DNA from: a virus
DNA length: 64,000 nucleotides
Virus record (IMG/VR): IMGVR_UViG_3300037296_000220
Span: 38,535 to 102,534 of that record
Strand: one strand, 5' to 3'
This document shows, piece by piece, positions 1 through 64,000 of this stretch. The notes below the pieces were generated by a model that did not search any database, was not told the origin of the DNA, and worked only from the letters and a program-made list of their open reading frames with translations. The position numbers and the translations under genes are program-made. How positions within the stretch are numbered: position 1 is the stretch's first letter; the number at the start of each line of letters is the position of its first letter.

Positions 1-307
1 GTTTGAACTCCGCTCTACTGATGTCGTTGATGAATAAGAAGGTTCGAGAAGCTGTGTTCGTTGCTTCATCCAGCTTAAATACCTGTTGCCGTCGGAGCTG
101 GCCGAAATGAAACCCTTTACCGCGCAAAAACTGACCTAGATTGGTATCAAGACCTGCCAGCATGTTTTCCGCGTCGTAGCTGAGCTTATCCAAACAGGCA
201 AAGTTAATACTCTCTACGTCTCTGGCCTTCAGCAGCATTTTGGTAAAGTAGCCCTCATCAGCACGGCCAAACTGGTTAACCCCAAATCCCGTATTCAGGA
301 TAGCCAT
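1..307 (-). CDS. Hypothetical protein, partial (runs off the left edge)
   Basis: Read manually: ATG at 307 (MAILNTGFGVNQFGRADEGYFTKMLL...), open to position 1; overlaps the end of the upstream ORF. Confidence 0.55.
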   Translation of the reverse strand, partial: MAILNTGFGVNQFGRADEGYFTKMLLKARDVESINFACLDKLSYDAENMLAGLDTNLGQFLRGKGFHFGQLRRQQVFKLDEATNTASRTFLFINDISRAEFK

Positions 308-683
308 TGCCATCAGATTGTTCCTCCAAGTGGGATACGCAGTAGTCCAGCATCCGGTCAATTTCATCATCACCAAACAGATCGAGTGCTGTTTTGAGCC
401 GGAGGGTCGATTCGTACTTGTCGCACACTAGGTGCACCAGCATTTCATCAACCCCGTCTATGTTGCCTACCGTCAGTTTGTCTACATCAACCACCGTGTC
501 AGCGTCGAACGTGATCATGGTGGTTGGGACTTCGTCGTCTACAGCATGGTGGCCGGCGGCGCCCGCTTGAGTGAACGCCAGCCGGGTCTTTGTGTGAACC
601 TTGAGCGGGTAGATTCCTCCAGCTCTGGCAAGGCCACGACCCGCTTTAGACCAGGCACCCTTATCCCTATAGGTTTCCTTCAT
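276..683 (-). CDS. Hypothetical protein ending in YPEYGIWG
   Basis: 135-aa ORF with GAGGA RBS, directly downstream of sbcC. Confidence 0.7.
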   Translation of the reverse strand: MKETYRDKGAWSKAGRGLARAGGIYPLKVHTKTRLAFTQAGAAGHHAVDDEVPTTMITFDADTVVDVDKLTVGNIDGVDEMLVHLVCDKYESTLRLKTALDLFGDDEIDRMLDYCVSHLEEQSDGNGYPEYGIWG

Positions 684-695
684 GGTAAATTCCTC

Positions 696-2633
696 TCAAA
701 GTGCTGAACCTTCGAGGGTAGAATAGCCGTTCTCTTTCTTCATTGTCACGCTATCCCTGATCCAGTCAGATAGGTCATTGTGAGATACAACCAGGACTGT
801 TCCGCGCTCCTTCGCCCGGTCATTCAGAACCGACATCAGACGCTCAAGGCCGGATGTGTCAAGCGAGTCGTCAATCTCGTCGGCGATAAATAGAGCGATC
901 GGCTTACTGCTTCGGGTCGCAACCAGGTCTTGTAGCGCCATGAAGCAGGACAGGCGCACTTTGCGCTTCTCGCCACCGGACAGTAACTTGTAGGTCCGCC
1001 GGCCGGTGGTGCTGCTTGCAGTGATGGCAAACTTCTCACGCTGCTCACCTTTGGCATTGATCGACAGCGTGTCCCAGACCGCTTCAATGGCCCCGTCGGA
1101 CAACTGACTGAGGTAGTAAGCCGTGCGCTCATTCAGATAGGGAGTGACCGTATCGAGAACATAGGCTCGCACCCCTTTCGGACTGAACGTATCGACCACG
1201 CACTTAGCGACACGCTCCTTCACGCGTGCCTCATCCAGATGGACCGTCACTTTTTCGACCTGTTCCTGCAGTGGCTCGATCTTCGCCTCTTCCTCACCGA
1301 TCAGGTCGGTGTGCGGGTTCTCTTCCGCTTTCAGACGCTTCAGCTCTTTGATGGCCTGAGTGAACTTGTGCGACACTGTCTCGATGTTCTGGACCGCTAA
1401 CTGTGACGCTCTGAGCGCTTGCTGCAGCTGCTGGGACTGTTTAGCTATGTCAGCACTCGACACTTGCTTACCCTTCGCGTCAGCGAGCGCTGAGACAGCT
1501 TTGGCTTTGTCGACTTCAATACCCGCAGTTGACTTTTTGAGCGTCTGGGCTTCGGCGGCGATCTCTCGAATCCGAGTTTTCAGCGCCTGACGTGCGTCAG
1601 CAAGGTCAGCCGACTCATAGGTCTTGCCACACTCACTGCAATCGGTGCCAACTTTGTTCTCGACGTTGTCCAACTCATGCTTGCGGCGATGGACTTCCTG
1701 CATGACCCGGGCTAGGTCTGACTGATTGATGGACAGTGCGCGCTCGACTTCAGCCAGAGCCTTTTGTTCGGTACTGATGTCGTTGGTTTCATCCAGCTTT
1801 TGCAGCTGATTGTTGACGGCCTTGAGCTGGGTAGAGATACGCTCCATTTCATCGACTTCAGCCTGCTTGTCGCAGCCGTCGTATTCAGATTTCAGCTTGC
1901 GTACCGTCACAGCTTGGCTCTGTAGGTTGACGCCGTGCTGGGTGGCCCAGTTGTCAGCGCGCTCCTTCAAGTTGGCCACACGCTCAACGATGCCCTGTTT
2001 CTGGTTGACGATCCGTTGAAGCTCAACCTCTACCAGGCTGACGTTGGCCGTTGCTGACTTGTGTCGGTCCCGGGCGACTGCATAGGCTGATTCCAGCTCA
2101 GTAATGCCAGCGGCTTCTTCGACTACCTGTTTGAGCAGACGGTCAGTCATCGATGGCAGGTCTGGCATCTTTTCCTGACCCGCATAGATGGCAGCGTTGA
2201 ACACATCGATGGAGCAACCAGTCAACTGGTCGATGACCTTCTGAGTCTCCTTGTCAGTACCTTTGGTCATATCGACCGGCCCCTGACTGGTTGTTTTGGT
2301 GACGCGCACCCGGTTTTTGAGACCCTTATGCTTGCGACCCCGCTCAATGAGGTATTCGTCAGCGTCATCGAGCAGAGTGATGGCGACCCGGGTGCCTGTC
2401 TTGTGTAGCTCATGGATCACATCGTCACCCGACTCACCCCGCGCTGTCTCGCCGTACAGGCACCAGCTGATCGAGTCTGCGAAGGTGCTTTTGCCCGAGC
2501 CATTGCTGTTCTGTGAGCTGTCATCGCGGTTCTCGCCCTGGATCAGGACCAAACCCTTGTCATCGAGCTTTGCGGTCATCTGACCAATGGGCATGAAGTT
2601 GGTCACTTCCAGCTGTTTGATTTTGACGGTCAT
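696..2633 (-). CDS. sbcC: SbcC/Rad50/T4 gp46-like SMC ATPase
   Basis: Walker A NGSGKS, coiled coil with CxxC zinc hook (CSEC), LSGGE signature, Walker B IADE; adjacent to SbcD. Confidence 0.92.
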   Translation of the reverse strand: MTVKIKQLEVTNFMPIGQMTAKLDDKGLVLIQGENRDDSSQNSNGSGKSTFADSISWCLYGETARGESGDDVIHELHKTGTRVAITLLDDADEYLIERGRKHKGLKNRVRVTKTTSQGPVDMTKGTDKETQKVIDQLTGCSIDVFNAAIYAGQEKMPDLPSMTDRLLKQVVEEAAGITELESAYAVARDRHKSATANVSLVEVELQRIVNQKQGIVERVANLKERADNWATQHGVNLQSQAVTVRKLKSEYDGCDKQAEVDEMERISTQLKAVNNQLQKLDETNDISTEQKALAEVERALSINQSDLARVMQEVHRRKHELDNVENKVGTDCSECGKTYESADLADARQALKTRIREIAAEAQTLKKSTAGIEVDKAKAVSALADAKGKQVSSADIAKQSQQLQQALRASQLAVQNIETVSHKFTQAIKELKRLKAEENPHTDLIGEEEAKIEPLQEQVEKVTVHLDEARVKERVAKCVVDTFSPKGVRAYVLDTVTPYLNERTAYYLSQLSDGAIEAVWDTLSINAKGEQREKFAITASSTTGRRTYKLLSGGEKRKVRLSCFMALQDLVATRSSKPIALFIADEIDDSLDTSGLERLMSVLNDRAKERGTVLVVSHNDLSDWIRDSVTMKKENGYSTLEGSAL

Positions 2634-2998
2634 GCGATAATCCCCAGGCGCTTAGCTGAACTGTATTTGATGAAAATGTAGGCATAGGCTGTTGTCAGGT
2701 AGGCAATGGCCAGCTTCGGTTGACCCAGCACATACATCATAACCGCTTCCATCGTGGAAGATCCGACCAGATAATGAACGTACTTGGAGTTCTGAAACTT
2801 GGCCATCTGCCGTTGCAATTTTGGCCTGTGGTTAATCAGATCGTCTTTCCAGGCGGCAGCAATGAAGGCGAACATAAAAACGAAGAACCACCAGAGAACA
2901 TAGATGAACTCGAAGAACTCGAAGCCAGCCAGAATGAGAACCGCTGGCGCCCAGTAGACGATTAGGTCGCCTACAATTATTGTTTTTAATGCGCTCAT
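2630..2998 (-). CDS. Small membrane protein
   Basis: 122 aa with several hydrophobic segments; ATGA overlaps with both neighbours. Confidence 0.7.
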   Translation of the reverse strand: MSALKTIIVGDLIVYWAPAVLILAGFEFFEFIYVLWWFFVFMFAFIAAAWKDDLINHRPKLQRQMAKFQNSKYVHYLVGSSTMEAVMMYVLGQPKLAIAYLTTAYAYIFIKYSSAKRLGIIA

Positions 2999-4065
2999 GC
3001 CTCACCCCCGATCGTGGACAGAATGTCTTCCGATTCAGCCATCACCGCTGCCTTCAATGAGTCAGGCGTGTTGCCCTCGATCCAGGAGCCGGTCTGCTGT
3101 TTCAGACTTAGTTGTTGGTTTGTTGTGTTGGCGTTACTTTGCCGTGACACAGTCTTTGCAGGCGTGTGGTTCACAATCACACCGACGGCACCCAACTCCA
3201 TCAGGTAGTCACGACACTCGATGACTTCCTTCTTTTCAGCCTGAGCCAGGCGCAACCGGGCATAGTTGCCTTCGACATGCTTTTGAAGGTCGTCAGCATC
3301 CATTGTGGCGATGGCACTTACGTCGATGAACTTCGGCGCAGAGGTCTCGCGCTGTTCGACTTCATTGGTCTCTGTGTTGTAGATGACGTAACCAGCCTGA
3401 GAGCCGATGTCGCCCCAGGTTTGATGCGTCAGCGCACCGATCGACCAGACTTTGTTGCCCACTTCCTTAAAGTTGTGATAGTGGCCACTGAACAGCGCCT
3501 TAAAGCCGAAGGCTTCTAGCTCTGTTGATGACAGGCCGTGATCGGGGATACCTTCGATGACCCCATTGAGCGGTGCGTGAATGAACACAACCAACTCACT
3601 GACATCTTCGGACAGATCGGCAATGGTCTGCAGCTCACCACGCAAAGCATCGAGCGATGACTTCCAGGGCACCATGACGATGTCACCTATCTGCTTCGTG
3701 TCGGTGTAGACGTTCACACCCACCGTCGTCAGCACCTGGCTGGCGTTGGTCAGCTCGCAACTGTTGTCCGATTCCAGGTCGTGATTACCCGGGATAGCAT
3801 GAACGGTCATGCCCCGCTTGGTGATCTTGCCGAAGCAATCCACTACCCGATTCAGCACTGACGGAGGCAAGCTGCCCCGGGTGTGAAACAGATCACCAGC
3901 GAGGTACATTTCGTCAATACCCTCTTCGAGTGCGGTATCGACCGCCTCAAGCAGCGAGTCTAGGATGATGGACAGGCGCGTGTTCCGACCTTCATCATCG
4001 GCAGATGCAAACTGAGTCCAGTTGTGCATATGCAGGTCGCTTGCGATTAGTACCCGTTTACTCAC
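2995..4065 (-). CDS. sbcD: SbcD/Mre11/T4 gp47-like nuclease
   Basis: Metallophosphoesterase motifs SDLH, GDLFH, GNHD, GHYH. Confidence 0.92.
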   Translation of the reverse strand: MSKRVLIASDLHMHNWTQFASADDEGRNTRLSIILDSLLEAVDTALEEGIDEMYLAGDLFHTRGSLPPSVLNRVVDCFGKITKRGMTVHAIPGNHDLESDNSCELTNASQVLTTVGVNVYTDTKQIGDIVMVPWKSSLDALRGELQTIADLSEDVSELVVFIHAPLNGVIEGIPDHGLSSTELEAFGFKALFSGHYHNFKEVGNKVWSIGALTHQTWGDIGSQAGYVIYNTETNEVEQRETSAPKFIDVSAIATMDADDLQKHVEGNYARLRLAQAEKKEVIECRDYLMELGAVGVIVNHTPAKTVSRQSNANTTNQQLSLKQQTGSWIEGNTPDSLKAAVMAESEDILSTIGGEA

Positions 4066-4607
4066 TTGCTTCTCCTTAATTGAACGACTGTGATGTGTGT
4101 ATTGTTGCGTACAATCAGACCCCCGTACAGATTGGGGAGTAGCTTCGCCATGCGTCTTGCTGCGTCGTCTTTGCTCAGTTTCTGATCGATGTAGGTGTGG
4201 TTGTCACGAGAGTATTCCGCGATAGCGTCGTCTTTGGGCAGCGTGATGATGTCCAACACAGCCGCCTCTCCAAACTTGTAGCCCTCCTTGTCCACCAAAG
4301 CTACGATGTCACCTGTAGCCGTGCGCTCAGCAGAGGCTTTGCCCAGGCGGAAGGTGTTGAAGATACCCCCAGTGCCCACCGGGTCCACGAACTTGAATGG
4401 CTGCTGATAATCGGAGCAGTGCAGAATCATGGTGTGGATTTTGTTCTTATCGAACAGCGCCCGGGCTACTCGATAGTGATGACAACTGTTTGAAATACCG
4501 CAGCTTTCGCACAGATCAAACGACCGGGTCTCGTTGTCCAGTACCGGCTTAGGCATCATCGTATGGCCCTTGTCGGAACGCTTCAGGCTTCTCAAATTGG
4601 TGTTCAT
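4062..4607 (-). CDS. Hypothetical protein with Cys/His cluster (possible Zn binding)
   Basis: CESC..CHH...HC pattern; in operon. Confidence 0.65.
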   Translation of the reverse strand: MNTNLRSLKRSDKGHTMMPKPVLDNETRSFDLCESCGISNSCHHYRVARALFDKNKIHTMILHCSDYQQPFKFVDPVGTGGIFNTFRLGKASAERTATGDIVALVDKEGYKFGEAAVLDIITLPKDDAIAEYSRDNHTYIDQKLSKDDAARRMAKLLPNLYGGLIVRNNTHITVVQLRRSK

Positions 4608-4649
4608 TCTGACCCCTGTGGGGCCTTGAAGGCCCCTATTATTGTCGGC

Positions 4650-5768
4650 TTACTTGCTCTTGATCGAGCTTTCGGCAGCAGCTTCACGCTGAGCACCGAT
4701 GTCAGTCTCGGTCACGTCCTTGTCCAGGTCGCCCTGGGTGTTTGGCAGCAGCTTCATCATTTCCTGGTACATGGATCGGTCGTTCTTCATCTGCTCGACC
4801 AGTTGCACCTGATACAACTTCTTACCGTCGAACTCGACCCGGTTGCCAGCTTTCTCGATGTAGCCCTTGCGCACCATGTAATCGACGTTGGTTGCAACGT
4901 CATCGATGTAGACGCCCTGATCACCGCCATTGAAGCGCACTTGCCAGGTTGCTTCCTGCAGCGGGCGGCTGACCTTGTTCTTCACTGACTTGGCCTTCAC
5001 TTCAAAGCCGATGACCTCTTTATCCTTGCCAGTACCGGAGACCAGGTTCTTTTTACCCAGCGACAGTCGAATGCTGGCGTAGAACTCAGCAGCGGCACCA
5101 CCCGGGGTCGTCGTCGGATCACCGTACATCACGCCGGGCTTCATGCGCGTCTGGTTCAGCAGCAGTACCAGCATGTTGTTGTCTTCGGCAAACTGAGACA
5201 GCATGGGGTAGTTCTGCGAGCACGACGAGGCCAGAGCCAGCTTGTCACGCATGTTGTGCGAGCCGACTTCACGACGATTGCCCTTGTCGTCGTAGAGCTT
5301 TTCATGAGGGATAGCCGCTGCCACTGAGTCGAGCACATAGACCAGGGGCTTGCTTTCTGCGATCAGGCCGCGAGCACGCACCAGCTCACAGAACTTCATG
5401 GCTGTCTCAACACCCTCTTCAAAGGTTTTGGGTCGCAGATAGCGAAAGTGGTTCGCATTGTCCGTGTTGAGGCCCAATGATTTGGCCAGCTTCGGCTCAA
5501 ACGAACGCTCATGATCACCAAACAGACTGATACCGCCCATGTTCTGCGCTGCGATCATGGCCATTGTGGAAATGAAGGTCTTGCCCGATGATGCCGGGCC
5601 GAAGATTTCGACCATGCGACCCATTGGCAGACCACCGTCGTGTCGGCCGCTCAGCAGCTTGTTCAGCTCTGCCAGGCCGGTATCGAGATAGCTGGATACA
5701 CCCAGGTGGGTATCGTTCGCGCCCAGAATGTCGTCCAGAGCATTGGCCAAGTCATTCGATTTTGACAT
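4650..5768 (-). CDS. recA: RecA/UvsX-like recombinase
   Basis: GRMVEIFGPASSGKT Walker A, VLDSVAA, NQTR, TTPGG..FYASIRL, KNKV motifs. Confidence 0.95.
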   Translation of the reverse strand: MSKSNDLANALDDILGANDTHLGVSSYLDTGLAELNKLLSGRHDGGLPMGRMVEIFGPASSGKTFISTMAMIAAQNMGGISLFGDHERSFEPKLAKSLGLNTDNANHFRYLRPKTFEEGVETAMKFCELVRARGLIAESKPLVYVLDSVAAAIPHEKLYDDKGNRREVGSHNMRDKLALASSCSQNYPMLSQFAEDNNMLVLLLNQTRMKPGVMYGDPTTTPGGAAAEFYASIRLSLGKKNLVSGTGKDKEVIGFEVKAKSVKNKVSRPLQEATWQVRFNGGDQGVYIDDVATNVDYMVRKGYIEKAGNRVEFDGKKLYQVQLVEQMKNDRSMYQEMMKLLPNTQGDLDKDVTETDIGAQREAAAESSIKSK

Positions 5769-5777
5769 ACAGTTCTC

Positions 5778-6728
5778 CTATTGCGCGCCGAAGGTTTTGT
5801 CCCAGGCGGTGCGCTTTGTTGCAATGCTCATAAAGCCCTGCTCTGCAGCCAGCTCCATGAATCCGTCGATGTCGTACACGCCTTTGTCCATCTGCATCAC
5901 TTTGCGCATAGCACCGTCTTTGGCGGGTGACATCAGGTTCATCAGTTTGAGGTTCCGGGTGAACACACCCATCTGCTCGTTCAGAAAGCGGTTGATCGGC
6001 ACCCTGGCACGACTCAGTGATTTGGGCAGTTCACCCTTCTCGAAGTCGGTCTCGTTGTTGTCGACCCAGACTTTCTTCAGCCCTGCGACACCCCCAAACT
6101 CTTCCATAATGGCTTTAGCGGCCTTCTCACCGATGCCCGTGACACCTTGAATGTTGTCTGATGTGTCACCTTCCAGGGCTTTCACCTGCAGAAACTGGCT
6201 GGCGGTTCTGCAACCGGTAAAGTCTGTGAAATTGAGGGCTGTGACGTACTTGTTTGCGCCCTTACGCGGGTCGATCCAGCTCACTTTGCTGCCGACAAGC
6301 TGCATCCAGTCTTCGTCGCCTGAGCCCAGCAGCACCCGGTGCCCGTTCGGCGTCAGTAAGCGGACAAAGAACCCGGCATAGTCATCAGCCTCGAATCCTT
6401 CACCCATCACTTGAGTAGTGCCCAGACGACGCATCAGCTCACGAATGACCGGGGTCTGACGTTTGACCTGAGCCTTGTCAGCGACTTTCTGTGGGTCGTC
6501 TGAGCGTTTACCTTTGTATTCTGGGTACAGATCGAAGCGCCATTCAGCGCGCATATCCCACAACACAATGATCTTCGTGTACCGCACATTGCGATCCATG
6601 AGGTTCTTGAGCATGTTCAGCGTGTGAAAGGTGCACTGCGTTTGTTCGCCGTCAGCATTCGTCAGGGCTCTTGCGTGCTGGGCAGCATGAGCTAACGAGT
6701 TACCGTCAACTACGAGGTAAGCAGTCAT
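5778..6728 (-). CDS. 5'-3' exonuclease (FEN / T4 RNase H-like)
   Basis: VVDGNS, YPEYKGKR, EADD, GDTSDNIQGVTGIGEK (H3TH). Confidence 0.92.
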   Translation of the reverse strand: MTAYLVVDGNSLAHAAQHARALTNADGEQTQCTFHTLNMLKNLMDRNVRYTKIIVLWDMRAEWRFDLYPEYKGKRSDDPQKVADKAQVKRQTPVIRELMRRLGTTQVMGEGFEADDYAGFFVRLLTPNGHRVLLGSGDEDWMQLVGSKVSWIDPRKGANKYVTALNFTDFTGCRTASQFLQVKALEGDTSDNIQGVTGIGEKAAKAIMEEFGGVAGLKKVWVDNNETDFEKGELPKSLSRARVPINRFLNEQMGVFTRNLKLMNLMSPAKDGAMRKVMQMDKGVYDIDGFMELAAEQGFMSIATKRTAWDKTFGAQ

Positions 6729-6740
6729 TGATGTTCTCCG

Positions 6741-6766
6741 AAAATAAAGGGGCCGACTGGCCCCTT
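6741..6766 (-). terminator. Rho-independent terminator after ssb
   Basis: AAGGGGCC-N4-GGCCCCTT stem followed by a T-rich tail on the minus strand. Confidence 0.65.
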
Positions 6767-6779
6767 GCAGGATGGCTGC

Positions 6780-7706
6780 TTAGCTGCCGGTTTCGTCCAG
6801 GTCTGCCAGCATGGCGTCGATGTCGTCTTCGTCGAGTTCCGCATCTGCCGTTGACTCAATCGCGGCTGTATCCACTTCCTTTTCAGGGGCGGAGTTAGAC
6901 TCAGCGACAGCTTCTTCCTGAACCAGCTCTTCAAACTCGGCATCGTCGGCTTCATCAGCCAACTGGTGAGTCAGAGAAGCGGTTGCAGAAGGCTTCGGTG
7001 GCATGATGCCAACAACTTGACCAATACCTTCGAGAGCCTGCTTTTTCTTGGTCTCGTTGGCCTGGTTCACGACGTTGTCCAGGTTCGTCAGCTTGGTCAG
7101 CATCGCTTCATCTACGACGGTAGACTTCGGTGCTGGGGTCACGACGTACTTGGTATCAAAACCTGAGCCTGAGCGAGTGATGGTGAAGTCAGTGCCTTCG
7201 GTCAAGCTCAGTGCGTCCACATCATCACCGGCATAGTCAATGATGCATTCGGACAGGGCGTTGAAGATCGTTGCACCGATTTCCATAACAACCGGGTCCG
7301 TCAGATTCTTGTCAGACTGTACCAGCACGTTCATCAGGAACTTCTGCTGGGAGTTGGACTCTTTCAGAATCTCGACCAGGTCGTCGTCGTCACACTGCTT
7401 GATGGAAGTGCCGATCGCCTGGCAAATATCGCAAGGCTCGCCGTAGGTCTTGTCCATGCAAACGTGTACCGCATGCACTTTGCCGTTCTTCTCGGTCTTG
7501 ACGAAGTGTTGGCCATAGTCATGCCAGAACTGCTCGGGGATACCGGTCTCAGCCTCTTTCTCACGCGACGGGTCGCGCCAGGAAGGCAGGATGCGGATCT
7601 TGGACTTACCCATAGGGGGCTTCCAGGTCTTCATGCCAGAGGCTTTCTTGGCATCAATTTCCTGATTCTTCTTCTTCATCATTTCAGCGAGGGCGTTCAT
7701 ACTCAT
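6780..7706 (-). CDS. T4 gp32-like single-stranded DNA-binding protein
   Basis: IRILP, H...C...C..C zinc site, GTDFTITRSG..TKY, acidic C-terminal tail. Confidence 0.85.
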   Translation of the reverse strand: MSMNALAEMMKKKNQEIDAKKASGMKTWKPPMGKSKIRILPSWRDPSREKEAETGIPEQFWHDYGQHFVKTEKNGKVHAVHVCMDKTYGEPCDICQAIGTSIKQCDDDDLVEILKESNSQQKFLMNVLVQSDKNLTDPVVMEIGATIFNALSECIIDYAGDDVDALSLTEGTDFTITRSGSGFDTKYVVTPAPKSTVVDEAMLTKLTNLDNVVNQANETKKKQALEGIGQVVGIMPPKPSATASLTHQLADEADDAEFEELVQEEAVAESNSAPEKEVDTAAIESTADAELDEDDIDAMLADLDETGS

Positions 7707-7797
7707 TGTTGAGTTCCTTACGTTATTTTAGAGGTTTCAATTACTGTTACGGGTTGGTTAAAACACACCAACATAGTTGTTTGTGTGAATTGATAGA

Positions 7798-8445
7798 TTA
7801 AGCTGTTTTAGCCCGGGCATCAAGCAGATTCTCTTTTCTACCTGCAGGTGATTCGTTCATGCGCAAAGAGGTCTGCTTCTCTGCCCGAACGTCAGCACCG
7901 GCCTGGATCAGCATGTCACGACGATGGCGGAAGGATTCGACAATCTCCGACAGCAGTTCGTAAATGTGATCCGCCTCCAGGTACTGCTCTTTCGCTTCCT
8001 GAAAGCCGATTGATGCCTGAATGCGCTTGGTAATGGCGCCTTCGGTAATCTTCTCGCTGTCCTGGGCAGCCAGGCGGCGGATCGCCGTGTCCATCTTGGC
8101 TTCAGTCAGCTCCATGCGCTGTTTGAACCGCTTGGCCTGCATGTGCGCTTTGGCTTTGGCGTGCGCGTAATGCACATAAAGAGCCGCCTGGTCGACGAAG
8201 GCCGACTGCATGTCCTGGATGTTGAACGTCACATCCTCCTTGAACTTGTCCATGTTGACGAAGGTTTCAGGGCGATCAGGCAGATGACCCGGTTTAGTCG
8301 TCGGTGCGGCGTTGCCCATTGCTGGGGGTGGCGTCGCTTTCTTTGGTGTTGGTGGCGCTTCAGCCTTAGTTGCCGGCTCTTCTACGCTACCGTTCTCAAT
8401 GTCGTCAAGCAGTGCGTCCAGATCCATGTCCAAATCATCTGACAT
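7798..8445 (-). CDS. UvsY-like recombination mediator (probable start MSDDLD)
   Basis: Helical C-terminal domain (TEGAIT..I, YLEA, ESFRHRRDML); next to SSB and RecA; GAGAGG RBS before ATG 8445. Confidence 0.65.
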   Translation of the reverse strand: MSDDLDMDLDALLDDIENGSVEEPATKAEAPPTPKKATPPPAMGNAAPTTKPGHLPDRPETFVNMDKFKEDVTFNIQDMQSAFVDQAALYVHYAHAKAKAHMQAKRFKQRMELTEAKMDTAIRRLAAQDSEKITEGAITKRIQASIGFQEAKEQYLEADHIYELLSEIVESFRHRRDMLIQAGADVRAEKQTSLRMNESPAGRKENLLDARAKTA

Positions 8446-8510
8446 TGTGTTGCCTCTCAGTTTGTGTGTTAGTTGTCTGTTTGTATTATCGCAAGCAAGC
8501 GACACCCCTG

Positions 8511-11500
8511 CTAGTCAAGAATGTCGACTACCTGCGCGACTGCTTCGTCGATCAGCTCACGGCGCGAGTCATCGAAGAAGCACATATTGGGGTTTATCCC
8601 AATGACGTAACTGGTGTCCTGGCCATGATCGTACTCGACCTGCCCAGCCAGTTGTTCAAACCCACCCTGCACCTCTGGCAGTAGGTAGTTGCGAGCCTTA
8701 GTGCCCATGATCAGCACGACAGCCGGGTTTAGCAGCTCAATCTCCCGCTTCAGACTTGGGCCATAGACACGGATCATTTCAGAGACATAGTCTTCCGGCA
8801 TGTCCTTTGTCTTGTTGGCCTTGATCAGCGCGGTTTGATAGAGGTCAGAGCGCTTGTAACCCGCCGCCTTGAAGCCCGGTAGGATGAAGTCGGCATAGTC
8901 GCCCTCCCCTATTTTACCCATCTTCTCATCTTTGAAGTTGCCGTTGTCGTAGATCACCATGACTCTCGGATTTTTACCCAAACGGGGCGCGAGCGAAATC
9001 TCGATAGCCAACTCATTCTCGGCCTTCATGCTGTACTTCTCGACCTCCTTCGACAATTCATCAATCACATGCGGCTGCAGGTCCAGCTTCCGATCGGCCT
9101 TTACGGCAGCAAGCATGATGCCGGGCATTGCCGCCTTCTGAGACTTGAGTCGGGTCGGGTGCAGCGGGTCATCCTGGTTCTCGATACCGGCGAACACCCC
9201 AATGTCATCGAGCATCGACTGAATCCGCTTGTTGACGTAGCGCTTATTGGTGATGTTCTCCAAAAAGTGCGCGAAGCTGGTGAAGCTGCCACCCGCCTTC
9301 TCCCGACACTCCATGATGTGCTCACTGGCGTTCTGCGTCAGGCCCTTCACCATCTGGAACGGGGCATAGATCACCCGGCGTTTGCGGTTGCTGTCGTAGC
9401 CAATCTCGAACCGACTGGTGCTGATGTTCACGTCCGGTGGCATGACGTACACACCCCGCCGCTCAGCATCTTTCACCAAGCCCATGCGTTTGTCTTCGCC
9501 CAGAATCGTCAGTGCGGCCGCAAAGAATGCCTCCGGCTTGTACACCTTCAACCACATTGCCCAGAAGGCAATGATCGCGTACTCCACCGAGTGCGACTTG
9601 TTGAAGCCGTAGCCGGCGAACTTCTCGATGATGTCGAACAGGCCCGCTGCCTCCGTCTCTTCCATCTGTGAGTGAGACTTGCACCCAGCGACCCAGCTAT
9701 CGCGCACTTTGGCCATCTGCTCAGCGTCTTTCTTGCCCATCGCTTTACGAAGGTGGTCGGCCTGAGCCATCGAGAAGCCCGCTAGATCACGCGCGACCTG
9801 CATGACCTGCTCCTGGTACACGATGACCGAATACGTCGATTCCAGGGCCGGGATCATCGAGTCATGTGGATATGTGGGGCTCATGTAACCCCGCTTAATC
9901 GCCTTGAAGTTGTCGGTTAGACCTGAGTCCAGTGGGCCTGGCCGGAACAGGGCGTTACAGGCTGACAAGTCTTCAAAGGTCAGCGGGTCATTCTCAGCCA
10001 GCTCACGCAATAGACCCCGCATACCGCCCGACTCGAACTGAAACACCCCCAACGTCTCACCCAGGCCGAAGGCTTTAAGCACTTCCGGGTCTTCGAGTGG
10101 GATTGTGGTGTAGTCCAGGTCTTCCTTGTCCTGCTCCTTGATGTAGTCTTTGGCCAGGCGCAGCAGATCCAATGTGCTCAGGCCCAGTACGTCGAGCTTG
10201 ACCAAGCCAAACTCTTCACAGCTTCGTTTATCCCAGTTGATCACCTGGTTCTCGCCCCGCTTCTCAACGATGGCTCGATTAGACAGCTCAGTGTCAGCCA
10301 CGATCACCCCGGCGGCGTGCACCCCGTAGTTGCGAAACACCTTCTGCAACTTGATGGCGTTGCCAAACAATACTGGATCTCGTTTGGCAAAATCCTTCAG
10401 CTCGGGCACTTGCTCAATGGCTTCCTCCAGGGATACCGGCTGGCCGTGATTGCTGGGGATGCGTTTGGCCACCTTCATTTCAGCTTCGGTGTAGCCCAGG
10501 GATTTGGCCACGCTACGCAGTGCCGACGAGCTGCCCAATACCCCATAGTTCGAGATTTTGGCCACGCGCTCTTTGCCGTACCGATCGGACAGGTAGTTAT
10601 ACACTTCGCCCAGTCGGGAACTCATGAAGTCAAGGTCGATGTCGGGTAAGTCCAGTCGCTCCGGGTTGATGAACCGTTCGAAGAACAGGTTGAAGCGGAT
10701 CGGATCAACGTCAGTGATGCCCATCAGGAAGGCTACGATTGAGCCGCCGACTGAGCCTCGACCAGGGCCGACGATAATACCCTGCTGCTTTGACCAGCTC
10801 ACCAGGTCATGCACCAGGAGGAAGTAGTCTTCAAAGCCCATGTCTTTCAAGATGGTCAGCTCACGCTTGAGCCGGTCCTTGTACTGAGGAATCAGCGACA
10901 CGTCCGGCTTGTAGCCCAGAAACGGCTTGTCGATGCGCTCCTTCCAGCCCTGAACGCAGAGCTTGGTCATGGCGGCGCTGGGGTTGGCCGCAAGCGAGGG
11001 CAGCGACACATCCATCTTCTCCCACTTGTACGAGAACTGATCTGCCCAGGGCCCGTTGGAATGGACATAGGCTTTGTTCAGCAGTTCAGCACCCGGCACA
11101 TCGATGAAGCCGTCGCCCTTCATCATGTGAACCCACTTCTTGAACTTCATGATGCCGTCTTTGCGACCCAAAATACCCATGTCGGAGCCACCGGCTGCAG
11201 CAAAGGGGCTGTCCAGTCGGGTGTTGAAGTTCAGGATGTTGGCCATGATGTTGCGCGAGTCTGCCATACCCTCTGCGTACAGCGTCGGACGGCTGACAAG
11301 CACTTTTCGGGAACGCATCTGTGCGCTGTTCAGAGCGCGCTTAGACACTTGACGATAGTAGAGACTGTCAGCATACGGGCACTCAATATAGAAGCGCTCA
11401 GTGTCGTTCCCGATAGCGTTTTCAATGCGATCAATGATCGCTTCGCGCTGATCATGGGCGAAGATTGAGCCGATACCACCGGTTGTTATCACCACGTTGC

Positions 11501-11891
11501 CCAGGCTGTAGGTGTGTAGCACGTCCTCCCAGCATAACCGGGGCTGACCACTGCGAATGTGGGTATCTTCGTAGGCTCTGGACAGTAGGCGAGTGACATC
11601 CTTGAACCCTTCATCGTTCATGATGTACAGGATAGGTGAAGTAAAGGTGTCTCGATTGGACTTGTCGTCGGTCTTCTCCCAATCCAGGTCGTCGACCACG
11701 TTTAAGCGAACGCCCATGATGACTTTCACATCACCGGCGTTCTGCGTGAGAATGGGTAAGGCGTTCAAGGTCATGTAATCGGCGACAGCCAGCGCTCTAT
11801 ACCCCTGCTCTTTGGCTACTGTAGCCAATTGCTTTGGGGATAAGATGCTGGCTTTGGTCGAGAAGTGCGTTTCAGCGCCAATGATGTTCAT
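8511..11891 (-). CDS. dnaE: DNA polymerase III alpha (DnaE) with C-terminal uracil-DNA-glycosylase-like domain
   Basis: GPGRGS, FERFINPER, PDIDLDF, KLDVLGL, GVFQFES, YQEQVM, YGFNKSH. Confidence 0.95.
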   Translation of the reverse strand: MNIIGAETHFSTKASILSPKQLATVAKEQGYRALAVADYMTLNALPILTQNAGDVKVIMGVRLNVVDDLDWEKTDDKSNRDTFTSPILYIMNDEGFKDVTRLLSRAYEDTHIRSGQPRLCWEDVLHTYSLGNVVITTGGIGSIFAHDQREAIIDRIENAIGNDTERFYIECPYADSLYYRQVSKRALNSAQMRSRKVLVSRPTLYAEGMADSRNIMANILNFNTRLDSPFAAAGGSDMGILGRKDGIMKFKKWVHMMKGDGFIDVPGAELLNKAYVHSNGPWADQFSYKWEKMDVSLPSLAANPSAAMTKLCVQGWKERIDKPFLGYKPDVSLIPQYKDRLKRELTILKDMGFEDYFLLVHDLVSWSKQQGIIVGPGRGSVGGSIVAFLMGITDVDPIRFNLFFERFINPERLDLPDIDLDFMSSRLGEVYNYLSDRYGKERVAKISNYGVLGSSSALRSVAKSLGYTEAEMKVAKRIPSNHGQPVSLEEAIEQVPELKDFAKRDPVLFGNAIKLQKVFRNYGVHAAGVIVADTELSNRAIVEKRGENQVINWDKRSCEEFGLVKLDVLGLSTLDLLRLAKDYIKEQDKEDLDYTTIPLEDPEVLKAFGLGETLGVFQFESGGMRGLLRELAENDPLTFEDLSACNALFRPGPLDSGLTDNFKAIKRGYMSPTYPHDSMIPALESTYSVIVYQEQVMQVARDLAGFSMAQADHLRKAMGKKDAEQMAKVRDSWVAGCKSHSQMEETEAAGLFDIIEKFAGYGFNKSHSVEYAIIAFWAMWLKVYKPEAFFAAALTILGEDKRMGLVKDAERRGVYVMPPDVNISTSRFEIGYDSNRKRRVIYAPFQMVKGLTQNASEHIMECREKAGGSFTSFAHFLENITNKRYVNKRIQSMLDDIGVFAGIENQDDPLHPTRLKSQKAAMPGIMLAAVKADRKLDLQPHVIDELSKEVEKYSMKAENELAIEISLAPRLGKNPRVMVIYDNGNFKDEKMGKIGEGDYADFILPGFKAAGYKRSDLYQTALIKANKTKDMPEDYVSEMIRVYGPSLKREIELLNPAVVLIMGTKARNYLLPEVQGGFEQLAGQVEYDHGQDTSYVIGINPNMCFFDDSRRELIDEAVAQVVDILD

Positions 11892-12396
11892 AATACACCC
11901 TGTTTTTGTCTCGTTTGATGATGCCTGACGCCTCTAAAATGTTGAGTGCCCGGCCTATTCTGTTCTCTGCCGTTCGGATCGACAGCGTGTACTGGTCTGC
12001 AAAGCTCCCGGTCAGCTTATTCACGGTAGTCCCCGCCTCATTCAGATGGAGAATTGCAAAGTCGAGACCCGTGTCGACCCCCGTAGTGCGACGCTCAGCA
12101 ATGACAGCCGGAATACTGACACCCTTCTGATTCAACCGTCTTGCGAGAGGCTGCGCTTTGCGCGAAACCTTCGTTAAATCAATAAGTTGGCTCAAGTATG
12201 CGCTGGACATTTTGGGCAACTTGTTGACGCTGGACGACACAGAGACGGTCGTACTGATGATCGTGGCTGATTGAGAACAGGTATCAGCGCATCGAGTCTG
12301 GACTTTGCAGGCCTGACACGCTTCACTATCCCGACTGCAACAGATCAATGACCCGAAGCAGCCGGGTTCATCAGTTCCCCAGTTGGATTTGGACAT
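11872..12396 (-). CDS. Cys-rich protein with possible C-terminal wHTH
   Basis: PGCFGS..CC..C..C...C N-terminus; overlaps cobS and dnaE. Confidence 0.65.
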   Translation of the reverse strand: MSKSNWGTDEPGCFGSLICCSRDSEACQACKVQTRCADTCSQSATIISTTVSVSSSVNKLPKMSSAYLSQLIDLTKVSRKAQPLARRLNQKGVSIPAVIAERRTTGVDTGLDFAILHLNEAGTTVNKLTGSFADQYTLSIRTAENRIGRALNILEASGIIKRDKNRVYYEHHWR

Positions 12397-13534
12397 ACTT
12401 CATCACCGCATCGCGTTCATCACTGGGTAAACGGTTGGCGTAGGCCAACTCGAAGCCTTTGACGAATGAGCCCTTCATGACGCCGATCTGCGCAATGCGG
12501 ATCAGCACTCGGTTACCAATGGTTAGCGAGTATTCATCAGGGTTTTCGCGCACCTTTTTGGCAATCGCAATCAACGACTTGGCGTCTTTCTCTTCGAGGC
12601 CCACAGCCAGGTTCAACATGGTTATTTCCTGGCTCTCTGCCAGATAACCCTTCTTCATGACGACGCCGAAGCGCTCGATCGTGGCGGCATCTTGCTGAAA
12701 GGTGGATTGAAAGCGCTCTCCCCCATCACCTGAGCCGTTCGTGTTGCCAGTGGCGACGAAGCGGAACATCGGGTGCGGGTCAATGCGCTGATATTGAGGC
12801 GGCGCATCGGGGATGATCAGCGGTTGACCTTCAAGCACAGCCTGATAGACAGACAGCACTGATGGGTGGCAGCGATCGTATTCGTCAGCCAGAAACACTT
12901 CGCCGTTGATCATCGCCAGTGGCAATGGCCCCAGCTCGAAGTCGGTCACAGAGATGGCATTACCTCCTTCATCGCGCTCAGCCCGGGCGATCTGACGGCC
13001 TACAATCTGCGACTCTTCCAGGTTGGCTGTGTGTTGAAGACGGCGCAGGCGACGGTTGGTTGCGGCACAGAATTGGCGATATTCAGTCGTTTTACCGACG
13101 CCGGCTTCGCCGTAGATATAGATTGGAATGTTGCGCTCCATACCCATCGCGACGGTCTTCACTTCTTCCAGGTCGGAAATGATCAACTCGTCGAAGTCGG
13201 GCACATTGGCATCAGTTTCACGTTCATCGCGGGTCAACATGATGGGTTGGCCATTGCCGTACTGCGTCTTTTTGCTGTTGCGCAGGCGATAGGCTTTATG
13301 CAGCTCTATCTTGTTGTCGGGCGTTGCGACCTCTTCAGGCTCAGCAAGGGCAGTTTTAGCAGCCATTCGCTTCTGAACTTCCTGGCGTGCAAAATCAGAA
13401 ATGGTCGGCGCGTCCGGGTATTGCTCGCTGTATTCTTCGAGGGTCAAGCTGTGAGCTTCGTCACTCATTTTCGCCAGGTGAGTCTTGATAACGTGCACCT
13501 TCTCACCGCAAATCTGACAAGTAATCTTTTCCAT
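12371..13534 (-). CDS. CobS/MoxR-like AAA+ ATPase
   Basis: GEAGVGKT, LADEYD, FRFVATGN, ERF; N-terminal CxxC..H..H zinc-finger-like motif. Confidence 0.9.
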   Translation of the reverse strand: MEKITCQICGEKVHVIKTHLAKMSDEAHSLTLEEYSEQYPDAPTISDFARQEVQKRMAAKTALAEPEEVATPDNKIELHKAYRLRNSKKTQYGNGQPIMLTRDERETDANVPDFDELIISDLEEVKTVAMGMERNIPIYIYGEAGVGKTTEYRQFCAATNRRLRRLQHTANLEESQIVGRQIARAERDEGGNAISVTDFELGPLPLAMINGEVFLADEYDRCHPSVLSVYQAVLEGQPLIIPDAPPQYQRIDPHPMFRFVATGNTNGSGDGGERFQSTFQQDAATIERFGVVMKKGYLAESQEITMLNLAVGLEEKDAKSLIAIAKKVRENPDEYSLTIGNRVLIRIAQIGVMKGSFVKGFELAYANRLPSDERDAVMKYVQIQLGN

Positions 13535-13620
13535 TCTGTCGAACTCCTGAAAACCTAGTTAGTTGTTTGTGTGTTTTAAAATAGTATCGCATTAGTTCAA
13601 TGCGATACACAATGGGGTGA

Positions 13621-16002
13621 CTATTTAAGCATGTCGCCAACGTGACGAATTAGGCTGCCGCCCAACTGTTCAATGTTGTGCAGTACCTCATAGTTCTTGT
13701 AGTACCGCGACACTGAGTTGTCCTTAATGCCAATGCTGGACACGGAAATGTCTTCCTTTTCCAGTTGTTTCAGGGCGTATTGCATGGCTGTGGGGTAAGA
13801 CATGCCTCCACCGTTGCCGTAGGCGGGGTTACCATCTGACAGCACGATCAATCCCTTCTTGGAGGTTTCCTGGGTCATTAGCATGTCGCGAGCGGCCAGC
13901 AGAGCGTCCGGGTCTGCATTGCCTCCGTTGATAGGTATTTCAATGTGCCAGTCAGCGATGCGACGCTTGGCTGTTAAGCCCCAGCGTTCGTCAAACCCCT
14001 TGAAGATGGGGTGAAATACCTCCCCATAGCGGCTGAACTGGCCGGCGCCAGAGCTGTAAACCTTATGCATTTTCTGTCGAGCTACTTCGATAGCCTGCTG
14101 AGAAGGCATCTGACGATGGTCCTCCAAAACGTCCGAGCTTGGTAGTGCCGTCGCAAATCCCATGATTGCAAAGTTCACCTTGACGGCACTCAAGGACTCG
14201 GCCATTGCATAAGCCGCCTGAAAAGCCAGCTTGTACTTGCTCGACAATTCCATAGACCCACTGTTATCGATCAGTAATAGAATGGACGCGCCCTGACGCT
14301 CAACGATTCGACGTTTGCGGAATACCCGCTCTTCGCCCAATGACAGCCGGGCTATTGCGGTCGGATTCAGTCGGCCTGAGCGTTGCCCGGCTTCCCAAGA
14401 CTTCTTTTCCATAGAGCGCAGATAGCGGATTAAAGAGCGAGACACCTGACCTGTCATGCCGCCAGTGGACTTCTCAATCTCAGCCATTGACTTGGCGAGT
14501 CTGTCCTGAGAATGAACTGGTTTCACCTTCGCCTGAAGATCGCCGGCTGTTGAATACGGCGTGTAGACTGAGCCAGAATCACCCTCTCTGAACTGGTCCG
14601 CGATCATTTCTTCCAGCATGTCATCGAAGTCTTCCACATTGGCTTCGTTTTCATCCATCCCCAGAGCTACGCCAAACCCTTCATTGTTGTTTTCTTCGTC
14701 ATCGCCAGCTTCTTCGTCTGGGAACTCACCATCTGACGCTTCGTCATTGGTGCCAGAGGCCGAATTGGAACCGTCATCTTCTTCCTCTTCATCGTCACCC
14801 AGTTCGTCACTGGAGCCGGCGGCTTCGGCATCGTCATCATCTTCTCCAGGGTCAGATTCGCCACCAGGCTCGCCGCTGGCGTCATCATCGGCCCCTTCGG
14901 CTTCAGATTCACCGGCGCCCTCTCCATCTCCAGCGTCATCATCCCCAGGTTCATCATCGTCATCATCGTCCGATTCTGATACATCCTCCCCAGCGTCGTC
15001 GCTGTCCGGGTCATCGTCTGATTCAGCTCCCTCATCTTCTCCGCCGTCATCAGACTCGCTATCGCCATCCTCCTCATGTGACCCGTCGCCATCATCGTCG
15101 CCATCATCGGAGGTATCATCTGATTCAGGCTCTTTTGCTGCGCCATCGCCAGACTCAGACCCTTCTGATTCACCGCTGTCATCTGGTTCATCTGGTTGCT
15201 CCTGCCCGTTTGACCCCTGTTCAGATAGGTCTTCTTGAAATGTCTCGGCGTCGTCATTGTCACCAGCTTGATCGCTGTCTTCCGATTCACCTGCGTCACC
15301 GTCTGATTCAGGTCTTGGGTCGCGATTGGGCTTGGTGAAGAACTTGGAGTAAGCCAACTGGGTCAGTCGTAGAACGTCCCAACTGTTTTTGCATTCACTG
15401 ATCCGACGACTAAAGTCCAAGTCGTCGAGCGCTGTCATAAGCCACTCAGTTTCCGCTTTGTAGTGCTCTTCTATATAGTCAGCGACTGTTTTTTGGCCCG
15501 CCTTAGCGCGACAGCAAGCAGTGATGAGGCGGTTGAATGCTTGCGACTTCTTGGTGAGGTCAGTCTGGTCTTTCTCGATACCGGCCGTGATAATGTCAGT
15601 CAACCAAATCTCCCGGGTCCGATCCAGCTCCTTGAAGCCGCCAGCAAAGTCTTCCTCGCCCCGTATCTCGATGTAGCAGTCTTCAATGGCATTGTTTAAC
15701 CCGCCGAAAACCTCAGATTTGGACTGAGCCTCAAGTGTGGCAGCGGGGTCTGTGTACAGGATGTGACAGCACTCATGCAGCAGAAAGCCGATGATGGCGT
15801 AGCAGAACTTAGCAGAGCATTGGTCTGGCACAACAGGCAAGTTGACGAACTTAGCCTCATGCGTGAGCCCATCCCATTGAACATAAGCCTGGGCGCCAAC
15901 GTGATACACAGGGATCTTTGAGTCGGTGATTAACCGTGCGACCTTTTGAGACATGCCCCGAGTGGATTGGATTAGGCGCTTACTCGCTTGTGGAGCTGAC
16001 AT
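13621..16002 (-). CDS. CobT-like vWA protein with long acidic linker
   Basis: HECCH motif, NAIED, D/E-rich linker, SGRLN, MIDAS DNSGSM, LSDG; AAGGA RBS before ATG 16002. Confidence 0.88.
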   Translation of the reverse strand: MSAPQASKRLIQSTRGMSQKVARLITDSKIPVYHVGAQAYVQWDGLTHEAKFVNLPVVPDQCSAKFCYAIIGFLLHECCHILYTDPAATLEAQSKSEVFGGLNNAIEDCYIEIRGEEDFAGGFKELDRTREIWLTDIITAGIEKDQTDLTKKSQAFNRLITACCRAKAGQKTVADYIEEHYKAETEWLMTALDDLDFSRRISECKNSWDVLRLTQLAYSKFFTKPNRDPRPESDGDAGESEDSDQAGDNDDAETFQEDLSEQGSNGQEQPDEPDDSGESEGSESGDGAAKEPESDDTSDDGDDDGDGSHEEDGDSESDDGGEDEGAESDDDPDSDDAGEDVSESDDDDDDEPGDDDAGDGEGAGESEAEGADDDASGEPGGESDPGEDDDDAEAAGSSDELGDDEEEEDDGSNSASGTNDEASDGEFPDEEAGDDEENNNEGFGVALGMDENEANVEDFDDMLEEMIADQFREGDSGSVYTPYSTAGDLQAKVKPVHSQDRLAKSMAEIEKSTGGMTGQVSRSLIRYLRSMEKKSWEAGQRSGRLNPTAIARLSLGEERVFRKRRIVERQGASILLLIDNSGSMELSSKYKLAFQAAYAMAESLSAVKVNFAIMGFATALPSSDVLEDHRQMPSQQAIEVARQKMHKVYSSGAGQFSRYGEVFHPIFKGFDERWGLTAKRRIADWHIEIPINGGNADPDALLAARDMLMTQETSKKGLIVLSDGNPAYGNGGGMSYPTAMQYALKQLEKEDISVSSIGIKDNSVSRYYKNYEVLHNIEQLGGSLIRHVGDMLK

Positions 16003-16047
16003 AAAGAGTTCCTTACTCACTTAGTAGTTTGTGTATTATAAGCGCAT

Positions 16048-16084
16048 AAGAAAGGGCGCGACAGCGTGGGAGCTGGGCGCCCTA
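16048..16084 (-). terminator. Probable terminator after the small ORF
   Basis: AGGGCGC...GCGCCCT stem followed by TTCTT on the minus strand. Confidence 0.5.
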
Positions 16085-16090
16085 TTCAGA

Positions 16091-16291
16091 TTACTGGAGT
16101 AGGATGGGGTCGCCGATGATCGGCATGATCAGAGTGCGGGTTCCGTCGGAGTAGATTGATATGGAGCCATCTGTGCCTATGTAATCCATCTGGTCAACCA
16201 GGTCGTTGCATCGATCCAGGGTAATGCTTGCCATTTTGTTTGTGTGGGTGGGCAGAGGGTGTTGTTGCGCGGTCAATTTATAGTCCTTCAT
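16091..16291 (-). CDS. Small hypothetical protein, first gene of the leftward transcript (alternative start MASITL at 16234)
   Basis: ORF between a leftward promoter and a terminator. Confidence 0.45.
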   Translation of the reverse strand: MKDYKLTAQQHPLPTHTNKMASITLDRCNDLVDQMDYIGTDGSISIYSDGTRTLIMPIIGDPILLQ

Positions 16292-16344
16292 GCAGTTTTA
16301 CTAAAGTACCCGGTTTCCCTAGTACGCGTGTTTGTGTGATGGAG

Positions 16345-16374
16345 ATCATAGAACGACGGCGTTTTGTGTGTCAA
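16345..16374 (-). promoter_or_regulatory. Leftward sigma70-like promoter
   Basis: TTGACA-N18-TATGAT on the minus strand, followed by a CACACAAACA half-site. Confidence 0.6.
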
Positions 16375-16416
16375 TCACTTGACTGAAAATAAGATTTTAC
16401 TACCTAATCTACCTTT

Positions 16417-16445
16417 TTGACTTGACAACCCAAACAGATTACTAT
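16417..16445 (+). promoter_or_regulatory. Rightward sigma70-like promoter for the HTH regulator
   Basis: TTGACT-N17-TACTAT overlapping the inverted repeat CAAACA..TGTTTG. Confidence 0.6.
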
Positions 16446-16524
16446 GTTTGCAAGGTAGGGCGAAGAGGGATTGTCCAACCCGAAAACATAAAATCCAAAA
16501 AGGAATTGTAAGGGGAAAATTATA

Positions 16525-17019
16525 ATGGCCAATGTTAAAAAACACTTTCAAGAGACGGGCGTACCCGCTGCCGATTTGTTGAATGAATACCTACAAAACT
16601 GTGACAAAACGCAGACTGAAATCACCAAAGAATTGGGTGCTTTAACTGGCGCTCGTTCTTTCGGTAGCTTGATGACTCAATGGAAAACGGGTCGTTCACC
16701 GATCCCATTGCGCATGGTTCTCCCACTGTGTCGCATCATCGATGCTGAGCCGGGTCCGATGTTTCAAGCAATTCTTGAACATCAGATGCCCGATGCCCTC
16801 GTTGCTCTTGAGCATTTGTCCGGGCAGTCTTTCAGCCCCGGCGAGCGAGTCATGCACGACCTGGTTATCGAAACAGTAAATGAAGCCAAGAACGCTTTCA
16901 AAAAAGAAAGTCGCTCTCCGAAGGCTGAAGTGGTAGCGACGTTCGATCTGTCCCCAGAGAGAAAAGCGGCTATCAAAGCGGCTATCAAAAAAGCAACCGT
17001 GGTTAAGTATTCCAGCTAA
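16525..17019 (+). CDS. XRE-like HTH regulator, candidate repressor
   Basis: TQTEITKELG...MTQWKTGRSPIP helix-turn-helix pattern; divergent position. Confidence 0.7.
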   Translation: MANVKKHFQETGVPAADLLNEYLQNCDKTQTEITKELGALTGARSFGSLMTQWKTGRSPIPLRMVLPLCRIIDAEPGPMFQAILEHQMPDALVALEHLSGQSFSPGERVMHDLVIETVNEAKNAFKKESRSPKAEVVATFDLSPERKAAIKAAIKKATVVKYSS

Positions 17020-17040
17020 TTTAAATTAGCCGACCTTCCA

Positions 17041-17062
17041 AAGGGCCATCTGGCCCTTTTTT
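17041..17062 (+). terminator. Rho-independent terminator
   Basis: AAGGGCCA-TC-TGGCCCTT followed by TTTT. Confidence 0.7.
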
Positions 17063-17124
17063 GTTGCCTGCAATAAATCCCTGCCTTATCCTTTTGGAAC
17101 AATTTATAAAAGGCAGGGAAAATT

Positions 17125-18234
17125 ATGAAAAGAGTTGCCACCGCGGACGACTTCATGGCCATGATGAAGTCAGGTGAACAGGACTTGGCCAACCTCAGAA
17201 CAGAAACCAACAACCCTCAACCCACCAAGGTCGCACGCACCTGGTCATTGGAGGAAGCGGTAGGCATGGTGAAGAAGCCCGCCAAGTGGGTGCTTAGTGA
17301 AGCAGGCAAAGCGGGCTATACTGACCAGGAACGCTTCTCATTGGAGGTCATCAACCACCTGAGAGACGCTGCCGGCACTCGATTCTCCAAACCTGTTGGC
17401 GCGCCAACACCCACCCTGCTGATCTCCAACTTCAAAGGCGGGGTAGGTAAATCCACGACGACGATACACCTGGCACAATACTGTGCCATCCAGGGGCTGA
17501 AAGTCCTGGTGGTAGAGCTGGACCCCCAGGCCACCACAACCGAGAACCTGCTGAACTGCTCACCAGCGACCGAGCTGACCCGAGAGCAAACCCTGGTCCC
17601 TGCCCTGCTCGATGACACGGACGACTTTCTGCCCTGCATCCAGTGGACCTACTTTCCCGGCGTAGCCATTGCCCCCGGCAACCTGTTCTTGCAGCAAGTG
17701 GACAGCAACATCGTGGATACAGTCGACGAGATGGGCGACCCAGCGACCCGGTTGTCTCGCTGCCTGGAGGAAGCAAAGGAGCACTTCGACCTGATTGTGA
17801 TCGACTGCCCACCTAACATGGGGTGGCTCACAACGAACGCTCTGTATGCAGCCGATGGGTTGCTGACCCCAGTACCCCCTGCCCTGTTTGACCGGGCCTC
17901 ATTCACTCAGTTGGCTGGTACGATCGGAACCTTTGCGCGCAACTACAACAAGGAGTTCAAACTGTTCCGCATCCTGATCACCAAGCACGGCAAGTCCACT
18001 GAGGCCCGGCGCAACGAGAAGAAGATGCGCGAGACCTACGGCGACTGGGTGATGAAAAACTGCTTCTATGTGACCACCGAGATAGAGAAGGCCAGCGCTG
18101 TCTATTCCTCTGTGTACGACCTGATGAAGCCGATGAACAAACGTGAAACCTATCAGCGAGCCCTGGACATTGTGAACCGGGTTAACGCCGAAATACTGCA
18201 AGACGTACAGCAATTGTGGGAGACCAAACTATGA
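17125..18234 (+). CDS. parA: Type Ia partition ATPase ParA
   Basis: Deviant Walker A KGGVGKST, DPQA, IDCPP; N-terminal extension. Confidence 0.93.
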   Translation: MKRVATADDFMAMMKSGEQDLANLRTETNNPQPTKVARTWSLEEAVGMVKKPAKWVLSEAGKAGYTDQERFSLEVINHLRDAAGTRFSKPVGAPTPTLLISNFKGGVGKSTTTIHLAQYCAIQGLKVLVVELDPQATTTENLLNCSPATELTREQTLVPALLDDTDDFLPCIQWTYFPGVAIAPGNLFLQQVDSNIVDTVDEMGDPATRLSRCLEEAKEHFDLIVIDCPPNMGWLTTNALYAADGLLTPVPPALFDRASFTQLAGTIGTFARNYNKEFKLFRILITKHGKSTEARRNEKKMRETYGDWVMKNCFYVTTEIEKASAVYSSVYDLMKPMNKRETYQRALDIVNRVNAEILQDVQQLWETKL

Positions 18235-19205
18235 GCGATGCATTTTCATCCGGCCCTCTGGGCACTCAGGCTTTTGCCAAGAAAGAGAAGAAAGAGGCTC
18301 CGAAGCCTGAAGGGACCAAGCCAGTGCAAAAGGTTCAAAAGCCGTCCGATCGAACCCCCAACAACCCTACTAAGGCCCCAGTATCTACTCAAAAAGGGTC
18401 CGTTAATGGAACGCTGCTGAAGGTCGACCCCGACAAGTTGAGCGTCTGGCGCTACGCTGATCGCCCTATCGAGGAAATGGGTGACCTGGCAGAGCTTGCC
18501 TCCAACATTCGCACCGTCGGTCAGATAGCTCCGGTCGTCGCTCGCCCATTAGGCTCAGGGAAATACGAACTCGTTGCCGGGCGCCGCAGATACGAAGCCT
18601 GCAAACTTGCAGGTATTGAAGTCCTTGTTCTATCACGCGAACTTTCCGATGTGGAAGCCCTGGCTATTCAGGATTCGGAGAATGATTCACGGGACTCTAT
18701 CAGCCCTGCTGCAAAAGGTATTCACTATCGTCGACTTCTTGATGATGGGGTTTTTAACTCAGTCAACCAGATGGCTATTCGTTTTGAGAAAAACAGAACC
18801 TCTTTGATAGAGCTGCTGAGGTTCGCAGATATCCCAAAAGACCTACGTGACGCTATTGGTGACCTCTCTCAAATGTCCCAACGCATGGCTAGGTTTCTGG
18901 TTCCGTTCTGTGAATCCCATAAAAACCACCTAGAATTACTAACGCCATTCGTAGACGACCTGAGAGCAGGCAAAGCTACACCAAGAATGATTGAAGATTC
19001 AATTAACCTCCCTGGTGTCTCACTTGATGAAGGAAACACTCAGATAAAAGGCAAAAACGGTGAGGCGTACTTCACGCTGAATAGAACAAAGCAGGGAGGC
19101 CTTTCGATCAATGTGCTGAAGTCTGGTAGGAGAATCTTTAATCAGGAGGTGCTTGTGAAGGCTCTGGAAGGTTTTATCGAAGACCAGATCAAAGACAGAA
19201 CCTGA
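18231..19205 (+). CDS. parB: Partition protein ParB
   Basis: GQIAPV, AGRRRY arginine patch, ENDSR, HTH; ATGA overlap with parA. Confidence 0.92.
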   Translation: MSDAFSSGPLGTQAFAKKEKKEAPKPEGTKPVQKVQKPSDRTPNNPTKAPVSTQKGSVNGTLLKVDPDKLSVWRYADRPIEEMGDLAELASNIRTVGQIAPVVARPLGSGKYELVAGRRRYEACKLAGIEVLVLSRELSDVEALAIQDSENDSRDSISPAAKGIHYRRLLDDGVFNSVNQMAIRFEKNRTSLIELLRFADIPKDLRDAIGDLSQMSQRMARFLVPFCESHKNHLELLTPFVDDLRAGKATPRMIEDSINLPGVSLDEGNTQIKGKNGEAYFTLNRTKQGGLSINVLKSGRRIFNQEVLVKALEGFIEDQIKDRT

Positions 19206-19211
19206 TTGACC

Positions 19212-19227
19212 TGTTGGCGCGCCAACA
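19212..19227. promoter_or_regulatory. parS candidate: palindrome TGTTGGCGCGCCAACA (second copy at 17394-17409)
   Basis: Perfect 16-bp palindrome directly after parB and an identical copy within parA. Confidence 0.75.
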
Positions 19228-19243
19228 CTGGGTTTATATACAG
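19228..19243. promoter_or_regulatory. LexA (SOS) box candidate
   Basis: CTGGGTTTATATACAG (reverse complement CTGTATATAAACCCAG) matches CTG-N10-CAG with AT-rich core. Confidence 0.6.
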
Positions 19244-19466
19244 TGTTGGCGGCTTTGGGTGCCAACAGGGTTAAATTTTCGGAGCGGCGCAAGACGAAGT
19301 GGGATAACGGTATAACTACCTAGGCTAAGTCGATGTTGGGCAGAATGTCGATTCGGATAAGCTGCTGAGTGCGTCTGAGTGATCGCAGAACGAACGGGGA
19401 GGGGTAGAGTAGGGCGAGTGTACTGCCCTTGAAGCTGCGTCGCTCACAAGGGCTTACAGAGAGTCT

Positions 19467-19961
19467 TTAGTGAGTGGCTTCAAACGCCAAATCGACTGCT
19501 GATTGGTGGACATAAATCATGTCCCGAACGTCGAAGTAAGGCATCTGAATGCCGCGACGGTATTTTTTGTAGTACCCATAGACTCGCTTACCCAAACCGG
19601 GCGCCAACGCTGAGTCGCAGATATTGTAGATCGTCCCATCGGCATGCGCCAGGATCACTATGCAATCCAAACCCACGTTCAAAAGTTCTTCTTCCAGCTC
19701 AGGCGTTTCCGCGAAATCTTCAATACGATAGTCGAACCGGGTAGTGCGACCTGACAGTTCTTCCCTTAGATTTAGAAAGCCGCCGTCGGTGTCGAGTGTT
19801 GCCTGGATGGTCAATTCCCCAGCTTCCCGACGCTGACCTGACAGGTGGTCCTGCACAATGATGATCGGATGGCCTGAGTTGAACAGGAACAGAAAGCCGT
19901 TCGGATCGAAGGGTAGCTTCTGGCCAATGTCGAATGTGGTTTCTTTCATGATGATTCTCAT
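19467..19961 (-). CDS. Hypothetical protein
   Basis: 164-aa ORF convergent with parB. Confidence 0.6.
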   Translation of the reverse strand: MRIIMKETTFDIGQKLPFDPNGFLFLFNSGHPIIIVQDHLSGQRREAGELTIQATLDTDGGFLNLREELSGRTTRFDYRIEDFAETPELEEELLNVGLDCIVILAHADGTIYNICDSALAPGLGKRVYGYYKKYRRGIQMPYFDVRDMIYVHQSAVDLAFEATH

Positions 19962-20028
19962 ATTTGTCTGTTGTGGGTAGTGTCTCAGATTGCTGCATTA
20001 AAACAATACGGCAAACGGGACTACCTAC

Positions 20029-20643
20029 TCATAGCCAGGACTCAAGCAAAGTATGCTGGTCTTCAGTCAGTTCATCGAGCAGTTGGCCCACCTGGTCGAC
20101 ATAAGGCTGAAAGTCCTGGTGCGTTAACGTCTCAACCTTTTTATCCACCTGGGGCAGTGCGGCCGGCTGTTCATCCTTCAGGCGCCAGAATAGAAGAGGG
20201 CACTTGAAGTGGGGGACCGACTTCTTGATCAGCACGAAGCCCAGTTTGGTCTTGTAAGTCATGGTCGCTTCGCTGCGGGACAAAGTCAGCACCTGGTTCA
20301 TTGGGATGCGTTCGATGGCACAGTAGAGTAGGGCGCGTGCCTCAATTACATCGAGCTGTTTCAGCAGTTCAACCAATTGAAAGGTGGTGACGCGATGACG
20401 ATTGAGCCGGGGCTTCAGGATGGTAGCTTGCTGCATCTTGCCAAACAGAAAGGCGCGATCCAGTTCTTCCATTAGAGAATGAAAGGCGGTCTCAGTATCT
20501 GGGCGTCCGATGTGGTTTTCGAGCGTCTGAGTGCCCATCAACAGTATGATGGGCGTCAGTTGCTCCAGGTCTTTGTTCCAAATGGGCGTTTGTTGGTAAG
20601 CTGCAGCGGGGTAATCCGCTGCGATTAGATCCGATAGTTTCAT
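20029..20643 (-). CDS. Hypothetical protein, possibly a degenerate tyrosine-recombinase-like fold
   Basis: AGGAGG RBS; ARALLYCA....QVLTL segment resembles integrase box I without clear catalytic residues. Confidence 0.55.
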   Translation of the reverse strand: MKLSDLIAADYPAAAYQQTPIWNKDLEQLTPIILLMGTQTLENHIGRPDTETAFHSLMEELDRAFLFGKMQQATILKPRLNRHRVTTFQLVELLKQLDVIEARALLYCAIERIPMNQVLTLSRSEATMTYKTKLGFVLIKKSVPHFKCPLLFWRLKDEQPAALPQVDKKVETLTHQDFQPYVDQVGQLLDELTEDQHTLLESWL

Positions 20644-20685
20644 AAACCCTCCTTTTTGAGCAGGAGCTTATGCTATCTAGGAGGT

Positions 20686-21369
20686 TCAGTCCAATGGAAC
20701 AATGCCTACGTCGAGCAAATGGTCGTAACCCAGGGCGGCGCCTTCCTTCCTGTAAATGTGTTCGCTACCTGGTGGGACTTCAGAACTGAAGTGGTAGATC
20801 CGATTGTCGGCCCCCGTGTGTGACACGATGGGGCGGTCATCACTCGCTGTGCCCAAATGCCAACTGTACGCGAACTCCCCCTCTTGCTTAATGGCCTCCA
20901 GCAGCCGCACCGTGTCTGCTTTGGGCAGTTCGAGGGTTCGTTCACCAATCTCAATGAGTCGATCAGCCAGACGCTGCACGATCGTGTCCGGTGTCGTTCT
21001 CATGTAGATTGCGCGCCACTCAAACTTGCCCCGTCGCGCTTGCTCGATCCAGTTGTTGACCCCGGCCAGATTCAAGGCCATCACCGGCAGCTTGTTCTGC
21101 TTCCAGATTTCATGAATCTGGTCCCAGGTGACGCCATAGCTGTAGCCGTTGTGATCGTCTTCCTCCGCAAGCTGACCGGTGCGACGCATCAGATCGAAGG
21201 TGGCCTGGTCAACGAACAGGTGTTCATCGTCACTCTCGCTCCGTTTGGGTCGAGTGGTGAGCGACTGCACCTTCGCCATGTCGTTAGGCCAGGCTTCGAC
21301 CAGAATGTTGATCAGCGTAGACTTGCCGGACCCCGAAGGGCCGGCAACCATGAGAATGGCTTTGATCAT
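20686..21369 (-). CDS. Guanylate kinase-like protein
   Basis: GPSGSGKST, SLTTRPKR, HLFV, YSYG motifs. Confidence 0.85.
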   Translation of the reverse strand: MIKAILMVAGPSGSGKSTLINILVEAWPNDMAKVQSLTTRPKRSESDDEHLFVDQATFDLMRRTGQLAEEDDHNGYSYGVTWDQIHEIWKQNKLPVMALNLAGVNNWIEQARRGKFEWRAIYMRTTPDTIVQRLADRLIEIGERTLELPKADTVRLLEAIKQEGEFAYSWHLGTASDDRPIVSHTGADNRIYHFSSEVPPGSEHIYRKEGAALGYDHLLDVGIVPLD

Positions 21370-22721
21370 ACGCCCACTCCATCTTCAGGACGTTTCTCGT
21401 CTACGGCATAGGGGCCTGAGCGAAAGCGGCTGAAACGGGGGTGACGCAAACTGCCATCAGGGGTCTCTTCATGAAATTCGACCTCAATCAGCCAACCTTT
21501 GCATCCATCCGGGTCACCTAGATTGAAATAGCCGCGTATCTGATCGGTTAAGCCAGAGACTTTGACAGCAACCCCTTTGTAATCGACAACGACTGCGCCG
21601 ACCAGGCCCACGTTTTTACCGGTGCCCTCCTCAAGGCCAATGATGGGCACGTCCACCGTCTGGCGGTCTTTAATCTTCAACCAGTCAGTTGTGCGTTTAT
21701 TGTGCCACTTGCCAGCCAAAGGCTTGATGATCACCCCTTCACCACCGCGATTGCGAACAGACTGGTAGATGCCTTCAATCTCAGCCGGGTTGCTGCACAG
21801 GTAGCGCTGAGCTACTGAGATATTGGCACAGGCGGTGGGCGCTTTCGGATCGAACAGGCCTTGCAGGCGTTTGCGACGCTGAACGTAATCTCCTTTGGTG
21901 GCGCCAGCTTTCATTTCAGCTTCGGTGATGATGTCGAACGCCTGGAAGAACACCTTGTCGGTGGAGTCCTTGCGATGCACAGCGCCCACTACCGTATTGA
22001 AGTTGTCGGAGGTCAGTTCGCCATCGAGGTAGAAGGATGAATTGAAGGTGTGACCCTTCAACTGCTCGATCACTTCAGTACCGGCGTTCAACGGCTTGCC
22101 GGTACGACTGTAGAAAATGGCATCAACGTCAGGCTGAATGTGAATCAGACAGCGCACACCGTCGAACTTCTCTTCAACTGCTACGGGGTATCCCTTGATC
22201 TTGTGGCCGTGTTTCTCATACGACTGAGCAAGCTGCACCGTGAAGTCGTCAAACAGCCCTGGGAACGCTTTGAGCGTCGATGAACGGTTGACCCCGATGC
22301 GCAGGTCGCGAGACAGAACCCGGCGCACTACGTCCCAGATCGGCTTTGACTCCTGATACTGAGTGAGTGACACAGCCAGTGTCTTGACGGCCATTGTAGC
22401 GGCGCCACCGGTCAGGCGACGTTCTTCAAGGTGACCAAGCAGCTCCAGAATTTCGTCCGCTTCCAGATCCGGGTCCGGGTCCACGTCAACCAGGTCGGCT
22501 TCAGACCATTCAAGCTGACGGATGTAGTAGTTGCGAAAGGGGTTGTACGTCAGGTCAAAGACGATCCGCAACAGATCGTCTTCCTGATGCTGGCTCAGCA
22601 GCGCGACCTTCTGTTTGCCTGTGGCTTCAGCCACCTGGTCGAGTATCGCGTGAACACGCTTCCAGTCGGAAAAGCCAAAGGTGAGAGCCAGGCTTATAGG
22701 TGCAGTTTCTTGTACGGTCAT
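21366..22721 (-). CDS. ATP-dependent DNA ligase
   Basis: EEKFDGVR, LDGEL, AFD, EGVIIK, WLKIK, SLRHPRF. Confidence 0.95.
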   Translation of the reverse strand: MTVQETAPISLALTFGFSDWKRVHAILDQVAEATGKQKVALLSQHQEDDLLRIVFDLTYNPFRNYYIRQLEWSEADLVDVDPDPDLEADEILELLGHLEERRLTGGAATMAVKTLAVSLTQYQESKPIWDVVRRVLSRDLRIGVNRSSTLKAFPGLFDDFTVQLAQSYEKHGHKIKGYPVAVEEKFDGVRCLIHIQPDVDAIFYSRTGKPLNAGTEVIEQLKGHTFNSSFYLDGELTSDNFNTVVGAVHRKDSTDKVFFQAFDIITEAEMKAGATKGDYVQRRKRLQGLFDPKAPTACANISVAQRYLCSNPAEIEGIYQSVRNRGGEGVIIKPLAGKWHNKRTTDWLKIKDRQTVDVPIIGLEEGTGKNVGLVGAVVVDYKGVAVKVSGLTDQIRGYFNLGDPDGCKGWLIEVEFHEETPDGSLRHPRFSRFRSGPYAVDEKRPEDGVGV

Positions 22722-22730
22722 GAGTGATTC

Positions 22731-23216
22731 CTACAGTTGGGTAGCTTCAATGATTTGAGCCGGGTTGAATTGAGTCAGTTCTGACTTCTTGTCAGTCTTG
22801 GTTGTTTGTTTGTTTTGAGTGGGTTTAGTCGGCTTAGAGCCGCTGATGAACGGCTTGGCATTCCAGCCACGCTGATACCCTTCGGACTGGGTGTCGACGT
22901 TGCGACGGTCCTCTTCCAAACGTTTGTCTTCCAGGGTAGGTCGGGCCTGAGCTTCGACATGCACATAGGGCACATAGTAGAGAGCCTTGCCCGCTTTTTT
23001 CTCTTCCCGAAGCATGCCTATGGCAGGGCATGACCGGTCTTTGATGCAGCCCTGGCAATCCTTAAAGCGATCCGGGCCCAGCAAAGTCTCTCCGTTGACG
23101 GTTTTGCGCAGGCTGAGGCTGATTACATTCAGGCAGACTGCATAGGCGGCGCCCGGTCGTTTGGTTGGTTCGCAGTTGATGCGGTGTGTGTTGTCCGCGC
23201 TTTTACTTAGGTGCAT
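22731..23216 (-). CDS. Cys-rich hypothetical protein
   Basis: C...YAVC...C..C....CPA pattern; in operon. Confidence 0.65.
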   Translation of the reverse strand: MHLSKSADNTHRINCEPTKRPGAAYAVCLNVISLSLRKTVNGETLLGPDRFKDCQGCIKDRSCPAIGMLREEKKAGKALYYVPYVHVEAQARPTLEDKRLEEDRRNVDTQSEGYQRGWNAKPFISGSKPTKPTQNKQTTKTDKKSELTQFNPAQIIEATQL

Positions 23217-23749
23217 CAGAAAATCCCCCAGTTGTTATAGGTTGGTTGTGGTGTGACTTCCCCTGGCAACTTTCGCTTGGGTGCGGTCGGTTGGATGTAG
23301 CATTCGCTAATTACTTTTATAAAATTCACCTTGTAGCGGGATGGCAACTCGTAAGAATGCTTAGTGGCAAAAGCCTTACCAAACATAGAGAGTTCACTCA
23401 GGCCATCGCCGCGCCATTTATTGGAAGTATCTTTCTCATGAGGTATAGCCAGATGAAGAACCCTCCAGGCCCAGTCTATAAATGACGACTCTTCTACCTT
23501 ACGAGTTGCCACCGGTGATTCATTAAAGCCGTAACGAGTAGCCAAATTGCGACGCAGCGTAAACAGGTCATGGGGCATGTCTCTGCGACCCACGCCAATC
23601 AGCTCAGTTATGCCGTCCTCGCGTCTAAGTAGTTCCATGTAAAAGGACTCCTTGACACCTGGCTCTGCGTTCAGTTTCTCACCTGCGGCCTGAACATAGC
23701 GAAATCCCCCTTTTTGAAACACGCAGTAGTTGCCCGAGTACAGAGCCAT
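23216..23749 (-). CDS. Hypothetical protein ending in YNNWGIF
   Basis: 177-aa ORF coupled to neighbours by TGATG overlaps. Confidence 0.65.
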   Translation of the reverse strand: MALYSGNYCVFQKGGFRYVQAAGEKLNAEPGVKESFYMELLRREDGITELIGVGRRDMPHDLFTLRRNLATRYGFNESPVATRKVEESSFIDWAWRVLHLAIPHEKDTSNKWRGDGLSELSMFGKAFATKHSYELPSRYKVNFIKVISECYIQPTAPKRKLPGEVTPQPTYNNWGIF

Positions 23750-24240
23750 CAGAACATACCCCAGTCGCTGTATTTTTCCGAAGGCCGTTTGGGTATCGGG
23801 TCGTTGTTGACGATGAATCCTTCAGGTGGTTCAACGCTATCGTCTTGGTGGAAGGCGCCATTCCCTAAAATGACACCATTGCGAAACTGTTGTTCAACCT
23901 TTCTAAGGATGTCGTCGCTCGCGGCAAATCTTGTGGTATTGAACAGAAGCGCGTTCACCACTGGCCTAATGTCAGTATCGAAAACGTTGTCAGTATCGAC
24001 AATGTGATAGCCCTTTTTCCGCTTTTTCTCGATGATTCTTTCAGCTTCAGCCAGGTTGTCCAAATTCCAGGCGGCAACTATTCGCTGAGTTACGGGCGAC
24101 TTGCCATTGCGACCAGAGAAACAAACGCTCAACGACTTGTCTTTGCCCTCCATCGTGATGTTGGTCACGACGTAATACTTGTCAGAGCTACCTTCGGTGC
24201 AATTTAGCAAAGTGCTATGTGCCTGAATCTTCTTGGTCAT
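23749..24240 (-). CDS. WGR-domain-like protein ending in YSDWGMF
   Basis: EGSSDKYY...SGRNG...EKKRKKGY pattern typical of WGR domains. Confidence 0.7.
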   Translation of the reverse strand: MTKKIQAHSTLLNCTEGSSDKYYVVTNITMEGKDKSLSVCFSGRNGKSPVTQRIVAAWNLDNLAEAERIIEKKRKKGYHIVDTDNVFDTDIRPVVNALLFNTTRFAASDDILRKVEQQFRNGVILGNGAFHQDDSVEPPEGFIVNNDPIPKRPSEKYSDWGMF

Positions 24241-24310
24241 GATGTTCTCGCTTTCTTAAGTCTATGTTACATATTTTACGCTAAACGTTCTGAATGTCAC
24301 TGAAGGGACG

Positions 24311-25405
24311 CTATCTACCGCGCCCTGACCGCATCAGTTTGTCGCGCAGATTTGAGGCTTTGGTGGCACTGCGCGCCCCATCGTAAGCGGCCTGTATCTG
24401 AGCAGCGGTGGCATCACCCGGGTCGGTCCCTGGTGGTAAAGTCGCACTCTGCACTTCAATGCCTACTCGGGAGCGGATCAGTAGCGCCATTTCATTCATC
24501 TGGATCTGGGTCTTCTCGTCGCTGTCCCACATCATCACCAGTTTGCGGAGACCCAGGGCCTTGAGTTGAATCAATACCCCAAGCTGATCGTTGTCTTCCC
24601 GGGTCTCGTTGCCTGATAAGTGCTTGCCGAAAGAGGCCACTGCCTTAATCTCAGTGCGGCTCGCAACACCCAGCCAGTCGGTCGCGCCCTCAACTAGGGC
24701 AATCTCGGGCTCTCCCACAATCCGATCGGCGTTGTAGAGGTAGCGGCCTGAACCCGAGAGTCCCGGCGGGAAGCGGTAACGTTCACCCTCTGCAACCTCG
24801 CCGCTGATGTCCCGGCCCTGGAAGGTCATCAACTTGCCCTCCAGGTTCCGCACCGGTATCACGATGCGCTGGCTGTAGTCCTGGTACATGTCCCGCTTGT
24901 GAAACTGATAGTCGTAACCCCCGTTCTCGCAGTAATACCAGCCCGCATCGTGGGCAACGCGCAAGTCATAGCCGCGACTGACCAGGTACTGAGCCGCCCC
25001 GTAGTGCGTCAGTATCGAGACACCTTCGGGCAGTGCGACTTCGTCATCCTGGTAGCCCAGCTCTTTCTTCTTGGCGAGTTGGTCGCCGTAAATCAGAGCC
25101 AGGTCTTTAAGCTCATGGAAGAAACTGCTGGTCCGCTTGCCGTCTTTACCCAAGTGGTTGAACGCAAAGGAGAATTTGTTGAAACCAGGCTCGCCCTGGC
25201 AAGAGCCGTGAAAGCAGTTGCCCAGACCGGTTTCGGCGTTTAGATACACCTTGCCCCAACCCTCGCCGCCGCAACGTGGGCATCGAAATACCTGGAGCTG
25301 AACCCCTTTGGAGCCCAGCGATTCGCGGTAGTCGACACCCAGCTCTGCCAAGATCGTCTCGGGCGGCAAGGTGTCGAGCAGGCGAGTGAGTTGGCCGTCG
25401 CGCAT
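24311..25405 (-). CDS. DNA primase (Zn ribbon + TOPRIM)
   Basis: CPRC..CFHGSC, FQGR, LVEG.TD, WDSD, DPGD. Confidence 0.88.
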   Translation of the reverse strand: MRDGQLTRLLDTLPPETILAELGVDYRESLGSKGVQLQVFRCPRCGGEGWGKVYLNAETGLGNCFHGSCQGEPGFNKFSFAFNHLGKDGKRTSSFFHELKDLALIYGDQLAKKKELGYQDDEVALPEGVSILTHYGAAQYLVSRGYDLRVAHDAGWYYCENGGYDYQFHKRDMYQDYSQRIVIPVRNLEGKLMTFQGRDISGEVAEGERYRFPPGLSGSGRYLYNADRIVGEPEIALVEGATDWLGVASRTEIKAVASFGKHLSGNETREDNDQLGVLIQLKALGLRKLVMMWDSDEKTQIQMNEMALLIRSRVGIEVQSATLPPGTDPGDATAAQIQAAYDGARSATKASNLRDKLMRSGRGR

Positions 25406-26772
25406 CAGTTGATGGCCAGAATTTGTTCGATGAAGTTCATGGACTCGATGTTCTGCTTGATCGTGATCGAGACCTCGCCAGCCTGGTTACGCGAAGCGGC
25501 CAGGAACAGTCGGGCCTGGTTGCGTTTGCGCTCCTGCTCCGTTCGGTTGATGGAGATCATGATGTCGGCGATACGCACCTTGTTGAAATCTTCAGCCACA
25601 TCGGTGTCTTTGGTGGTCTCCGCTTTAGCGCCGTCCCGGTTAGCCTGGGTCGCGGTCAGCATGGCCAGGTTGTACTCCTGAGCGATGGAGCGCAGCCCGA
25701 TCCAGATGCTTTTACTGTTTTCGATGGCGTCATTGGTCTTCTCGTCCGGGGCCATGATGTCAGCGTAGTCGGGCACGACCATGTCGTAGGTGATGCCTTT
25801 AGCCATCTGCTTGTCGAGAATCCGTCGCAATTGCATGGGCTTGAAGGAGCCAGTCGGCACTTCGAGAATGTCAATTCGACCCACTTTACCCGCGATGCCG
25901 CGTGACTCGACCTTGCGGTGCACATCATTGATCCGGGTGCGTATTTCGTCCATCGTCAGTCCGCTGACGTTCGCATCCATACGATCAGCAACGATTGACC
26001 CTGCGACTTCAGCAGTGACGTAAAAGACGTTGAAGCCAGCCAGAGAGGCCAGTATCGAGAAATGGATAAGAGCGGTCGACTTACCCCGCTTCGCAGCCCC
26101 CAAAAACACTGACAGCTCTTTACGGCCCCAACCTTTGTGGTACAGCAGGTTATCGAGCTGCTTAATGCCTGTCGTGATGCCCTGCGGCTTGATCAGCCCG
26201 GACGCTACGTCTTTACGAACATTGGTGCGTTGCTCGACCGTGCTCCAGTATTCAACGATGTCGTCTGTGTCCACGTCGACACCGGTGCGAAAGGCCTGCT
26301 CCATCTTCTTCTTGATGTCTTCAAAACGATGTTGTTGCAGCAGGTCGACACACTCAATCATCGTCTCTTGAATGGCCTGATGTAGAGAGAACTTACTGAT
26401 TTCGTCCTCAACGTGACGCTGACCAGCCAGATTCTCCTTGTGAATCAGTTTGAACTGCGTGAACACGTCGGCCTTCACGTCAGATCGGATCATGTTGCTA
26501 GCTATGGCGTCCTTTAGCAGTTGTGACCAGACGCTTACGCTCGATGGCACGGTGTTGTATTTGGTGAAGTGATCAACCGCCAGCTTAATCAGAATCCGGG
26601 TGCTCAGCGTGTCGAACAGCTCCGGTTGAATCAGATCGATGGTGCGCCGTGCGAACGATTCATCACGCATAAAGTGTGCAGCGATCTTGGTCTGAAACGC
26701 TTCATCAAAGTCGAAGGTTACGGGCGGCATACTGGGAGTAGCTGCGGCGCTTGGGGCAGTCTGTGTGGTCAC
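25405..26772 (-). CDS. dnaB: DnaB-like replicative helicase (probable GTG start)
   Basis: ITTG..QLD, GAAKRGKS, DYADIM, TATQANR, VAED. Confidence 0.9.
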   Translation of the reverse strand: MTTQTAPSAAATPSMPPVTFDFDEAFQTKIAAHFMRDESFARRTIDLIQPELFDTLSTRILIKLAVDHFTKYNTVPSSVSVWSQLLKDAIASNMIRSDVKADVFTQFKLIHKENLAGQRHVEDEISKFSLHQAIQETMIECVDLLQQHRFEDIKKKMEQAFRTGVDVDTDDIVEYWSTVEQRTNVRKDVASGLIKPQGITTGIKQLDNLLYHKGWGRKELSVFLGAAKRGKSTALIHFSILASLAGFNVFYVTAEVAGSIVADRMDANVSGLTMDEIRTRINDVHRKVESRGIAGKVGRIDILEVPTGSFKPMQLRRILDKQMAKGITYDMVVPDYADIMAPDEKTNDAIENSKSIWIGLRSIAQEYNLAMLTATQANRDGAKAETTKDTDVAEDFNKVRIADIMISINRTEQERKRNQARLFLAASRNQAGEVSITIKQNIESMNFIEQILAIN

Positions 26773-26826
26773 TCTGGATAACTCCAACTTAGTTGTCTGT
26801 GTGTTTTAGAATCATAGCGCAAGCGT

Positions 26827-27528
26827 TCAAACAAAAAACTGTTGGGCTCTCGCAAACAGTCTGTTGCCGTCTGGTAATGCGTTTTTGAGTATGGCTTCGG
26901 GGATGTATCGATTCTGTAGGTAGAAGGCAGCGCTGATGTGAGCCATCGAGGAATCTTTGATGATCTTCAGAATGTGCCGGAAGTGCTGCAACTGGTAGGG
27001 GTGGCCAACAAAGGCGTCGGTGCGAAAGAACTCGGCGTGCGATATGTGAGCGGACTCTTCCTTGCGATCCAACCACTTCATGACGATGTACTCGACCATC
27101 GTGTGATCTTCTTCAAACCGGGTCTCGCTGTACAAGTGCATCGGCTGGGGCAGAAATTCCCAGTTGCGCTTGCGTGCGTATTCAAAGGCTAGATCGCAAA
27201 AGTCCTGGTAAGGCATACCATATTCATCGGCTAAGCGACGCGCTTTCCAGATGCCCGTCCGTTCGCGAGCAGGGAGGTCTTGCCAGAAAGGAGCCTTGAG
27301 TACACGCATGCCTTCGGCTTTACCCTTGTCCTGGCGTGCAGCAACGGATTCACGATAGACTTTATCGTAGGCTTCCATGAAGACCTGACACGCTTGAACC
27401 GGGTGCAACAGCTTGTAATCAAACCACTTGCTCTGATACAGATCGGACTCTTGTTTGCGGTGCTTGGGCGCAACAAACTGAAGAACGAATGTATCTAGCT
27501 CCGGGGTATCAAGGGACAGTGGATTCAT
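26827..27528 (-). CDS. Hypothetical protein upstream of the helicase (possible loader)
   Basis: 233-aa ORF; function inferred from position only. Confidence 0.65.
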   Translation of the reverse strand: MNPLSLDTPELDTFVLQFVAPKHRKQESDLYQSKWFDYKLLHPVQACQVFMEAYDKVYRESVAARQDKGKAEGMRVLKAPFWQDLPARERTGIWKARRLADEYGMPYQDFCDLAFEYARKRNWEFLPQPMHLYSETRFEEDHTMVEYIVMKWLDRKEESAHISHAEFFRTDAFVGHPYQLQHFRHILKIIKDSSMAHISAAFYLQNRYIPEAILKNALPDGNRLFARAQQFFV

Positions 27529-27612
27529 CAGGGCTCGGATTAGTTAGTTGTTTGTGTGAATTGAATTGTGACACAACAACTTATGGGATAGCAACTCAGA
27601 CGTTTGCTTATG

Positions 27613-27699
27613 CCTGCGACTCACAGTCTTTTAATGTTTTTATTCTTTTAATGTATTTAGTGTTTATAAGTAATGTGACTGATCGGACATCGACGTAGT
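27613..27699. repeat. AT-rich element with inverted-repeat ends, copy A
   Basis: CCTGCGACTCACA - 48-bp AT core - TGTGACT ... ATCGACGTAGT; homologous to 61207-61300. Confidence 0.7.
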
Positions 27700-27722
27700 C
27701 GTCAATGCCCGGTTCCAGAGGG

Positions 27723-28541
27723 TTAGGCCTCGTATCGATCCAGTATGTCTCGGATCAATCCATGTCGAACAATATCGTCCCGGGTGAAGAAGCATGCCTC
27801 TATCCCAGGTACACCGCTCAGACGATCCAGAGCGTCGTCCAGACCGTTGACCTTTATCACACCTCGGCCATCCTTCAGGTCAGACTGCTTGGGGTCGCCG
27901 TTGATCATCAGCTTTGAGCCTTCGCCCAGTCGAGTCAGGAACATTTTCATCTGGCTGGGGGTGCTGTTCTGAGCTTCGTCGAGAATGACGTAGGCGTTCT
28001 TGAAGCTGCGACCGCGCATTAGGGTAAAGGGCGCCGTGCGGATCTTCTCATGCTTGACCATGTACTCGTAGGCTCCGGCACCCAGGCGCTCCTTGAACAC
28101 CTCGACGATCGGCACCAACCAGGGGGCGAACTTCTCTTCTTCGTCACCCGGTAGGAAGCCCATTTCTTCGTCACAGGCACTTTGCGGCCGAGTGATAATG
28201 ACCTGGTCGATTTCATTGTTGCGCAGGGCATCGGCCGCCAGAGCTGCGAACACATAAGTCTTGCCGGTGCCGGCCGGGCCTACACCGAACACGATGTCAT
28301 TGGTTTCCGTGGCCATGATCAGGTGAGCTTGAGCTTCTGTCTTGGCTTCCAGGGGTGGGATTTGCTTGTAGCGCAGAGGCTGGTTTTGGCCATGGCCATA
28401 CATGGACTTGCGAGCTTCGTTCAGTTCAATCTCCAACTCTTTGATGTGATTTTCGTTGACTTCCGGCTTGCGGAGTTCACGCTTGATGTTGCGACGCACT
28501 GAGCGGGTGGCTCGTTTACCTTTCACGTTCTTGGATGACAT
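27723..28541 (-). CDS. phoH: PhoH-family ATPase (probable start MSSKNV)
   Basis: GPAGTGKT, MGFLPG, MRGRSF, DEAQN, GDPKQSD, DIVRH. Confidence 0.93.
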   Translation of the reverse strand: MSSKNVKGKRATRSVRRNIKRELRKPEVNENHIKELEIELNEARKSMYGHGQNQPLRYKQIPPLEAKTEAQAHLIMATETNDIVFGVGPAGTGKTYVFAALAADALRNNEIDQVIITRPQSACDEEMGFLPGDEEEKFAPWLVPIVEVFKERLGAGAYEYMVKHEKIRTAPFTLMRGRSFKNAYVILDEAQNSTPSQMKMFLTRLGEGSKLMINGDPKQSDLKDGRGVIKVNGLDDALDRLSGVPGIEACFFTRDDIVRHGLIRDILDRYEA

Positions 28542-28625
28542 TTGCAATTTCCCACTGTGGTAAAACAAATTGACTGTTGATCGCACCAGGTCTTCACTGC
28601 GGGCCTTGCGGCCCAGTTATCTCGA

Positions 28626-29972
28626 TCACAGAGCCTTTGCGTAGGCGCCAACCATTTCATCTGGTCGACGGTAGAAGTAGACGCCGCCAACAATGGCCAT
28701 GTCCGTCACTTTGATGTACTCCTGATTCACGGAGCCGGTCAGGGTATTGTAATGGGCGATCATGAAACCCTGGTCCCAGTGTTCACCCTCGCAGTAACTG
28801 GCGCTTAACTTGTGACCACACCCAAGCTGGAACCATTGATAGTTGCCGTTCATGACACTGGCTTTGTTCCACAGCGCGACCCGGTGGTGATGGCCATTCC
28901 AGCCTGAGAGGCCCCAGTTGCGCGCATGAGGGTGGTGATGGATCAGCAGAGTGTTGTCATAGACCTTGTAGGACTTCTGCACCTGCTTGCTTTGTTCCGC
29001 TTTGGTGAAGGCACCCAGGTCAGCCTTGGCGATGTAGTTGATCTCGAACTTGTCCAGACCCAGCAGTTGCGAGACAGTCAGGCCATGCAAGTCGGCCAGC
29101 AGCGACTTCATGGCTGGGCTGGCATCGGCCAGGTGACGCAGTAAACGGTATTCGTGGTTACCTTCTACGAAGTCGATCTGTAGATCCGGGTGAGCCTCGC
29201 GGATCGGTTTGAAAATGTGCTCATGGGCGAACTTGATCCGACCGGTCACATCCCACTCCCGCGGGTCCACACTGAACTTGCCAAACTCGGGCAAGTCAAA
29301 AATGTCGCCGCCGAAGTTGAGCACATCCGGGCTCACCAGCTTCACCGACTCTTTCAGCACTCGCAGGAAGAAGGGGTCTACTTCCACATCGTGCAGGTCA
29401 GAACAGCCAATGATGGTTTTGATCGGGCGTTTGGTGTCTTTCAGGTAGCGATCATCGAGTTCACGACGGTCGTTGAAGTCACGGTAATGGTCAGCAGCAA
29501 CGTGCTTGGCCACCTGGCGCGTAACCTGGTGCTGGCTTCGTGACAGCTCCAGCCCGGACTGACGACGAAACTCCAGAAAGGTGCCGAAGTGATGCAGCCA
29601 GACGGAGTCAGCGATGCGGGTTTCATTACGGAAGTGAATGCGGGTGATGTTCTTACCAGGCTGGGCGGCTTGCATCCGGTACAGCAGCTCTTTCAGTTCG
29701 GCTGCCTTGCGCGGCGTCTGGTCGTACATCAGCTCGGGGATGATACTGACCTGGAGCCCGGCAGACCGGTCAATCAGATAGGGGGCCGACTTAGCCTTTT
29801 CAGCGTGTGCCTTGCGAATCTTAGAGGCGCGCTTCTTGGTCGTGCCGTAGGAGTAGCCCAGTTTCTGAGCTACATCGCGGACGGTGGACAGTTCTTCATG
29901 ATCATTCCAGGCTGCGGCGAACGCCTGATCACTGATCACTGGCTTGTTGGTGGAGGTCATAGTTGGTTTCAA
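28626..29972 (-). CDS. Metallophosphoesterase with N-terminal HTH
   Basis: SDLH, GDIFD, GNHE, GHHH; N-terminal RDVAQKLGYSYGT HTH. Confidence 0.8.
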   Translation of the reverse strand: MKPTMTSTNKPVISDQAFAAAWNDHEELSTVRDVAQKLGYSYGTTKKRASKIRKAHAEKAKSAPYLIDRSAGLQVSIIPELMYDQTPRKAAELKELLYRMQAAQPGKNITRIHFRNETRIADSVWLHHFGTFLEFRRQSGLELSRSQHQVTRQVAKHVAADHYRDFNDRRELDDRYLKDTKRPIKTIIGCSDLHDVEVDPFFLRVLKESVKLVSPDVLNFGGDIFDLPEFGKFSVDPREWDVTGRIKFAHEHIFKPIREAHPDLQIDFVEGNHEYRLLRHLADASPAMKSLLADLHGLTVSQLLGLDKFEINYIAKADLGAFTKAEQSKQVQKSYKVYDNTLLIHHHPHARNWGLSGWNGHHHRVALWNKASVMNGNYQWFQLGCGHKLSASYCEGEHWDQGFMIAHYNTLTGSVNQEYIKVTDMAIVGGVYFYRRPDEMVGAYAKAL

Positions 29973-30444
29973 TCCATTCTATCAGGCTGTTGCACTGGGT
30001 TCGGGCTTGGTTGTATCTCACCTGCATACTGTTCAGCTCGGAGACGAGGTCTCTGTATTCAATAAAGGGGGAAGGGCAGGAATCGGCACCATCAATTCCT
30101 CGGGTGGCGGCGTCATCTCCTGGTATCTGACGGGATTCGAGGAGCACGCCTGTAACGCCAGCACTGGTAGTGCAAGCAGCATTAGTTTGGTCATCGATAA
30201 GGGTTTCGATCTGGGCATTGAGTTCTCTCTCTTGCTGTTCCAATTGGGCTTGAGTGCGCTCATGAACACCGATGATCCGGGTGTACTCTTTGACCTGTGC
30301 CTGGTGGTTCTGTACGACCTGGTCAAAGATCGCTGTGGACTCACGCAGGTTGTCGATCTCGCTGGAGTTGTAGCCGGCGAAGTAGCCCAGCACGGCTACC
30401 AGGCCATAGGTCGCGACGGGCTTGAGAAGGGCGCCGTAGTTCAT
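29929..30444 (-). CDS. i-spanin (Rz-like)
   Basis: N-terminal TM segment, coiled coil, Cys residues; after the holin. Confidence 0.8.
   Translation of the reverse strand: MNYGALLKPVATYGLVAVLGYFAGYNSSEIDNLRESTAIFDQVVQNHQAQVKEYTRIIGVHERTQAQLEQQERELNAQIETLIDDQTNAACTTSAGVTGVLLESRQIPGDDAATRGIDGADSCPSPFIEYRDLVSELNSMQVRYNQARTQCNSLIEWIETNYDLHQQASDQ
30033..30194 (-). CDS. o-spanin lipoprotein (Rz1-like), embedded in the i-spanin gene
   Basis: MTKLMLLALPVLALQAC lipobox and Pro-rich mature part in an alternative frame. Confidence 0.8.
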   Translation of the reverse strand: MTKLMLLALPVLALQACSSNPVRYQEMTPPPEELMVPIPALPPLLNTETSSPS

Positions 30445-30803
30445 TTGGGCATCCCCTTCACTTGACCGGCTCCTAGCGTGAGATCCAGCATGTCATCAGT
30501 GGTTTTGAACTTGTTGATGGCTGAATCCAGCGAGTAGCCGACTGCGATCATCATCAACAGGCCACCCACTGTGGACACATCCACCTGGTCCTGGGAGATC
30601 AGCACGACGATGGTCAGCAGCATTGAGAAGAAGGCTTGGGCGGTGGAGTAGGGGGCACTTTTGAAGAAGTAATCGACCAGGGTGGCCTCGATCTCGCTGC
30701 GCCGGCTCTTCTTGCCAAAGTGGAAGAGGGCGCCCAAGATCGCAAAGGCCATGCCCAGCACCACGTCAGGCCACCACATCACGTCCAATAGGGATATGTT
30801 CAC
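30441..30803 (-). CDS. Probable holin
   Basis: Three hydrophobic segments; between endolysin and spanins. Confidence 0.7.
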   Translation of the reverse strand: MNISLLDVMWWPDVVLGMAFAILGALFHFGKKSRRSEIEATLVDYFFKSAPYSTAQAFFSMLLTIVVLISQDQVDVSTVGGLLMMIAVGYSLDSAINKFKTTDDMLDLTLGAGQVKGMPK

Positions 30804-31276
30804 GACTCGTAAACCTCATAGGCTGTCTTGCTGTGCGAGTTCCAGAAGGCGGTCAGGAACTCATGACGTGGCTCTGCTTCGGCCCGGCGGACACCCAGGT
30901 GTATCCACTCGCCGTATTCGTAAATGCACTGATCGATGAAGGGGTACTTTTCACGGTTGTCGTAGATGAACTGGTACATGTCATCGACGGAAACCTTGGG
31001 CGAGGTGAAGTCGATGGCCAGAGCGTCCTTGTGAGCGCTGGTCTTGGAGCCGCCCAGCTTGCGATTCAGACGAGGCGTCCGGTAGCCGCTGGAAATGCTC
31101 ACAGGAACGTCTTTACCGAAATGTTTGGACATGTCATCACGCAGGGTCTGGGCGCACACCGCCAGGAACGCAACGTTATCCATCAACTTTGCCGGGACCG
31201 AGTTGTCGATGCCGTATTTGCGCGCAGTGCGACTGATCGTGAACTCGCTCAGTGGGAAGTTACGAGTTAGCTTCAT
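30800..31276 (-). CDS. Endolysin, peptidase M15 family (start MKLTRNF)
   Basis: SSGYR, SAH...AID, WIH zinc-binding motifs. Confidence 0.88.
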   Translation of the reverse strand: MKLTRNFPLSEFTISRTARKYGIDNSVPAKLMDNVAFLAVCAQTLRDDMSKHFGKDVPVSISSGYRTPRLNRKLGGSKTSAHKDALAIDFTSPKVSVDDMYQFIYDNREKYPFIDQCIYEYGEWIHLGVRRAEAEPRHEFLTAFWNSHSKTAYEVYES

Positions 31277-31649
31277 TCGTTTGTACCTCGACATTGGAAG
31301 ATTGATCCTGCTTGGGCAGCCCGGGCACCATCTTGGAAATGTTCGGGTAGCTGACGACGATGGCCATCGCGAAGAAGATGCTGATAGCGGCAAAGACGAT
31401 GCGCTTGGTGACGTAGAGCTTGATGTCCTTGATCTGCTTGGACACCTCAGTGAAGCTGGCGTGGTGCAGCATGTGTTGCGTTGAATCGATGCCGAGAACG
31501 TCGTGGATCTCTGACCGAATGGTTTGAGTCAGGTCGTGGCGCATCTGCAAACCCTGAAGCTGATTGCGGGCCTCCATTGCCTGAGCGGACTCTGTCATTG
31601 CGTCTCGGATGATTTGACGGATTTCGCGTTCGCTCAATTGTTCAGCCAC
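31260..31649 (-). CDS. Membrane protein at the start of the lysis cassette (holin/antiholin-like)
   Basis: Single C-terminal TM segment; follows a late-type promoter. Confidence 0.6.
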   Translation of the reverse strand: MAEQLSEREIRQIIRDAMTESAQAMEARNQLQGLQMRHDLTQTIRSEIHDVLGIDSTQHMLHHASFTEVSKQIKDIKLYVTKRIVFAAISIFFAMAIVVSYPNISKMVPGLPKQDQSSNVEVQTNEANS

Positions 31650-31674
31650 TACAGATCACCTTTTGGGTATGCGG

Positions 31675-31704
31675 CGAATATACCACACTTAGTTGTTTGT
31701 TTGA
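31675..31704 (-). promoter_or_regulatory. Late-type promoter for lysis genes
   Basis: CAAACAAACAACTAAGTG-TGG-TATATT; 30 bp identical to 59096-59125. Confidence 0.7.
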
Positions 31705-31764
31705 TATACCCGCACAGCAAAAACTGGCGGGTTTTTCTATTTCCGATAATGAGAATTACAGGAA

Positions 31765-32061
31765 TTAAGAGGGGTCTTTGGGCACCAAGTCCCAATAATG
31801 ATGCGGCAACTGTCTGCGACGCTTCTCTGCGATGTAACTGCCCTCGCAGTGCTTCACGGTTCGCCCTGTAGCGTCCTGAGACGTGTCCCAGAAGAACAGG
31901 GTGTCAATGATATTGCGCATGACTGCCCAGCGCTTGTAGCGCTTCCCAAGTCGATAGGTAGCTGCACTCAAGGTTTCATCGGCGTAACCCAGCAGCAAAG
32001 CGGCCAGAACCTGATCAATAGCGATCAGTGTGGCCCATATTCGTTTTTTCATTAGCGTCAC
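31765..32061 (-). CDS. Small conserved phage protein
   Basis: AIDQ....DETLSA....IDTLFFW...HC pattern often found beside tail fibre genes. Confidence 0.7.
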   Translation of the reverse strand: MTLMKKRIWATLIAIDQVLAALLLGYADETLSAATYRLGKRYKRWAVMRNIIDTLFFWDTSQDATGRTVKHCEGSYIAEKRRRQLPHHYWDLVPKDPS

Positions 32062-32822
32062 TCTATGGCTTTTAAGGAAGTGATGTCGCCGGCTTCATAG
32101 GCCGCCCACACCAGGTCTACCTTGTGCTGCCGAAGTCCTTCAATGGAAGCGGCAGCGGTTCGGTATTCATTTGCTCGATACAACACCCGCTGCGCCAGTT
32201 CATCAAGGGGAATACCGCGACTGGCAGAAAGTACGGACAACACCGGCAGTTCAACCGGGTCCGTCAGCGGGTTCTCAATCACCAGTTTGGCCTCCCTTTC
32301 CTGGTCTGCCCAGGTCAGTTTGGCAAAGTCTGGATAATCCGCTGTGAGGGCTGAAACCGCTATGGAAGCCTGCTCTTTCAAGCTGAGTATCTTCGCATCT
32401 CTAACGGCGGTCAGGTGTTGTGCGGCGTCAATCTTGCCAAGTTCGGCCATCTCTTCAATGGTCGAGTCGACAATCGTTTGGTTCTCTTCATCCACGTACT
32501 GATTCGTCATCAGCTCAAGCACACCCTCTTGAACCAGGTCAAAGTGCGTTTTGGGTAAGACACTTTCCCCTTGCACTTTCTCCAGTACGGTACCTGGCGG
32601 AAGACCGTCAGAGCCGTCAGAAACAGAGAGGGTTATGAGGCCATCAGCGATCAAGTCCACCAAGGGCCTCATGTCCCAGTTTTCATCAAACCGGCGTATG
32701 TCATCCCCTTGATAGATGCCGCCGGCCAGATCGACGAGCTGATAACCCTCTGTCACAGGGTGGTCATCTGGCACCGAGAGGATTTCCGTAACAATAAAGT
32801 CTTCTACTTTGATCAGTTCCAT
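32058..32822 (-). CDS. Tail fibre assembly-like protein
   Basis: YP....TW..QEREA....LSASRGI...L..RV pattern; directly after the fibre. Confidence 0.7.
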   Translation of the reverse strand: MELIKVEDFIVTEILSVPDDHPVTEGYQLVDLAGGIYQGDDIRRFDENWDMRPLVDLIADGLITLSVSDGSDGLPPGTVLEKVQGESVLPKTHFDLVQEGVLELMTNQYVDEENQTIVDSTIEEMAELGKIDAAQHLTAVRDAKILSLKEQASIAVSALTADYPDFAKLTWADQEREAKLVIENPLTDPVELPVLSVLSASRGIPLDELAQRVLYRANEYRTAAASIEGLRQHKVDLVWAAYEAGDITSLKAIE

Positions 32823-32826
32823 GCGA

Positions 32827-35800
32827 TTAGCTCACCTTTACCCATACTCGAATAGTTCTGTTTCGGGGCCTCGTTTCGGACCCACCCTCGTAGGCTGTGT
32901 AGGCAGTGCCACCACTAGGGGATCTGTTTTCTAGGGCCCCCGGGCTGCTCCCTCCATTTGCAGTTCTCAGAGAGTGACGGTGACTTCTCAATTCATCACC
33001 TTGAATCCCTGCTCCAAAACTCGATGCTCCACTACCAGGTGTGCGGAAAAAGATGCCCTCATTATCAAAGATGGCTGACCAGCTACCTCCAAACAGTGAT
33101 GCGGGAGTCGAGCGCCCCGGGAATTGGATATAGGTCATGCCCACCGGGATAATCTCTCGGCCGGCAACTCTCGGCATGTTGATGAACTCATTGGCGCCAC
33201 CAAACCGAGTGCCGTTTGATTCCGTAAAGGCGATACCCAGATAGTTGCTGAAATCACTAGGTTCGATTGAGCCCGATAGGTAGATCGATGAAGACCAACC
33301 AAAGAAGTCCCAATGAGAGTGACTGTATGTCCCTAAAATTAAAGAGCTGCGGGTTGCCTGAAAGATGTACCCGCTCTGACTAGCTATTAACTGACCAATC
33401 AGTCCATAGCAACCAATCATGACGACTGTGGCATCTTGGGAGTAAATTGCTCTCAACCTTTCCAGTCTGATATGGCAATCGACCAAAAACAGGGTGTCAT
33501 TATTGTTCGAGCTAGACAGATCCAGTGTACTCTCCCCTCCCGACAGAGAAGACCTGATACCAACCAATTCACAACCTGACGCATAAAGCGTGTCGCCTGT
33601 AGAAGCTGTGGAGACGTTGTACCCAACGCTCAAACTGGCTATGTTCAACTTGGCACCAAAGGCACTTATCACACTGTAGGCCGGGTTGTTCGACTTGATC
33701 GTGCAGACAAAGCGTGGCGATGAGGCTCCGTTGCGTATCGTCATTGCTGGAGCGTTGTCGTTATCATTGCTGATGTTGACGCTGCCCTGTAGCGTAATTC
33801 TGGAGTAGTCACCACTGAGCGTCACCGGGTCCAGCTGGGTGAAGTTCATTGCGATTATGTTGACTTCCGCCCCTTGACTCAAAATCAGAGACTGAGCGTA
33901 ATCCAGAGCTTCCATCAATTCGCTGAAATCACCAGTGGGAGTCCCATCACTTAAAGGGTTTTGCAAAGTGAATGAGTAATAGCGACTACCTGTAGCCCTA
34001 CTGGTGCCACTGATGTTCACATCGACAAAGTTACCTTCTTGTACCTCGAACCCTTTCAGCTCGAAAATGTCATCCCCTGGAATCACCCTGAAAGACTTGG
34101 TGGCGTTACCAATGTGCAAGCCTGGCTTGGTGCCATCAAAGCCCATGTACCAGCCATTGGTGACACTGTTCAGCGTCGTCTTCCCTGCCCCAATACCACC
34201 TTTGGTGATTACGGTGCTGGCCTCCAACTTGTCCTTGGTTAGGTCAGCGGTAGTACGCCAGGCACTGAACTTGTAAATGCGAAGCTCAAAGGTGTCCGGG
34301 TGTATCCAGATGCTGCCGTCTTCGGGGTTAAAAGGTGCTGCAGTCTGGCGATAGATGCTGTTTTTGGTGGCGCCGGCGGCTACGGTGTTGAGCTTCAGTG
34401 TCAGAGCATTGATGCCTGGGAAGTCGTCGGCTAGCATGACAAAGGGTCTGGCCATTTGCTGCGACAGAACATCGTGAGGCGGGGTCTCGTTGTAGTAGTG
34501 GTAGACGCGCTGCTGCTGGAGGGTCTGTCCAGCACGCTGACGGAACTCTCTGATGTTTTGAACCATTTGGCCATCTGACACTCGATAGATGCCAGCTAGC
34601 CCAGTATCCCCACCGTCATACCCTTCAGGGTGAACTACCCCAATCATCAAGTACCAATCACCATTAGTGGGCAAGTCTCCCGACCAGAAATAGGGGTTTG
34701 AATCGACTGAACCGCCCAGGCTTTCAGTGTATGAGGTGCCGCAACCAATATAGGATGAGCCGTCATAGTCGAACCTCTTCATGTAGACGCCGTGTATGTA
34801 AGTTTTGGCCGGGTCTACCGTAAAAGCATCCGTATTCCAGCCGCCGTCGGCGTCGTCGGCGCTGTTGGGGTAGCACTCCCAGAGGGTGTCTACGGTCTCG
34901 AAAGGTCCAAGGCCGACTGCGATACGGTTCTCTGTTGCATTCCCATTGCGGTTAAACCCTGGCTGGGTGCCGGTTGAGCCAACCACCCACGCATTAGGGT
35001 TCAGCAGGTTCCCGGAGCCACCGATTTTACTCCATGAGTAAGCCGCCGGGTTGGTCGATTCGGTAGATGAAGCCTTATTGTAGGCCAAGCCGATATACTT
35101 GCGGGCGCCCGGGTCTCCGTTGGTGAAGTTTAGTGTACCTGTTGGGCTGTCCGCATAGGCCAACCAGGTGTATAAACTTTCACCATTTGGGCCTACAGAC
35201 CCTTGAATACCCTGCGGCCCTTGAGATCCAGTTGGGCCTTGTGGCCCAGTATCCCCGGTCGCACCCTTTATTAAAGACCATGAGTAGTCAGCCGGGTTCG
35301 TAGACTCAGTTGATGAGGTTTTATTGTAAGCCAAGCCAATATAGGTGCGCGTACCTGGCGCCCCATTGGTGAATGATGATGTCCCAGTGCTGTTGTTGGC
35401 GTAAGCGACCCAGGTGTAGAGAGATTGCCCGGTTGAACCTGTTGGCCCCTGAACACCCTGCGGGCCTTGAACGCCCTGTTGCCCTGTTGCCCCTTGAGGA
35501 CCATCTTTGGCCAACGGAGCCCAGCCGGTAGACTTGTAGACCCGGGATTGCTTGAGTGTGGTGTCGTAGTAGAACCAGTTTACCTGGGGTGACGCTGGGG
35601 CTGTCGCCAACTCGCCCTGCCAGACCAAGGCGTGCTCGTTCAGGATTGCGTCATCAGCAGGCTTGTCCGACAAGTTGCTCCAGCCGGTAGATCCCGCACC
35701 GATCGTCAACTTCCCGCTCAGCTCGATGTTGCGCAGCTTCAGGGTGTTGTTTTCATAGTAGAGGTCGGCATTGTCAGTATCCGGGTTCACGATCTCGAAC

Positions 35801-36951
35801 CGATCGGCAATCATCGAGAAGGTGCCGGTCGTGCCGTCGTTCTGCTGAACAATACCAGTCACGCGCCCGTTCACGTCCAGGGTCACGCTGTTGATAGCGT
35901 TGATCTTGGTGCCCTGCTGATCAACGGTGGAACTCAGTGAGTTGACGGTGGTGATCAATCCAACGTTCGACCCGCCGTCACCGGCAACTGTCAAGGTTAG
36001 GGTGTCAACCTGGGAGACCAAACCTGTTGAGGTTCCATCCCCATTCAGTATGAGATTAACATTGCTGACTGCTGTATTGGTCCCAATTAGAGACTGGCTT
36101 TGCGAGCTGACGCTGCCCAATAGTTGGGTTGTTAAATCTGAAAGCGTCTGATTGTCATTCGACAGAGTTGTTATGGACTGTTGAATGTTCGCAATGGAAC
36201 CATTTGTGGACGCTTCAAAGGTGTCGATGCGCGAGGTTAGCTGACTATCGGCAGTTTCCAGGGCAATCACTTTCTGACTGTAGGCGTTAGAAAGAGCGCT
36301 CAAGTCATTAGTGATGACCGTGACGGAGTCGTTCAGCGCCGTCTGATCTAGCTCATATCCCCCACCGACATTCAGAAAAGCGTCAACCTGGCTCTGTACA
36401 GCACTGGCTGCGTTACTGGCTGCTGTGGCGGCATCGTTGGCGGCCGTGACCGCATCCGAAATAGTGGGCAACTGACCAAAATCATCCTCAAGCTGAGTCA
36501 GCTCAGCCCGGAACCCGTCGACGATGTCCTGTAAGGCCGAAGGTGAAGTGTACAGTTCGACAACCCCGAACCGGTCGGTCATGGGGTACTTGCCGTCGCT
36601 GTTTGGTCCACCGTCAGGCGTCCCGTTCAACCAGTCGCGAAACTCATTCAGACTGGTTTGGCGACCCACCAGAAACTCTTCGATCTTTTCGACCACCGAT
36701 ACCGTAATCGACTCAGGCTGTGGCGAGCGAATGATGAAGTAGTCCAGGGTTGCGTCCGCATCCGTCCAGGCTGTGTGCAGTAGGATGGTGCTTGCATCAA
36801 CAACGTTGTCCAGGTGAAACAGCTTCAAAGAGCCGGCTTCTACCGCAACCAGGTCGCCCGGGTGTGCATTAGTGACGAAGTCAGCCCCAGTCGCTGTCGC
36901 GTACTGTTGACCCTGAACAAAAGACAACTGACCAAACTGATACCAACTCAT
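32827..36951 (-). CDS. Long mosaic tail fibre / receptor-binding protein
   Basis: Coiled coil, collagen Gly-X-Y repeats, C-terminal PVGM.Y...ETRPRN motif. Confidence 0.85.
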   Translation of the reverse strand: MSWYQFGQLSFVQGQQYATATGADFVTNAHPGDLVAVEAGSLKLFHLDNVVDASTILLHTAWTDADATLDYFIIRSPQPESITVSVVEKIEEFLVGRQTSLNEFRDWLNGTPDGGPNSDGKYPMTDRFGVVELYTSPSALQDIVDGFRAELTQLEDDFGQLPTISDAVTAANDAATAASNAASAVQSQVDAFLNVGGGYELDQTALNDSVTVITNDLSALSNAYSQKVIALETADSQLTSRIDTFEASTNGSIANIQQSITTLSNDNQTLSDLTTQLLGSVSSQSQSLIGTNTAVSNVNLILNGDGTSTGLVSQVDTLTLTVAGDGGSNVGLITTVNSLSSTVDQQGTKINAINSVTLDVNGRVTGIVQQNDGTTGTFSMIADRFEIVNPDTDNADLYYENNTLKLRNIELSGKLTIGAGSTGWSNLSDKPADDAILNEHALVWQGELATAPASPQVNWFYYDTTLKQSRVYKSTGWAPLAKDGPQGATGQQGVQGPQGVQGPTGSTGQSLYTWVAYANNSTGTSSFTNGAPGTRTYIGLAYNKTSSTESTNPADYSWSLIKGATGDTGPQGPTGSQGPQGIQGSVGPNGESLYTWLAYADSPTGTLNFTNGDPGARKYIGLAYNKASSTESTNPAAYSWSKIGGSGNLLNPNAWVVGSTGTQPGFNRNGNATENRIAVGLGPFETVDTLWECYPNSADDADGGWNTDAFTVDPAKTYIHGVYMKRFDYDGSSYIGCGTSYTESLGGSVDSNPYFWSGDLPTNGDWYLMIGVVHPEGYDGGDTGLAGIYRVSDGQMVQNIREFRQRAGQTLQQQRVYHYYNETPPHDVLSQQMARPFVMLADDFPGINALTLKLNTVAAGATKNSIYRQTAAPFNPEDGSIWIHPDTFELRIYKFSAWRTTADLTKDKLEASTVITKGGIGAGKTTLNSVTNGWYMGFDGTKPGLHIGNATKSFRVIPGDDIFELKGFEVQEGNFVDVNISGTSRATGSRYYSFTLQNPLSDGTPTGDFSELMEALDYAQSLILSQGAEVNIIAMNFTQLDPVTLSGDYSRITLQGSVNISNDNDNAPAMTIRNGASSPRFVCTIKSNNPAYSVISAFGAKLNIASLSVGYNVSTASTGDTLYASGCELVGIRSSLSGGESTLDLSSSNNNDTLFLVDCHIRLERLRAIYSQDATVVMIGCYGLIGQLIASQSGYIFQATRSSLILGTYSHSHWDFFGWSSSIYLSGSIEPSDFSNYLGIAFTESNGTRFGGANEFINMPRVAGREIIPVGMTYIQFPGRSTPASLFGGSWSAIFDNEGIFFRTPGSGASSFGAGIQGDELRSHRHSLRTANGGSSPGALENRSPSGGTAYTAYEGGSETRPRNRTIRVWVKVS

Positions 36952-36977
36952 GAACTGCTCCCGATTCTGATGGCGCC

Positions 36978-37005
36978 GATTATACCAAACTTAGTTGTTT
37001 GTGTG
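36978..37005 (-). promoter_or_regulatory. Late-type promoter for the tail fibre
   Basis: CACACAAACAACTAAGTT-TGG-TATAAT. Confidence 0.7.
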
Positions 37006-40000
37006 TTATCTCATCGCGGCAATACCCATGATCGTCATGGGGGAATTGTCCAATACAAACTGTGGAGAAGCGCCCAAATCATCTAGCAACATTCGGAACT
37101 GATACTGGGTGTACCCAGAGCTTAATGACATACCAAAACTGAAATTGTGAACGAAATCGGAGGGCTTGTAGGTGTAGATCGTCCCGCCGCCGGCTTGGTA
37201 TTGGTAGTCGTCAGAATACCACTCTCGGGTGTTCACCGTCGACCATCCGCTCCAAGAAACGCCATTATTGCGTCGCCACTGCAGCCTTGCTCTAAACCAG
37301 CCTCCAGCAGTCATGTTAACCATGACGATGACACCGCTCTCGTTAGTCGCGGACCCCGTTTCAAAGGTGATAACTGCTGTATTTGTTCCGATTGTGGACG
37401 TTTTTTCAAACTGCGAAATTGACCCGCTTTCAATTTTGTCTACCGTGATGGCGCCCGTCTCTACCGAATCAGCCTTGACCGCCCCAACAGTTAAAGCGTT
37501 AGCCGTAATGTTGCCCCGGGCTGTCAGGTTGTTGATCTCGACTGAACCCGTCGCAGCGTCTAGTTTGAAGCCAGCGACACCAGAGTCAAAGTTCATGCTG
37601 CGCACTTCGGACTGGATGACCGCGTTGATCATTCGAACCTCACCCGACTCAGTGTCCACGCCAAATACCGGGACAGTTGCGCCCTGGGCTGAGGTGCCAT
37701 CCTTGGAGACCAGAAAGCTATCGGCTGCGATGATGAACTGGCTGGTCACTTCGTCATACTCGTTCAGTTCGGACATCAGCCCAAAGCCGCTGAACACGCC
37801 ATTGTTGTTGATGCTGACGAAGTGCTGTGCTTTAACGCCGTCCACCACTTCACTGATGGTGTTCAGACTGGTTGTATTTTGACCACTGGTTGTCTCAAGG
37901 GTGGTGACGCGCCCCGCAATTGAAGTTTGATCATCGGCCAAGGTCAGGATTTGATCGGTTGCGGTGGCGATGTTCCCATCAATTTCGCTTCTCTGGTCGG
38001 CCACGGTGTTTATTGTGAAGTCACGCAGCACCTGCTCGTCTACCAGGGAGTCGGCCACCGTAGTGCTCAGTTCATTGATCGACTGCGCCAGGGTGGTGTT
38101 GCCCACATCGCTCAGCAAGGAGCCAGACAGCATCGAGTGCGTGATGCCCACAGGGAACAATGACTCAAAGTCTGCTGCGCCGGCTGTCTGGAAGGTGATC
38201 TTCACCAGGTCGGACGCGACATCGGGCTGGAGTCGGTTCAGCTCGCGTATCCACAACGAGTAGTTAGTCTCCGCCACCAGGCCAGCAATGAATGCCCGGG
38301 TCGACGCCAGAGTTGATTTAAGCTGCACAGAGGGGTCTGTGAACTCCGTTGCAAGGCCAGGGGCCATCCATATCTCAAACACGCCCTGACCGCCCCGTGC
38401 GACGATTGATCCCTCTTCCCGCTTGGTTGGCTTCCACACCAGGTCAACGCTGTTGTCACGCGGTGTGGCAACTACGTCAATGGGTGCTGTGGGCGCCACT
38501 GGCTTCACACCGGCCACAATGTGCTGATACAGGGTCGCTTCACCCAGAGACGGACGACGCTCATAGGCATCGATCGGCAGAATCTTCACCTTAACCAGAT
38601 CGCTCGGCTGCACTTCCATCGAGTAGGACTTGGGGTGCTGCCCCATGTAGGCGAAGCCTTCGTCGTTCACGTTCACCCAGACTTCGGACGACTTGTAGCC
38701 CGGGTCGACCACTTCCCAACTGAACGACAAAATGGTGACGACGGCATCCGCGACTGACTGAGGTGCTTCGGTAAAGCCGTTCCAGCCCACGTTCACAATG
38801 CGGCTGGGGGTCGGTGAGTAGTCCTGAATGTCAGTGATCAGGGTTGCGTCAAAGACCGTCTCGTCGTACTCCAGGGCCGTCACGGTGCGGAAGTGATCGT
38901 TCTTGATACCGATGTCACGGATGACGAACGGTTTGGCTTCACGCCCCTGCTTACCCGCAATCCAGGGTGTGTATTCATCGGGCACACGGCTGAACGGCTG
39001 AGTTAGGGTCAGAGTGTCGGTCATGCCGGGAGCGTTGGCGATCGCCCGGGTCTCGACCACGTCGGTGTCGAACAGGTCCAGCAGGTCCCCTATCAGGACG
39101 CCAGAGGCATCACGCAGCACAACCCCCTGCCCTGTCCCGTCTGACCAGGTTTGCTCCACTTCATAGTCGGTGCCGTTGGCCTGGCTCACCGCGCGCTGTA
39201 TCTGCTCGTAGGTGGCTACGCTGAAAGCGCCCAGGTAGACGATGTCACCATTGACCCCTGTCACCTCAAAGGTTTGCAGGTAGTCAGAGGAAAACTTGAC
39301 CAGCACGCTGTCGATGGCTTCACTGATCTCAATCTCTTTGTCGAGCACCAGGGTATTTGCGTCACTACCTTCCGCTGACAGGCCGCCCTGAGACCACTGT
39401 GGCATGTCGTGCTGAATCAGTATCTTGTCGCCTACCTGACAGGCCAGAGCCTCTACAGAGGTCTCGAACGTGACCGTCTGGCTGAGCTTGTTCATGTTCA
39501 GCGCCAGGGTGCCCGCCTTCACGGCCTGGTCGCGGTTGTCTACGCCGCGCAGCTTCAGCTCAGTCGAGCGCACCTTCAGGCGAGACTTGTCGATGGTGGG
39601 GTCGTTGAAAACCTTGTCGCGCAGGGTGACCATGGCTTCCTTGTTGAAGTTGTCCTTGTCGTAATAGACCACCTTCACTTCGTTGGAGCGATCGGAGACC
39701 GTTGTCCAGTTGGTACCCAGGCTGCCCGAGACAATGCTGGCCACGTTGAACATCATGGAAGCCGGCTTACTGCTCTCAATCGACACAGAGATCGTTGTGC
39801 CCGTGTAGAGCTGTATTGCTTGCCCAGTCTGAAAGACAGCTTTAACAGCGTCCCAGGCGTTCTTACGCCCGTCTATGACCCCGTTGAACTTCAAAGCATT
39901 GTCGTCGCAGAACTGAGCCCACTTCAGAAAAGCGGATAGGTGCATCTTGGAATCAGGTCTGCCCGGGCCGTAGCGATCATTGGTCAGTATGTCATACGCA

Positions 40001-41436
40001 ATCCAGGCCGGGTTCTGACTCCATTGCCGGGACCAGTCTTTTGTTTCAGGGTCGTAGACGCGCACACGGATGCCGCGCACCTGAGCCAGCACCTTCGGCA
40101 TCCGGTTAATGACTTCACCCATGCGAATCTTGATGCCGGTCAGAGCGGTCAGCTTGTAGCGCACCTTGCTGTTCAGAATCTCAACAACGCCGCCCAACAC
40201 CAGGTCGTCGCTGTAGTCGTAGTCTTCCAGGCGCGGAGCCGTCGTCGACATGCGGAACTCATAGCCCAACAGCGGGTCAAAGTTCATCGAGGAAAAGGCG
40301 CTGTAACGCAGGGTCTCGCGCTTTTTGCCCTTGTAGCGGATGGTGGATACGCCTGCTGCCGCCAGGTCTGCCTGAGCTTTTGTCAGTGCTTCCTGAGCAA
40401 ATACGGCCTCGTTGCTGTCTACGCCATAGTAGGAACTCATGACATCGTAGTGCTGCTGTGCCTCCTGCACCTGTTCAGCCAGTTCAGCCTGACTGTTGCC
40501 ATCCATCGGCAGCTCTAACCAGGTAGTCGCGCCGGTTTCGCGGTACTGGAACTTGACATCGACGTAGGTGGTCTTTTTGTCGTTGTCGTCGTCATAGGCG
40601 ATCAGACCCTGGGAGAAAGTCAGATCAAAGCGAATCTGATCCATGCCGGGCGGTGACGTGTGTATCAGGGTGTCAGTGTCGTTATGGGCAAATGTGACGG
40701 ACTTGGCGATCGACTGATAAATCTGGTTGAACCAGGGGATGATCGGCTGATCCGCGGTGCCCGCACGATGCTCTATCTCAATGCCGGAGATTTCCGAAGC
40801 GTCGCTCTCATCGATGGTCACTTTCTCGACACCATCGATCTCACCCTCACCCAGGGCCAGCAGCATGAACAAGTCCTGCTTGGTCGGGGTCACGTTGACC
40901 GTGTGTACATCCACCAGGTTGCCGCCGGTCCAGTGCCGGCCATAGATCAGGGGGATGGGCGAACCCTCTTTGGAGTTGTTCTGAGGGCCGTTGACGCCGT
41001 AAGTGTTGGGTGTTTCACCATCTTCGTCGACGATGGGCGGCCAGATGCTGTTGGTCAGCAGGTTGCCGCCGACAGACAAAATGGTGGCCACAGCCCACAG
41101 AGCGGGGTTGGTTGCGACAATGGCAAAGGCGGCAATGGCAAAGCCGGCCTGCAACACGGTGCGGAACTTGCCCCGGTCTTCCTCGTTTTTGCCGCCGGCT
41201 GCGACGATCGGTGTGTAACAGACGTAATCACCGGGGGCGGGAATCGTCGTCGCACACTGCTCGTCTGGGATATGTTCGCCATTCAGGAAGACGGCGTGAT
41301 ACTCAGCAATGTCACCACCGAGCAGTTCCAGCAGAGTCTTGGCCTCAAAGTCGAGTTGATACCGCACATGGCCATCATTGGAGAAGTCCAGCGGGTTGGT
41401 AACGATGATCAGTTCAATCTTGGCGTTTGTATTCAT
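37006..41436 (-). CDS. Central tail tip protein (lambda J-like, with I-like N-terminus)
   Basis: PIPLIYG, LGEGEI, NPAWIAYDILT, ALEYD, FN3-like domain, coiled coil. Confidence 0.9.
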   Translation of the reverse strand: MNTNAKIELIIVTNPLDFSNDGHVRYQLDFEAKTLLELLGGDIAEYHAVFLNGEHIPDEQCATTIPAPGDYVCYTPIVAAGGKNEEDRGKFRTVLQAGFAIAAFAIVATNPALWAVATILSVGGNLLTNSIWPPIVDEDGETPNTYGVNGPQNNSKEGSPIPLIYGRHWTGGNLVDVHTVNVTPTKQDLFMLLALGEGEIDGVEKVTIDESDASEISGIEIEHRAGTADQPIIPWFNQIYQSIAKSVTFAHNDTDTLIHTSPPGMDQIRFDLTFSQGLIAYDDDNDKKTTYVDVKFQYRETGATTWLELPMDGNSQAELAEQVQEAQQHYDVMSSYYGVDSNEAVFAQEALTKAQADLAAAGVSTIRYKGKKRETLRYSAFSSMNFDPLLGYEFRMSTTAPRLEDYDYSDDLVLGGVVEILNSKVRYKLTALTGIKIRMGEVINRMPKVLAQVRGIRVRVYDPETKDWSRQWSQNPAWIAYDILTNDRYGPGRPDSKMHLSAFLKWAQFCDDNALKFNGVIDGRKNAWDAVKAVFQTGQAIQLYTGTTISVSIESSKPASMMFNVASIVSGSLGTNWTTVSDRSNEVKVVYYDKDNFNKEAMVTLRDKVFNDPTIDKSRLKVRSTELKLRGVDNRDQAVKAGTLALNMNKLSQTVTFETSVEALACQVGDKILIQHDMPQWSQGGLSAEGSDANTLVLDKEIEISEAIDSVLVKFSSDYLQTFEVTGVNGDIVYLGAFSVATYEQIQRAVSQANGTDYEVEQTWSDGTGQGVVLRDASGVLIGDLLDLFDTDVVETRAIANAPGMTDTLTLTQPFSRVPDEYTPWIAGKQGREAKPFVIRDIGIKNDHFRTVTALEYDETVFDATLITDIQDYSPTPSRIVNVGWNGFTEAPQSVADAVVTILSFSWEVVDPGYKSSEVWVNVNDEGFAYMGQHPKSYSMEVQPSDLVKVKILPIDAYERRPSLGEATLYQHIVAGVKPVAPTAPIDVVATPRDNSVDLVWKPTKREEGSIVARGGQGVFEIWMAPGLATEFTDPSVQLKSTLASTRAFIAGLVAETNYSLWIRELNRLQPDVASDLVKITFQTAGAADFESLFPVGITHSMLSGSLLSDVGNTTLAQSINELSTTVADSLVDEQVLRDFTINTVADQRSEIDGNIATATDQILTLADDQTSIAGRVTTLETTSGQNTTSLNTISEVVDGVKAQHFVSINNNGVFSGFGLMSELNEYDEVTSQFIIAADSFLVSKDGTSAQGATVPVFGVDTESGEVRMINAVIQSEVRSMNFDSGVAGFKLDAATGSVEINNLTARGNITANALTVGAVKADSVETGAITVDKIESGSISQFEKTSTIGTNTAVITFETGSATNESGVIVMVNMTAGGWFRARLQWRRNNGVSWSGWSTVNTREWYSDDYQYQAGGGTIYTYKPSDFVHNFSFGMSLSSGYTQYQFRMLLDDLGASPQFVLDNSPMTIMGIAAMR

Positions 41437-41797
41437 AAAACCCTACTGTGCGATGCTTCCAGCGGCCCAGGTCGTCCAAGATGACGCCCCCTGAAGCCTC
41501 CCAGGTATGAAGAAAATCGGTGCCGTTCAGGCAGAACCCGACGTGACTGGCAACCCCGGCGATCTTCAGCAGCACAACGCTGCCCAAGCGCGGCTCGGGT
41601 ATGGACTGCCAGCGGCCCAAGCTCAAATTCATCATGGTTGAGATAATCTTGGCGTTCTCAGACCAGGGCTCACTCTGGATCTCGATGCCCAGGCGACGGT
41701 GCATTTCCATCACCAAGCCGTAACAATCCAGGCTATCGCTACCTGGCCGTGCCCCGTAACGAAACGGGGTGCCGATCAGGTCTTCAAACTCAACCAC
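41414..41797 (-). CDS. NlpC/P60 tail protein (K-like)
   Basis: GTPF..G...DCYGLV, HVG, FLH. Confidence 0.85.
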   Translation of the reverse strand: MVEFEDLIGTPFRYGARPGSDSLDCYGLVMEMHRRLGIEIQSEPWSENAKIISTMMNLSLGRWQSIPEPRLGSVVLLKIAGVASHVGFCLNGTDFLHTWEASGGVILDDLGRWKHRTVGFYEYKRQD

Positions 41798-42416
41798 GGA
41801 CGATGATGCCTGGCATGCCGCCGTAGTTGCCCTCGTTGTCGTGTGCTCGGCATCCATTGGCGCCGGCCAGCGACAGGTCACAGGTGGGCATGGCCCCGCT
41901 GTAGCCGCAGTTTTGTGACTTGTAGATGAAGGAGCAGACGTTCTTCAGGGCGACCCGGGCAGGCACGTTTTGGTTTAGTGGGTTGTCAACGCCCAGCTCC
42001 CAGGTGACGACATAGTCTTTCACCGATGAATTGGTGATGGCGAAGTCATCCGACAGCTCCACTTCGCTGGTCAGAGCGTCTTTGTCCGGGCCTGTGACCA
42101 CCAGAACTTTGACGTTCGAGCCCGTGCCACCCTTGTAGGTCTGCAGGTAGCTCTGCACCATCTGCAACTGGTCCTGGATCGAAATGTTCACGCTCGGCGT
42201 CGAGTCGGACCTTTTGTCGATCTGGATCTCGAACGGCAATGCCTGGTAGGCCTCGCCATCAATGGTCACGTCTTCATCGTTCTGCACAAACCGCAGGGTG
42301 TCGATGAACGACTGGGTCGCTTCATCCCAGACCTCGATCTGCAAGGCAAACAAGAACGGCTGATCTGAGTGCAGCTTGTTCTTTTCGATAACGGTCAATA
42401 GGCTGAGATTATTCAT
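41790..42416 (-). CDS. Minor tail protein (L-like)
   Basis: C-terminal CSFIYK...CGYSG...CD......C Cys motif. Confidence 0.8.
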   Translation of the reverse strand: MNNLSLLTVIEKNKLHSDQPFLFALQIEVWDEATQSFIDTLRFVQNDEDVTIDGEAYQALPFEIQIDKRSDSTPSVNISIQDQLQMVQSYLQTYKGGTGSNVKVLVVTGPDKDALTSEVELSDDFAITNSSVKDYVVTWELGVDNPLNQNVPARVALKNVCSFIYKSQNCGYSGAMPTCDLSLAGANGCRAHDNEGNYGGMPGIIVRG

Positions 42417-42442
42417 AATTCACACTTAGTAGTTTGTGTGTA

Positions 42443-42796
42443 TTAGACCTCTTCGAGGCCCCATTGGTCAAGGTTGTATTTGTGTTGGCCACCTACACCG
42501 ATGTAGATCCAGTCGGGCGGTGCCGTAAATCGAACCTTCATCAGAACACCGGTCGTTGGGTGGGTGTAGTCAAAAATAGTATGAGTGCCGTGTTCATCCC
42601 AGAAGGCCTCCAGCTCCAACCATTCAGCCTGGGTGAGTTCGGTAAACCCCGTCATCAGCTTGCGGCGGGGTTTACGGGTATGGCGGCGACGGGTATGTGC
42701 ATACCCGCCCTCCATATCCCCGCGGACGGTGTTGTCGACCGAACCCGCCTTGAACTTAGCGCTATCCTGTCGGTTTTGCAGTGGCATGACGGCCAT
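42443..42796 (-). CDS. Distal tail protein (M-like)
   Basis: EGGY..TRRR, FDYTHP, VRF, LEEV; after the tape measure. Confidence 0.75.
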   Translation of the reverse strand: MAVMPLQNRQDSAKFKAGSVDNTVRGDMEGGYAHTRRRHTRKPRRKLMTGFTELTQAEWLELEAFWDEHGTHTIFDYTHPTTGVLMKVRFTAPPDWIYIGVGGQHKYNLDQWGLEEV

Positions 42797-45700
42797 TAGC
42801 GATTTGCTCCTTTTACAGCATCACGAACCGGGCCGGGTTTGCCCAGGTTCCTCAGTAATACATCAACCACGAAACCTTCGCCGTTGAAGCGCATGTCACC
42901 CTGCTGCTCAGCCTGTAGGCGTTCGCCCGACTGGTTGATCAGGTTGAATCCGATCACGGGCGCAACGACTGCTCCAGCACCCCCGCCCTTCATGCCCTCC
43001 ATATCAACCGTCACCGGGATCGATCGCCCGTCTGGCAGCGGCACATAGGCTTCGGGCATACGGCCTTCGCCAAATAGGGCGAGCTGTGGACTGCGAGCGA
43101 TACCCCCGTTGGCATACTTCTTCATGGCCAAAGGCCCATAGGAAGACATGATGCCGCCGCGAGCAAACTCGTTGATACCTACACCGCTGCTCAAGCTGCC
43201 CGACGTGGCGCCACTGGAGCCGGCCCCAAAGAAGCCTGTGGCCCCCTCAAATGCTCGGACCATTGCCATCTTGACCAGGAGCTGGGTGATCATCTTGGTC
43301 ATGCTCTTCAAGAAGCTCTCCAGGTCGGCCTCGCCATCCAGCAACACGTCCGACAGTAGGTCACCCATGCCATTGAGCGAGTCGTACCAGACATCCGACA
43401 TTTGATCGGATATGTCGTAGAACTCTTCGGAGAACTTCAACCAGCCCCGGGTCCAGACACTTGCCTGTTCAGCCCCGGCCATCATCAGGTCGATGTTCTG
43501 CTGCACCAGGCGGAGAGACTCTTCGCTCAGGCTGTCCAGCTGCAGCAAACCATTCAAGGCTTCGATGGTCTGCCGATCGATCTCTACCCCGGCGCCCTTC
43601 GCATCCACGATGTCTCGCTCCAGCTGCAGACGGTCTTCAACCAACTGCTTCTGAATGGCGGCATTCAGGTTATCAGTTGCGGCACCCTCATTGCGGTTGG
43701 CGCCGGCCAGGGCCTGCTGATATTCCTCCATCGCCTGAGCGCTGATACCGAACTGCTGAGCGGTGTCGTTCAGCTGGGTGCGCATTTCCTCAGCTTTGGC
43801 CCGAGTCTCTTCGATGGTGCGAGTTACATCGTTGTATTCAGCCACCACGTTCTGATACTGGCCGAAGTCCAACCCTGACTTGTCGCCTCGCTTCAGCAGG
43901 CGCTGTTCGAGCGAGCCCATTTCAGAGTTCAGATCGGCCAGGCCAGACTGAGCCTCTTTGATGGTGTTGATCGCCTGCTCGGTTTCGTATACCTGGGCGG
44001 CAAGGCCTCGAAGGTCTGTTTCATTTATCTCTTCGCCCGCTTTAACCCAGGCTTTCATCCGAACTTCAAGCTCCGCCAGGTAGGGGTTAGCCTCATTGGC
44101 CTTAGCCTTCATTTCAACCATGCGCTCAGTGATGCGGTTAATCCACTGCTGGTACTGGGGTAGCTCTTTTTTCTCATCACCACCCAGGCTCTCCATGAGA
44201 TCGAAGCCACCTTCTTGACGCATCTGCTCCTGAAGGTTGATCAATTGCTCCTGAAGCACCTGAATTTGAGCGGCAGCGGCAGCCGTAGCTTCGGGCGGGA
44301 TCACCTGACCATTGGCATAGGTGCGCGCCATTTCCGCAGCGACACCATTGATCAACGCCTTTACCTGCTCAACTTCACTCTGCAGGATGGCATTACGCTT
44401 GGAGATACTGGCTTCCAAGAACTCAGTTTGGTACTCATCCCGGGTCACGCCTCGTTCGCGCAGGTCTGCATCTAGGGCATCAAGTTCAGCTTGGTAGCCG
44501 GCGCGAAGCAGCGTTGTACTTCGTGACACTTCGTCCAGCGCCTGCTGAGCTGAAGAGCGGGCTTCACGAATGGCCTGCTGAGTCACAGTCTCGGTGATGC
44601 TGCCGCTCAGTGCTGCCCGGGATTCCACCGCGTATCGGATTGAATTTTCTAACTGGGAGATTTCTTCGCGCAGGCGATCTGGCACAGTTCCAATATAGCG
44701 GTCGCGCTGATCTTCGCGCCTTTGTAATTTGGCTCGCTTGTCTTCCAGTTGCTCATCCAGGTCTTCAATCTGTGCTCGAGCGCTTTCCATTTCCTGCTGA
44801 TTCAGGTCGGAGCGAATACCCTTGCGCAGCTCAGCCCGCAACTCTTCAGCCCGTTTGCGCGTCTGGTAATACTTAAAGCCTAGAGCAGCAACGACCCCGG
44901 CCAGGACGCCCAAAGGCCCAAGGGCAACAGAGGCGGCGGTACCTAGACCACGAAAGGCGGTACCCAACACCGTAGCTGTTTTAGCGGCGGCGCCCTGAGC
45001 AGCACCGGCGGCCGCGACCTTGGTGGTCATGCCACCCATGCCTGCTTGGGCGCGAGCTGACGCGACGGGAATAGCCATTAGTGAGCCGGCGAACTGACTG
45101 ACGTTTGCGCGCCCTTTCAGCATCTGGCCATCGAGACGCATCATGCTGGCGCTGATGCCACCAAACACATTGCCCGCCAGTTTCACAGCTTTGATGGCGA
45201 TGAATATCTGAAGCACAGCACCGATCGCATCCCGATACTCATAGATGAATTGGATGCCGGATCGAATTGTGACGATCAATTGGGTCAGGGCCTGGCCCAG
45301 GTCACGCGCCAAAGTGACAGCCTCATTGGAAGAGAGAAACCCTTCGAGCAACTGGCGCAATGACTCTTTGGCCTCCTCAAAGTAGCCCGCGTCACCAATA
45401 CCTTTGGCAAAGATCAGCCATTTAGTCTGAAGACGGTTCATCAAACCGTCCCAGGTTTTGGCCATTTCAGCGGCGGACCCGGCGTTCTCAAACTGCATCT
45501 GCGCCAACATAGACTTCAGAGCGCGAGTCGACGCCACGCTACCGCTGGAAATCTCTGCGACCAACTCGCCCAGTGGAAGACCTACCCCCCGGGCCATGAC
45601 CACCATCGCGTTGGGGATAGCCTCGCCCAACTGCTGACGCAGCTCTTCCATAGAGATGACGCCCTTACCTGCCATTTGCTGCATGGCGATTGAGGCGCGT

Positions 45701-46218
45701 TTGAGCTGTTCATCTGAGCCGCCGAACTTAGCCACCGAGTCAACCAGGGCCTGCAATGAGCCGTTAGCCGGGTCAATACCCGCACTTCTCATTTTTACAA
45801 ATGAGTCCGTCAATGCGCTAAGGTTGGTTGGTGAGGCTTGGGATAGATCCAGCAGGTACTGCATGGAACCTTCCGCCTCTTTGTTGATGGCGGCCATACT
45901 GCTGGTTTCTTTCGACAGGCCCTTCATCAGCACCTGCATCTTCTCAAGTTGGGCATTGGCACGAATGATGGCACCAAATGTTCCGCCCATGACCTGAACC
46001 AGGGTCTCCAGGGCATAGCGGAAGGCACCCAGTGTTACCAGGGTGTCGCGCATGGTGGCGCCGAAGCCCTGGAATCCACCCTGGGCCCCACGCATGCCGG
46101 TATCGACGCTGCTAACGGTTCGCTGGAACTGACGCAGGGCAGCCGAGTTGACCTTGAGCCGCCCAGTAAAGTTCGCATCGTCCAGTTCGAGTTCTACTAC
46201 AAGCTGCTCAAGAGCCAT
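42796..46218 (-). CDS. Tape measure protein
   Basis: 1140 aa, helical; QQMAGKGVISMEELRQQLGE; C-terminal FARGG/GEGRMPEA. Confidence 0.92.
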   Translation of the reverse strand: MALEQLVVELELDDANFTGRLKVNSAALRQFQRTVSSVDTGMRGAQGGFQGFGATMRDTLVTLGAFRYALETLVQVMGGTFGAIIRANAQLEKMQVLMKGLSKETSSMAAINKEAEGSMQYLLDLSQASPTNLSALTDSFVKMRSAGIDPANGSLQALVDSVAKFGGSDEQLKRASIAMQQMAGKGVISMEELRQQLGEAIPNAMVVMARGVGLPLGELVAEISSGSVASTRALKSMLAQMQFENAGSAAEMAKTWDGLMNRLQTKWLIFAKGIGDAGYFEEAKESLRQLLEGFLSSNEAVTLARDLGQALTQLIVTIRSGIQFIYEYRDAIGAVLQIFIAIKAVKLAGNVFGGISASMMRLDGQMLKGRANVSQFAGSLMAIPVASARAQAGMGGMTTKVAAAGAAQGAAAKTATVLGTAFRGLGTAASVALGPLGVLAGVVAALGFKYYQTRKRAEELRAELRKGIRSDLNQQEMESARAQIEDLDEQLEDKRAKLQRREDQRDRYIGTVPDRLREEISQLENSIRYAVESRAALSGSITETVTQQAIREARSSAQQALDEVSRSTTLLRAGYQAELDALDADLRERGVTRDEYQTEFLEASISKRNAILQSEVEQVKALINGVAAEMARTYANGQVIPPEATAAAAAQIQVLQEQLINLQEQMRQEGGFDLMESLGGDEKKELPQYQQWINRITERMVEMKAKANEANPYLAELEVRMKAWVKAGEEINETDLRGLAAQVYETEQAINTIKEAQSGLADLNSEMGSLEQRLLKRGDKSGLDFGQYQNVVAEYNDVTRTIEETRAKAEEMRTQLNDTAQQFGISAQAMEEYQQALAGANRNEGAATDNLNAAIQKQLVEDRLQLERDIVDAKGAGVEIDRQTIEALNGLLQLDSLSEESLRLVQQNIDLMMAGAEQASVWTRGWLKFSEEFYDISDQMSDVWYDSLNGMGDLLSDVLLDGEADLESFLKSMTKMITQLLVKMAMVRAFEGATGFFGAGSSGATSGSLSSGVGINEFARGGIMSSYGPLAMKKYANGGIARSPQLALFGEGRMPEAYVPLPDGRSIPVTVDMEGMKGGGAGAVVAPVIGFNLINQSGERLQAEQQGDMRFNGEGFVVDVLLRNLGKPGPVRDAVKGANR

Positions 46219-46559
46219 TACCGTTTACCTTTTGCTAATGCCTTCATTCGCTCCCGGGCTCCAGGCGCAGGGGCTTCGATACGGGCTTTCTCAACCCGGA
46301 CTATTTCACCCATGTCGAGATTCAGTTGTTCGACAACCTTCTCGTAGTTCTCCTGACTGACGGCGGCCTTGGATGCGTTGATGAAGCGCAGGTCGTCCGC
46401 AGCTTTAATCCGGTGGATCTGGCCGTTCATCGACCAGAAGCGACGTGCCGGCATGGCCAGCACATCGGTATCCTTGACGTGGTAGAAGTGGCAGAAGCGA
46501 GCAAACAGGAACGCGAAATCGAGGTGCGTTACTCGGTCTCGCTGGTACTGGACTCCCCC
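46218..46559 (-). CDS. Tail assembly chaperone T segment, probably reached by a -1 frameshift
   Basis: The -1 frame is open from GGGGGAG (46553-46559) to the stop at 46218. Confidence 0.7.
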   Translation of the reverse strand, partial: GGVQYQRDRVTHLDFAFLFARFCHFYHVKDTDVLAMPARRFWSMNGQIHRIKAADDLRFINASKAAVSQENYEKVVEQLNLDMGEIVRVEKARIEAPAPGARERMKALAKGKR

Positions 46560-46927
46560 AGCGTTACTGCGTCGCCCTCCGCCTCTGCTTGTTTGGCGGC
46601 CTCTTCCACCAGCTCTTCGTTGGTCTTGTTGGCAAAGTCCACGATGGCTTTGAGTTGGTGAATGTTCAGCGAACCCAGGTCGGCATCCGGCAGGGTTGGA
46701 AGCAGCACACGCACTGAGTCGCGCAGGGCCGATAGAAAGGTTTCAACTTGTTCATCCGGCTGCATGTCCAGCACGTCTTTGGTGTTGCGTGCGGTGCGCA
46801 GGCCGATGATCATCTGATCGATGGTCTGCTCGGCGATCGGGTGAGAAACACCGCGCAGCGTGATGGCTCGGGCAACCGGGCCTGCGACTTCGTCCAGGTT
46901 CAATAAAACGGGTTGATTGCTTTTCAC
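46529..46927 (-). CDS. Tail assembly chaperone G (probable GTG start)
   Basis: GGAG RBS; between tail tube and tape measure. Confidence 0.8.
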   Translation of the reverse strand: MKSNQPVLLNLDEVAGPVARAITLRGVSHPIAEQTIDQMIIGLRTARNTKDVLDMQPDEQVETFLSALRDSVRVLLPTLPDADLGSLNIHQLKAIVDFANKTNEELVEEAAKQAEAEGDAVTLGESSTSETE

Positions 46928-46939
46928 GATCTCTTCTCC

Positions 46940-46964
46940 AAAAAGAGGCGGCCGAAGCCGCCTT
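46940..46964 (-). terminator. Terminator after the tail tube gene
   Basis: AGGCGGC-TTCG-GCCGCCT followed by CTTTTT. Confidence 0.75.
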
Positions 46965-46984
46965 CTCACTTAGTTGTTTGTTTG

Positions 46985-47545
46985 TTATACGACCGCGGTT
47001 ACGTCGCCGTATTGGAACAACACGCCTTCTGCGGTCGGGTAACCAGAGAAGTCAGAGTTGAACACCCGCTCCTGGTCGGTCTTGTACGCGAAGTTCATCG
47101 CGCCCGGGGCAGATGCTTTCGGAATGACCACGTCTTCGCTGTAGTCGTCGTCCAGCAGGCCCACCGGGTGCAGAACGAGCTGGCGCGCGGTCTGAATCAG
47201 GGAGGTGCCCACGCCGGTCTTTACTTCGACGTAGCGCTTGGTGGGTTCAGTACCATCAGTGATCAGGGTCGCACCTGGGATCAGGGCTACCATGTTCTCC
47301 AAAGTGGTCTCGGCCAGAGGCACCGTCACTTTGATGTTTCGACCGATGATGGTTTCATCAACGATGGTCTCACCAAACTGATCCACTTTGGTCTGACGGG
47401 TGTCAGTTGTTACTTCACAATCAACACCGCCGATGGTGAGACCCATGTCGGTCATCATCACACCAGTGCCGTTGTAGTCGATGTCGCCGTTCGGGTCTTC
47501 GTAAAGGACTTTACAAGTTCCCAGGCGCAGGTTTTCAGTACCCAT
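46985..47545 (-). CDS. Major tail tube protein
   Basis: LG.C.V, GLTIGGV, VDQFG, LAETTLEN; position in tail module. Confidence 0.82.
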   Translation of the reverse strand: MGTENLRLGTCKVLYEDPNGDIDYNGTGVMMTDMGLTIGGVDCEVTTDTRQTKVDQFGETIVDETIIGRNIKVTVPLAETTLENMVALIPGATLITDGTEPTKRYVEVKTGVGTSLIQTARQLVLHPVGLLDDDYSEDVVIPKASAPGAMNFAYKTDQERVFNSDFSGYPTAEGVLFQYGDVTAVV

Positions 47546-47554
47546 TGCTTACTC

Positions 47555-47920
47555 CTAGTTTGTGTACACAACTCGGTAATTGACGGACGCTTCGTAAAGT
47601 CCACCGTCTGACCCTGGATAACCCAACGGTTCGTGCTTGGGATGAATCACCCAGAATCGGTAGTCTCCAATCTGGCCAGGGCCAGGCATCAGTGACATTG
47701 CTTGCTCAGCCATAGCCTTTGCTGCGTCGACGGACTCAGCTCGGGCTATGATCTGCAACTCGCCGGTACGGGTTCCGTGATCGGCGATGAATGTGGGGGT
47801 CTGACTGGTGATCAACCAGGCGATGCGAGCCTCGGCCGGCATCTCGTTGCGAAACAGGTTCAGGCCGGGTGTTCCCAGTCCGCCCGCCGCCAGTTGTTCG
47901 ATGAACACTTGCAAATTCAT
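47555..47920 (-). CDS. Tail terminator / completion protein
   Basis: LF...MP, LQIIARA; position. Confidence 0.7.
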   Translation of the reverse strand: MNLQVFIEQLAAGGLGTPGLNLFRNEMPAEARIAWLITSQTPTFIADHGTRTGELQIIARAESVDAAKAMAEQAMSLMPGPGQIGDYRFWVIHPKHEPLGYPGSDGGLYEASVNYRVVYTN

Positions 47921-48348
47921 TACTTGAGCCTCCGCAGGCGTTCGCGAACTTGGGGTTCAACCCTGTTGAACGCCTTAACGAGATACTTGCCGCCGACATC
48001 GCGACCGTTCGCTTCAGCCTTGGCCTGAGAAAGCTCGCCCCGGTTCTTGTAGTGCTCATGGGTAAAGACGGCATAGTTGAAGCCCCAGCGGGTGTAGCCC
48101 GGGCCCAGAGCGTCCAGGTTGAATACACCCACATCGATCTGGAGTCGGCCCCGAATGCCCTGCTTGTTTTCTTTCAGGTCAATGGCTTTTTCCAGGAAAC
48201 CTTCGTCGACAGGTGCATGAGCCCTCGCCTCTTCCAGCATCAGGTTGGCTCCCCAGCGCAAAACACTTTCAGAGTGCTTTTTCACCCGGTCAGTGTCTCG
48301 ATACAGGCGCTTGATGACGGAACTCAACCCCCTCAGTTTGACGCTCAT
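47920..48348 (-). CDS. HK97 gp10-like tail completion protein
   Basis: APVDEGFL, YA..THE, GGKYL. Confidence 0.75.
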   Translation of the reverse strand: MSVKLRGLSSVIKRLYRDTDRVKKHSESVLRWGANLMLEEARAHAPVDEGFLEKAIDLKENKQGIRGRLQIDVGVFNLDALGPGYTRWGFNYAVFTHEHYKNRGELSQAKAEANGRDVGGKYLVKAFNRVEPQVRERLRRLK

Positions 48349-48695
48349 AGCTTCAGCGCCACCTGGTAATGATCGATCTGTCCAGACATGGAGAAGGTTG
48401 GCTCGACGCGCCAGATTTTGTACCGCTTACCCATGATGGTGATGGCATCGTCTTCTTTAAGACTGGCTGTTGGCGCAACCAGGATCGAGTAATTGGCAGT
48501 CTGTTCGCTGGCCCGCTCTTTGGAGCCCGACTTGTCCGCTCGAATACTGGAAGACTGCAGCTCGGAGATCAGGTTGATAGGGGTGATGCCGACAGGGGCC
48601 GCGGGGCCATACTCTTTTTGTCCGGTCACGGTGTAGCCCACAACCGGCTGGGTCATGACATACATCGTTGGCAGAAACATAGAGCTGAGAAACAT
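48345..48695 (-). CDS. Head closure protein
   Basis: Beta-rich, 116 aa; position in neck module. Confidence 0.7.
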   Translation of the reverse strand: MFLSSMFLPTMYVMTQPVVGYTVTGQKEYGPAAPVGITPINLISELQSSSIRADKSGSKERASEQTANYSILVAPTASLKEDDAITIMGKRYKIWRVEPTFSMSGQIDHYQVALKL

Positions 48696-48715
48696 GACAC
48701 CTCCAGAGTTGGCCC

Positions 48716-48743
48716 GATTATAACAAACTTAGTTGTTTGTGTA
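48716..48743 (-). promoter_or_regulatory. Late-type promoter for the neck/tail operon
   Basis: TACACAAACAACTAAGTT-TGT-TATAAT. Confidence 0.7.
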
Positions 48744-48745
48744 TA

Positions 48746-49450
48746 TTACAAGTCCACGAAGGCGAAGCTGTTCGGATGAAAGTACACCGACTCCAGATCC
48801 TGATACTCAGACAGATCAAACTCCCGACCGTGAAAGCGATGCCCGGGTCGATCAATGCGCCCTTGCGACTGCCCCAGCTTTAACCAGGTGGCTGTCCGGA
48901 CAACGTTGACGATCTCCAGGTAGCCCTGCTGCAAGTGATTGCGAATGTAGTTCTCCGCTTTCAGGCGCCGACCAATACTGTCCATGTGCTCAAACTCGGG
49001 CATGCCAAAGTTTGCGCTGGCCTTCCCGTCCAGATCCGCAAGCTGATACATGCGAAAGTGTTTCAGTACGGTTTGCGCGTCTGACCCAAGCTGATGAATG
49101 ACGTTGTCGAGCAGTCTGTTTGACGCGCTCTCAGCATACGCTTGGACGAACGTTTTCAGCTCAGTAGTGTGTTGGTTTGACTCAGTCCCGGGTGCGCGCT
49201 GTAGTGCGTATGAGAGCGCTTTCTCGAACGCGACCGTCGCAGTGTCCTGTATTTCTTCCTTGATCACCGGGCCGTAGTGACCTAGCGCCCAATGACATTG
49301 TGTCACCAATGGGTTGAACTGGGTCAGCGGCTCGTCATGAACTGTCGCGTTTTGGTAGGCACCGATCAAGGTGTCCTGATACAGAGAGTAATGCTGCAGG
49401 GTTTTGGCCACCTGGGCGCGCAACAGGGCGCGCAATTCATCATTGTTCAT
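48746..49450 (-). CDS. Virion morphogenesis protein (minor head protein-like)
   Basis: DSIGRR and C-terminal FHPN motifs; position. Confidence 0.6.
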   Translation of the reverse strand: MNNDELRALLRAQVAKTLQHYSLYQDTLIGAYQNATVHDEPLTQFNPLVTQCHWALGHYGPVIKEEIQDTATVAFEKALSYALQRAPGTESNQHTTELKTFVQAYAESASNRLLDNVIHQLGSDAQTVLKHFRMYQLADLDGKASANFGMPEFEHMDSIGRRLKAENYIRNHLQQGYLEIVNVVRTATWLKLGQSQGRIDRPGHRFHGREFDLSEYQDLESVYFHPNSFAFVDL

Positions 49451-50310
49451 CGAGACACCTTTGCGGTCCAGTTGACCAAGCCTTTCATGGCGTCCATCGT
49501 TTTGCGGCTGACGGGCAGTGCCACCGGCTTTGAGGTTTGAAAGAAGTGCGTACTTTCACCGGCAGAATGTGACAAAAGTCCCGCTTTGCGTCGCTCTTCA
49601 ATTGGGTCGCCACCCAGCAGGTAGTTGGCCTCGATCAACGTGGCCAGCATCAGTTGTTTGCGAACCCGCTCGGTTAACATGCCCAACTCCGCCAGGTCCA
49701 GATCGTTGGTAGTGCTCACGATGTTGTCCGGGGTTGCCTGAATGTTGACCCGAACCAGGCCAATGTTGTCGTAGGCGTTCATGATCGCTGTGCGGAAGGT
49801 TGACAGGTCTGTGCTCAGATACTGACCCAGTGCCGGCAAATCCAGGCGGCGTTGAGCCAGCTTGATCAGGTCATCCTCAACCGCAAAGCTGTCCACGCCG
49901 GGTGTCAGGCCTTCCGGCTCAAAGTAAAGAACTTGGCGCTGCAGGTAGCTCTCGCCCTCTTCGTCAAAATTCAGGTCGAAGGTTGAGACCGAGTCGGCAC
50001 TGCCTCCGTTGGGCAGGTATGCGATTGCCTTACCTTCTTTGATGATCAGGTGATATTGCTCGCCGAAGCTCAGAAACACATCGACCAGAACAACCGTTGT
50101 GTCAGGGTATGTCAGGGTTATGACCGCTTTGTCACTGCCTTCAAACCCGCTGGGGATTGAGCCCTGAGCAAAGACATTACTTAACCAATTGATTGCCTGA
50201 CCAAAGGCGAAGGTGGCAAAGGGGGTGGTCAGTTCGGCATCCGTCCCGACTGGGTAAGTCAGGCCATAGAGCAAACTGGTCTTTTCGGGTGTTCCAGCCG
50301 GGATGATCAT
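49447..50310 (-). CDS. Head-tail adaptor-like protein
   Basis: GVDSF, EANYLLGGD, GL.S...GES pattern; position. Confidence 0.65.
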   Translation of the reverse strand: MIIPAGTPEKTSLLYGLTYPVGTDAELTTPFATFAFGQAINWLSNVFAQGSIPSGFEGSDKAVITLTYPDTTVVLVDVFLSFGEQYHLIIKEGKAIAYLPNGGSADSVSTFDLNFDEEGESYLQRQVLYFEPEGLTPGVDSFAVEDDLIKLAQRRLDLPALGQYLSTDLSTFRTAIMNAYDNIGLVRVNIQATPDNIVSTTNDLDLAELGMLTERVRKQLMLATLIEANYLLGGDPIEERRKAGLLSHSAGESTHFFQTSKPVALPVSRKTMDAMKGLVNWTAKVSR

Positions 50311-50368
50311 AGATTCTCACTTAGTTGTCAGTGTGCCGAATGTACCGCAATTTGGCACGAAACTCCAG

Positions 50369-50388
50369 AAAAAGGGGCCGTAGCCCCT
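50369..50388 (-). terminator. Terminator after the Ig-repeat gene
   Basis: AGGGGC-TACG-GCCCCT followed by TTTT. Confidence 0.7.
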
Positions 50389-50393
50389 CCCTT

Positions 50394-53300
50394 TTATGTT
50401 GACAGCGCCATCTTGTTCAAGGTGAGCTGGGGTGTTCCGGTTGTGGGTGTCGTCGGGTCAGGGGTAAACGTCACGGTTGTGTCGTTCGATGCTGTGACAG
50501 TAACGGGGTAATCCGCCCCTGCAACGGTCACAAACCCTTCCCAATACTGACTCGCTTCCAGGCTGGCTGACAACGAGAATGTCACCACGTTCGACTGCCC
50601 CAGGCGCAACACGTTGTCACCATTGATGCCCGTCACTTCATTTACGGAAGGCGCTTCAACAGTCACGGTGCGTGTTGCTGTGCCAGTGTTACCCCGTGAG
50701 TCCGTCACTGAGTAAGTCAGGGTATAAACCCCATCTGTACCAGTGTCGACTGACCCCGTCACAACAACTGCGCCGGTGATGTTTCCATCCAGGTTATCGC
50801 TGGCTGAGAAGCCCGGCTCTGTCCAGGTGTCACCCCGGGTCAGCGTGACCGCGCCGCCCACAAGCGTAATGACAGGCAGCACAGCATCGGCTGTTACGGT
50901 GACGGTGCGCGTCGCCGTACCGGTGTTATCTGCCGAGTCAGTGACGCTGTAGGTCAGAACGTACTGGCCAGGCACCGCCGTGTTCACTGAACCCGTGATC
51001 GTCACTGAACCCGTGATGTTTCCATCCAGGTTGTCGCTGGCTGTGAAGCCCGGCTCTGCCCAGGTGTCACCCTCTGCGATTGACACATCCCCGCCGGTCA
51101 ACGTGATCACCGGCAAAACGGTATCAGCCACCACTGTCACAGTTCGAGTAACAGAACTCTCGTTGCCGGCTGCATCCGTCACGCTGTAGGTCAGGATGTA
51201 AGTGCCTGGCACGGCAGAGTTCACTGTGCCCGTAACCACAACTGAGCCGGTTAAGTCGCCGTCAACGCCGTCGTTCGCTGAGTAGCCAGGTTCCGAGAAC
51301 GCTTCACCTTCAGCAATGGAAATGTCGCCATCGGTCAAAGTGATGACGGGGGCAGTAACATCCAAACCTGTAACGGTGACAGTACGAGTAGTTGTGCCGG
51401 TGTTGCCGGCGGCATCTGTAACACTGTAGGTTAGAACGTATTGACCCGGTACCGCCGTATTGACAGTGCCTGAGATCGACACAGAGGCGGTCAGATCACC
51501 GTCTTCGTTGTCTGTCGCTAAATAGCCGGGCTCGGTCCAGGCTGTACCCTCCTCAATCGACACATCACCATCAGTCAGAGTGATAACGGGCGCGATACCG
51601 TCTGCTATCCCGACATTATTTGCTGTTACCAATGGCAACCCGGTATCACTTAATACCGCCCCACTGATGTCAGGGTCGGCTTCAAAGTGATAAGTTAGTA
51701 ACGATGTTGTCGCCAAGGCGGCGTGCGTCAGCTCGATCTGGTCGTTGCCGACTGCAACCGCTGCGCTGATCGCCTCACCTTCAGTAAAGCGAAAACCAGT
51801 AATGCCTGTCTGTGGAGTAATGGCGGTGACGTTGGCCAGTGTGACGACGGTTGTGGTTGCAGAGGTTGCCGCTGCCGACACGACGGTGGGCGCAGAGTCG
51901 TATGGCAAACCTTCCAACACTGAACCAACTACGGTCGCAGCACGCTCAGCCTGGATAGCGTAGGCAGCGTTCGTCAGATGCACTGTGTCGCCGTGCATGG
52001 TCAGGTCGTAGGAGTAAGCAGCTCGATACACGCCATCTGTCTGCAAGAACTGTTCTTCGGCCTCAAGCAAATACTGCCACTGAATATCAGTCCGGGGCGG
52101 TGTGCCTCGCTGCACCCCAATGTTGAAAAAGGGAACACTGGCGCCAACTAGAGTTTGGACCCGGTTGTGCAGTCGCGTGAACTTGTCTAGGGCGTCTGCC
52201 GTATCGACTAGCGCTTCCCAGGCGGCGTCGTTGTAGCCGGCAATCATGACTACACCAGCAATCGCTGTGCCCTGAGCCGCGAGGTTCTGCACAGCAGTTT
52301 GAAACAGAGGGTATTGCGAGCTTCCGTTGGCCCATGAGCCCATGTGAGAACCGCTATAGCCGAAATCCAGCGCAAGCATTGCGGCTCCGGTGATTGCGGT
52401 AATGCTAGCCGCAAATGACAAGCCGCCCTGACCCGATGTCACATTGTTCCGGTATCCATCCTGATCGAGCACGACAAAGCCCGGCACTTCTGTACCTGAA
52501 CCATTGCCATACCAGTATTGCATCGAACTATCGCCGATCATCCCGAACACGTCGCCCACATACCAGGCGCCAGATGCGACCGTCGAGCTGACCGGGGTTC
52601 CTGACAGCATCGATCGCACTTCTACGGTGTAAGGCTCAACGCTTTTGGGTACCACAATATCAACTGTAAAGTCATCAGCGCCAACCGTAGAGGATGTCCA
52701 ACTAACCACCTCTGTCACGCCTTGTATTACGCGTACTTCAACATCGTCCAGCTCAGCACCGGCCTCAAACGTGCCGCTTACGGTGACTGTGCCGTTATCC
52801 CCTGTCCGGGTCACGAACTGATTTTCAACAGGGGCCGTGATGGTAGGCGTTGTGACAGCCGCCTCAACCACTGTGACGGTTCGGGTGGCTGTGACGGTGT
52901 TTTCTGCGGCGTCCGTCACTGAGTAGTTCAGCGTGTACGTCCCAGCCGTAGAAGTGTCTACTGTGCCCGTAACACCTACGTTCGAGGTGATGTCACCGTC
53001 CACGTTGTCAGTCGCAGAGTAGCCCGGGTCTGTCCAGGTTGACCCAACAACCCTGGTCACGTCACCATCGACCAGCGTGATTACTGGAGCTGTGGTATCT
53101 GCTACTGCTGGTGCTGCACTGGCAAACCCGAACCAGGCGGACCAATCTGAAGTCACAGCATCCAGGGTTTCATTAACCCGGTATTCATACTGAGTTTCAG
53201 AGGCAAGGCCTGCCAGTGCGTAGCTGGGGCTGGTCAGACCTGAGACCAGAGTTTCGTTACCTGTGTCGTTTAGCAGACGCCATTGCAGATCGTTGGTGGC

Positions 53301-53969
53301 ACCGGTTGGGCCGGCATCCCAGGACAGGTCCACAGTTGTCTCAGTGGCGTTATCTGCAGCCAAGCCGGTTGGTACACTTGCAGCAACGTCATACTCAATC
53401 CACTGACTGTCATCACCCACAAAATTGAGCAACGTGCCGTCGTTTCCGCCAATCTCATCAATCAGCACTAGCCCGGTGCCACCGGAGGCATCGGCATTCC
53501 AGTAATGCGAGATACCGCCGGGTGCCTCAAGGCTGACGCTGTACAAGTCATAGTCGGAGTAATAGTTGGTCGATACTTGGCCAAAGCGCTCAAATTCAAA
53601 TGTAGCGGGATGGTTGCCTGCAATCGTGCGAACGGCCCCACCATTAACCTGTATTCCTATAACGCCAGCCGTTCGAGTAAAGACCACGGTGAACCGCTGG
53701 CCCTGACCAGGCCAGTAATCCGTTGGGTCGCCGTAGTTGATGAAACCCCCGCCGGCAACGTTCCAGAAGACCCCAGGGCTGCCGTAGACTGCGGCGAAGT
53801 TCTGGTTGCTTGTGGCGCCACCAAACAGCACAGCAGCCCCGCCGTTGCCACTGTTCGTCACCATGGATATGTCCATAGTGATCGTAAAGTCACCGGTCAG
53901 TTGTATCGCTGAAGCAAGCTGTACCCACTCGTTTGTAGTACGACCCAGTTTTCGTAGAAAGTGCGCCAT
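50394..53969 (-). CDS. Multidomain protein: LamG-like, FN3, Ig-like repeats and SGNH hydrolase
   Basis: Five PVITL..YSVTD.AGN..RTVTV repeats; GDSS, GYND and DTVH motifs. Confidence 0.85.
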   Translation of the reverse strand: MAHFLRKLGRTTNEWVQLASAIQLTGDFTITMDISMVTNSGNGGAAVLFGGATSNQNFAAVYGSPGVFWNVAGGGFINYGDPTDYWPGQGQRFTVVFTRTAGVIGIQVNGGAVRTIAGNHPATFEFERFGQVSTNYYSDYDLYSVSLEAPGGISHYWNADASGGTGLVLIDEIGGNDGTLLNFVGDDSQWIEYDVAASVPTGLAADNATETTVDLSWDAGPTGATNDLQWRLLNDTGNETLVSGLTSPSYALAGLASETQYEYRVNETLDAVTSDWSAWFGFASAAPAVADTTAPVITLVDGDVTRVVGSTWTDPGYSATDNVDGDITSNVGVTGTVDTSTAGTYTLNYSVTDAAENTVTATRTVTVVEAAVTTPTITAPVENQFVTRTGDNGTVTVSGTFEAGAELDDVEVRVIQGVTEVVSWTSSTVGADDFTVDIVVPKSVEPYTVEVRSMLSGTPVSSTVASGAWYVGDVFGMIGDSSMQYWYGNGSGTEVPGFVVLDQDGYRNNVTSGQGGLSFAASITAITGAAMLALDFGYSGSHMGSWANGSSQYPLFQTAVQNLAAQGTAIAGVVMIAGYNDAAWEALVDTADALDKFTRLHNRVQTLVGASVPFFNIGVQRGTPPRTDIQWQYLLEAEEQFLQTDGVYRAAYSYDLTMHGDTVHLTNAAYAIQAERAATVVGSVLEGLPYDSAPTVVSAAATSATTTVVTLANVTAITPQTGITGFRFTEGEAISAAVAVGNDQIELTHAALATTSLLTYHFEADPDISGAVLSDTGLPLVTANNVGIADGIAPVITLTDGDVSIEEGTAWTEPGYLATDNEDGDLTASVSISGTVNTAVPGQYVLTYSVTDAAGNTGTTTRTVTVTGLDVTAPVITLTDGDISIAEGEAFSEPGYSANDGVDGDLTGSVVVTGTVNSAVPGTYILTYSVTDAAGNESSVTRTVTVVADTVLPVITLTGGDVSIAEGDTWAEPGFTASDNLDGNITGSVTITGSVNTAVPGQYVLTYSVTDSADNTGTATRTVTVTADAVLPVITLVGGAVTLTRGDTWTEPGFSASDNLDGNITGAVVVTGSVDTGTDGVYTLTYSVTDSRGNTGTATRTVTVEAPSVNEVTGINGDNVLRLGQSNVVTFSLSASLEASQYWEGFVTVAGADYPVTVTASNDTTVTFTPDPTTPTTGTPQLTLNKMALST

Positions 53970-53972
53970 CGA

Positions 53973-54356
53973 TTACACTCCCGACTCTGTCAGAGTTATT
54001 GAGGCTGCCTGGGTTGGGTGCAAAACCGTGCCCGGGCCTGAGTCGTTACCTGCTGTTGGGAGAGCTGGGAAGGTGCCCGGGAACAGAGGGTCGTTATCGA
54101 CCGTGTCGTAATAGATATTCCCACCATTGATACCGGTGGCGCCCTGGTTGCCATAAAAATTCAGATAGCCCCCACCAGGCTGCGCATTGGACTCACCAAT
54201 GTTTGCGGGCAACTGGTTTTCAAAAGCCAGTTCAAAAAATTTTACGGCACCTTCGGCGCGGGTCCCGCTAACCAATGCTGGGTTCGTGCTAATTAGCGGG
54301 TTATTCGCTTTGCGAATGCCCTGAATCAGACTGAGATTTAATGCTGGGACTGCCAT
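53973..54356 (-). CDS. Hypothetical protein, possibly virion-associated
   Basis: 127-aa ORF in operon. Confidence 0.6.
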   Translation of the reverse strand: MAVPALNLSLIQGIRKANNPLISTNPALVSGTRAEGAVKFFELAFENQLPANIGESNAQPGGGYLNFYGNQGATGINGGNIYYDTVDNDPLFPGTFPALPTAGNDSGPGTVLHPTQAASITLTESGV

Positions 54357-54358
54357 TG

Positions 54359-55123
54359 TTATGCCTCTACGGTCATGTTTGAGAAGGTGAAGGTTTCAAC
54401 AACAGTAGGAATCCGAACCGTAAATCCAGAGAAGATGAATGACTCGACCAGAGTGGGTTCAGGTTCAACAACGTCATCAATGACGGCCAGCAGCTTGGTT
54501 TGGGTCGCTGTCAATTCCCCGTCGGAGACGGTCAGTGTCACGCTGTAGTTGCCGGCTGTGGCGTAGGTGTAAGTCACCTGAGCACCTTCGGCGGACGCAC
54601 CATTGCCAAAGGTCCAGATGTAGCTCAGGGCATCCCCATCCGGGTCACTCGACGCAGACGCATCTAAATCGACGCTCAGGCCGTCCAGAATCTGTGTGTA
54701 GCTCGCGACAGGGGGATTGTTCACTGTGACGACAGACACGCTCAGGGACGCTGTCAGAGCGCTTGCGTTGCCCGCCCTGTCAACTGCCTGGGCTGAGACT
54801 TCATAGTCGCCCGTCGGCAGGTTCAGATCGTTCAACTCGAAGGAGCCAGTCAGGCCGCTTCGTACCGGTGCACCATCGACATAGAGCGTCCAGACAGCGG
54901 TCGCATCGTCGATGGTTGGGATAAGGAGTGAGCCAACCAGGGTCAGCTCAATGGTGGGGGCTACGGTGTCCGTCAGGTCGATACGCACCGTGGTGATGAC
55001 ACCAGTGGCGTTGCGCTTAGACAGGCTCAGGACATCCGGCAGAATGAAATTTCCATCGATGTCTTTAAGGTCAAATTCAATGATGACCGGTTCGCCAGGC
55101 TTCCGTTTGATCACCCCCGACAT
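54359..55123 (-). CDS. PKD/Ig-domain protein
   Basis: NNPPVA, DASASSDPDGD, WTFGNG, YATAGNYSVTLTVSD. Confidence 0.85.
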   Translation of the reverse strand: MSGVIKRKPGEPVIIEFDLKDIDGNFILPDVLSLSKRNATGVITTVRIDLTDTVAPTIELTLVGSLLIPTIDDATAVWTLYVDGAPVRSGLTGSFELNDLNLPTGDYEVSAQAVDRAGNASALTASLSVSVVTVNNPPVASYTQILDGLSVDLDASASSDPDGDALSYIWTFGNGASAEGAQVTYTYATAGNYSVTLTVSDGELTATQTKLLAVIDDVVEPEPTLVESFIFSGFTVRIPTVVETFTFSNMTVEA

Positions 55124-55124
55124 G

Positions 55125-55565
55125 TTAGCTGCCCCGCTTTGCTTTCAAGGCCAGCAGACCGTCGATGATGCCAACGATCGAGGTGCCCTTGACGCCATAG
55201 GGGGTAGCAAATTCACGCAAAGGTGAAATGCCCTGGTCGGCCAGTTCAGCTAGGGTTTCAGCAGTGAAGTCCCAGGTTAGGCTTTCATCGGTAGGCACTT
55301 TCACTTCAGCCTTTTTCTTGCCGGTCGCCTTGACCGCCTTACCTTCGATGGACTTGTTGCGAGATTTCAGCTCGCGAGTACCGGCGCCGCCCTGCTCGCT
55401 GGAGCCGTCGGTATTGAGCACTTCAATTTGTACGATCGCACCAATCTGCTCAACTTCCCGGGAGGTCAGTTCGTCAACGGAGACGCCTTCTACAAATTGG
55501 TGAACGCCGAAAAAGCCGGTCAGGTTCATCCATCCTTTGCTCAGTAATTTGATCTTGTTAGCCAT
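55125..55565 (-). CDS. Capsid-associated protein
   Basis: Directly after the major capsid gene; short helical C-terminal motif. Confidence 0.65.
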   Translation of the reverse strand: MANKIKLLSKGWMNLTGFFGVHQFVEGVSVDELTSREVEQIGAIVQIEVLNTDGSSEQGGAGTRELKSRNKSIEGKAVKATGKKKAEVKVPTDESLTWDFTAETLAELADQGISPLREFATPYGVKGTSIVGIIDGLLALKAKRGS

Positions 55566-55580
55566 ATAACCCTCTCAAAC

Positions 55581-55602
55581 AAAAGGGGCTCGAAGCCCCT
55601 TA
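55581..55602 (-). terminator. Terminator after the major capsid gene
   Basis: AAGGGGCT-TCG-AGCCCCTT followed by TT. Confidence 0.72.
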
Positions 55603-55645
55603 TAAGTTAACTCACCAAATAATCAATCTTAGTTGTTTGTGTGAA

Positions 55646-56551
55646 TTAGACGTTAGTAATACCGTACAGAGCAGCCAGGGACTGAGTGCTCTTCAGTGCA
55701 ACACTCCAGTAGGCCTTGAGGCGTGTACGGGTGGCATCTTTATTTTGGACGGTGCCCAGGTCTTCGACGATGATGCCGGCAGATTCGCCACCGTAGATGC
55801 CGTGCAGACCGTCTACTTCGTTCAGGCGAACGGCGTAGATGGAGCAGGTGTCGTCAGCAGTACCCTGAGCGACATCACCTTCGATGAAGTCGTTGATCAG
55901 GATGGGCACGCCGTCGAACGCCGGGACCGAGAAACCGAAGTCTTCGATCATGAAACGTTCGGCAGTGTTACCGCCGGCTGCGCGCAGCAATTGCTTGAGC
56001 GCACGGTAGGTGCCGCGACGCATGACGTAAGCGTCAACGCCATTAGGGACCATGTCTTTCAGTTCGTCGAGCATGTCCATGGACAGAGCCATGCCGTTTG
56101 CACCCGCTTCCAGACGCTGACCGGTGTCGCGCACCAGCTTGTCGATGCCGTCGAAAGACTTGGCGTTGGCAGAAGAGTCACCCTGGACCAGCGCACGCTT
56201 GAACGCACGACCCATACCCTTCGCCTTCATCGCCAACTGAATGGCTTTCTGGTCATTGGTGTCAGACTCAGTACCTTGCAGGAACTTGTCGACATCAACG
56301 TCACCAGCGATGATCCGCAGGCGAGTAGTGATTTCTTCCGCCTGAGAGGCTTCTTCCGGAATGGTGTCGTTCGGGTCAAGGAACACGCCTTCAGACACAA
56401 CGCTTTCGCGGTTGTAGACGTAGGCCTTGCCGTCGGTACGCTGGAACGGCAGGAAGGCGAACAGGTCATCACGGTCGATGATCTCTTCGACGACGCCGCG
56501 CTGCAGGTCGTTGTTGCTGAGGTTATCAGCGATGGTTTTCAGTAATGGCAT
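55646..56551 (-). CDS. Major capsid protein (start MPLLKT)
   Basis: LPF, YNRE, GDVDVDKF, FDGI, SIYAVRL; AGGAG RBS; follows scaffold. Confidence 0.9.
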   Translation of the reverse strand: MPLLKTIADNLSNNDLQRGVVEEIIDRDDLFAFLPFQRTDGKAYVYNRESVVSEGVFLDPNDTIPEEASQAEEITTRLRIIAGDVDVDKFLQGTESDTNDQKAIQLAMKAKGMGRAFKRALVQGDSSANAKSFDGIDKLVRDTGQRLEAGANGMALSMDMLDELKDMVPNGVDAYVMRRGTYRALKQLLRAAGGNTAERFMIEDFGFSVPAFDGVPILINDFIEGDVAQGTADDTCSIYAVRLNEVDGLHGIYGGESAGIIVEDLGTVQNKDATRTRLKAYWSVALKSTQSLAALYGITNV

Positions 56552-56593
56552 TACCTTACTCCTGTCAATTGACAATTGCTTTGCACAAAGGGG

Positions 56594-57469
56594 TTACTTC
56601 TTCGCGTTCAGGGCGCCCAAAATTCGGGAATGCCCGCGAACTTCTTGCTTGTCCAGATCCGGGGTCTTCAGGTCTTCAGTGGTGCGACTGCCCGGGCCTG
56701 GTTTCATCTTGCTTTTAAGCAGTGACTTGCTTTCTGGGTGCTTCGCATACAGCTCTCCAATCGCTGCATCGAAACTCAATGGCTTGCCCTCTGCGTCCAC
56801 CAGGGGTGTTCGATCGGCGGCGCCCGCTGGCTTGTCATAAGCGACAACGCCGCTATCAGACCGCTCAAAGTGACCCAGGAACAGATTTCGAGCGATGCTC
56901 AACGGAATGGCGCTCTCTTTCGAAATGAACTCGGAGTCGCTGAATGAGCGCCCGATGGTCAGTTCTTCCAGTTGCGCGTTGGCTGCGGCCAGTTGCTCTT
57001 TTAAAGTGCCAACTTCGGTAGTCAGTTCTGTCGTGGCGGCTTCGGCTCGGGTCTTCATCTGCTCAACGATTCGGTCGTATTCGCCTTTGCGCTCCAGGTC
57101 TTGTCGTTCACGGTCAGCGCGAGCTTGTTCCAACTGCTCTACTGACTCGACGCCCAATTCCTTCAGAGTGCTGGACAGGCCAGACTGGAGCGATTCGAGC
57201 GTCTTGTTCAATTCAGCCAGTTGGCTGTCGCGAGCTTGCAGATCAGCTTTCAGCTTGGCTTCGGCAGCTTTAGCTTTGTCCGGGTCTGCTGCAGCGGCGG
57301 CTTTGGCGGCTGCAGCGTCTGCTGCGACTGCTTTGTCTGCTGCGGCTTTGTCTGCTGCGGCTTTGTCTGCTGCGGCTTTGTCAGCTTCAGAAGGCTCTTC
57401 ACGAACGAACATCGGCTGAGTTTGTTCAATGCGGTACAAAAAAGGTTCTGCTTTAGACACGTTGGTCAC
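56594..57469 (-). CDS. Capsid scaffolding protein
   Basis: Coiled coil with DKAAA repeats; between portal and capsid. Confidence 0.8.
   Translation of the reverse strand: MTNVSKAEPFLYRIEQTQPMFVREEPSEADKAAADKAAADKAAADKAVAADAAAAKAAAAADPDKAKAAEAKLKADLQARDSQLAELNKTLESLQSGLSSTLKELGVESVEQLEQARADRERQDLERKGEYDRIVEQMKTRAEAATTELTTEVGTLKEQLAAANAQLEELTIGRSFSDSEFISKESAIPLSIARNLFLGHFERSDSGVVAYDKPAGAADRTPLVDAEGKPLSFDAAIGELYAKHPESKSLLKSKMKPGPGSRTTEDLKTPDLDKQEVRGHSRILGALNAKK
57331..57382. repeat. 15-bp tandem repeat (CTTTGTCTGCTGCGG x3.5) within the scaffold gene
   Basis: Direct reading; encodes (DKAAA)n. Confidence 0.9.
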
Positions 57470-57474
57470 TCCAA

Positions 57475-59070
57475 TCAGTTTTTCTGGTCAGCTTCCCGAC
57501 CCTTGGTTTTAGACTGCTTATCGCCAGAACTTTCGCGATTGCGCTTGGCCTCTTCGAGAACCCGGGATTTCTGATCCGGGCTGCCTTCCGTCAGAGCTGC
57601 GGCCGCCTCTTTGGCTTCTTTCACGGCGGCGGTAATCCCCTTCTCCATTTCACTGCGCAACTTTTTGCCCAGGCTTGGCCAGAGCTTGTCAACGACAGAC
57701 ATGGATTGGCGGGTCATCACCTCTTCAGGCATGGCCATGAGGCTCAGTCGCATCGATACATCGAACTCGTCCCACAGGTCGCGGGTTGAGAACTCATGCG
57801 GGTACTTGACAATGTCAGTCCGGGTCGCCCAGTCGGTGTCGCCCGAATACAGGCAGACCACGTTGGCGATTCGGTTTTCCAGGGTTTCCAGGGCATCCGC
57901 CCGGCTGCTCAGCAACGCGGTGACGCGCTCAAAGTCTTTGGACTTGGCGGCGCCACTGGAGTTGTCGATACCCTTGGAGTTGTCCTGCTTGGTGCGCTCA
58001 CCTGCCAGGCCAACGGTGTGATAAATTTCATTGATGATCTTCTCGATCACCGACACGATCAGTGATGCCTGGCGCGGGTCAGGGCTCAGAAACTCAGGCT
58101 TGACACCCTTCTCTCCGTCGAACAGGAACAGGCGCTTGGTGCCAGCGTTCAGTAACGCTTCCTCTTCGGTAGAGCCTGGCAGGATGCCCTGAGCGGGCAT
58201 GGCCAGTTGCGAGAAGGTCTGGTCCTGAATGATCGCGTCCAGGTTGGACAGGTAGTTCGCAACGGCCCGATCAAGGTACGCAATGTCATTGATCAGCGAG
58301 GGTACGTTGTGGGGCTCGCGAGACAGGGTGTGATCTGCCCGAATGACCGGCACCACGCCCAGGTCGTGAGCACCCTGCTCTACCAACTCGACCTTGAGCT
58401 GACTGCGGGCCCGGGTGTTTATCGAGCTGTGATTGCCTTTTGTCAGCTCGATCAAAAACCACTCTGTGCGCGTCCAAAGCCGGTAGCGGTCCTTGATGAC
58501 GATCTCGGTCGCAAATGGGTCGGAGTCGTCACGATACTCTTCGTAAATCAGAATCCAGTTCAGATTGCCGTGTTCATCCCAGCTCATGTCCAGAACGCGA
58601 GTCGGCGGCACGACGTACATGTAAATACCGCCAGCGGCTTCCTCTTCGTCTTTCACGGACGCGTTCTCGGGCAGCTTTTTACTGTTGTCGATCACAACCC
58701 AGGGGCAACCAAACGTGGATGACTTGGTGCTGACGATCCGCATCATTTCAGTCATGTCGATGCCGCGGCTGTCGGTGCTTGACCAGAATTTCTGCAACGC
58801 TTGTGGGGCATCGTCAGCGCGAGTTGGGTGCTGAACGAATTGGTATTTGGTCACCAGGTCAACCACTTCACGGGTGTGGTTGAATCGATAAGCTCGATCT
58901 TTACGGTCACAAAACTCGCCATCACCCTCTTTGAAATACTTGTGCAAATGACGGTCGAAATAGGCACGACCACCCCGGTAGGAGTCCTCAAGGAACTCCC
59001 AGTGGGTTTTCATGGCTTCGTAAAGCGGATGTCTGCGCCGAACAATGGCGCTGAGCTGTTTAATATCCAT
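57475..59070 (-). CDS. Portal protein
   Basis: 531 aa after terL; HPLY, YRGG, LGVVP, SG.AK..D motifs. Confidence 0.88.
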   Translation of the reverse strand: MDIKQLSAIVRRRHPLYEAMKTHWEFLEDSYRGGRAYFDRHLHKYFKEGDGEFCDRKDRAYRFNHTREVVDLVTKYQFVQHPTRADDAPQALQKFWSSTDSRGIDMTEMMRIVSTKSSTFGCPWVVIDNSKKLPENASVKDEEEAAGGIYMYVVPPTRVLDMSWDEHGNLNWILIYEEYRDDSDPFATEIVIKDRYRLWTRTEWFLIELTKGNHSSINTRARSQLKVELVEQGAHDLGVVPVIRADHTLSREPHNVPSLINDIAYLDRAVANYLSNLDAIIQDQTFSQLAMPAQGILPGSTEEEALLNAGTKRLFLFDGEKGVKPEFLSPDPRQASLIVSVIEKIINEIYHTVGLAGERTKQDNSKGIDNSSGAAKSKDFERVTALLSSRADALETLENRIANVVCLYSGDTDWATRTDIVKYPHEFSTRDLWDEFDVSMRLSLMAMPEEVMTRQSMSVVDKLWPSLGKKLRSEMEKGITAAVKEAKEAAAALTEGSPDQKSRVLEEAKRNRESSGDKQSKTKGREADQKN

Positions 59071-59095
59071 AACGACCGTCTACTGGCAGATGGGC

Positions 59096-59125
59096 CGAAT
59101 ATACCACACTTAGTTGTTTGTTTGA
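59096..59125 (-). promoter_or_regulatory. Late-type promoter for the head operon
   Basis: Motif + TGG-TATATT; identical to 31675-31704. Confidence 0.7.
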
Positions 59126-59132
59126 AATCATT

Positions 59133-60365
59133 TTATAAGTTCCTACCCATGATTTTGATTTGCTTGGTCGGGAATCGGTATTGAACCGGGTAACCACACG
59201 CATCGGTGATGTGTTCAATGTTCATCTGCTTGTCGATGTCACCACTGCCCTGCTTGTACAGCGTCTGCTCCAGCGAAGCGATGAAATTCTTGCAGCTCGG
59301 ATCCACAAAGAAACGAACATCACCGGTCGCATCACGGAACATGCGGTTCATCGAGTTCACCCGGTCCTGCACCGGCGGGTGTTGCTTGTGATACAGGATC
59401 TTCTTGAACCCCTTGTCCCTGAAAATGTCCAGGGAGCTTTCGCCGCGGGCATGCTGTCGGGCGCCGCCGGCCGGGTCAGGGAAGATGATGATGTTCTGAC
59501 TCCAGCGCCAGTAGCGCCGCTCCAGCTCTTCGCACAGTTCGACCACGTTGGAGCTGCGCAGAAATATCTCGCTGACCGCGTGAAGCGTCTTGCCGTCGGC
59601 GGAGGGCTGCAGAATCACCGCGCTCATCGGATCGATGTTGAAGTCGACACCTACCCAAATCTCTTTGGATGGATCGAAGGCGCACGGCTTGACGTGGATG
59701 TTCCGATCGAACTCGTGGTACACCCGTCCGGACATGGTTTCAAACGACGCCTCAAATTCCTGACGGAAAGACTTCAGGTCCATATCCCGTTTGGCCATTT
59801 CGATTTCTGACTCGGGAATGAACGGCGAGGTGATGGTTGGGAACTGCCAGCTCTGCCAGACTCGGTTGTTCGGGTCTTGCCCAAGCTTGTGTACATCGTA
59901 GAGGTTCGCGTAACCCTTCGGCGTACCGATGATCATGGCGTTGCCGCGGTCTTTGGCCAAGGTTGGGCGCAGTACCTTCGTCCACACGTCGGGCTTCATG
60001 TCCTGAAACTCATCGAGCACGACGTAGTACAAGCCCACACCCCGCAAGGAGTCCGGGTCATCAGCGCCCTTCAGCTCGATCTTGGACTTGTTCTTGAGCA
60101 TCACCCACATTTCGGTGTGGTGAACCTTCTTGATCCACTGACGGGGAATGCTCTCGACCAGTTCGTCCCACATGATCTGCTTGGCCATGCGGTAGGACGG
60201 CGCCACATACCAGACCTTGCGCCGCGGGCCCCCGATCGCCTGCTGAATCAGTGTGAATCGAGCCAAAGCTGTCTTACCCCACCGACGACCCGCTGTGACG
60301 ACCTTGAATCGTGCGGGAAAGGCATGCACTTCAGCCTGTTTGGGGTGCAACAGCATTTCATGCAT
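59133..60365 (-). CDS. terL: Terminase large subunit
   Basis: AGRRWGKT, LRG, VLDE, GTPKG, GVDFN, HITDA. Confidence 0.95.
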   Translation of the reverse strand: MHEMLLHPKQAEVHAFPARFKVVTAGRRWGKTALARFTLIQQAIGGPRRKVWYVAPSYRMAKQIMWDELVESIPRQWIKKVHHTEMWVMLKNKSKIELKGADDPDSLRGVGLYYVVLDEFQDMKPDVWTKVLRPTLAKDRGNAMIIGTPKGYANLYDVHKLGQDPNNRVWQSWQFPTITSPFIPESEIEMAKRDMDLKSFRQEFEASFETMSGRVYHEFDRNIHVKPCAFDPSKEIWVGVDFNIDPMSAVILQPSADGKTLHAVSEIFLRSSNVVELCEELERRYWRWSQNIIIFPDPAGGARQHARGESSLDIFRDKGFKKILYHKQHPPVQDRVNSMNRMFRDATGDVRFFVDPSCKNFIASLEQTLYKQGSGDIDKQMNIEHITDACGYPVQYRFPTKQIKIMGRNL

Positions 60366-60499
60366 GGCGTAACTCGCTCGACGCTCTGTAAGCGTCTGTG
60401 AGACGTTTTCGGGTCAACCCCTCACACACAGACATGTTTGTGTGTTTTGAAGCGTCAGCGAGCGTACAGATGGGTTCGCGAGCGTGATTCGCATCAGAT

Positions 60500-61093
60500 T
60501 TACGACTGCTCAACGTCTGAACCCTCCCCTGTACCCTCGATCAGGGCCAATTCCGCTTCTTGCTGCTTTCGGATTTCCGCCACGTCGTCCTGGTTCATGA
60601 CGCGCATGAACATTTCCGGCAACACTTCGTTCGGGTCGGTGTCGTCTTTGCCAATACCCAGGATGGCTTCGGCTGTGCCGTAATTGTTCCCAAGCATCTT
60701 GCTGGCTTCGTGCAGAGTCTTCACATCATCCTTGATCATGCCGAACGGCTGTTGTTTTTGAGCGCACTGTCCGATCTCGAACATCACCCGCTTGTTCAGC
60801 AGCCGGATGGCCTTCAGCGTTTCCTCCTTGATGTCCACCGTCAGCTTGGCCAGCTCGTCCGCTTTCTGAGCTGTGGTGTTTTCAATCGACTGGCGGATCG
60901 CTTTCTCGCCTGCCTGAATGTCCTCACCCTTCTCGATCTTCTCTTTGGTGAAACGGCGATGCAGGTTATTCCGGGAGCAGCCGACTTGAGTCGCAATCGC
61001 ATCCAGGGTGTAACGTCCTGAACGCCACATGGACTTAGCCTTCAACCACTCATCCGGGGTCAGACGTTTTGATGGGGTAGCGTTTTCGGTCAT
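60500..61093 (-). CDS. terS: Terminase small subunit (probable start MTENAT)
   Basis: N-terminal HTH then coiled coil; upstream of terL. Confidence 0.75.
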   Translation of the reverse strand: MTENATPSKRLTPDEWLKAKSMWRSGRYTLDAIATQVGCSRNNLHRRFTKEKIEKGEDIQAGEKAIRQSIENTTAQKADELAKLTVDIKEETLKAIRLLNKRVMFEIGQCAQKQQPFGMIKDDVKTLHEASKMLGNNYGTAEAILGIGKDDTDPNEVLPEMFMRVMNQDDVAEIRKQQEAELALIEGTGEGSDVEQS

Positions 61094-61206
61094 GGTAAAA
61101 ATTACTCCGGGCTCATCGAGCCTAAATCTGATTTTTGAATCCAATTTCACACCGGGGTTCTGTGCTCCGAATGTGATCAAATTTTATACATCTATGTTAC
61201 ATAGCG

Positions 61207-61300
61207 GACTCACAAAGTATTGTATTTAATAACTATGTTTTAATGTTTTTGATGTTTATAAATATGTGAGTCGCAGGTAGACCCCTAAAATCGACGTAGT
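61207..61300. repeat. AT-rich element with inverted-repeat ends, copy B
   Basis: GACTCACA - 50-bp AT core - TGTGAGTCGCAGG ... ATCGACGTAGT. Confidence 0.7.
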
Positions 61301-61360
61301 TGTGGATTTGCACCCCGGAAACGCAGTAACGACGCATACACACCTGCTACGCACTATGTC

Positions 61361-61726
61361 TCATAGAAGGGCATCCAGGCCTACAAATTCCTCCGACGAA
61401 AATAGGCTCTCAGGAGACTGACCCGGGACCAGTTCACTGTCTGTTTTTTGATCAGAATCCATCACCGGCCGAAACACCGACAGGCCAAATTTAGTGGGTT
61501 CCAACACCCGTCTTCGCTTCGCTCGACGACACTCATAAACGGTCTTGATGAAGCCCCGGGACTCCAGTACGTCGAGCGACACTTGCATTGGTCGCTTGTT
61601 CACGGTGTAGGGTACTCGCTCGATCAGTTGGTCAATGTCGAACCACTTCACGCAGCGGGCTTTTTCGTCGTACCAGCCCTGCACCAGCACGCCCATAATC
61701 TGGCGCTGCTTTTGGGTCAGTCTCAT
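61361..61726 (-). CDS. Winged-helix (MarR-like) regulator
   Basis: LTQKQRQI, LESRGFI, RRR..PTKFG wing. Confidence 0.72.
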   Translation of the reverse strand: MRLTQKQRQIMGVLVQGWYDEKARCVKWFDIDQLIERVPYTVNKRPMQVSLDVLESRGFIKTVYECRRAKRRRVLEPTKFGLSVFRPVMDSDQKTDSELVPGQSPESLFSSEEFVGLDALL

Positions 61727-62607
61727 AGTTCCTCCAGCTTCAACGGTTCAGTGGGCGACTGCAGGTCGAACGCACTGAGTGGCAGACGCACAGGGATGAC
61801 CTGACCAAGATCGGGGTTTTGCCAGATCCCATAGGCGGGACTGGAGAAGATCAGGGTTTGCAACTCTTTGATGATCCGCTTGTGCTTCCAGGAATTGACT
61901 TTGCCGTTACCCCGCCCCAGATTGCTCCCGGTCTTCTCCTTCGGGCTGTTTTTGTAGTAAAACCAGCACATGCGCTCCAGAGTCCGCTTTTGCAGCGCCG
62001 CCGGCAGAGCCTCGAACTCTTCGACCAGGGCCATGTAATCGGCTGGGTGGGCCTCGAACAGGCCGCGCATAAAGCGAAAGCCCTTGTCGTAGCTGCTGGC
62101 GTGGTTGAGTCGGCCATGGCTGAACCCGGCTTTGATGTCGAACGGGTTGAACTTGGACATCGATGACTGAATCTCGATCCACTTCTTGCCCTGCATCCGC
62201 ATTGCCAGGTTGACCATGCGATAGGAGACGCCCACGCCTCGATACATCGGGTCGGTCACGATGCGGGCAGCCCGGTTCATGTTGCGATTCAGCCAGCGAG
62301 CCCGTTGCACATTGGTGAAGTTGTTTTCGTCACCGCCCGGCTTGAGCTTCGGGAATATCTGATGCCGGGCCGCGAGCAGCAGTGACACTGAGCTGAACAC
62401 AACAATGCCGATCAAACGCCCCTCCTTGGTCACACAGCGCCAGTAGCGCGGAGCCAGGGGCAAGTTTTCGGCCTTGTAGTGGAACTCATGCAACTGATCC
62501 CAGTCTTCTTTGGTCCCAGGCTCGACGATCATGTCGTCAAGCGCTGAGAAACGGGCTCTGGGGCGCTCTGAGTAAACGATCTCGGTTGAGCAAGGGGATT
62601 CACTCAC
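61723..62607 (-). CDS. GNAT-fold acetyltransferase (Mom-like)
   Basis: FHY, ARIVTDPMYRGVGVS acetyl-CoA motif A, MSKFNPF..KAG. Confidence 0.8.
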   Translation of the reverse strand: MSESPCSTEIVYSERPRARFSALDDMIVEPGTKEDWDQLHEFHYKAENLPLAPRYWRCVTKEGRLIGIVVFSSVSLLLAARHQIFPKLKPGGDENNFTNVQRARWLNRNMNRAARIVTDPMYRGVGVSYRMVNLAMRMQGKKWIEIQSSMSKFNPFDIKAGFSHGRLNHASSYDKGFRFMRGLFEAHPADYMALVEEFEALPAALQKRTLERMCWFYYKNSPKEKTGSNLGRGNGKVNSWKHKRIIKELQTLIFSSPAYGIWQNPDLGQVIPVRLPLSAFDLQSPTEPLKLEEL

Positions 62608-62882
62608 TTGAACCCCCGCAAGCGCTCTATGGCGTCTTCAAGCACTTTGATGCTGGCGTCCGTATCCTGATGCCAGTCAAAGTAAGTGGTGTAGACGCCA
62701 CCAGTCTCGGTCGGGATGACGATGATGGCGTTGCGAATGTCCGCATTGTCTTCCACGTCCATCACCGCCAGGTAATCGGTCAGCGACCGCAGGCTCTCCG
62801 GGTGAGACTCGACTTTCGACTGCTCAGGTTCGCCAAGCTGAATCCGCTTGCGTGTGGCAAAATCAATGATGTCAGCCGCCAT
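62604..62882 (-). CDS. Small hypothetical protein
   Basis: 92-aa ORF coupled to both neighbours. Confidence 0.6.
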   Translation of the reverse strand: MAADIIDFATRKRIQLGEPEQSKVESHPESLRSLTDYLAVMDVEDNADIRNAIIVIPTETGGVYTTYFDWHQDTDASIKVLEDAIERLRGFK

Positions 62883-63510
62883 AGTTCACCTCCACGCGCG
62901 ACTTGTAGCGCTTGACCACCGTCACATCGGGGGCCAGTTCCTCGATCATGTCGCCGTGAGTGGTCGCCAGAAGCACCGTGACGCCGACCTTGCGCGCCAG
63001 CTTCTGCAGGTTGAAACAGAGCACCCGGGCGGTCTCCCGATCCAGGAAGGCGGTGAACTCATCCGCTGTCCAGACTTCGGCATCGCTGTTCATCAGCAGC
63101 GCAATCGCAAAGCGGTACCGCTGACCGTCAGACAGTTCGGACGGCTTACGAACAAAGAGGTGGGCATCGTTCAAGCCTGCTGCCGATAGAATCCGAATGG
63201 CGTCATCCGTGCTTTTGCCGACTTGCTCAACCAGGGGCTTGTCGCTGTATTCGACCGAATCCAGGTCAGCAACCTTCTTGCCGGCGGCGAGCATCTGAGC
63301 GCGCAGGTCTTTGAGCAGCAGAGACTTGCCCGAGCCGGATTCACCGGTGATGAACACAATGGCGCCATCGTCGACGGTCAGTTCCAGGTTGTCGTAGACA
63401 ACGAACTCTTTCTCGTCGAGACCAATACCGAAGGCTTCAGCGCACTCGATGACCCGGGGTGAGCGTTCTACCCGCGAGTTAAAGCGTTGTGAAACGGTGT
63501 ATGTAGGCAT
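62872..63510 (-). CDS. Stand-alone ABC-type ATPase
   Basis: GESGSGKS, LSDGQ, DEFTAFLD, TTH; no permease in the window. Confidence 0.9.
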   Translation of the reverse strand: MPTYTVSQRFNSRVERSPRVIECAEAFGIGLDEKEFVVYDNLELTVDDGAIVFITGESGSGKSLLLKDLRAQMLAAGKKVADLDSVEYSDKPLVEQVGKSTDDAIRILSAAGLNDAHLFVRKPSELSDGQRYRFAIALLMNSDAEVWTADEFTAFLDRETARVLCFNLQKLARKVGVTVLLATTHGDMIEELAPDVTVVKRYKSRVEVNYGG

Positions 63511-64000
63511 TCGCGTTGGTCTCCTTGGTCGATTTGGGTTTGGGTTTAGGCTTGCGTTTCGGTTTTGTATCAGAGGCGGGCTCTGGTACGGCAGCAGCTT
63601 CTTCAGCGGCGGCCATGTTCTCCAGAAAATGTCCCATCAGATCCGCCTTCAGTGGCTGCGGCTTCATGCCATAGAACTTTTTCTTGATTTCGCTGACCAG
63701 GTAGCTCTGGGCGTAGGTCATTGATTCGTGGTTGTCGGCCGTCACTCGCACGCCGACGCTGTCGAGCATGATGAAGGCGGCATGCAGGGCTTCGTGGTAG
63801 ATCACCTCTTCCTCGTACTCGCCCAGGACCATGACGAATATGGTGCCGCCGCTCACCAGAGGCAGCGCGTAAAAGGAGCCGCCAACGCCAGCCCACTCTT
63901 CCAACTCAGCGTTGGGCAGGTTCTTTTTGGGGGCGTTGACCAGCCACCACTCCAGGTCGACAACCTGCAGCGAGGCATTGAACGGTTTGAAGTCGATCCA
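63479..64000 (-). CDS. HExxH-motif protein, partial (frame open to the right edge)
   Basis: YHEALH...HE motif; no stop up to 64000. Confidence 0.6.
   Translation of the reverse strand, partial: WIDFKPFNASLQVVDLEWWLVNAPKKNLPNAELEEWAGVGGSFYALPLVSGGTIFVMVLGEYEEEVIYHEALHAAFIMLDSVGVRVTADNHESMTYAQSYLVSEIKKKFYGMKPQPLKADLMGHFLENMAAAEEAAAVPEPASDTKPKRKPKPKPKSTKETNANAYIHRFTTL

Follow-up and report, generated by a model that had tools for sequence, protein, structure and literature searches.

A 17-bp asymmetric word in two promoter registers of a phage-plasmid: a possible operator of a global repressor

The stretch of DNA analysed here (the window, 64,000 nucleotides) spans positions 38535-102534 of a record of 102,534 bp, a phage-plasmid replicon that encodes RepA, ParAB, a resolvase and MazEF. 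Dispersed along it is a 17-bp word, CAMACAAACAACTAAGT, whose copies are listed below with the elements beside them (window coordinates; class L and class M are the two promoter registers described afterwards).

59108..59124, minus strand: 17-mer (0 mismatches), class L, at -33..-17, in the gap between terminase large subunit and portal genes
59098..59106, minus strand: portal operon promoter, extended -10 TGGTATATT with a -35-like TTCAAA at 17 bp
55627..55643, minus strand: 17-mer 2 nt past the capsid stop codon, with a degenerate TGaTTATTT and a terminator after it, in that order
55583..55601, minus strand: intrinsic terminator hairpin 3' of the capsid gene
50319..50335, minus strand: 17-mer (2 mismatches) 8 nt 5' of the start of gene 49447-50310, with TACATT 3 nt upstream
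48727..48743, minus strand: 17-mer, class L, 5' of the neck/tail operon
48717..48725, minus strand: extended -10 TGTTATAAT, with a -35-like TATACA at 17 bp (10/12 matches in the promoter scan)
46968..46984, minus strand: 17-mer directly 3' of the tail-tube stop codon, with no -10, then a terminator
46946..46963, minus strand: intrinsic terminator hairpin 3' of the tail-tube gene
42424..42440, minus strand: 17-mer that fills the gap between two cistrons (stop, 2 nt, 17-mer, 7 nt, ATG), no promoter seen, a stoperator-like position
36989..37005, minus strand: 17-mer, class L, directly 3' of the stop codon of a 1476-aa tail gene and ahead of a 1374-aa fibre gene
36979..36987, minus strand: fibre promoter, extended -10 TGGTATAAT
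31687..31703, minus strand: 17-mer, class L, 5' of the lysis cassette (Peptidase_M15_3 endolysin, 30800-31276)
31677..31685, minus strand: extended -10 TGGTATATT of the lysis promoter
27542..27558, minus strand: 17-mer within a 413-bp AT-rich gap, with a partial inverted copy just upstream
26787..26803, minus strand: 17-mer, class M, at +2..+18 of the promoter of a DnaB-like helicase gene; -10 TATGAT at 26811-26816
22796..22812, minus strand: degenerate 17-mer (2 mismatches) within an ORF upstream of the DNA ligase gene
16330..16338, minus strand: 5' half-site CACACAAAC, 6 nt past the TATGAT of a canonical TTGACA-N18-TATGAT promoter
16019..16035, minus strand: 17-mer (2 mismatches), class M-like, 5' of a CobT-like gene
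13557..13573, minus strand: 17-mer, class M, 5' of a CobS-like gene; -10 TACTAT at 13581-13586
8467..8483, minus strand: degenerate 17-mer (3 mismatches), 1 nt past GATAAT, 5' of gene 7798-8445
7771..7787, minus strand: 17-mer in the class M register, 64 nt 5' of the start of an SSB-like gene; -10 TAATCT at 7795-7800
3106..3122, minus strand: 17-mer (1 mismatch) within ORF 2995-4065

With up to two mismatches allowed, the word has 15 matches in the 64,000-nt window, all on the minus strand, where shuffled sequences would be expected to give 0.01. A previous, sequence-only reading of this DNA had described 14 copies, all intergenic and in one orientation. Each of these is real, with coordinates off by at most 3 bp (true starts 7771, 8467, 13557, 16019, 26787, 27542, 31687, 36989, 42424, 46968, 48727, 50319, 55627 and 59108), and all are indeed on the minus strand; two extra copies, at 3106 and 22796, fall inside ORFs, so that the word is not strictly confined to intergenic DNA. 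Over the whole 102.5-kb replicon, a position-weight matrix made from the sites themselves gives 30 sites above 20 bits, 28 of them on the minus strand; with contexts judged by eye, 28 of the 30 are intergenic and 29 are oriented with local transcription. A looser cut-off of 12 bits gives 33 genome matches against 0-2 in 20 shuffles. The word has no dyad symmetry and the differences among its copies are mostly transversions. Its 5' half occurs alone nine times, near transcription starts, the 3' half never, and inverted copies also occupy two further promoter spacers (at genome 1715 and genome 28116).

Host-type -10 elements flank the 17-mer, and gapless alignments were used to check two registers between them. 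In class L (n=7) a 4-bp gap separates the end of the 17-mer from a -10 hexamer that is preceded by TG, and the word occupies -33..-17. TGnTAnnnT begins exactly 1 nt past the 17-mer at 7/30 genome sites, which in the window are 59108, 48727, 36989 and 31687; the earlier placing of the word just upstream of an extended -10 at the portal, neck/tail, fibre and lysis operons is therefore borne out, in exact register. The pattern of 17-mer, 4 nt and TATAWT recurs in 6-7 promoters, and the class carries TGGTATAAT at 17-bp spacing to a partial -35. Conversely, all six intergenic, minus-strand consensus extended -10 elements in the genome have a 17-mer and a partial -35 at 17 bp. The class L -35 hexamers are poor, with G never at position 3, and one copy lies downstream of a terminator-like hairpin. 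The same geometry is found at a ribonucleotide reductase (RNR) operon (genome 37521) and at a thioredoxin-like gene (genome 6854, plus strand), so that class L is not late-only.

In class M the 17-mer begins 7 bp downstream of a TAnnnT -10 and occupies +2..+18, in seven strict cases, or about nine once near matches are included. At 7/30 sites, where 0.14 would be expected, exactly 7 nt separate the end of TAnnnT from the word, 7771, 13557 and 26787 in the window among them. The sequence-only reading had put the word 0-7 bp past a -10-like hexamer; in this class the distance is a fixed 7 nt, with 16019 a near match. The distance from the 17-mer to the start codon, by comparison, varies from 8 to 64 nt, which indicates that its register is set by the promoter and not by translation. 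Three copies in the window (42424, 46968 and 55627) have no promoter, and the hairpins found at 55583-55601 and 46946-46963 confirm that the word stands between stop codon and terminator after the capsid and tail-tube genes. The replicon has three promoter types in all.

Megablast against phages found no close relative. The 17-mer gave only single chance matches in viral contigs, the class L pattern had no match in genome contigs, and the portal protein reached at most 50% identity in viral, metagenome and genome contigs. The nearest named relative by portal identity is Pseudomonas phage nickie (52.5%), in which we found neither TGnTATAWT nor a repeated word of this kind. Distant relatives, with portal proteins about 44-52% identical, have dispersed palindromes of their own, and these occupy the same junctions between genes. 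At the terminase/portal junction, six of seven IMG/VR relatives carry a lineage-specific palindrome within a complete sigma70-type -35/-10 promoter, in its 17-18-bp spacer. In the three that were scanned in depth it recurs at dispersed places, one of them the arrangement stop, operator, terminator after the capsid gene. SSU5 keeps two separate palindromes, A (AAACAAnTTGTTT), whose sites are in leaders past the -10, and B (GTAAGTACTTAC), whose sites are ahead of the -10. The A and B junctions are syntenic with those of class M and class L, for example at DnaB, CobT, portal, post-capsid, fibre, lysis and NrdA. Taken together, these sequences suggest a family-wide habit of placing lineage-specific operators within late-promoter spacers.

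The most economical interpretation of both registers is a single DNA-binding reader. We propose, with a probability of roughly 40%, that the 17-mer serves a single phage-encoded global repressor as its operator, akin to the C1 operators of P1 or the stoperators of L5; that a protein binds the 17-mer, which protein this is and the sign of its effect at -33..-17 are matters that we infer. One sequence-specific phage protein, probably a monomer or an asymmetric two-domain protein, would silence most lytic genes of the plasmid prophage. In class M (box-N23-TAnnnT) a protein over +2..+18 would block the binding or escape of RNA polymerase, and binding there can only repress. In class L it would lie over the -35 hexamer and spacer and occlude the promoter, and this overlap implies that these promoters rely on their extended -10. 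The promoterless copies, between cistrons or between stop and terminator, may be stoperator-like roadblocks or decayed promoters. A consensus extended -10 promoter fires without an activator, and one precedes the endolysin gene, so that in a plasmid prophage this promoter must be silenced. Besides this need, we count in favour of a repressor the 30 sites, their exact registers, the link to extended -10 elements, the inverted spacer copies, the spacer palindromes of the relatives, the leader palindromes of SSU5 and the transversion-rich variation.

Some features fit a repressor less well. Seven of the spacer copies have one orientation and an exact register, and simple occlusion needs neither, whereas both would suit an activator; they could nevertheless be due to common descent of a cassette of about 35 bp. 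The occurrence of the 5' half alone near transcription starts, and SSU5 B-type promoters that have neither -35 nor TG, also count against it.

Known repressor networks offer partial parallels. The P1 record annotates monovalent C1 operators overlapping promoters (PMC8198154). As with P1 C1, we are dealing with a plasmid prophage and an asymmetric 17-bp site present in many copies genome-wide at separate promoters; unlike P1, there is no C1-family protein (phrog_1678), the operators have no sequence similarity, and the 17-mer extends to late, lysis and structural promoters and is confined to two exact registers. The L5 repressor is monomeric with two domains (PMC9283540), and L5 and Cluster A phages likewise have more than 20 asymmetric sites that point with transcription (29/30 here) and stand at promoters or in short gaps between genes. 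A repressor of this type combines an HTH with a stoperator domain, and its block of elongation depends on the orientation of the site. The L5 site is, however, 13 bp and not 17 bp, its host and promoter types differ, and the copies here are mostly tied to promoter elements instead of lying free in gaps. Coliphage T1 and Citrobacter phage Stevie carry 22-bp repeats (16-20 copies) that are also asymmetric, mostly intergenic and oriented with transcription, but these phages are lytic and the repeats have no described function or promoter register (PMC4319613). Host, protein family and site all differ from those of another large repeat network. This is that of the Bacillus prophage SPbeta, where SPBRE repeats across a large prophage are read by the master repressor MrpR/YopR.

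The early-off/late-on switch favoured by the sequence-only reading is the strongest competitor, although we consider it rather unlikely. Here one lytic-cycle protein would repress class M from +2..+18 and activate class L from -33..-17, perhaps by replacing the contact between sigma region 4 and the -35; a single asymmetric site would have opposite effects according to register, and the word may have been fused from half-sites of two SSU5-type palindromes. If so, about a dozen early and replication promoters would be shut off while extended -10 promoters for dNTP synthesis, virion and lysis genes were switched on, a whole-genome temporal switch encoded by a single word. The strict orientation and register of the seven class L copies, their poor -35 hexamers without G at position 3 and their service of portal, tail, fibre and lysis operons would all suit an activator. 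Positive control is moreover usual for late genes and applies in well-studied phages, a point against a pure repressor (PMC10695390). The closest model is the P1 Lpa late promoter (PMC10695390), in which the element also ends 4 bp before the -10, replaces a good -35, serves packaging, tail and lysis operons and shares the word AAGT, so that the common 4-bp gap again favours the switch over the repressor; in our control scan of P1, AAGTnACTT-N4-TAnnnT gave 12 matches against 1 for a control pattern. The P1 box is, however, a 9-bp inverted repeat, the 17-mer is asymmetric, and the promoters here add TG to a consensus -10. Against the switch stand the RNR and thioredoxin-like genes in class L, the inverted copies within other promoter spacers and the complete promoters that hold the relatives' operators, and also TGGTATAAT itself, which should fire unaided, so that the prophage would still need a repressor there. 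Of the original proposal, then, the single reader, the two exact registers and repression at +2..+18 hold up, while a late-only class and the need for an activator do not.

An RNA-level signal, in which a CA-rich 5' leader enhances translation, offers a landing pad for S1 or is a stability, antitermination or processing element, appears improbable. It would account for class M copies that start at about +2 and run into a GAG(G) Shine-Dalgarno sequence, for copies between stop codon and terminator, for the strict co-orientation with transcription and for CA-rich half-sites in other leaders. Yet it is weakened by the start-codon distance of 8-64 nt, where translation-enhancer leader elements would be expected at a fixed short one, and by class L copies that lie upstream of the start site in exact -10 register, one of them after a terminator-like hairpin. 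Variants that are mostly transversions fit poorly with RNA-RNA pairing, the equivalent leader position in SSU5 is taken by palindromes, which are DNA sites, and no Rfam RNA family matched in the window. Least probable of all is a composite site made of joined half-sites of two ancestral regulators, with two proteins side by side on each copy, since although the 17-mer includes AAACAA and then TAAGT, SSU5 has A in leaders and B before the -10 at the syntenic counterparts of the class M and class L junctions, and only the 5' half is found alone, the match is one 6-mer and one 5-mer found post hoc, TAAGT is 3 bp off the SSU5 register in head-to-tail orientation, and we found no regulator common to the two phages.

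The search for the reader gave little, and counts against both a repressor and a switch. PF25716 and phrog_1704 (Lpa) match P1 lpa only and nothing in the genome; phrog_1678 detects P1 c1 (E 2.8e-142) and nothing in the genome or SSU5; tblastn for C1 homology gave only E values above 0.05. There was no Sigma70_r2 match in the genome and one insignificant r4_2 match, while PF00940, for phage RNA polymerase, had no match in the genome, though control genomes likewise gave none. Only one HTH_3 protein is encoded (P0001; genome 8840-9739, plus strand). It is an orphan, since none of 1.8 billion cluster representatives is a full-length homologue, and its predicted structure is too poor to be a usable fold model (pLDDT 39). 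For thirty-eight early or unassigned proteins the only matches were to unnamed PHROGs and to Pfam families that are unrelated or of domain-of-unknown-function type, and none is named a transcription factor. The two proteins that the sequence-only reading had put forward for binding assays were also rejected: that at 16525-17019 has no family match and lies ahead of ParA and ParB, and is thus more likely a partition-operon protein, and that at 61361-61726 matches only phrog_900, a PHROG of no known function.

SSU5-like and related phage-plasmids are widespread, and SSU5 itself can be cultivated; the literature open to our search gave no account of how their transcription is controlled. This genome offers an unusually clean cis-regulatory map, with one 17-bp word, about 30 control points and two exact registers, and because three promoter types are combined with one word the control logic is directly testable. 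Lineage-specific spacer operators, if family-wide, would explain the divergence of immunity specificities, and would be handles for engineering or silencing phage-plasmids. The replicon also carries a second, palindromic operator family, CTATGTnACATAG, which could instead be the true immunity operator.

The asymmetric 17-bp word CAMACAAACAACTAAGT, read on the minus strand unless stated, occurs 15 times in the window with at most two mismatches, against 0.01 expected, and all 15 copies have the single orientation which the sequence-only reading had assigned to them. Each of the 14 positions it listed proved to be a real copy, offset by 1–3 bp, the one near 8469 being a degenerate site (three mismatches) with its true start at 8467; its description of all copies as intergenic applies to most of them but is a slight overstatement, as two further ones, at 3106 and 22796, fall within ORFs. 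The virus record is complete (102,534 bp, terminal repeat of 127 bp; the window covers bases 38535-102534), and the whole-replicon search that had been suggested, using a position-weight matrix made from the sites themselves (about 26 bits of information), returned 30 genome sites above 20 bits, while a looser 12-bit cut-off gave 33 matches compared to 0–2 in shuffled genomes. The minus strand, which carries most genes, holds 28 of the sites and, by reading of their contexts, 28 are intergenic and 29 co-directional with local transcription. The motif is also the top word in a de novo word count across intergenic DNA.

The two promoter geometries proposed earlier were borne out, each with seven strict sites in exact, gapless register. 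In the first, class L, the motif lies just upstream of an extended -10, in the layout motif, 1 nt, TG, 1 nt, TAnnnT, at the following sites:

Class L promoters
Window 59108, portal
Window 48727, neck/tail
Window 36989, fibre
Window 31687, lysis, driving a Peptidase_M15_3 endolysin
Genome 37521, outside the window, upstream of ribonucleotide reductase (RNR) genes
Genome 9930 (L009:9895-9966), minus strand, also outside, entering the lone HTH_3 gene antisense from its 3' end
Genome 6854, plus strand, outside the window, upstream of a thioredoxin-like gene

The TG is invariant, the discriminator is CGGsCC, and the fixed register with the -10 means that the motif would span -33 to -17. Together, its first four bases and the two preceding ones make up a weak -35 (TTCAAA, TATACA, AACACA), optimally spaced at 17 bp, and two of these weak -35/-10 pairs were among the best matches of a generic promoter scan. 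On the genome minus strand the motif is present at six of six consensus intergenic extended -10 elements, and at class L promoters it is the sole shared element apart from the -10 itself. At the RNR-side promoter a GC hairpin (GGGGC, 7-nt loop, GCCCC) immediately follows the -10 (genome 37474-37520, L010:18474-18520, minus strand) and may be a 5' stabiliser or attenuator.

In class M the motif lies just downstream of the -10 (TAnnnT, 7 nt, motif), with about two near matches in addition to the strict sites and 0.14 expected.

Class M promoters
Window: DnaB-like, CobS-like, CobT-like and SSB-like genes
Outside the window: five small-gene operons, genome 12-26 kb

Taking the start site as the seventh base past the -10, the motif covers +2 to +18. 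It often continues into GAG(G) and the start codon; spacing to the ATG varies from 8 to 64 nt and that from the -10 is constant, and the register is thus set by the promoter, not by translation. The gapless alignment also brings a CC(A)CAG box into line, ahead of the -10 by exactly 23 bp (genome 12078-29135, window 13610 and 26840; minus strand). Promoters with this box have no -35 at normal spacing and so seem to depend on a separate activator or on an unusual mode of recognition.

The remaining copies include two which, as previously described, sit between a stop codon and a terminator:

Other copies
Window 42424, in an intercistronic gap
Window 55627, between the capsid stop codon and a terminator at 55583-55601
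Window 46968, between the tail-tube stop codon and a terminator at 46946-46963
Window 16330-16374, lone 5' half at a canonical TTGACA-N18-TATGAT promoter

The post-capsid copy retains TG and a decayed -10; relatives too have a hairpin past their own post-capsid operator. Inverted motifs occupy the spacers of a plus-strand TGtTACAAT promoter at a helicase gene (genome 1715) and of a CCATAG promoter (genome 28141). There are nine solitary 5' halves (CAMACAAAC), several located 6–10 nt past a -10, and no solitary 3' half (AACTAAGT). At window 27542-27600 (minus strand), in a 413-bp AT-rich gap between a PhoH-like gene and the gene preceding dnaB, a partial inverted motif lies 15 nt upstream of a direct copy. 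The genome has a second, palindromic family, CTATGTnACATAG, of about seven copies (window 24262 and 61192; genome 3501, 13285, 13721 and 23476), some in spacers of TTGACC- or TTGCAG-type promoters, among them a site ahead of the small terminase gene; in several 17-mer variants the last six bases are CTATGT, the half-site of this palindrome.

Synteny links the genome to Pseudomonas phage nickie (portal 52.5% identical) and, at a greater distance, to Rhizobium phages and SSU5-type phage-plasmids. It encodes an RPA-family plasmid replication initiator, a resolvase, MazEF and a ParA/ParB cassette (window 17125-19205), gene content which identifies it as a plasmid prophage. No close relative was found in any collection searched, and it is therefore the architecture, not the motif itself, that can be compared, at a distance. 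Salmonella phage SSU5 (NC_018843; L145 and L146) carries two dispersed palindromes, for which we found no description in the literature searched. Palindrome A, AAACAAnTTGTTT, is a leader element with about 20 copies, most commonly (6/20) 13 nt past a GATAAT-like -10 and often just ahead of the Shine-Dalgarno, upstream of early genes, DnaB, CobT and ParA. Palindrome B, GTAAGTACTTAC (about 20 copies; 11 of 22 followed by 1 nt and TAnnnT), is placed directly past stop codons, in the terminase/portal gap, post-capsid before the terminator, and upstream of fibre, holin, NrdA and ThyA genes. These placements mirror those of classes M and L. At the terminase/portal junction of IMG/VR relatives, six of seven distinct cases have a sigma70-type promoter (7–10 of 12 matches, at least 8 in five; spacer 17–18 bp) with a lineage-specific palindrome in the spacer, and in three relatives scanned in depth this palindrome is repeated 9–10 times within about 20 kb, one repeat giving the order stop, operator, terminator past the capsid gene. 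Phage-plasmid-like relatives each have a 20-bp palindrome of their own, for example GTAAGTAA-N4-TTACTTAC, between the -35 and -10 of sigma70-type promoters with 17-bp spacing (L133:9916, L134:9922, L139:5807 and further copies). The terminase/portal junction of nickie has a single palindrome. These comparisons indicate that the promoter-operator architecture is conserved at a distance.

The exact register on either side of the -10, with palindromic equivalents in relatives, puts the predicted function of the motif at the DNA level. We propose, with a probability of about 0.4, that it is a global repressor operator. A site at +2 to +18 can only repress, and a repressor bound there would block class M promoters. 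Promoters with TGGTATAAT do not require -35 contact, and a 17-bp site over the -35 and spacer of such a promoter would most simply repress too; a consensus promoter ahead of lysis genes must be silenced in a plasmid prophage, and the same repressor would silence class L promoters, lysis genes included. Repression is also favoured by the inverted motifs found in spacers and by the relatives' operators, which lie within complete promoters. The models would be the global repressor systems of P1 C1 and of L5, with its operators and stoperators (PMC9283540, PMC8198154).

The sequence-only reading had instead proposed a switch in which one protein represses early genes and activates late genes through the motif. 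Its exact geometries stand, and the common orientation and register of the seven class L copies, their poor -35 hexamers and a 4-bp gap to the -10 identical to that of P1 Lpa boxes (AAGTnACTT-N4-TAnnnT, 12 matches against 1 for a control pattern) are in its favour, as is the positive control usual for late genes (PMC10695390). But class L is not confined to late genes, being shared by RNR and thioredoxin-like genes, and neither an Lpa nor a C1 family protein was found in the genome, though P1 positive controls were recovered, and we consider such a switch rather unlikely. The CA-rich sequence and the GAGG junction suit a role as an RNA leader or enhancer, but the class L copies, the varying spacing to the ATG and the motif's mostly transversional variation do not, and such a role is improbable. 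A composite of SSU5-like A and B half-sites (the motif contains both AAACAA and TAAGT) is intriguing as a lead but very improbable, and the match was noticed after the fact.

With regard to a binder for the predicted repressor operator, the only HTH_3 protein (genome 8840-9739, plus strand) found no homologue over its full length in 1.8 billion cluster representatives, and its fold model was unusable. The consensus class L promoter at genome 9930 opposes this gene at its 3' end, and its transcript may be an antisense RNA against the candidate repressor. None of 38 early or unassigned proteins falls in a Pfam or PHROGs family named as a transcription factor; their only Pfam matches are to domain-of-unknown-function or unrelated families, and the PHROGs they match are unnamed. 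The window gave no Rfam family match, and the genome gave no sigma-70 region 2 and no T7-like RNA polymerase, the control genomes of this last search likewise giving no match. The previously suggested regulator at 16525-17019 belongs to no family and is the first gene of the ParA/ParB partition operon (16525-19205), which is on the plus strand, embedded in the minus-strand replication module.

Dispersed, oriented, asymmetric operator networks of similar kind are already known in P1 and L5, and T1 and Stevie have repeats whose function is not known (PMC4319613). What is distinctive here is the two strict registers, with one promoter class moved to the extended -10 type, in a putative operator network lacking a homologue of the known readers searched for (P1 C1 and Lpa families). 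In the head-tail module, a 1191-aa protein without a homologue in nickie (window 50394-53969, minus strand) carries five Ig-like surface domains, one fn3 and one SASA-type carbohydrate esterase domain.

Follow-up and report, generated by a model that had tools for sequence, protein, structure and literature searches.

The window analysed here is the right-hand 64 kb of a complete phage genome of 102,534 bp, and on its minus strand lie two adjacent genes whose products end in a short aromatic tag. Tagged protein 1 (23749..24240) is a 163-aa WGR-domain protein that is folded over residues 1–121, continues into a disordered linker (residues 122–156) and then ends in the tag Y-S-D-W-G-M-F, followed by TGA (23752..23772). 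Tagged protein 2 (23216..23749) is a 177-aa orphan whose stop shares 1 nt with the start of the following gene, and its tag is Y-N-N-W-G-I-F, again followed by TGA (23219..23239). Pfam, PHROG, phage, plasmid and IMG/VR searches returned no match to protein 2, for which the Atlas structure model is of low confidence, and neither ORF has close homologues in phage, plasmid or IMG/VR collections or among 5.8 billion proteins. A third tagged product, a 135-aa orphan (276..683, minus strand), ends in Y-P-E-Y-G-I-W-G followed by TAA (279..302). Its gene lies directly downstream of that for an SbcC/Rad50-like ATPase (696..2633, minus strand), in the same frame and after a 12-nt gap; the SbcC stop is a TGA in frame with the orphan ORF.

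The two adjacent tagged genes are flanked by replication genes on the same minus strand. A DnaG-type primase (24311..25405) is encoded upstream. A conserved Cys-rich protein (22731..23216), found in at least six genomes of the phage group described below, is encoded between the tagged genes and an ATP-dependent DNA ligase (21366..22721; A_M + OB_2 by Pfam), the gene for which is two genes downstream of the tagged pair.

Tagged proteins of this genome

The preliminary description listed three C-termini, KYSDWGMF, TYNNWGIF and GYPEYGIWG, each followed by a stop, and all three read exactly as given. Its pattern, Y..[WY]G.[FW].?$, matches 3 of the 766 ORFs that are 40 aa or longer across the complete genome, and these are the same three genes. 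Three proteins is too low a count, however. With the wider form [FWY]-G-x-[FW]-(0–1 residue)-stop, six coding-strand proteins are tagged here, arranged as three adjacent pairs. Across nine group genomes, about 56 proteins are tagged. The upstream Tyr of the original motif is particular to this genome; what is conserved is a core of aromatic-Gly-x-aromatic placed right at the terminus. Protein 4 (258 aa, genome positions 38134–38910) enters the window with its N-terminal part (1..376, minus strand), and its tag, LPDFGQWA-stop, lies 400 nt to the left. Proteins 5 (genome 27062–27469, ending KIGWGEW-stop) and 6 (genome 27454–27774, ending LGWGQW-stop) are encoded beyond the left edge of the window, at a distance of about 11 kb. 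One genome contains three sub-dialects, WG[IM]F, [YF]G[IQ]W[GA] and WG[QE]W.

Chance occurrence is ruled out by enrichment over background, here and in the relatives. In a greedy gene set of this genome, 5 tagged proteins are observed against 0.10 expected from the motif's internal frequency within the same proteins (Poisson P about 1e-7), and among the non-gene ORFs only 1 of 492 has the wider form. No conserved internal copies of the tag were found in core proteins. The bodies of the proteins are unrelated, as had been proposed: none of the six is joined to another by all-vs-all BLASTP or by iterative HMMs run on sequences whose final 8 residues were masked, which rules out paralogy. The Pro-rich character of the linker is also borne out: Pro makes up 9.5% of the 20 residues that precede the tag, versus 3.9% of the bodies. 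Full-text literature searches found no published description of the tag.

The WGR assignment of protein 1 is correct, as judged from its AF2 fold, Foldseek matches to PARP2 WGR domains and ESM Atlas WGR clusters. The Pfam WGR family (PF05406) scores it at E=0.003 and 18 bits, under the cut-off of 22, while the positional orthologues of RHEph10 and B1VFA reach 58 and 46 bits. WGR clusters account for 25 of its 30 Atlas matches, with a feature score of 0.92 to viral WGR clusters and structure TM values of 0.64/0.70. The AF2 model, built on an 84-sequence alignment (pLDDT 74.8), contains the three-stranded sheet, helix and strand that make up a WGR fold (E5–14, E21–30, E35–44, H62–75, E78–88; pLDDT 84–94). 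Residues 122–163 are disordered in the model, with no secondary structure past residue 121, giving a linker of about 40 residues before the tag. The best Foldseek matches are PARP2 WGR domains (prob 0.94–0.99), with E-values of only 0.007–0.05. Elsewhere, a WGR domain occurs fused to an A_M + OB_2-type ligase (Atlas cluster; P0085).

Conservation and dialects across the phage group

The relatives of this genome form the SSU5 / nickie / RHEph10 group of DnaE-encoding phages and phage-plasmids of about 105–120 kb, with a conserved structural module and, according to their records, proteobacterial hosts. The nine genomes surveyed are this genome and eight relatives; all eight relatives carry the tag, on 2–11 proteins each. 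Six genomes that played no part in defining the motif give observed versus expected counts of 8 versus 0.13 (nickie, P 1e-12), 3 versus 0.04 (G001), 8 versus 0.16 (BUCTxx99, P 1e-11), 4 versus 0.12 (RHEph10), 4 versus 0.09 (JGB6) and 5 versus 0.16 (B1VFA). Across seven independent genomes, enrichment is 25- to 60-fold, with P 1e-6 to 1e-12 each. The tag is absent from three control phages outside the group (G002, ICP2 and CRP-810), and a search of 2.9 million viral contigs with a PENYGxW-stop DNA pattern gave no match outside group members.

Each lineage has one dialect, common to its tagged proteins: YGxW, NPxFGxF, FGxW[AS] or WATW. The gene downstream of the primase is tagged in 7 of the 9 group genomes, in the Gly form in this genome, nickie, G001, RHEph10 and B1VFA and in the WATW form in SSU5 and pJN2-26. 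Similarly, this genome, nickie, SSU5 and pJN2-26 have a tagged gene directly downstream of SbcC; SSU5 has two tagged proteins, SSU5_042 and the one encoded after SbcC. Among the tagged proteins are WGR folds (this genome and Rhizobium phages) and stand-alone BRCT domains (Stenotrophomonas phages); a Zn-ribbon protein and a large number of small accessory proteins also belong to the set.

When the final 8 residues are masked, the tag is borne by about 45 families that share no relationship with one another, and in families found in two genomes every member is tagged. Wherever orthologues were identified they retain the tag, although its x position and the linker before it drift. All nine WGR orthologues, at identities down to 42%, retain Y-x-x-N-x-x-F-G-x-F, and 91 of 109 stand-alone WGR-type matches of 120–300 aa (50%-identity cluster representatives) have the tag at their end. 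In BUCTxx99 and its IMG/VR relatives, x and the linker vary and Y, G and W are fixed. A logo of 56 aligned tags has the first aromatic in 100%, G in 91% and the last aromatic in 100%, with nothing beyond the last aromatic in 82%. Position −4 is most often N (17), followed by G (9), D (8), T (5), A (5), E (3) and Q (2), and no constraint is evident at position −1 (R 9, T 8, A 8, G 7, D 5, E 4, Q 3).

At the DNA level, all four Gly codons are in use, the aromatic positions alternate between TTY, TAY and TGG, and several tags precede intergenic gaps of 15–70 nt with their own SD or end operons. The codon variation and these gaps indicate that the peptide, rather than the DNA, is under selection. 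A by-product of overlapping SD sequences or translational coupling, of a nascent-peptide termination effect or of a helix C-cap is accordingly hardly credible. Many tagged genes do overlap the next gene via ATGA or TAATG, and TGG-GGN is G-rich and SD-like, but the residues are fixed and the codons free to vary, which excludes a DNA-level element or SD by-product; tags also stand before the gaps and at operon ends. Moreover, other tightly coupled genes of the same genomes have no tag, and the tag is preceded by a 40-residue disordered Pro-rich stretch with no helix.

Docking and the candidate readers

The preliminary description proposed a phage-encoded addressing system in which diverse cargo docks on one hub. 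An enriched, peptide-selected terminal feature, kept by orthologues on unrelated proteins, stands as proposed; docking, a single hub and the identity of that hub are what we infer from it. On the sequence data, the tag probably acts as a docking motif. The proposed short linear motif would be [N/P]-[P/E]-x-aromatic-Gly-x-aromatic, ending at the C-terminus or one residue earlier and preceded by a flexible linker that is Pro-rich or charged, and it would tether a variable set of proteins, unrelated in other respects, to one shared receptor pocket. Such a pocket may take a pair of aromatic side chains at a spacing of three residues, between which the glycine would permit a turn, and the cargo would include DNA-end or nick-binding modules (WGR, BRCT, Zn-ribbon).

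Dialects that are lineage-wide but differ between lineages suggest that the reader has co-evolved with the tags and is therefore most probably encoded by the phage, perhaps within the DnaB–primase–ligase–CobT/S–DnaE–gp32–UvsX–SbcCD replication/recombination module. The three sub-dialects of this genome point to a tolerant pocket and weaken this argument, and since phage phylogeny and host taxonomy are congruent in the sample, a host reader that differs between host clades also fits. Given docking, we consider a phage-encoded reader likely, and it is probably one partner within the replication/repair module. Overall, a C-terminal docking motif with a phage-encoded common reader is the best explanation, one to which we give somewhat better than an even chance.

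Several phage proteins are candidate readers. The CobT-like protein (13621..16020, minus strand), with its AAA+ partner CobS-like (12371–13534), has a group-specific N-terminal part, an acidic low-complexity middle and a C-terminal vWA domain (CobT_C/VWA, residues 566–797) with an intact MIDAS (DNSGSM); D-x-S-G-S-M is kept in 7 of 7 aligned orthologues, which suggests a ligand-competent receptor. Others are SbcC, together with SbcD (2995–4065), the ligase, and other replisome parts (DnaE, DnaB, primase, gp32-like, UvsY-like). The gp32-like SSB (6780–7706) has an ordinary acidic tail without the tag, and no SSB OB-fold family was found in the genome. As rough absolute estimates, each individual reader is unlikely: a host protein other than the clamp ranks highest, followed by CobT-like vWA/CobS, then the other replisome parts, then SbcCD and the ligase alike, and finally the host beta clamp. 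Every phage candidate has a counter-example. Untagged G002 also carries SbcCD, DnaE, DnaB and ligase, and ICP2 and CRP-810 have CobS/CobT genes without the tag, so these genes are not a sufficient correlate of it; one of these two phages has a different shared aromatic ending. At least ten partners on one enzyme such as the ligase would be unusual. Its N-terminal domain was rejected as a group-specific reader, since the domain also occurs in ligases of unrelated Vibrio, Pseudomonas jumbo and Enterococcus phages and hence does not discriminate. NrdA, read through mimicry of the NrdB tail, was likewise set aside: the NrdB tails of the relatives (DDEF, DDDNF, SQFADL) do not follow the dialects. 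NrdB of this genome ends PWGGLLAA. Among the hubs named earlier, CobS/CobT is a plausible candidate that nothing singles out, and the capsid interior is least likely because the recognisable tagged folds are WGR/BRCT DNA-end modules encoded in the replication/recombination module.

The tag could instead be a divergent host beta-sliding-clamp motif, the cargo riding the host clamp that is also used by the phage DnaE. The C-terminal clamp motif of Pol II is Q-L-G-L-F, and the tag shares its shape, with a hydrophobic residue at −3, a small one at −2 and an aromatic end. WGR, BRCT and ligase-type functions are, in addition, typical clamp partners. The phage has a DnaE polymerase (8511–11891) and no clamp gene was found, so the host clamp is probably used: the clamp Pfam families PF00712, PF02768 and PF02916 have no match at E<=1 in the complete genome, and a hidden phage clamp was sought in vain among a 233-aa protein encoded upstream of the helicase gene and a 252-aa core protein (no PDB sequence match, helical-looking consensus) and in the product of the 235-aa gene that follows DnaE, which is a helical core protein resembling UvsY. 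We nevertheless consider the clamp reading improbable. Where clamp motifs have Gln at position 1, the tag has N, G or D (Q in 2 of 56), and in place of Leu/Met at position 4 it takes any residue, often a charged one. A conventional Q-x-E-L-L/M motif is present in the phage polymerases themselves, at the internal site where it is expected, so the clamp dialect of these phages is known and differs from the tag; in this genome the clamp-binding-like motif is S-Q-K-A-A-M-P-G-I-M (9114..9143, minus strand), which aligns with DQLELLPG / DQKELLPG in relatives and which we take to correspond to QADMF of E. coli alpha. In Proteobacteria the clamp pocket is strongly conserved; the tag, in contrast, varies by lineage, and the tested tag pattern is absent from viral contigs outside the group.

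A degradation signal, by which a host or phage protease would read the aromatic C-terminus and limit protein lifetime, is a shade less probable again. C-terminal non-polar tails act as degrons for ClpXP, FtsH and Lon, the tags sit on ends that are exposed and disordered in AF2, and many tagged proteins are small accessory ones that might need timing. Known degrons are loose, however, while three tag positions are fixed in 91–100% of the 56 tags and hold over 91 cluster representatives as well; the WGR protein, a constitutive replication protein present in most lineages, would be an odd target; and the dialects are lineage-specific whereas ClpX, Lon and FtsH are highly conserved. Loading into the HK97-type head for injection has a precedent in encapsulins, the cargo of which bears short C-terminal Gly-containing hydrophobic peptides on unrelated proteins, and the structural module is conserved group-wide. 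We regard it as very unlikely: tagged genes lie in the replication/recombination and accessory modules and none in the head module, the known tagged folds are DNA-end binders that work with replication enzymes, and up to 11 proteins of 50–260 aa would vie with DNA for head volume.

Relation to known terminal motifs and implications

Under the docking interpretation, the closest known systems are those in which one hydrophobic pocket of one hub takes the tails of several partners, as with the T4/RB69 clamp tails and the bacterial QL[SD]LF motif. In both, as here, a short hydrophobic or aromatic end of a flexible tail is found on several unrelated DNA-metabolism proteins; T4/RB69 gp43, for example, places a C-terminal PIP-like tail on the gp45 clamp (PDB 1b8h; PMC3012046). 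The phages described here differ in that no gp45/PCNA-like or DnaN-like clamp gene was found, in that the tag lacks both Gln and a fixed aliphatic at position 4 while the polymerase uses a separate conventional motif, and in having far more tagged proteins, mostly small orphans. The SSB C-terminal tip (D-D-D-I-P-F) and the acidic tails of T7 gp2.5/gp4, which end in Phe, make many replisome contacts, with one hub carrying the tail and many partners having pockets. They resemble the tag in being strictly C-terminal, with an aromatic residue last and a disordered linker before it, but here many proteins carry the tail, and it has no acidic run and no I-P-F. The HbYX and GQYL tails of proteasome activators differ from the tag in their penultimate Tyr and single free last residue, since 82% of the tags end on the aromatic, and Proteobacteria are not known to have a 20S proteasome that could serve as the receptor.

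Two DNA-end systems of eukaryotes are also comparable. Nbs1, a BRCT-bearing adaptor, docks on the Mre11 dimer of the Mre11/Rad50 nuclease through N-F-K-x-F-x-K near its C-terminus; here, BRCT/WGR proteins end in N-aromatic-G-x-aromatic and SbcC is immediately followed by a conserved tagged gene. The Nbs1 motif lies short of the terminus itself, however, there is no homology, and SbcCD is also present in untagged G002. The Ku-binding motifs of end joining are either of the APLF type (R-x-L-P-x-W) or XLF-like at the C-terminus (XLF KKPRGLFS, WRN KRGGLFS, MRI REIFFS; PMC4831024). They too are terminal aromatic motifs on diverse DNA-end-processing proteins, and G-L-F-S / G-G-L-F-S of XLF and WRN resemble the nickie dialect G-x-[WF]-[AS]. 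The replication module of the phage group includes a vWA protein whose MIDAS is intact, and WGR/BRCT folds occur among the tagged proteins. The parallel has limits: the Ku system is eukaryotic, its partners are not homologous and the phage docking is putative, and where Ku has a barrel, the CobT-like vWA protein of the phage has a MoxR-type AAA+ partner. Two CobS/CobT phages without any tag also speak against it, and in vitro XLF-like peptides failed to bind a truncated Ku heterodimer (PMC4831024).

A narrower version of the docking interpretation, which we consider rather unlikely, is a private DNA-end adaptor network in which free-standing sensors (WGR, BRCT, Zn-ribbon) and fast-changing small effectors would plug, via N/P-x-aromatic-Gly-x-aromatic-COOH, into one phage-encoded platform, either CobT-like/CobS or SbcCD. 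If the platform is CobT/CobS, the widespread phage 'cobS/cobT' genes would gain a role as a Ku-vWA-like docking and remodelling machine; if it is SbcCD, the tagged proteins would be bacterial-virus counterparts of Nbs1.

Shared terminal docking motifs are well mapped in eukaryotes, but few are known from phages, chiefly the T4 clamp tails and SSB tips. The four-residue core marks 2–11 proteins per genome, mostly of unassigned function, across a widespread phage group that takes in SSU5-like phage-plasmids of Salmonella, E. coli and Klebsiella as well as lytic phages of plant pathogens and rhizobia. It offers an experimental handle as well as an easy rule by which functionally linked genes of these genomes can be annotated, and identifying the reader would give dozens of orphan proteins a cellular address. 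The tag may also explain the unexplained phage cobS/cobT genes, or show that phage Mre11/Rad50 has accessory adaptors.

A terminal aromatic peptide shared across a phage group

Translation reproduces exactly the C-termini on which the preliminary description had noticed a shared ending, Y-x-x-[WY]-G-[IM]-[FW], and among the 766 ORFs of at least 40 aa in the whole genome its regular expression matches those three ORFs only. The virus record is complete (102,534 bp, with direct terminal repeats), the window covering its bases 38,535-102,534, and nearly all genes lie on the minus strand. A core pattern of aromatic-Gly-x-aromatic with at most one further residue before the stop, hereafter the tag, occurs on six minus-strand proteins that form three adjacent pairs: genome 27062-27469 (...KIGWGEW) and 27454-27774 (...LGWGQW); genome 38134-38910 (...LPDFGQWA) and window 276-683 (...YPEYGIWG); and window 23216-23749 (...YNNWGIF) and 23749-24240 (...YSDWGMF). 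The motif is enriched over background: its frequency at internal sites in these proteins predicts 0.10 terminal copies for the greedy gene set, where five are found (P about 1e-7), and just 1 of 492 non-gene ORFs of this genome carries the tag. A 41-aa out-of-frame ORF within the DnaE gene (window 11489-11614, minus) ends in ...PTAWATW, the version typical of phage SSU5, probably by chance.

The primase (window 24311-25405) is 30-38% identical to those of a group of phages and phage-plasmids with genomes of roughly 105-120 kb, namely Salmonella phage SSU5, Klebsiella and E. coli phage-plasmids, Pseudomonas phage nickie, Stenotrophomonas BUCTxx99, Xanthomonas JGB6 and Rhizobium RHEph10 and B1VFA; about 45 gene families are common to this SSU5/nickie/RHEph10 group. 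The same pattern, applied to eight relatives as whole sequences, identified 10 tagged proteins in nickie (DFGGWA, FGTWA, FGSWA, GFGAFA, YGLFG, WGTW, YGIW, DFGHFS, WGAFG), three in G001, an IMG/VR contig estimated as 54% complete (FGSW, FGEW, FGAW), 11 in BUCTxx99 ([E/N]YGxW, nine of them from consecutive small genes), six in JGB6 (P[ED]xYGxW), seven in RHEph10 (Yxx[NH]PxFG[RM]F), nine in B1VFA ([NH]PxFGxF), and two each in SSU5 and pJN2-26 (W-A-T-W). For each Gly-form genome the Poisson P lies between 1e-6 and 1e-12. The tag is absent from G002, an unrelated 95-kb phage with DnaE, DnaB, ligase, RecA and SbcCD like the group, and from Vibrio phage ICP2 and Roseobacter phage CRP-810.

Across 56 aligned tags, the first and last aromatic positions are invariant (100%), Gly is kept in 91% (otherwise Ala), and the x position is free of constraint; 82% end on the last aromatic, the others being trailed by A, G or S. 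Upstream of the core there are preferences for N/G/D, then P/E, then P/N. Tagged genes also cluster, with 20 of 47 neighbouring tagged pairs less than 300 nt apart. In nickie, a 294-aa gene that follows the post-SbcC tagged gene (67145-68029; locus L021:7145-8029) ends in ...KYDIGGWA, with Ile for the first aromatic, so the strict pattern gives too low a number of tagged proteins.

Selection on the peptide

Selection acts on the tag at the peptide level. All four Gly codons are used, TTY, TAY and TGG replace one another at aromatic sites, each of the three stop codons is seen after tags, and several tags precede gaps with their own SD. Iterative HMM searches, run after masking of the final eight residues, connect tagged proteins solely to other tagged proteins (ten families with two members and about 35 singletons), and an untagged homologue was found in these genomes for none of the families. 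A match at E=6e-4 links two tagged Zn-ribbon proteins, one from this genome (27454-27774) and one from nickie (85740-86036).

Orthologues keep the tag as well: Y-x-x-N-x-x-F-G-x-F is present in 9/9 Rhizobium/Ensifer phage-plasmid WGR orthologues, down to 42% identity. When 1.84 billion cluster representatives were searched with a profile, 109 stand-alone proteins of 120-300 aa came up. The tag closes 91 of them; among the other 18 are unrelated WGR proteins matching the WGR domain only and fragments without a C-terminus. A DNA pattern for P-E-N-Y-G-x-W-stop matched three IMG/VR contigs. In two of these, which are relatives of BUCTxx99, eight orthologous tags hold Y, G and W but vary in x and in the linker; in the third the match lies away from an ORF end.

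Tagged proteins and the replication module

ORF 23749-24240 is a WGR-domain protein, in agreement with the WGR-like domain noted on one of the three proteins. The Pfam WGR match (18 bits, E=0.003) falls under the cut-off, and ESM Atlas gives 0.92 to viral WGR clusters with structural TM of 0.64/0.70. The AF2 model, built on 84 sequences (pLDDT 74.8), has a beta-beta-beta-alpha-beta core and two more helices up to residue 121, with residues 122-163 lacking structure. Foldseek ranks highest the WGR domains of PARP2 in complex with DNA breaks (probability 0.94-0.99), with E-values of just 0.007-0.05, above the tool's 0.001 line. The post-primase gene carries a tag in this genome and in nickie, G001, RHEph10 and B1VFA; in SSU5 and pJN2-26 its tag takes the form WATW. 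In RHEph10 and B1VFA it encodes a clear WGR protein (58 and 46 bits). Two neighbouring tagged proteins of BUCTxx99 are stand-alone BRCT domains (31 bits each). Another conserved tagged gene, the second, follows SbcC immediately on its 3' side in the present genome and in nickie, SSU5 and pJN2-26; in the Rhizobium phages it is found within 1-1.5 kb of SbcC. In the present genome the tagged 135-aa ORF starts (681-683) in frame with the SbcC stop TGA (window 696-698, minus), 12 nt from it. Pfam and PHROG searches gave no match for the other tagged proteins.

PHROG and Pfam searches also place in the window SbcC (696-2633, minus), SbcD (2995-4065), a RecA/UvsX-like protein (4650-5768, minus), a FEN nuclease (5778-6728, minus), a gp32-like SSB (6780-7706, minus; Pfam gp32 E=7e-30), a DnaE-type polymerase (8511-11891, minus), a CobS-like AAA+ protein (12371-13534), a CobT-like vWA protein (13621-16020, minus), ParA/ParB (17125-19205), an ATP-dependent ligase (21366-22721) and DnaB helicase (25405-26787). 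A PhoH gene is also present, and ribonucleotide reductase and thymidylate synthase genes lie farther left in the genome. A T4-style recombination set adjoins a bacterial-type DnaE (window 4650-8505, minus); the helical 235-aa core protein directly after DnaE (7798-8505), found in 8/8 relatives, may be a UvsY-like mediator.

Candidate readers of the tag

DnaN, gp45 and OB-type SSB families were not found in this genome. Although the genome has no clamp gene, DnaE carries a clamp-binding-like motif, SQKAAMPGIM (window 9114-9143, minus), for which relatives have DQLELLPG and DQKELLPG in the alignment; this implies that the host clamp would be used. All group polymerases have Q-x-[EA]-[LA]-[LM] at this site, which we take to correspond to the E. 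coli alpha clamp motif QADMF. The polymerases thus use a clamp motif of the conventional kind, unlike the tag.

Because tag versions agree inside a genome and change from lineage to lineage, they suggest a co-evolving, phage-encoded partner, or reader, although three versions are tolerated in this genome (WG[IM]F, [YF]G[IQ]W[GA] and WG[QE]W) and host taxonomy and phage phylogeny run parallel in the genomes sampled. One candidate, the ligase, is encoded two genes away from the WGR protein, and bacterial WGR fusions to the same ligase type (A_M + OB_2) are known from an Atlas cluster of 95 members and from P0085; the N-terminal domain of the phage ligase is not group-specific. Another candidate is SbcCD, with the conserved tagged gene directly after SbcC, and the Nbs1-Mre11 motif N-F-K-x-F offers a formal parallel, but SbcCD is also present in untagged G002. 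The CobT-like protein retains its MIDAS motif, and CobS/CobT lie within the replication module in every lineage examined. Ku80's vWA-like domain reads APLF-type aromatic motifs found in repair factors, and the XLF-like motifs related to them have the ending G-L-F-S (PMC4831024). Against this candidate, ICP2, where CobS/CobT also lie within the replication module, and CRP-810 own CobS/CobT and have no tag. NrdA was rejected as reader.

A long acidic low-complexity middle with D/E runs (about residues 340-430) separates the group-specific N-terminal part of the CobT-like protein from its vWA domain. In a third CobS/CobT phage, T5S1-k141_653015 (PQ867845.1, locus L079:4067-7196), four small ORFs flanking cobS/cobT, at least two of which look paralogous by a common N-terminus, end in [ILV]-P-x-E-F-F-[STK] (HILPGEFFS, HLVPGEFFS, LYIPREFFT, FVLPMEFFK). 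A CobS/CobT phage that does not belong to the SSU5 group may thus have a second, distinct aromatic ending common to several proteins. The NrdB small subunit (genome 34529-35545, locus L028:14529-15545), about 3 kb left of the window, ends in ...EDWGYQDLRPWGGLLAA, a tag-like W-G-G-L followed by ssrA-like LAA; the NrdB tails of relatives differ (DDEF, SQFADL).

In its proposed mode of action the tag is likened to T4/RB69 clamp tails (PMC3012046), SSB tips or Ku-binding motifs. The beta-clamp motif, the SSB tip and HbYX are each defined by sequence features that the tag lacks, and this genome is without a phage clamp. A full-text literature search did not find a description of such a tag. The preliminary description had read the tag as an addressing system with one hub. 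The tag itself is confirmed, and its reading as a shared addressing or docking signal is partly supported, because we infer the function and the hub is represented by several candidates, with none singled out. The present analysis adds the extent of conservation in the WGR family, BRCT domains among tagged proteins and a conserved post-SbcC tagged gene, as well as the conventional clamp motif of the polymerase and the WGR-ligase fusions.
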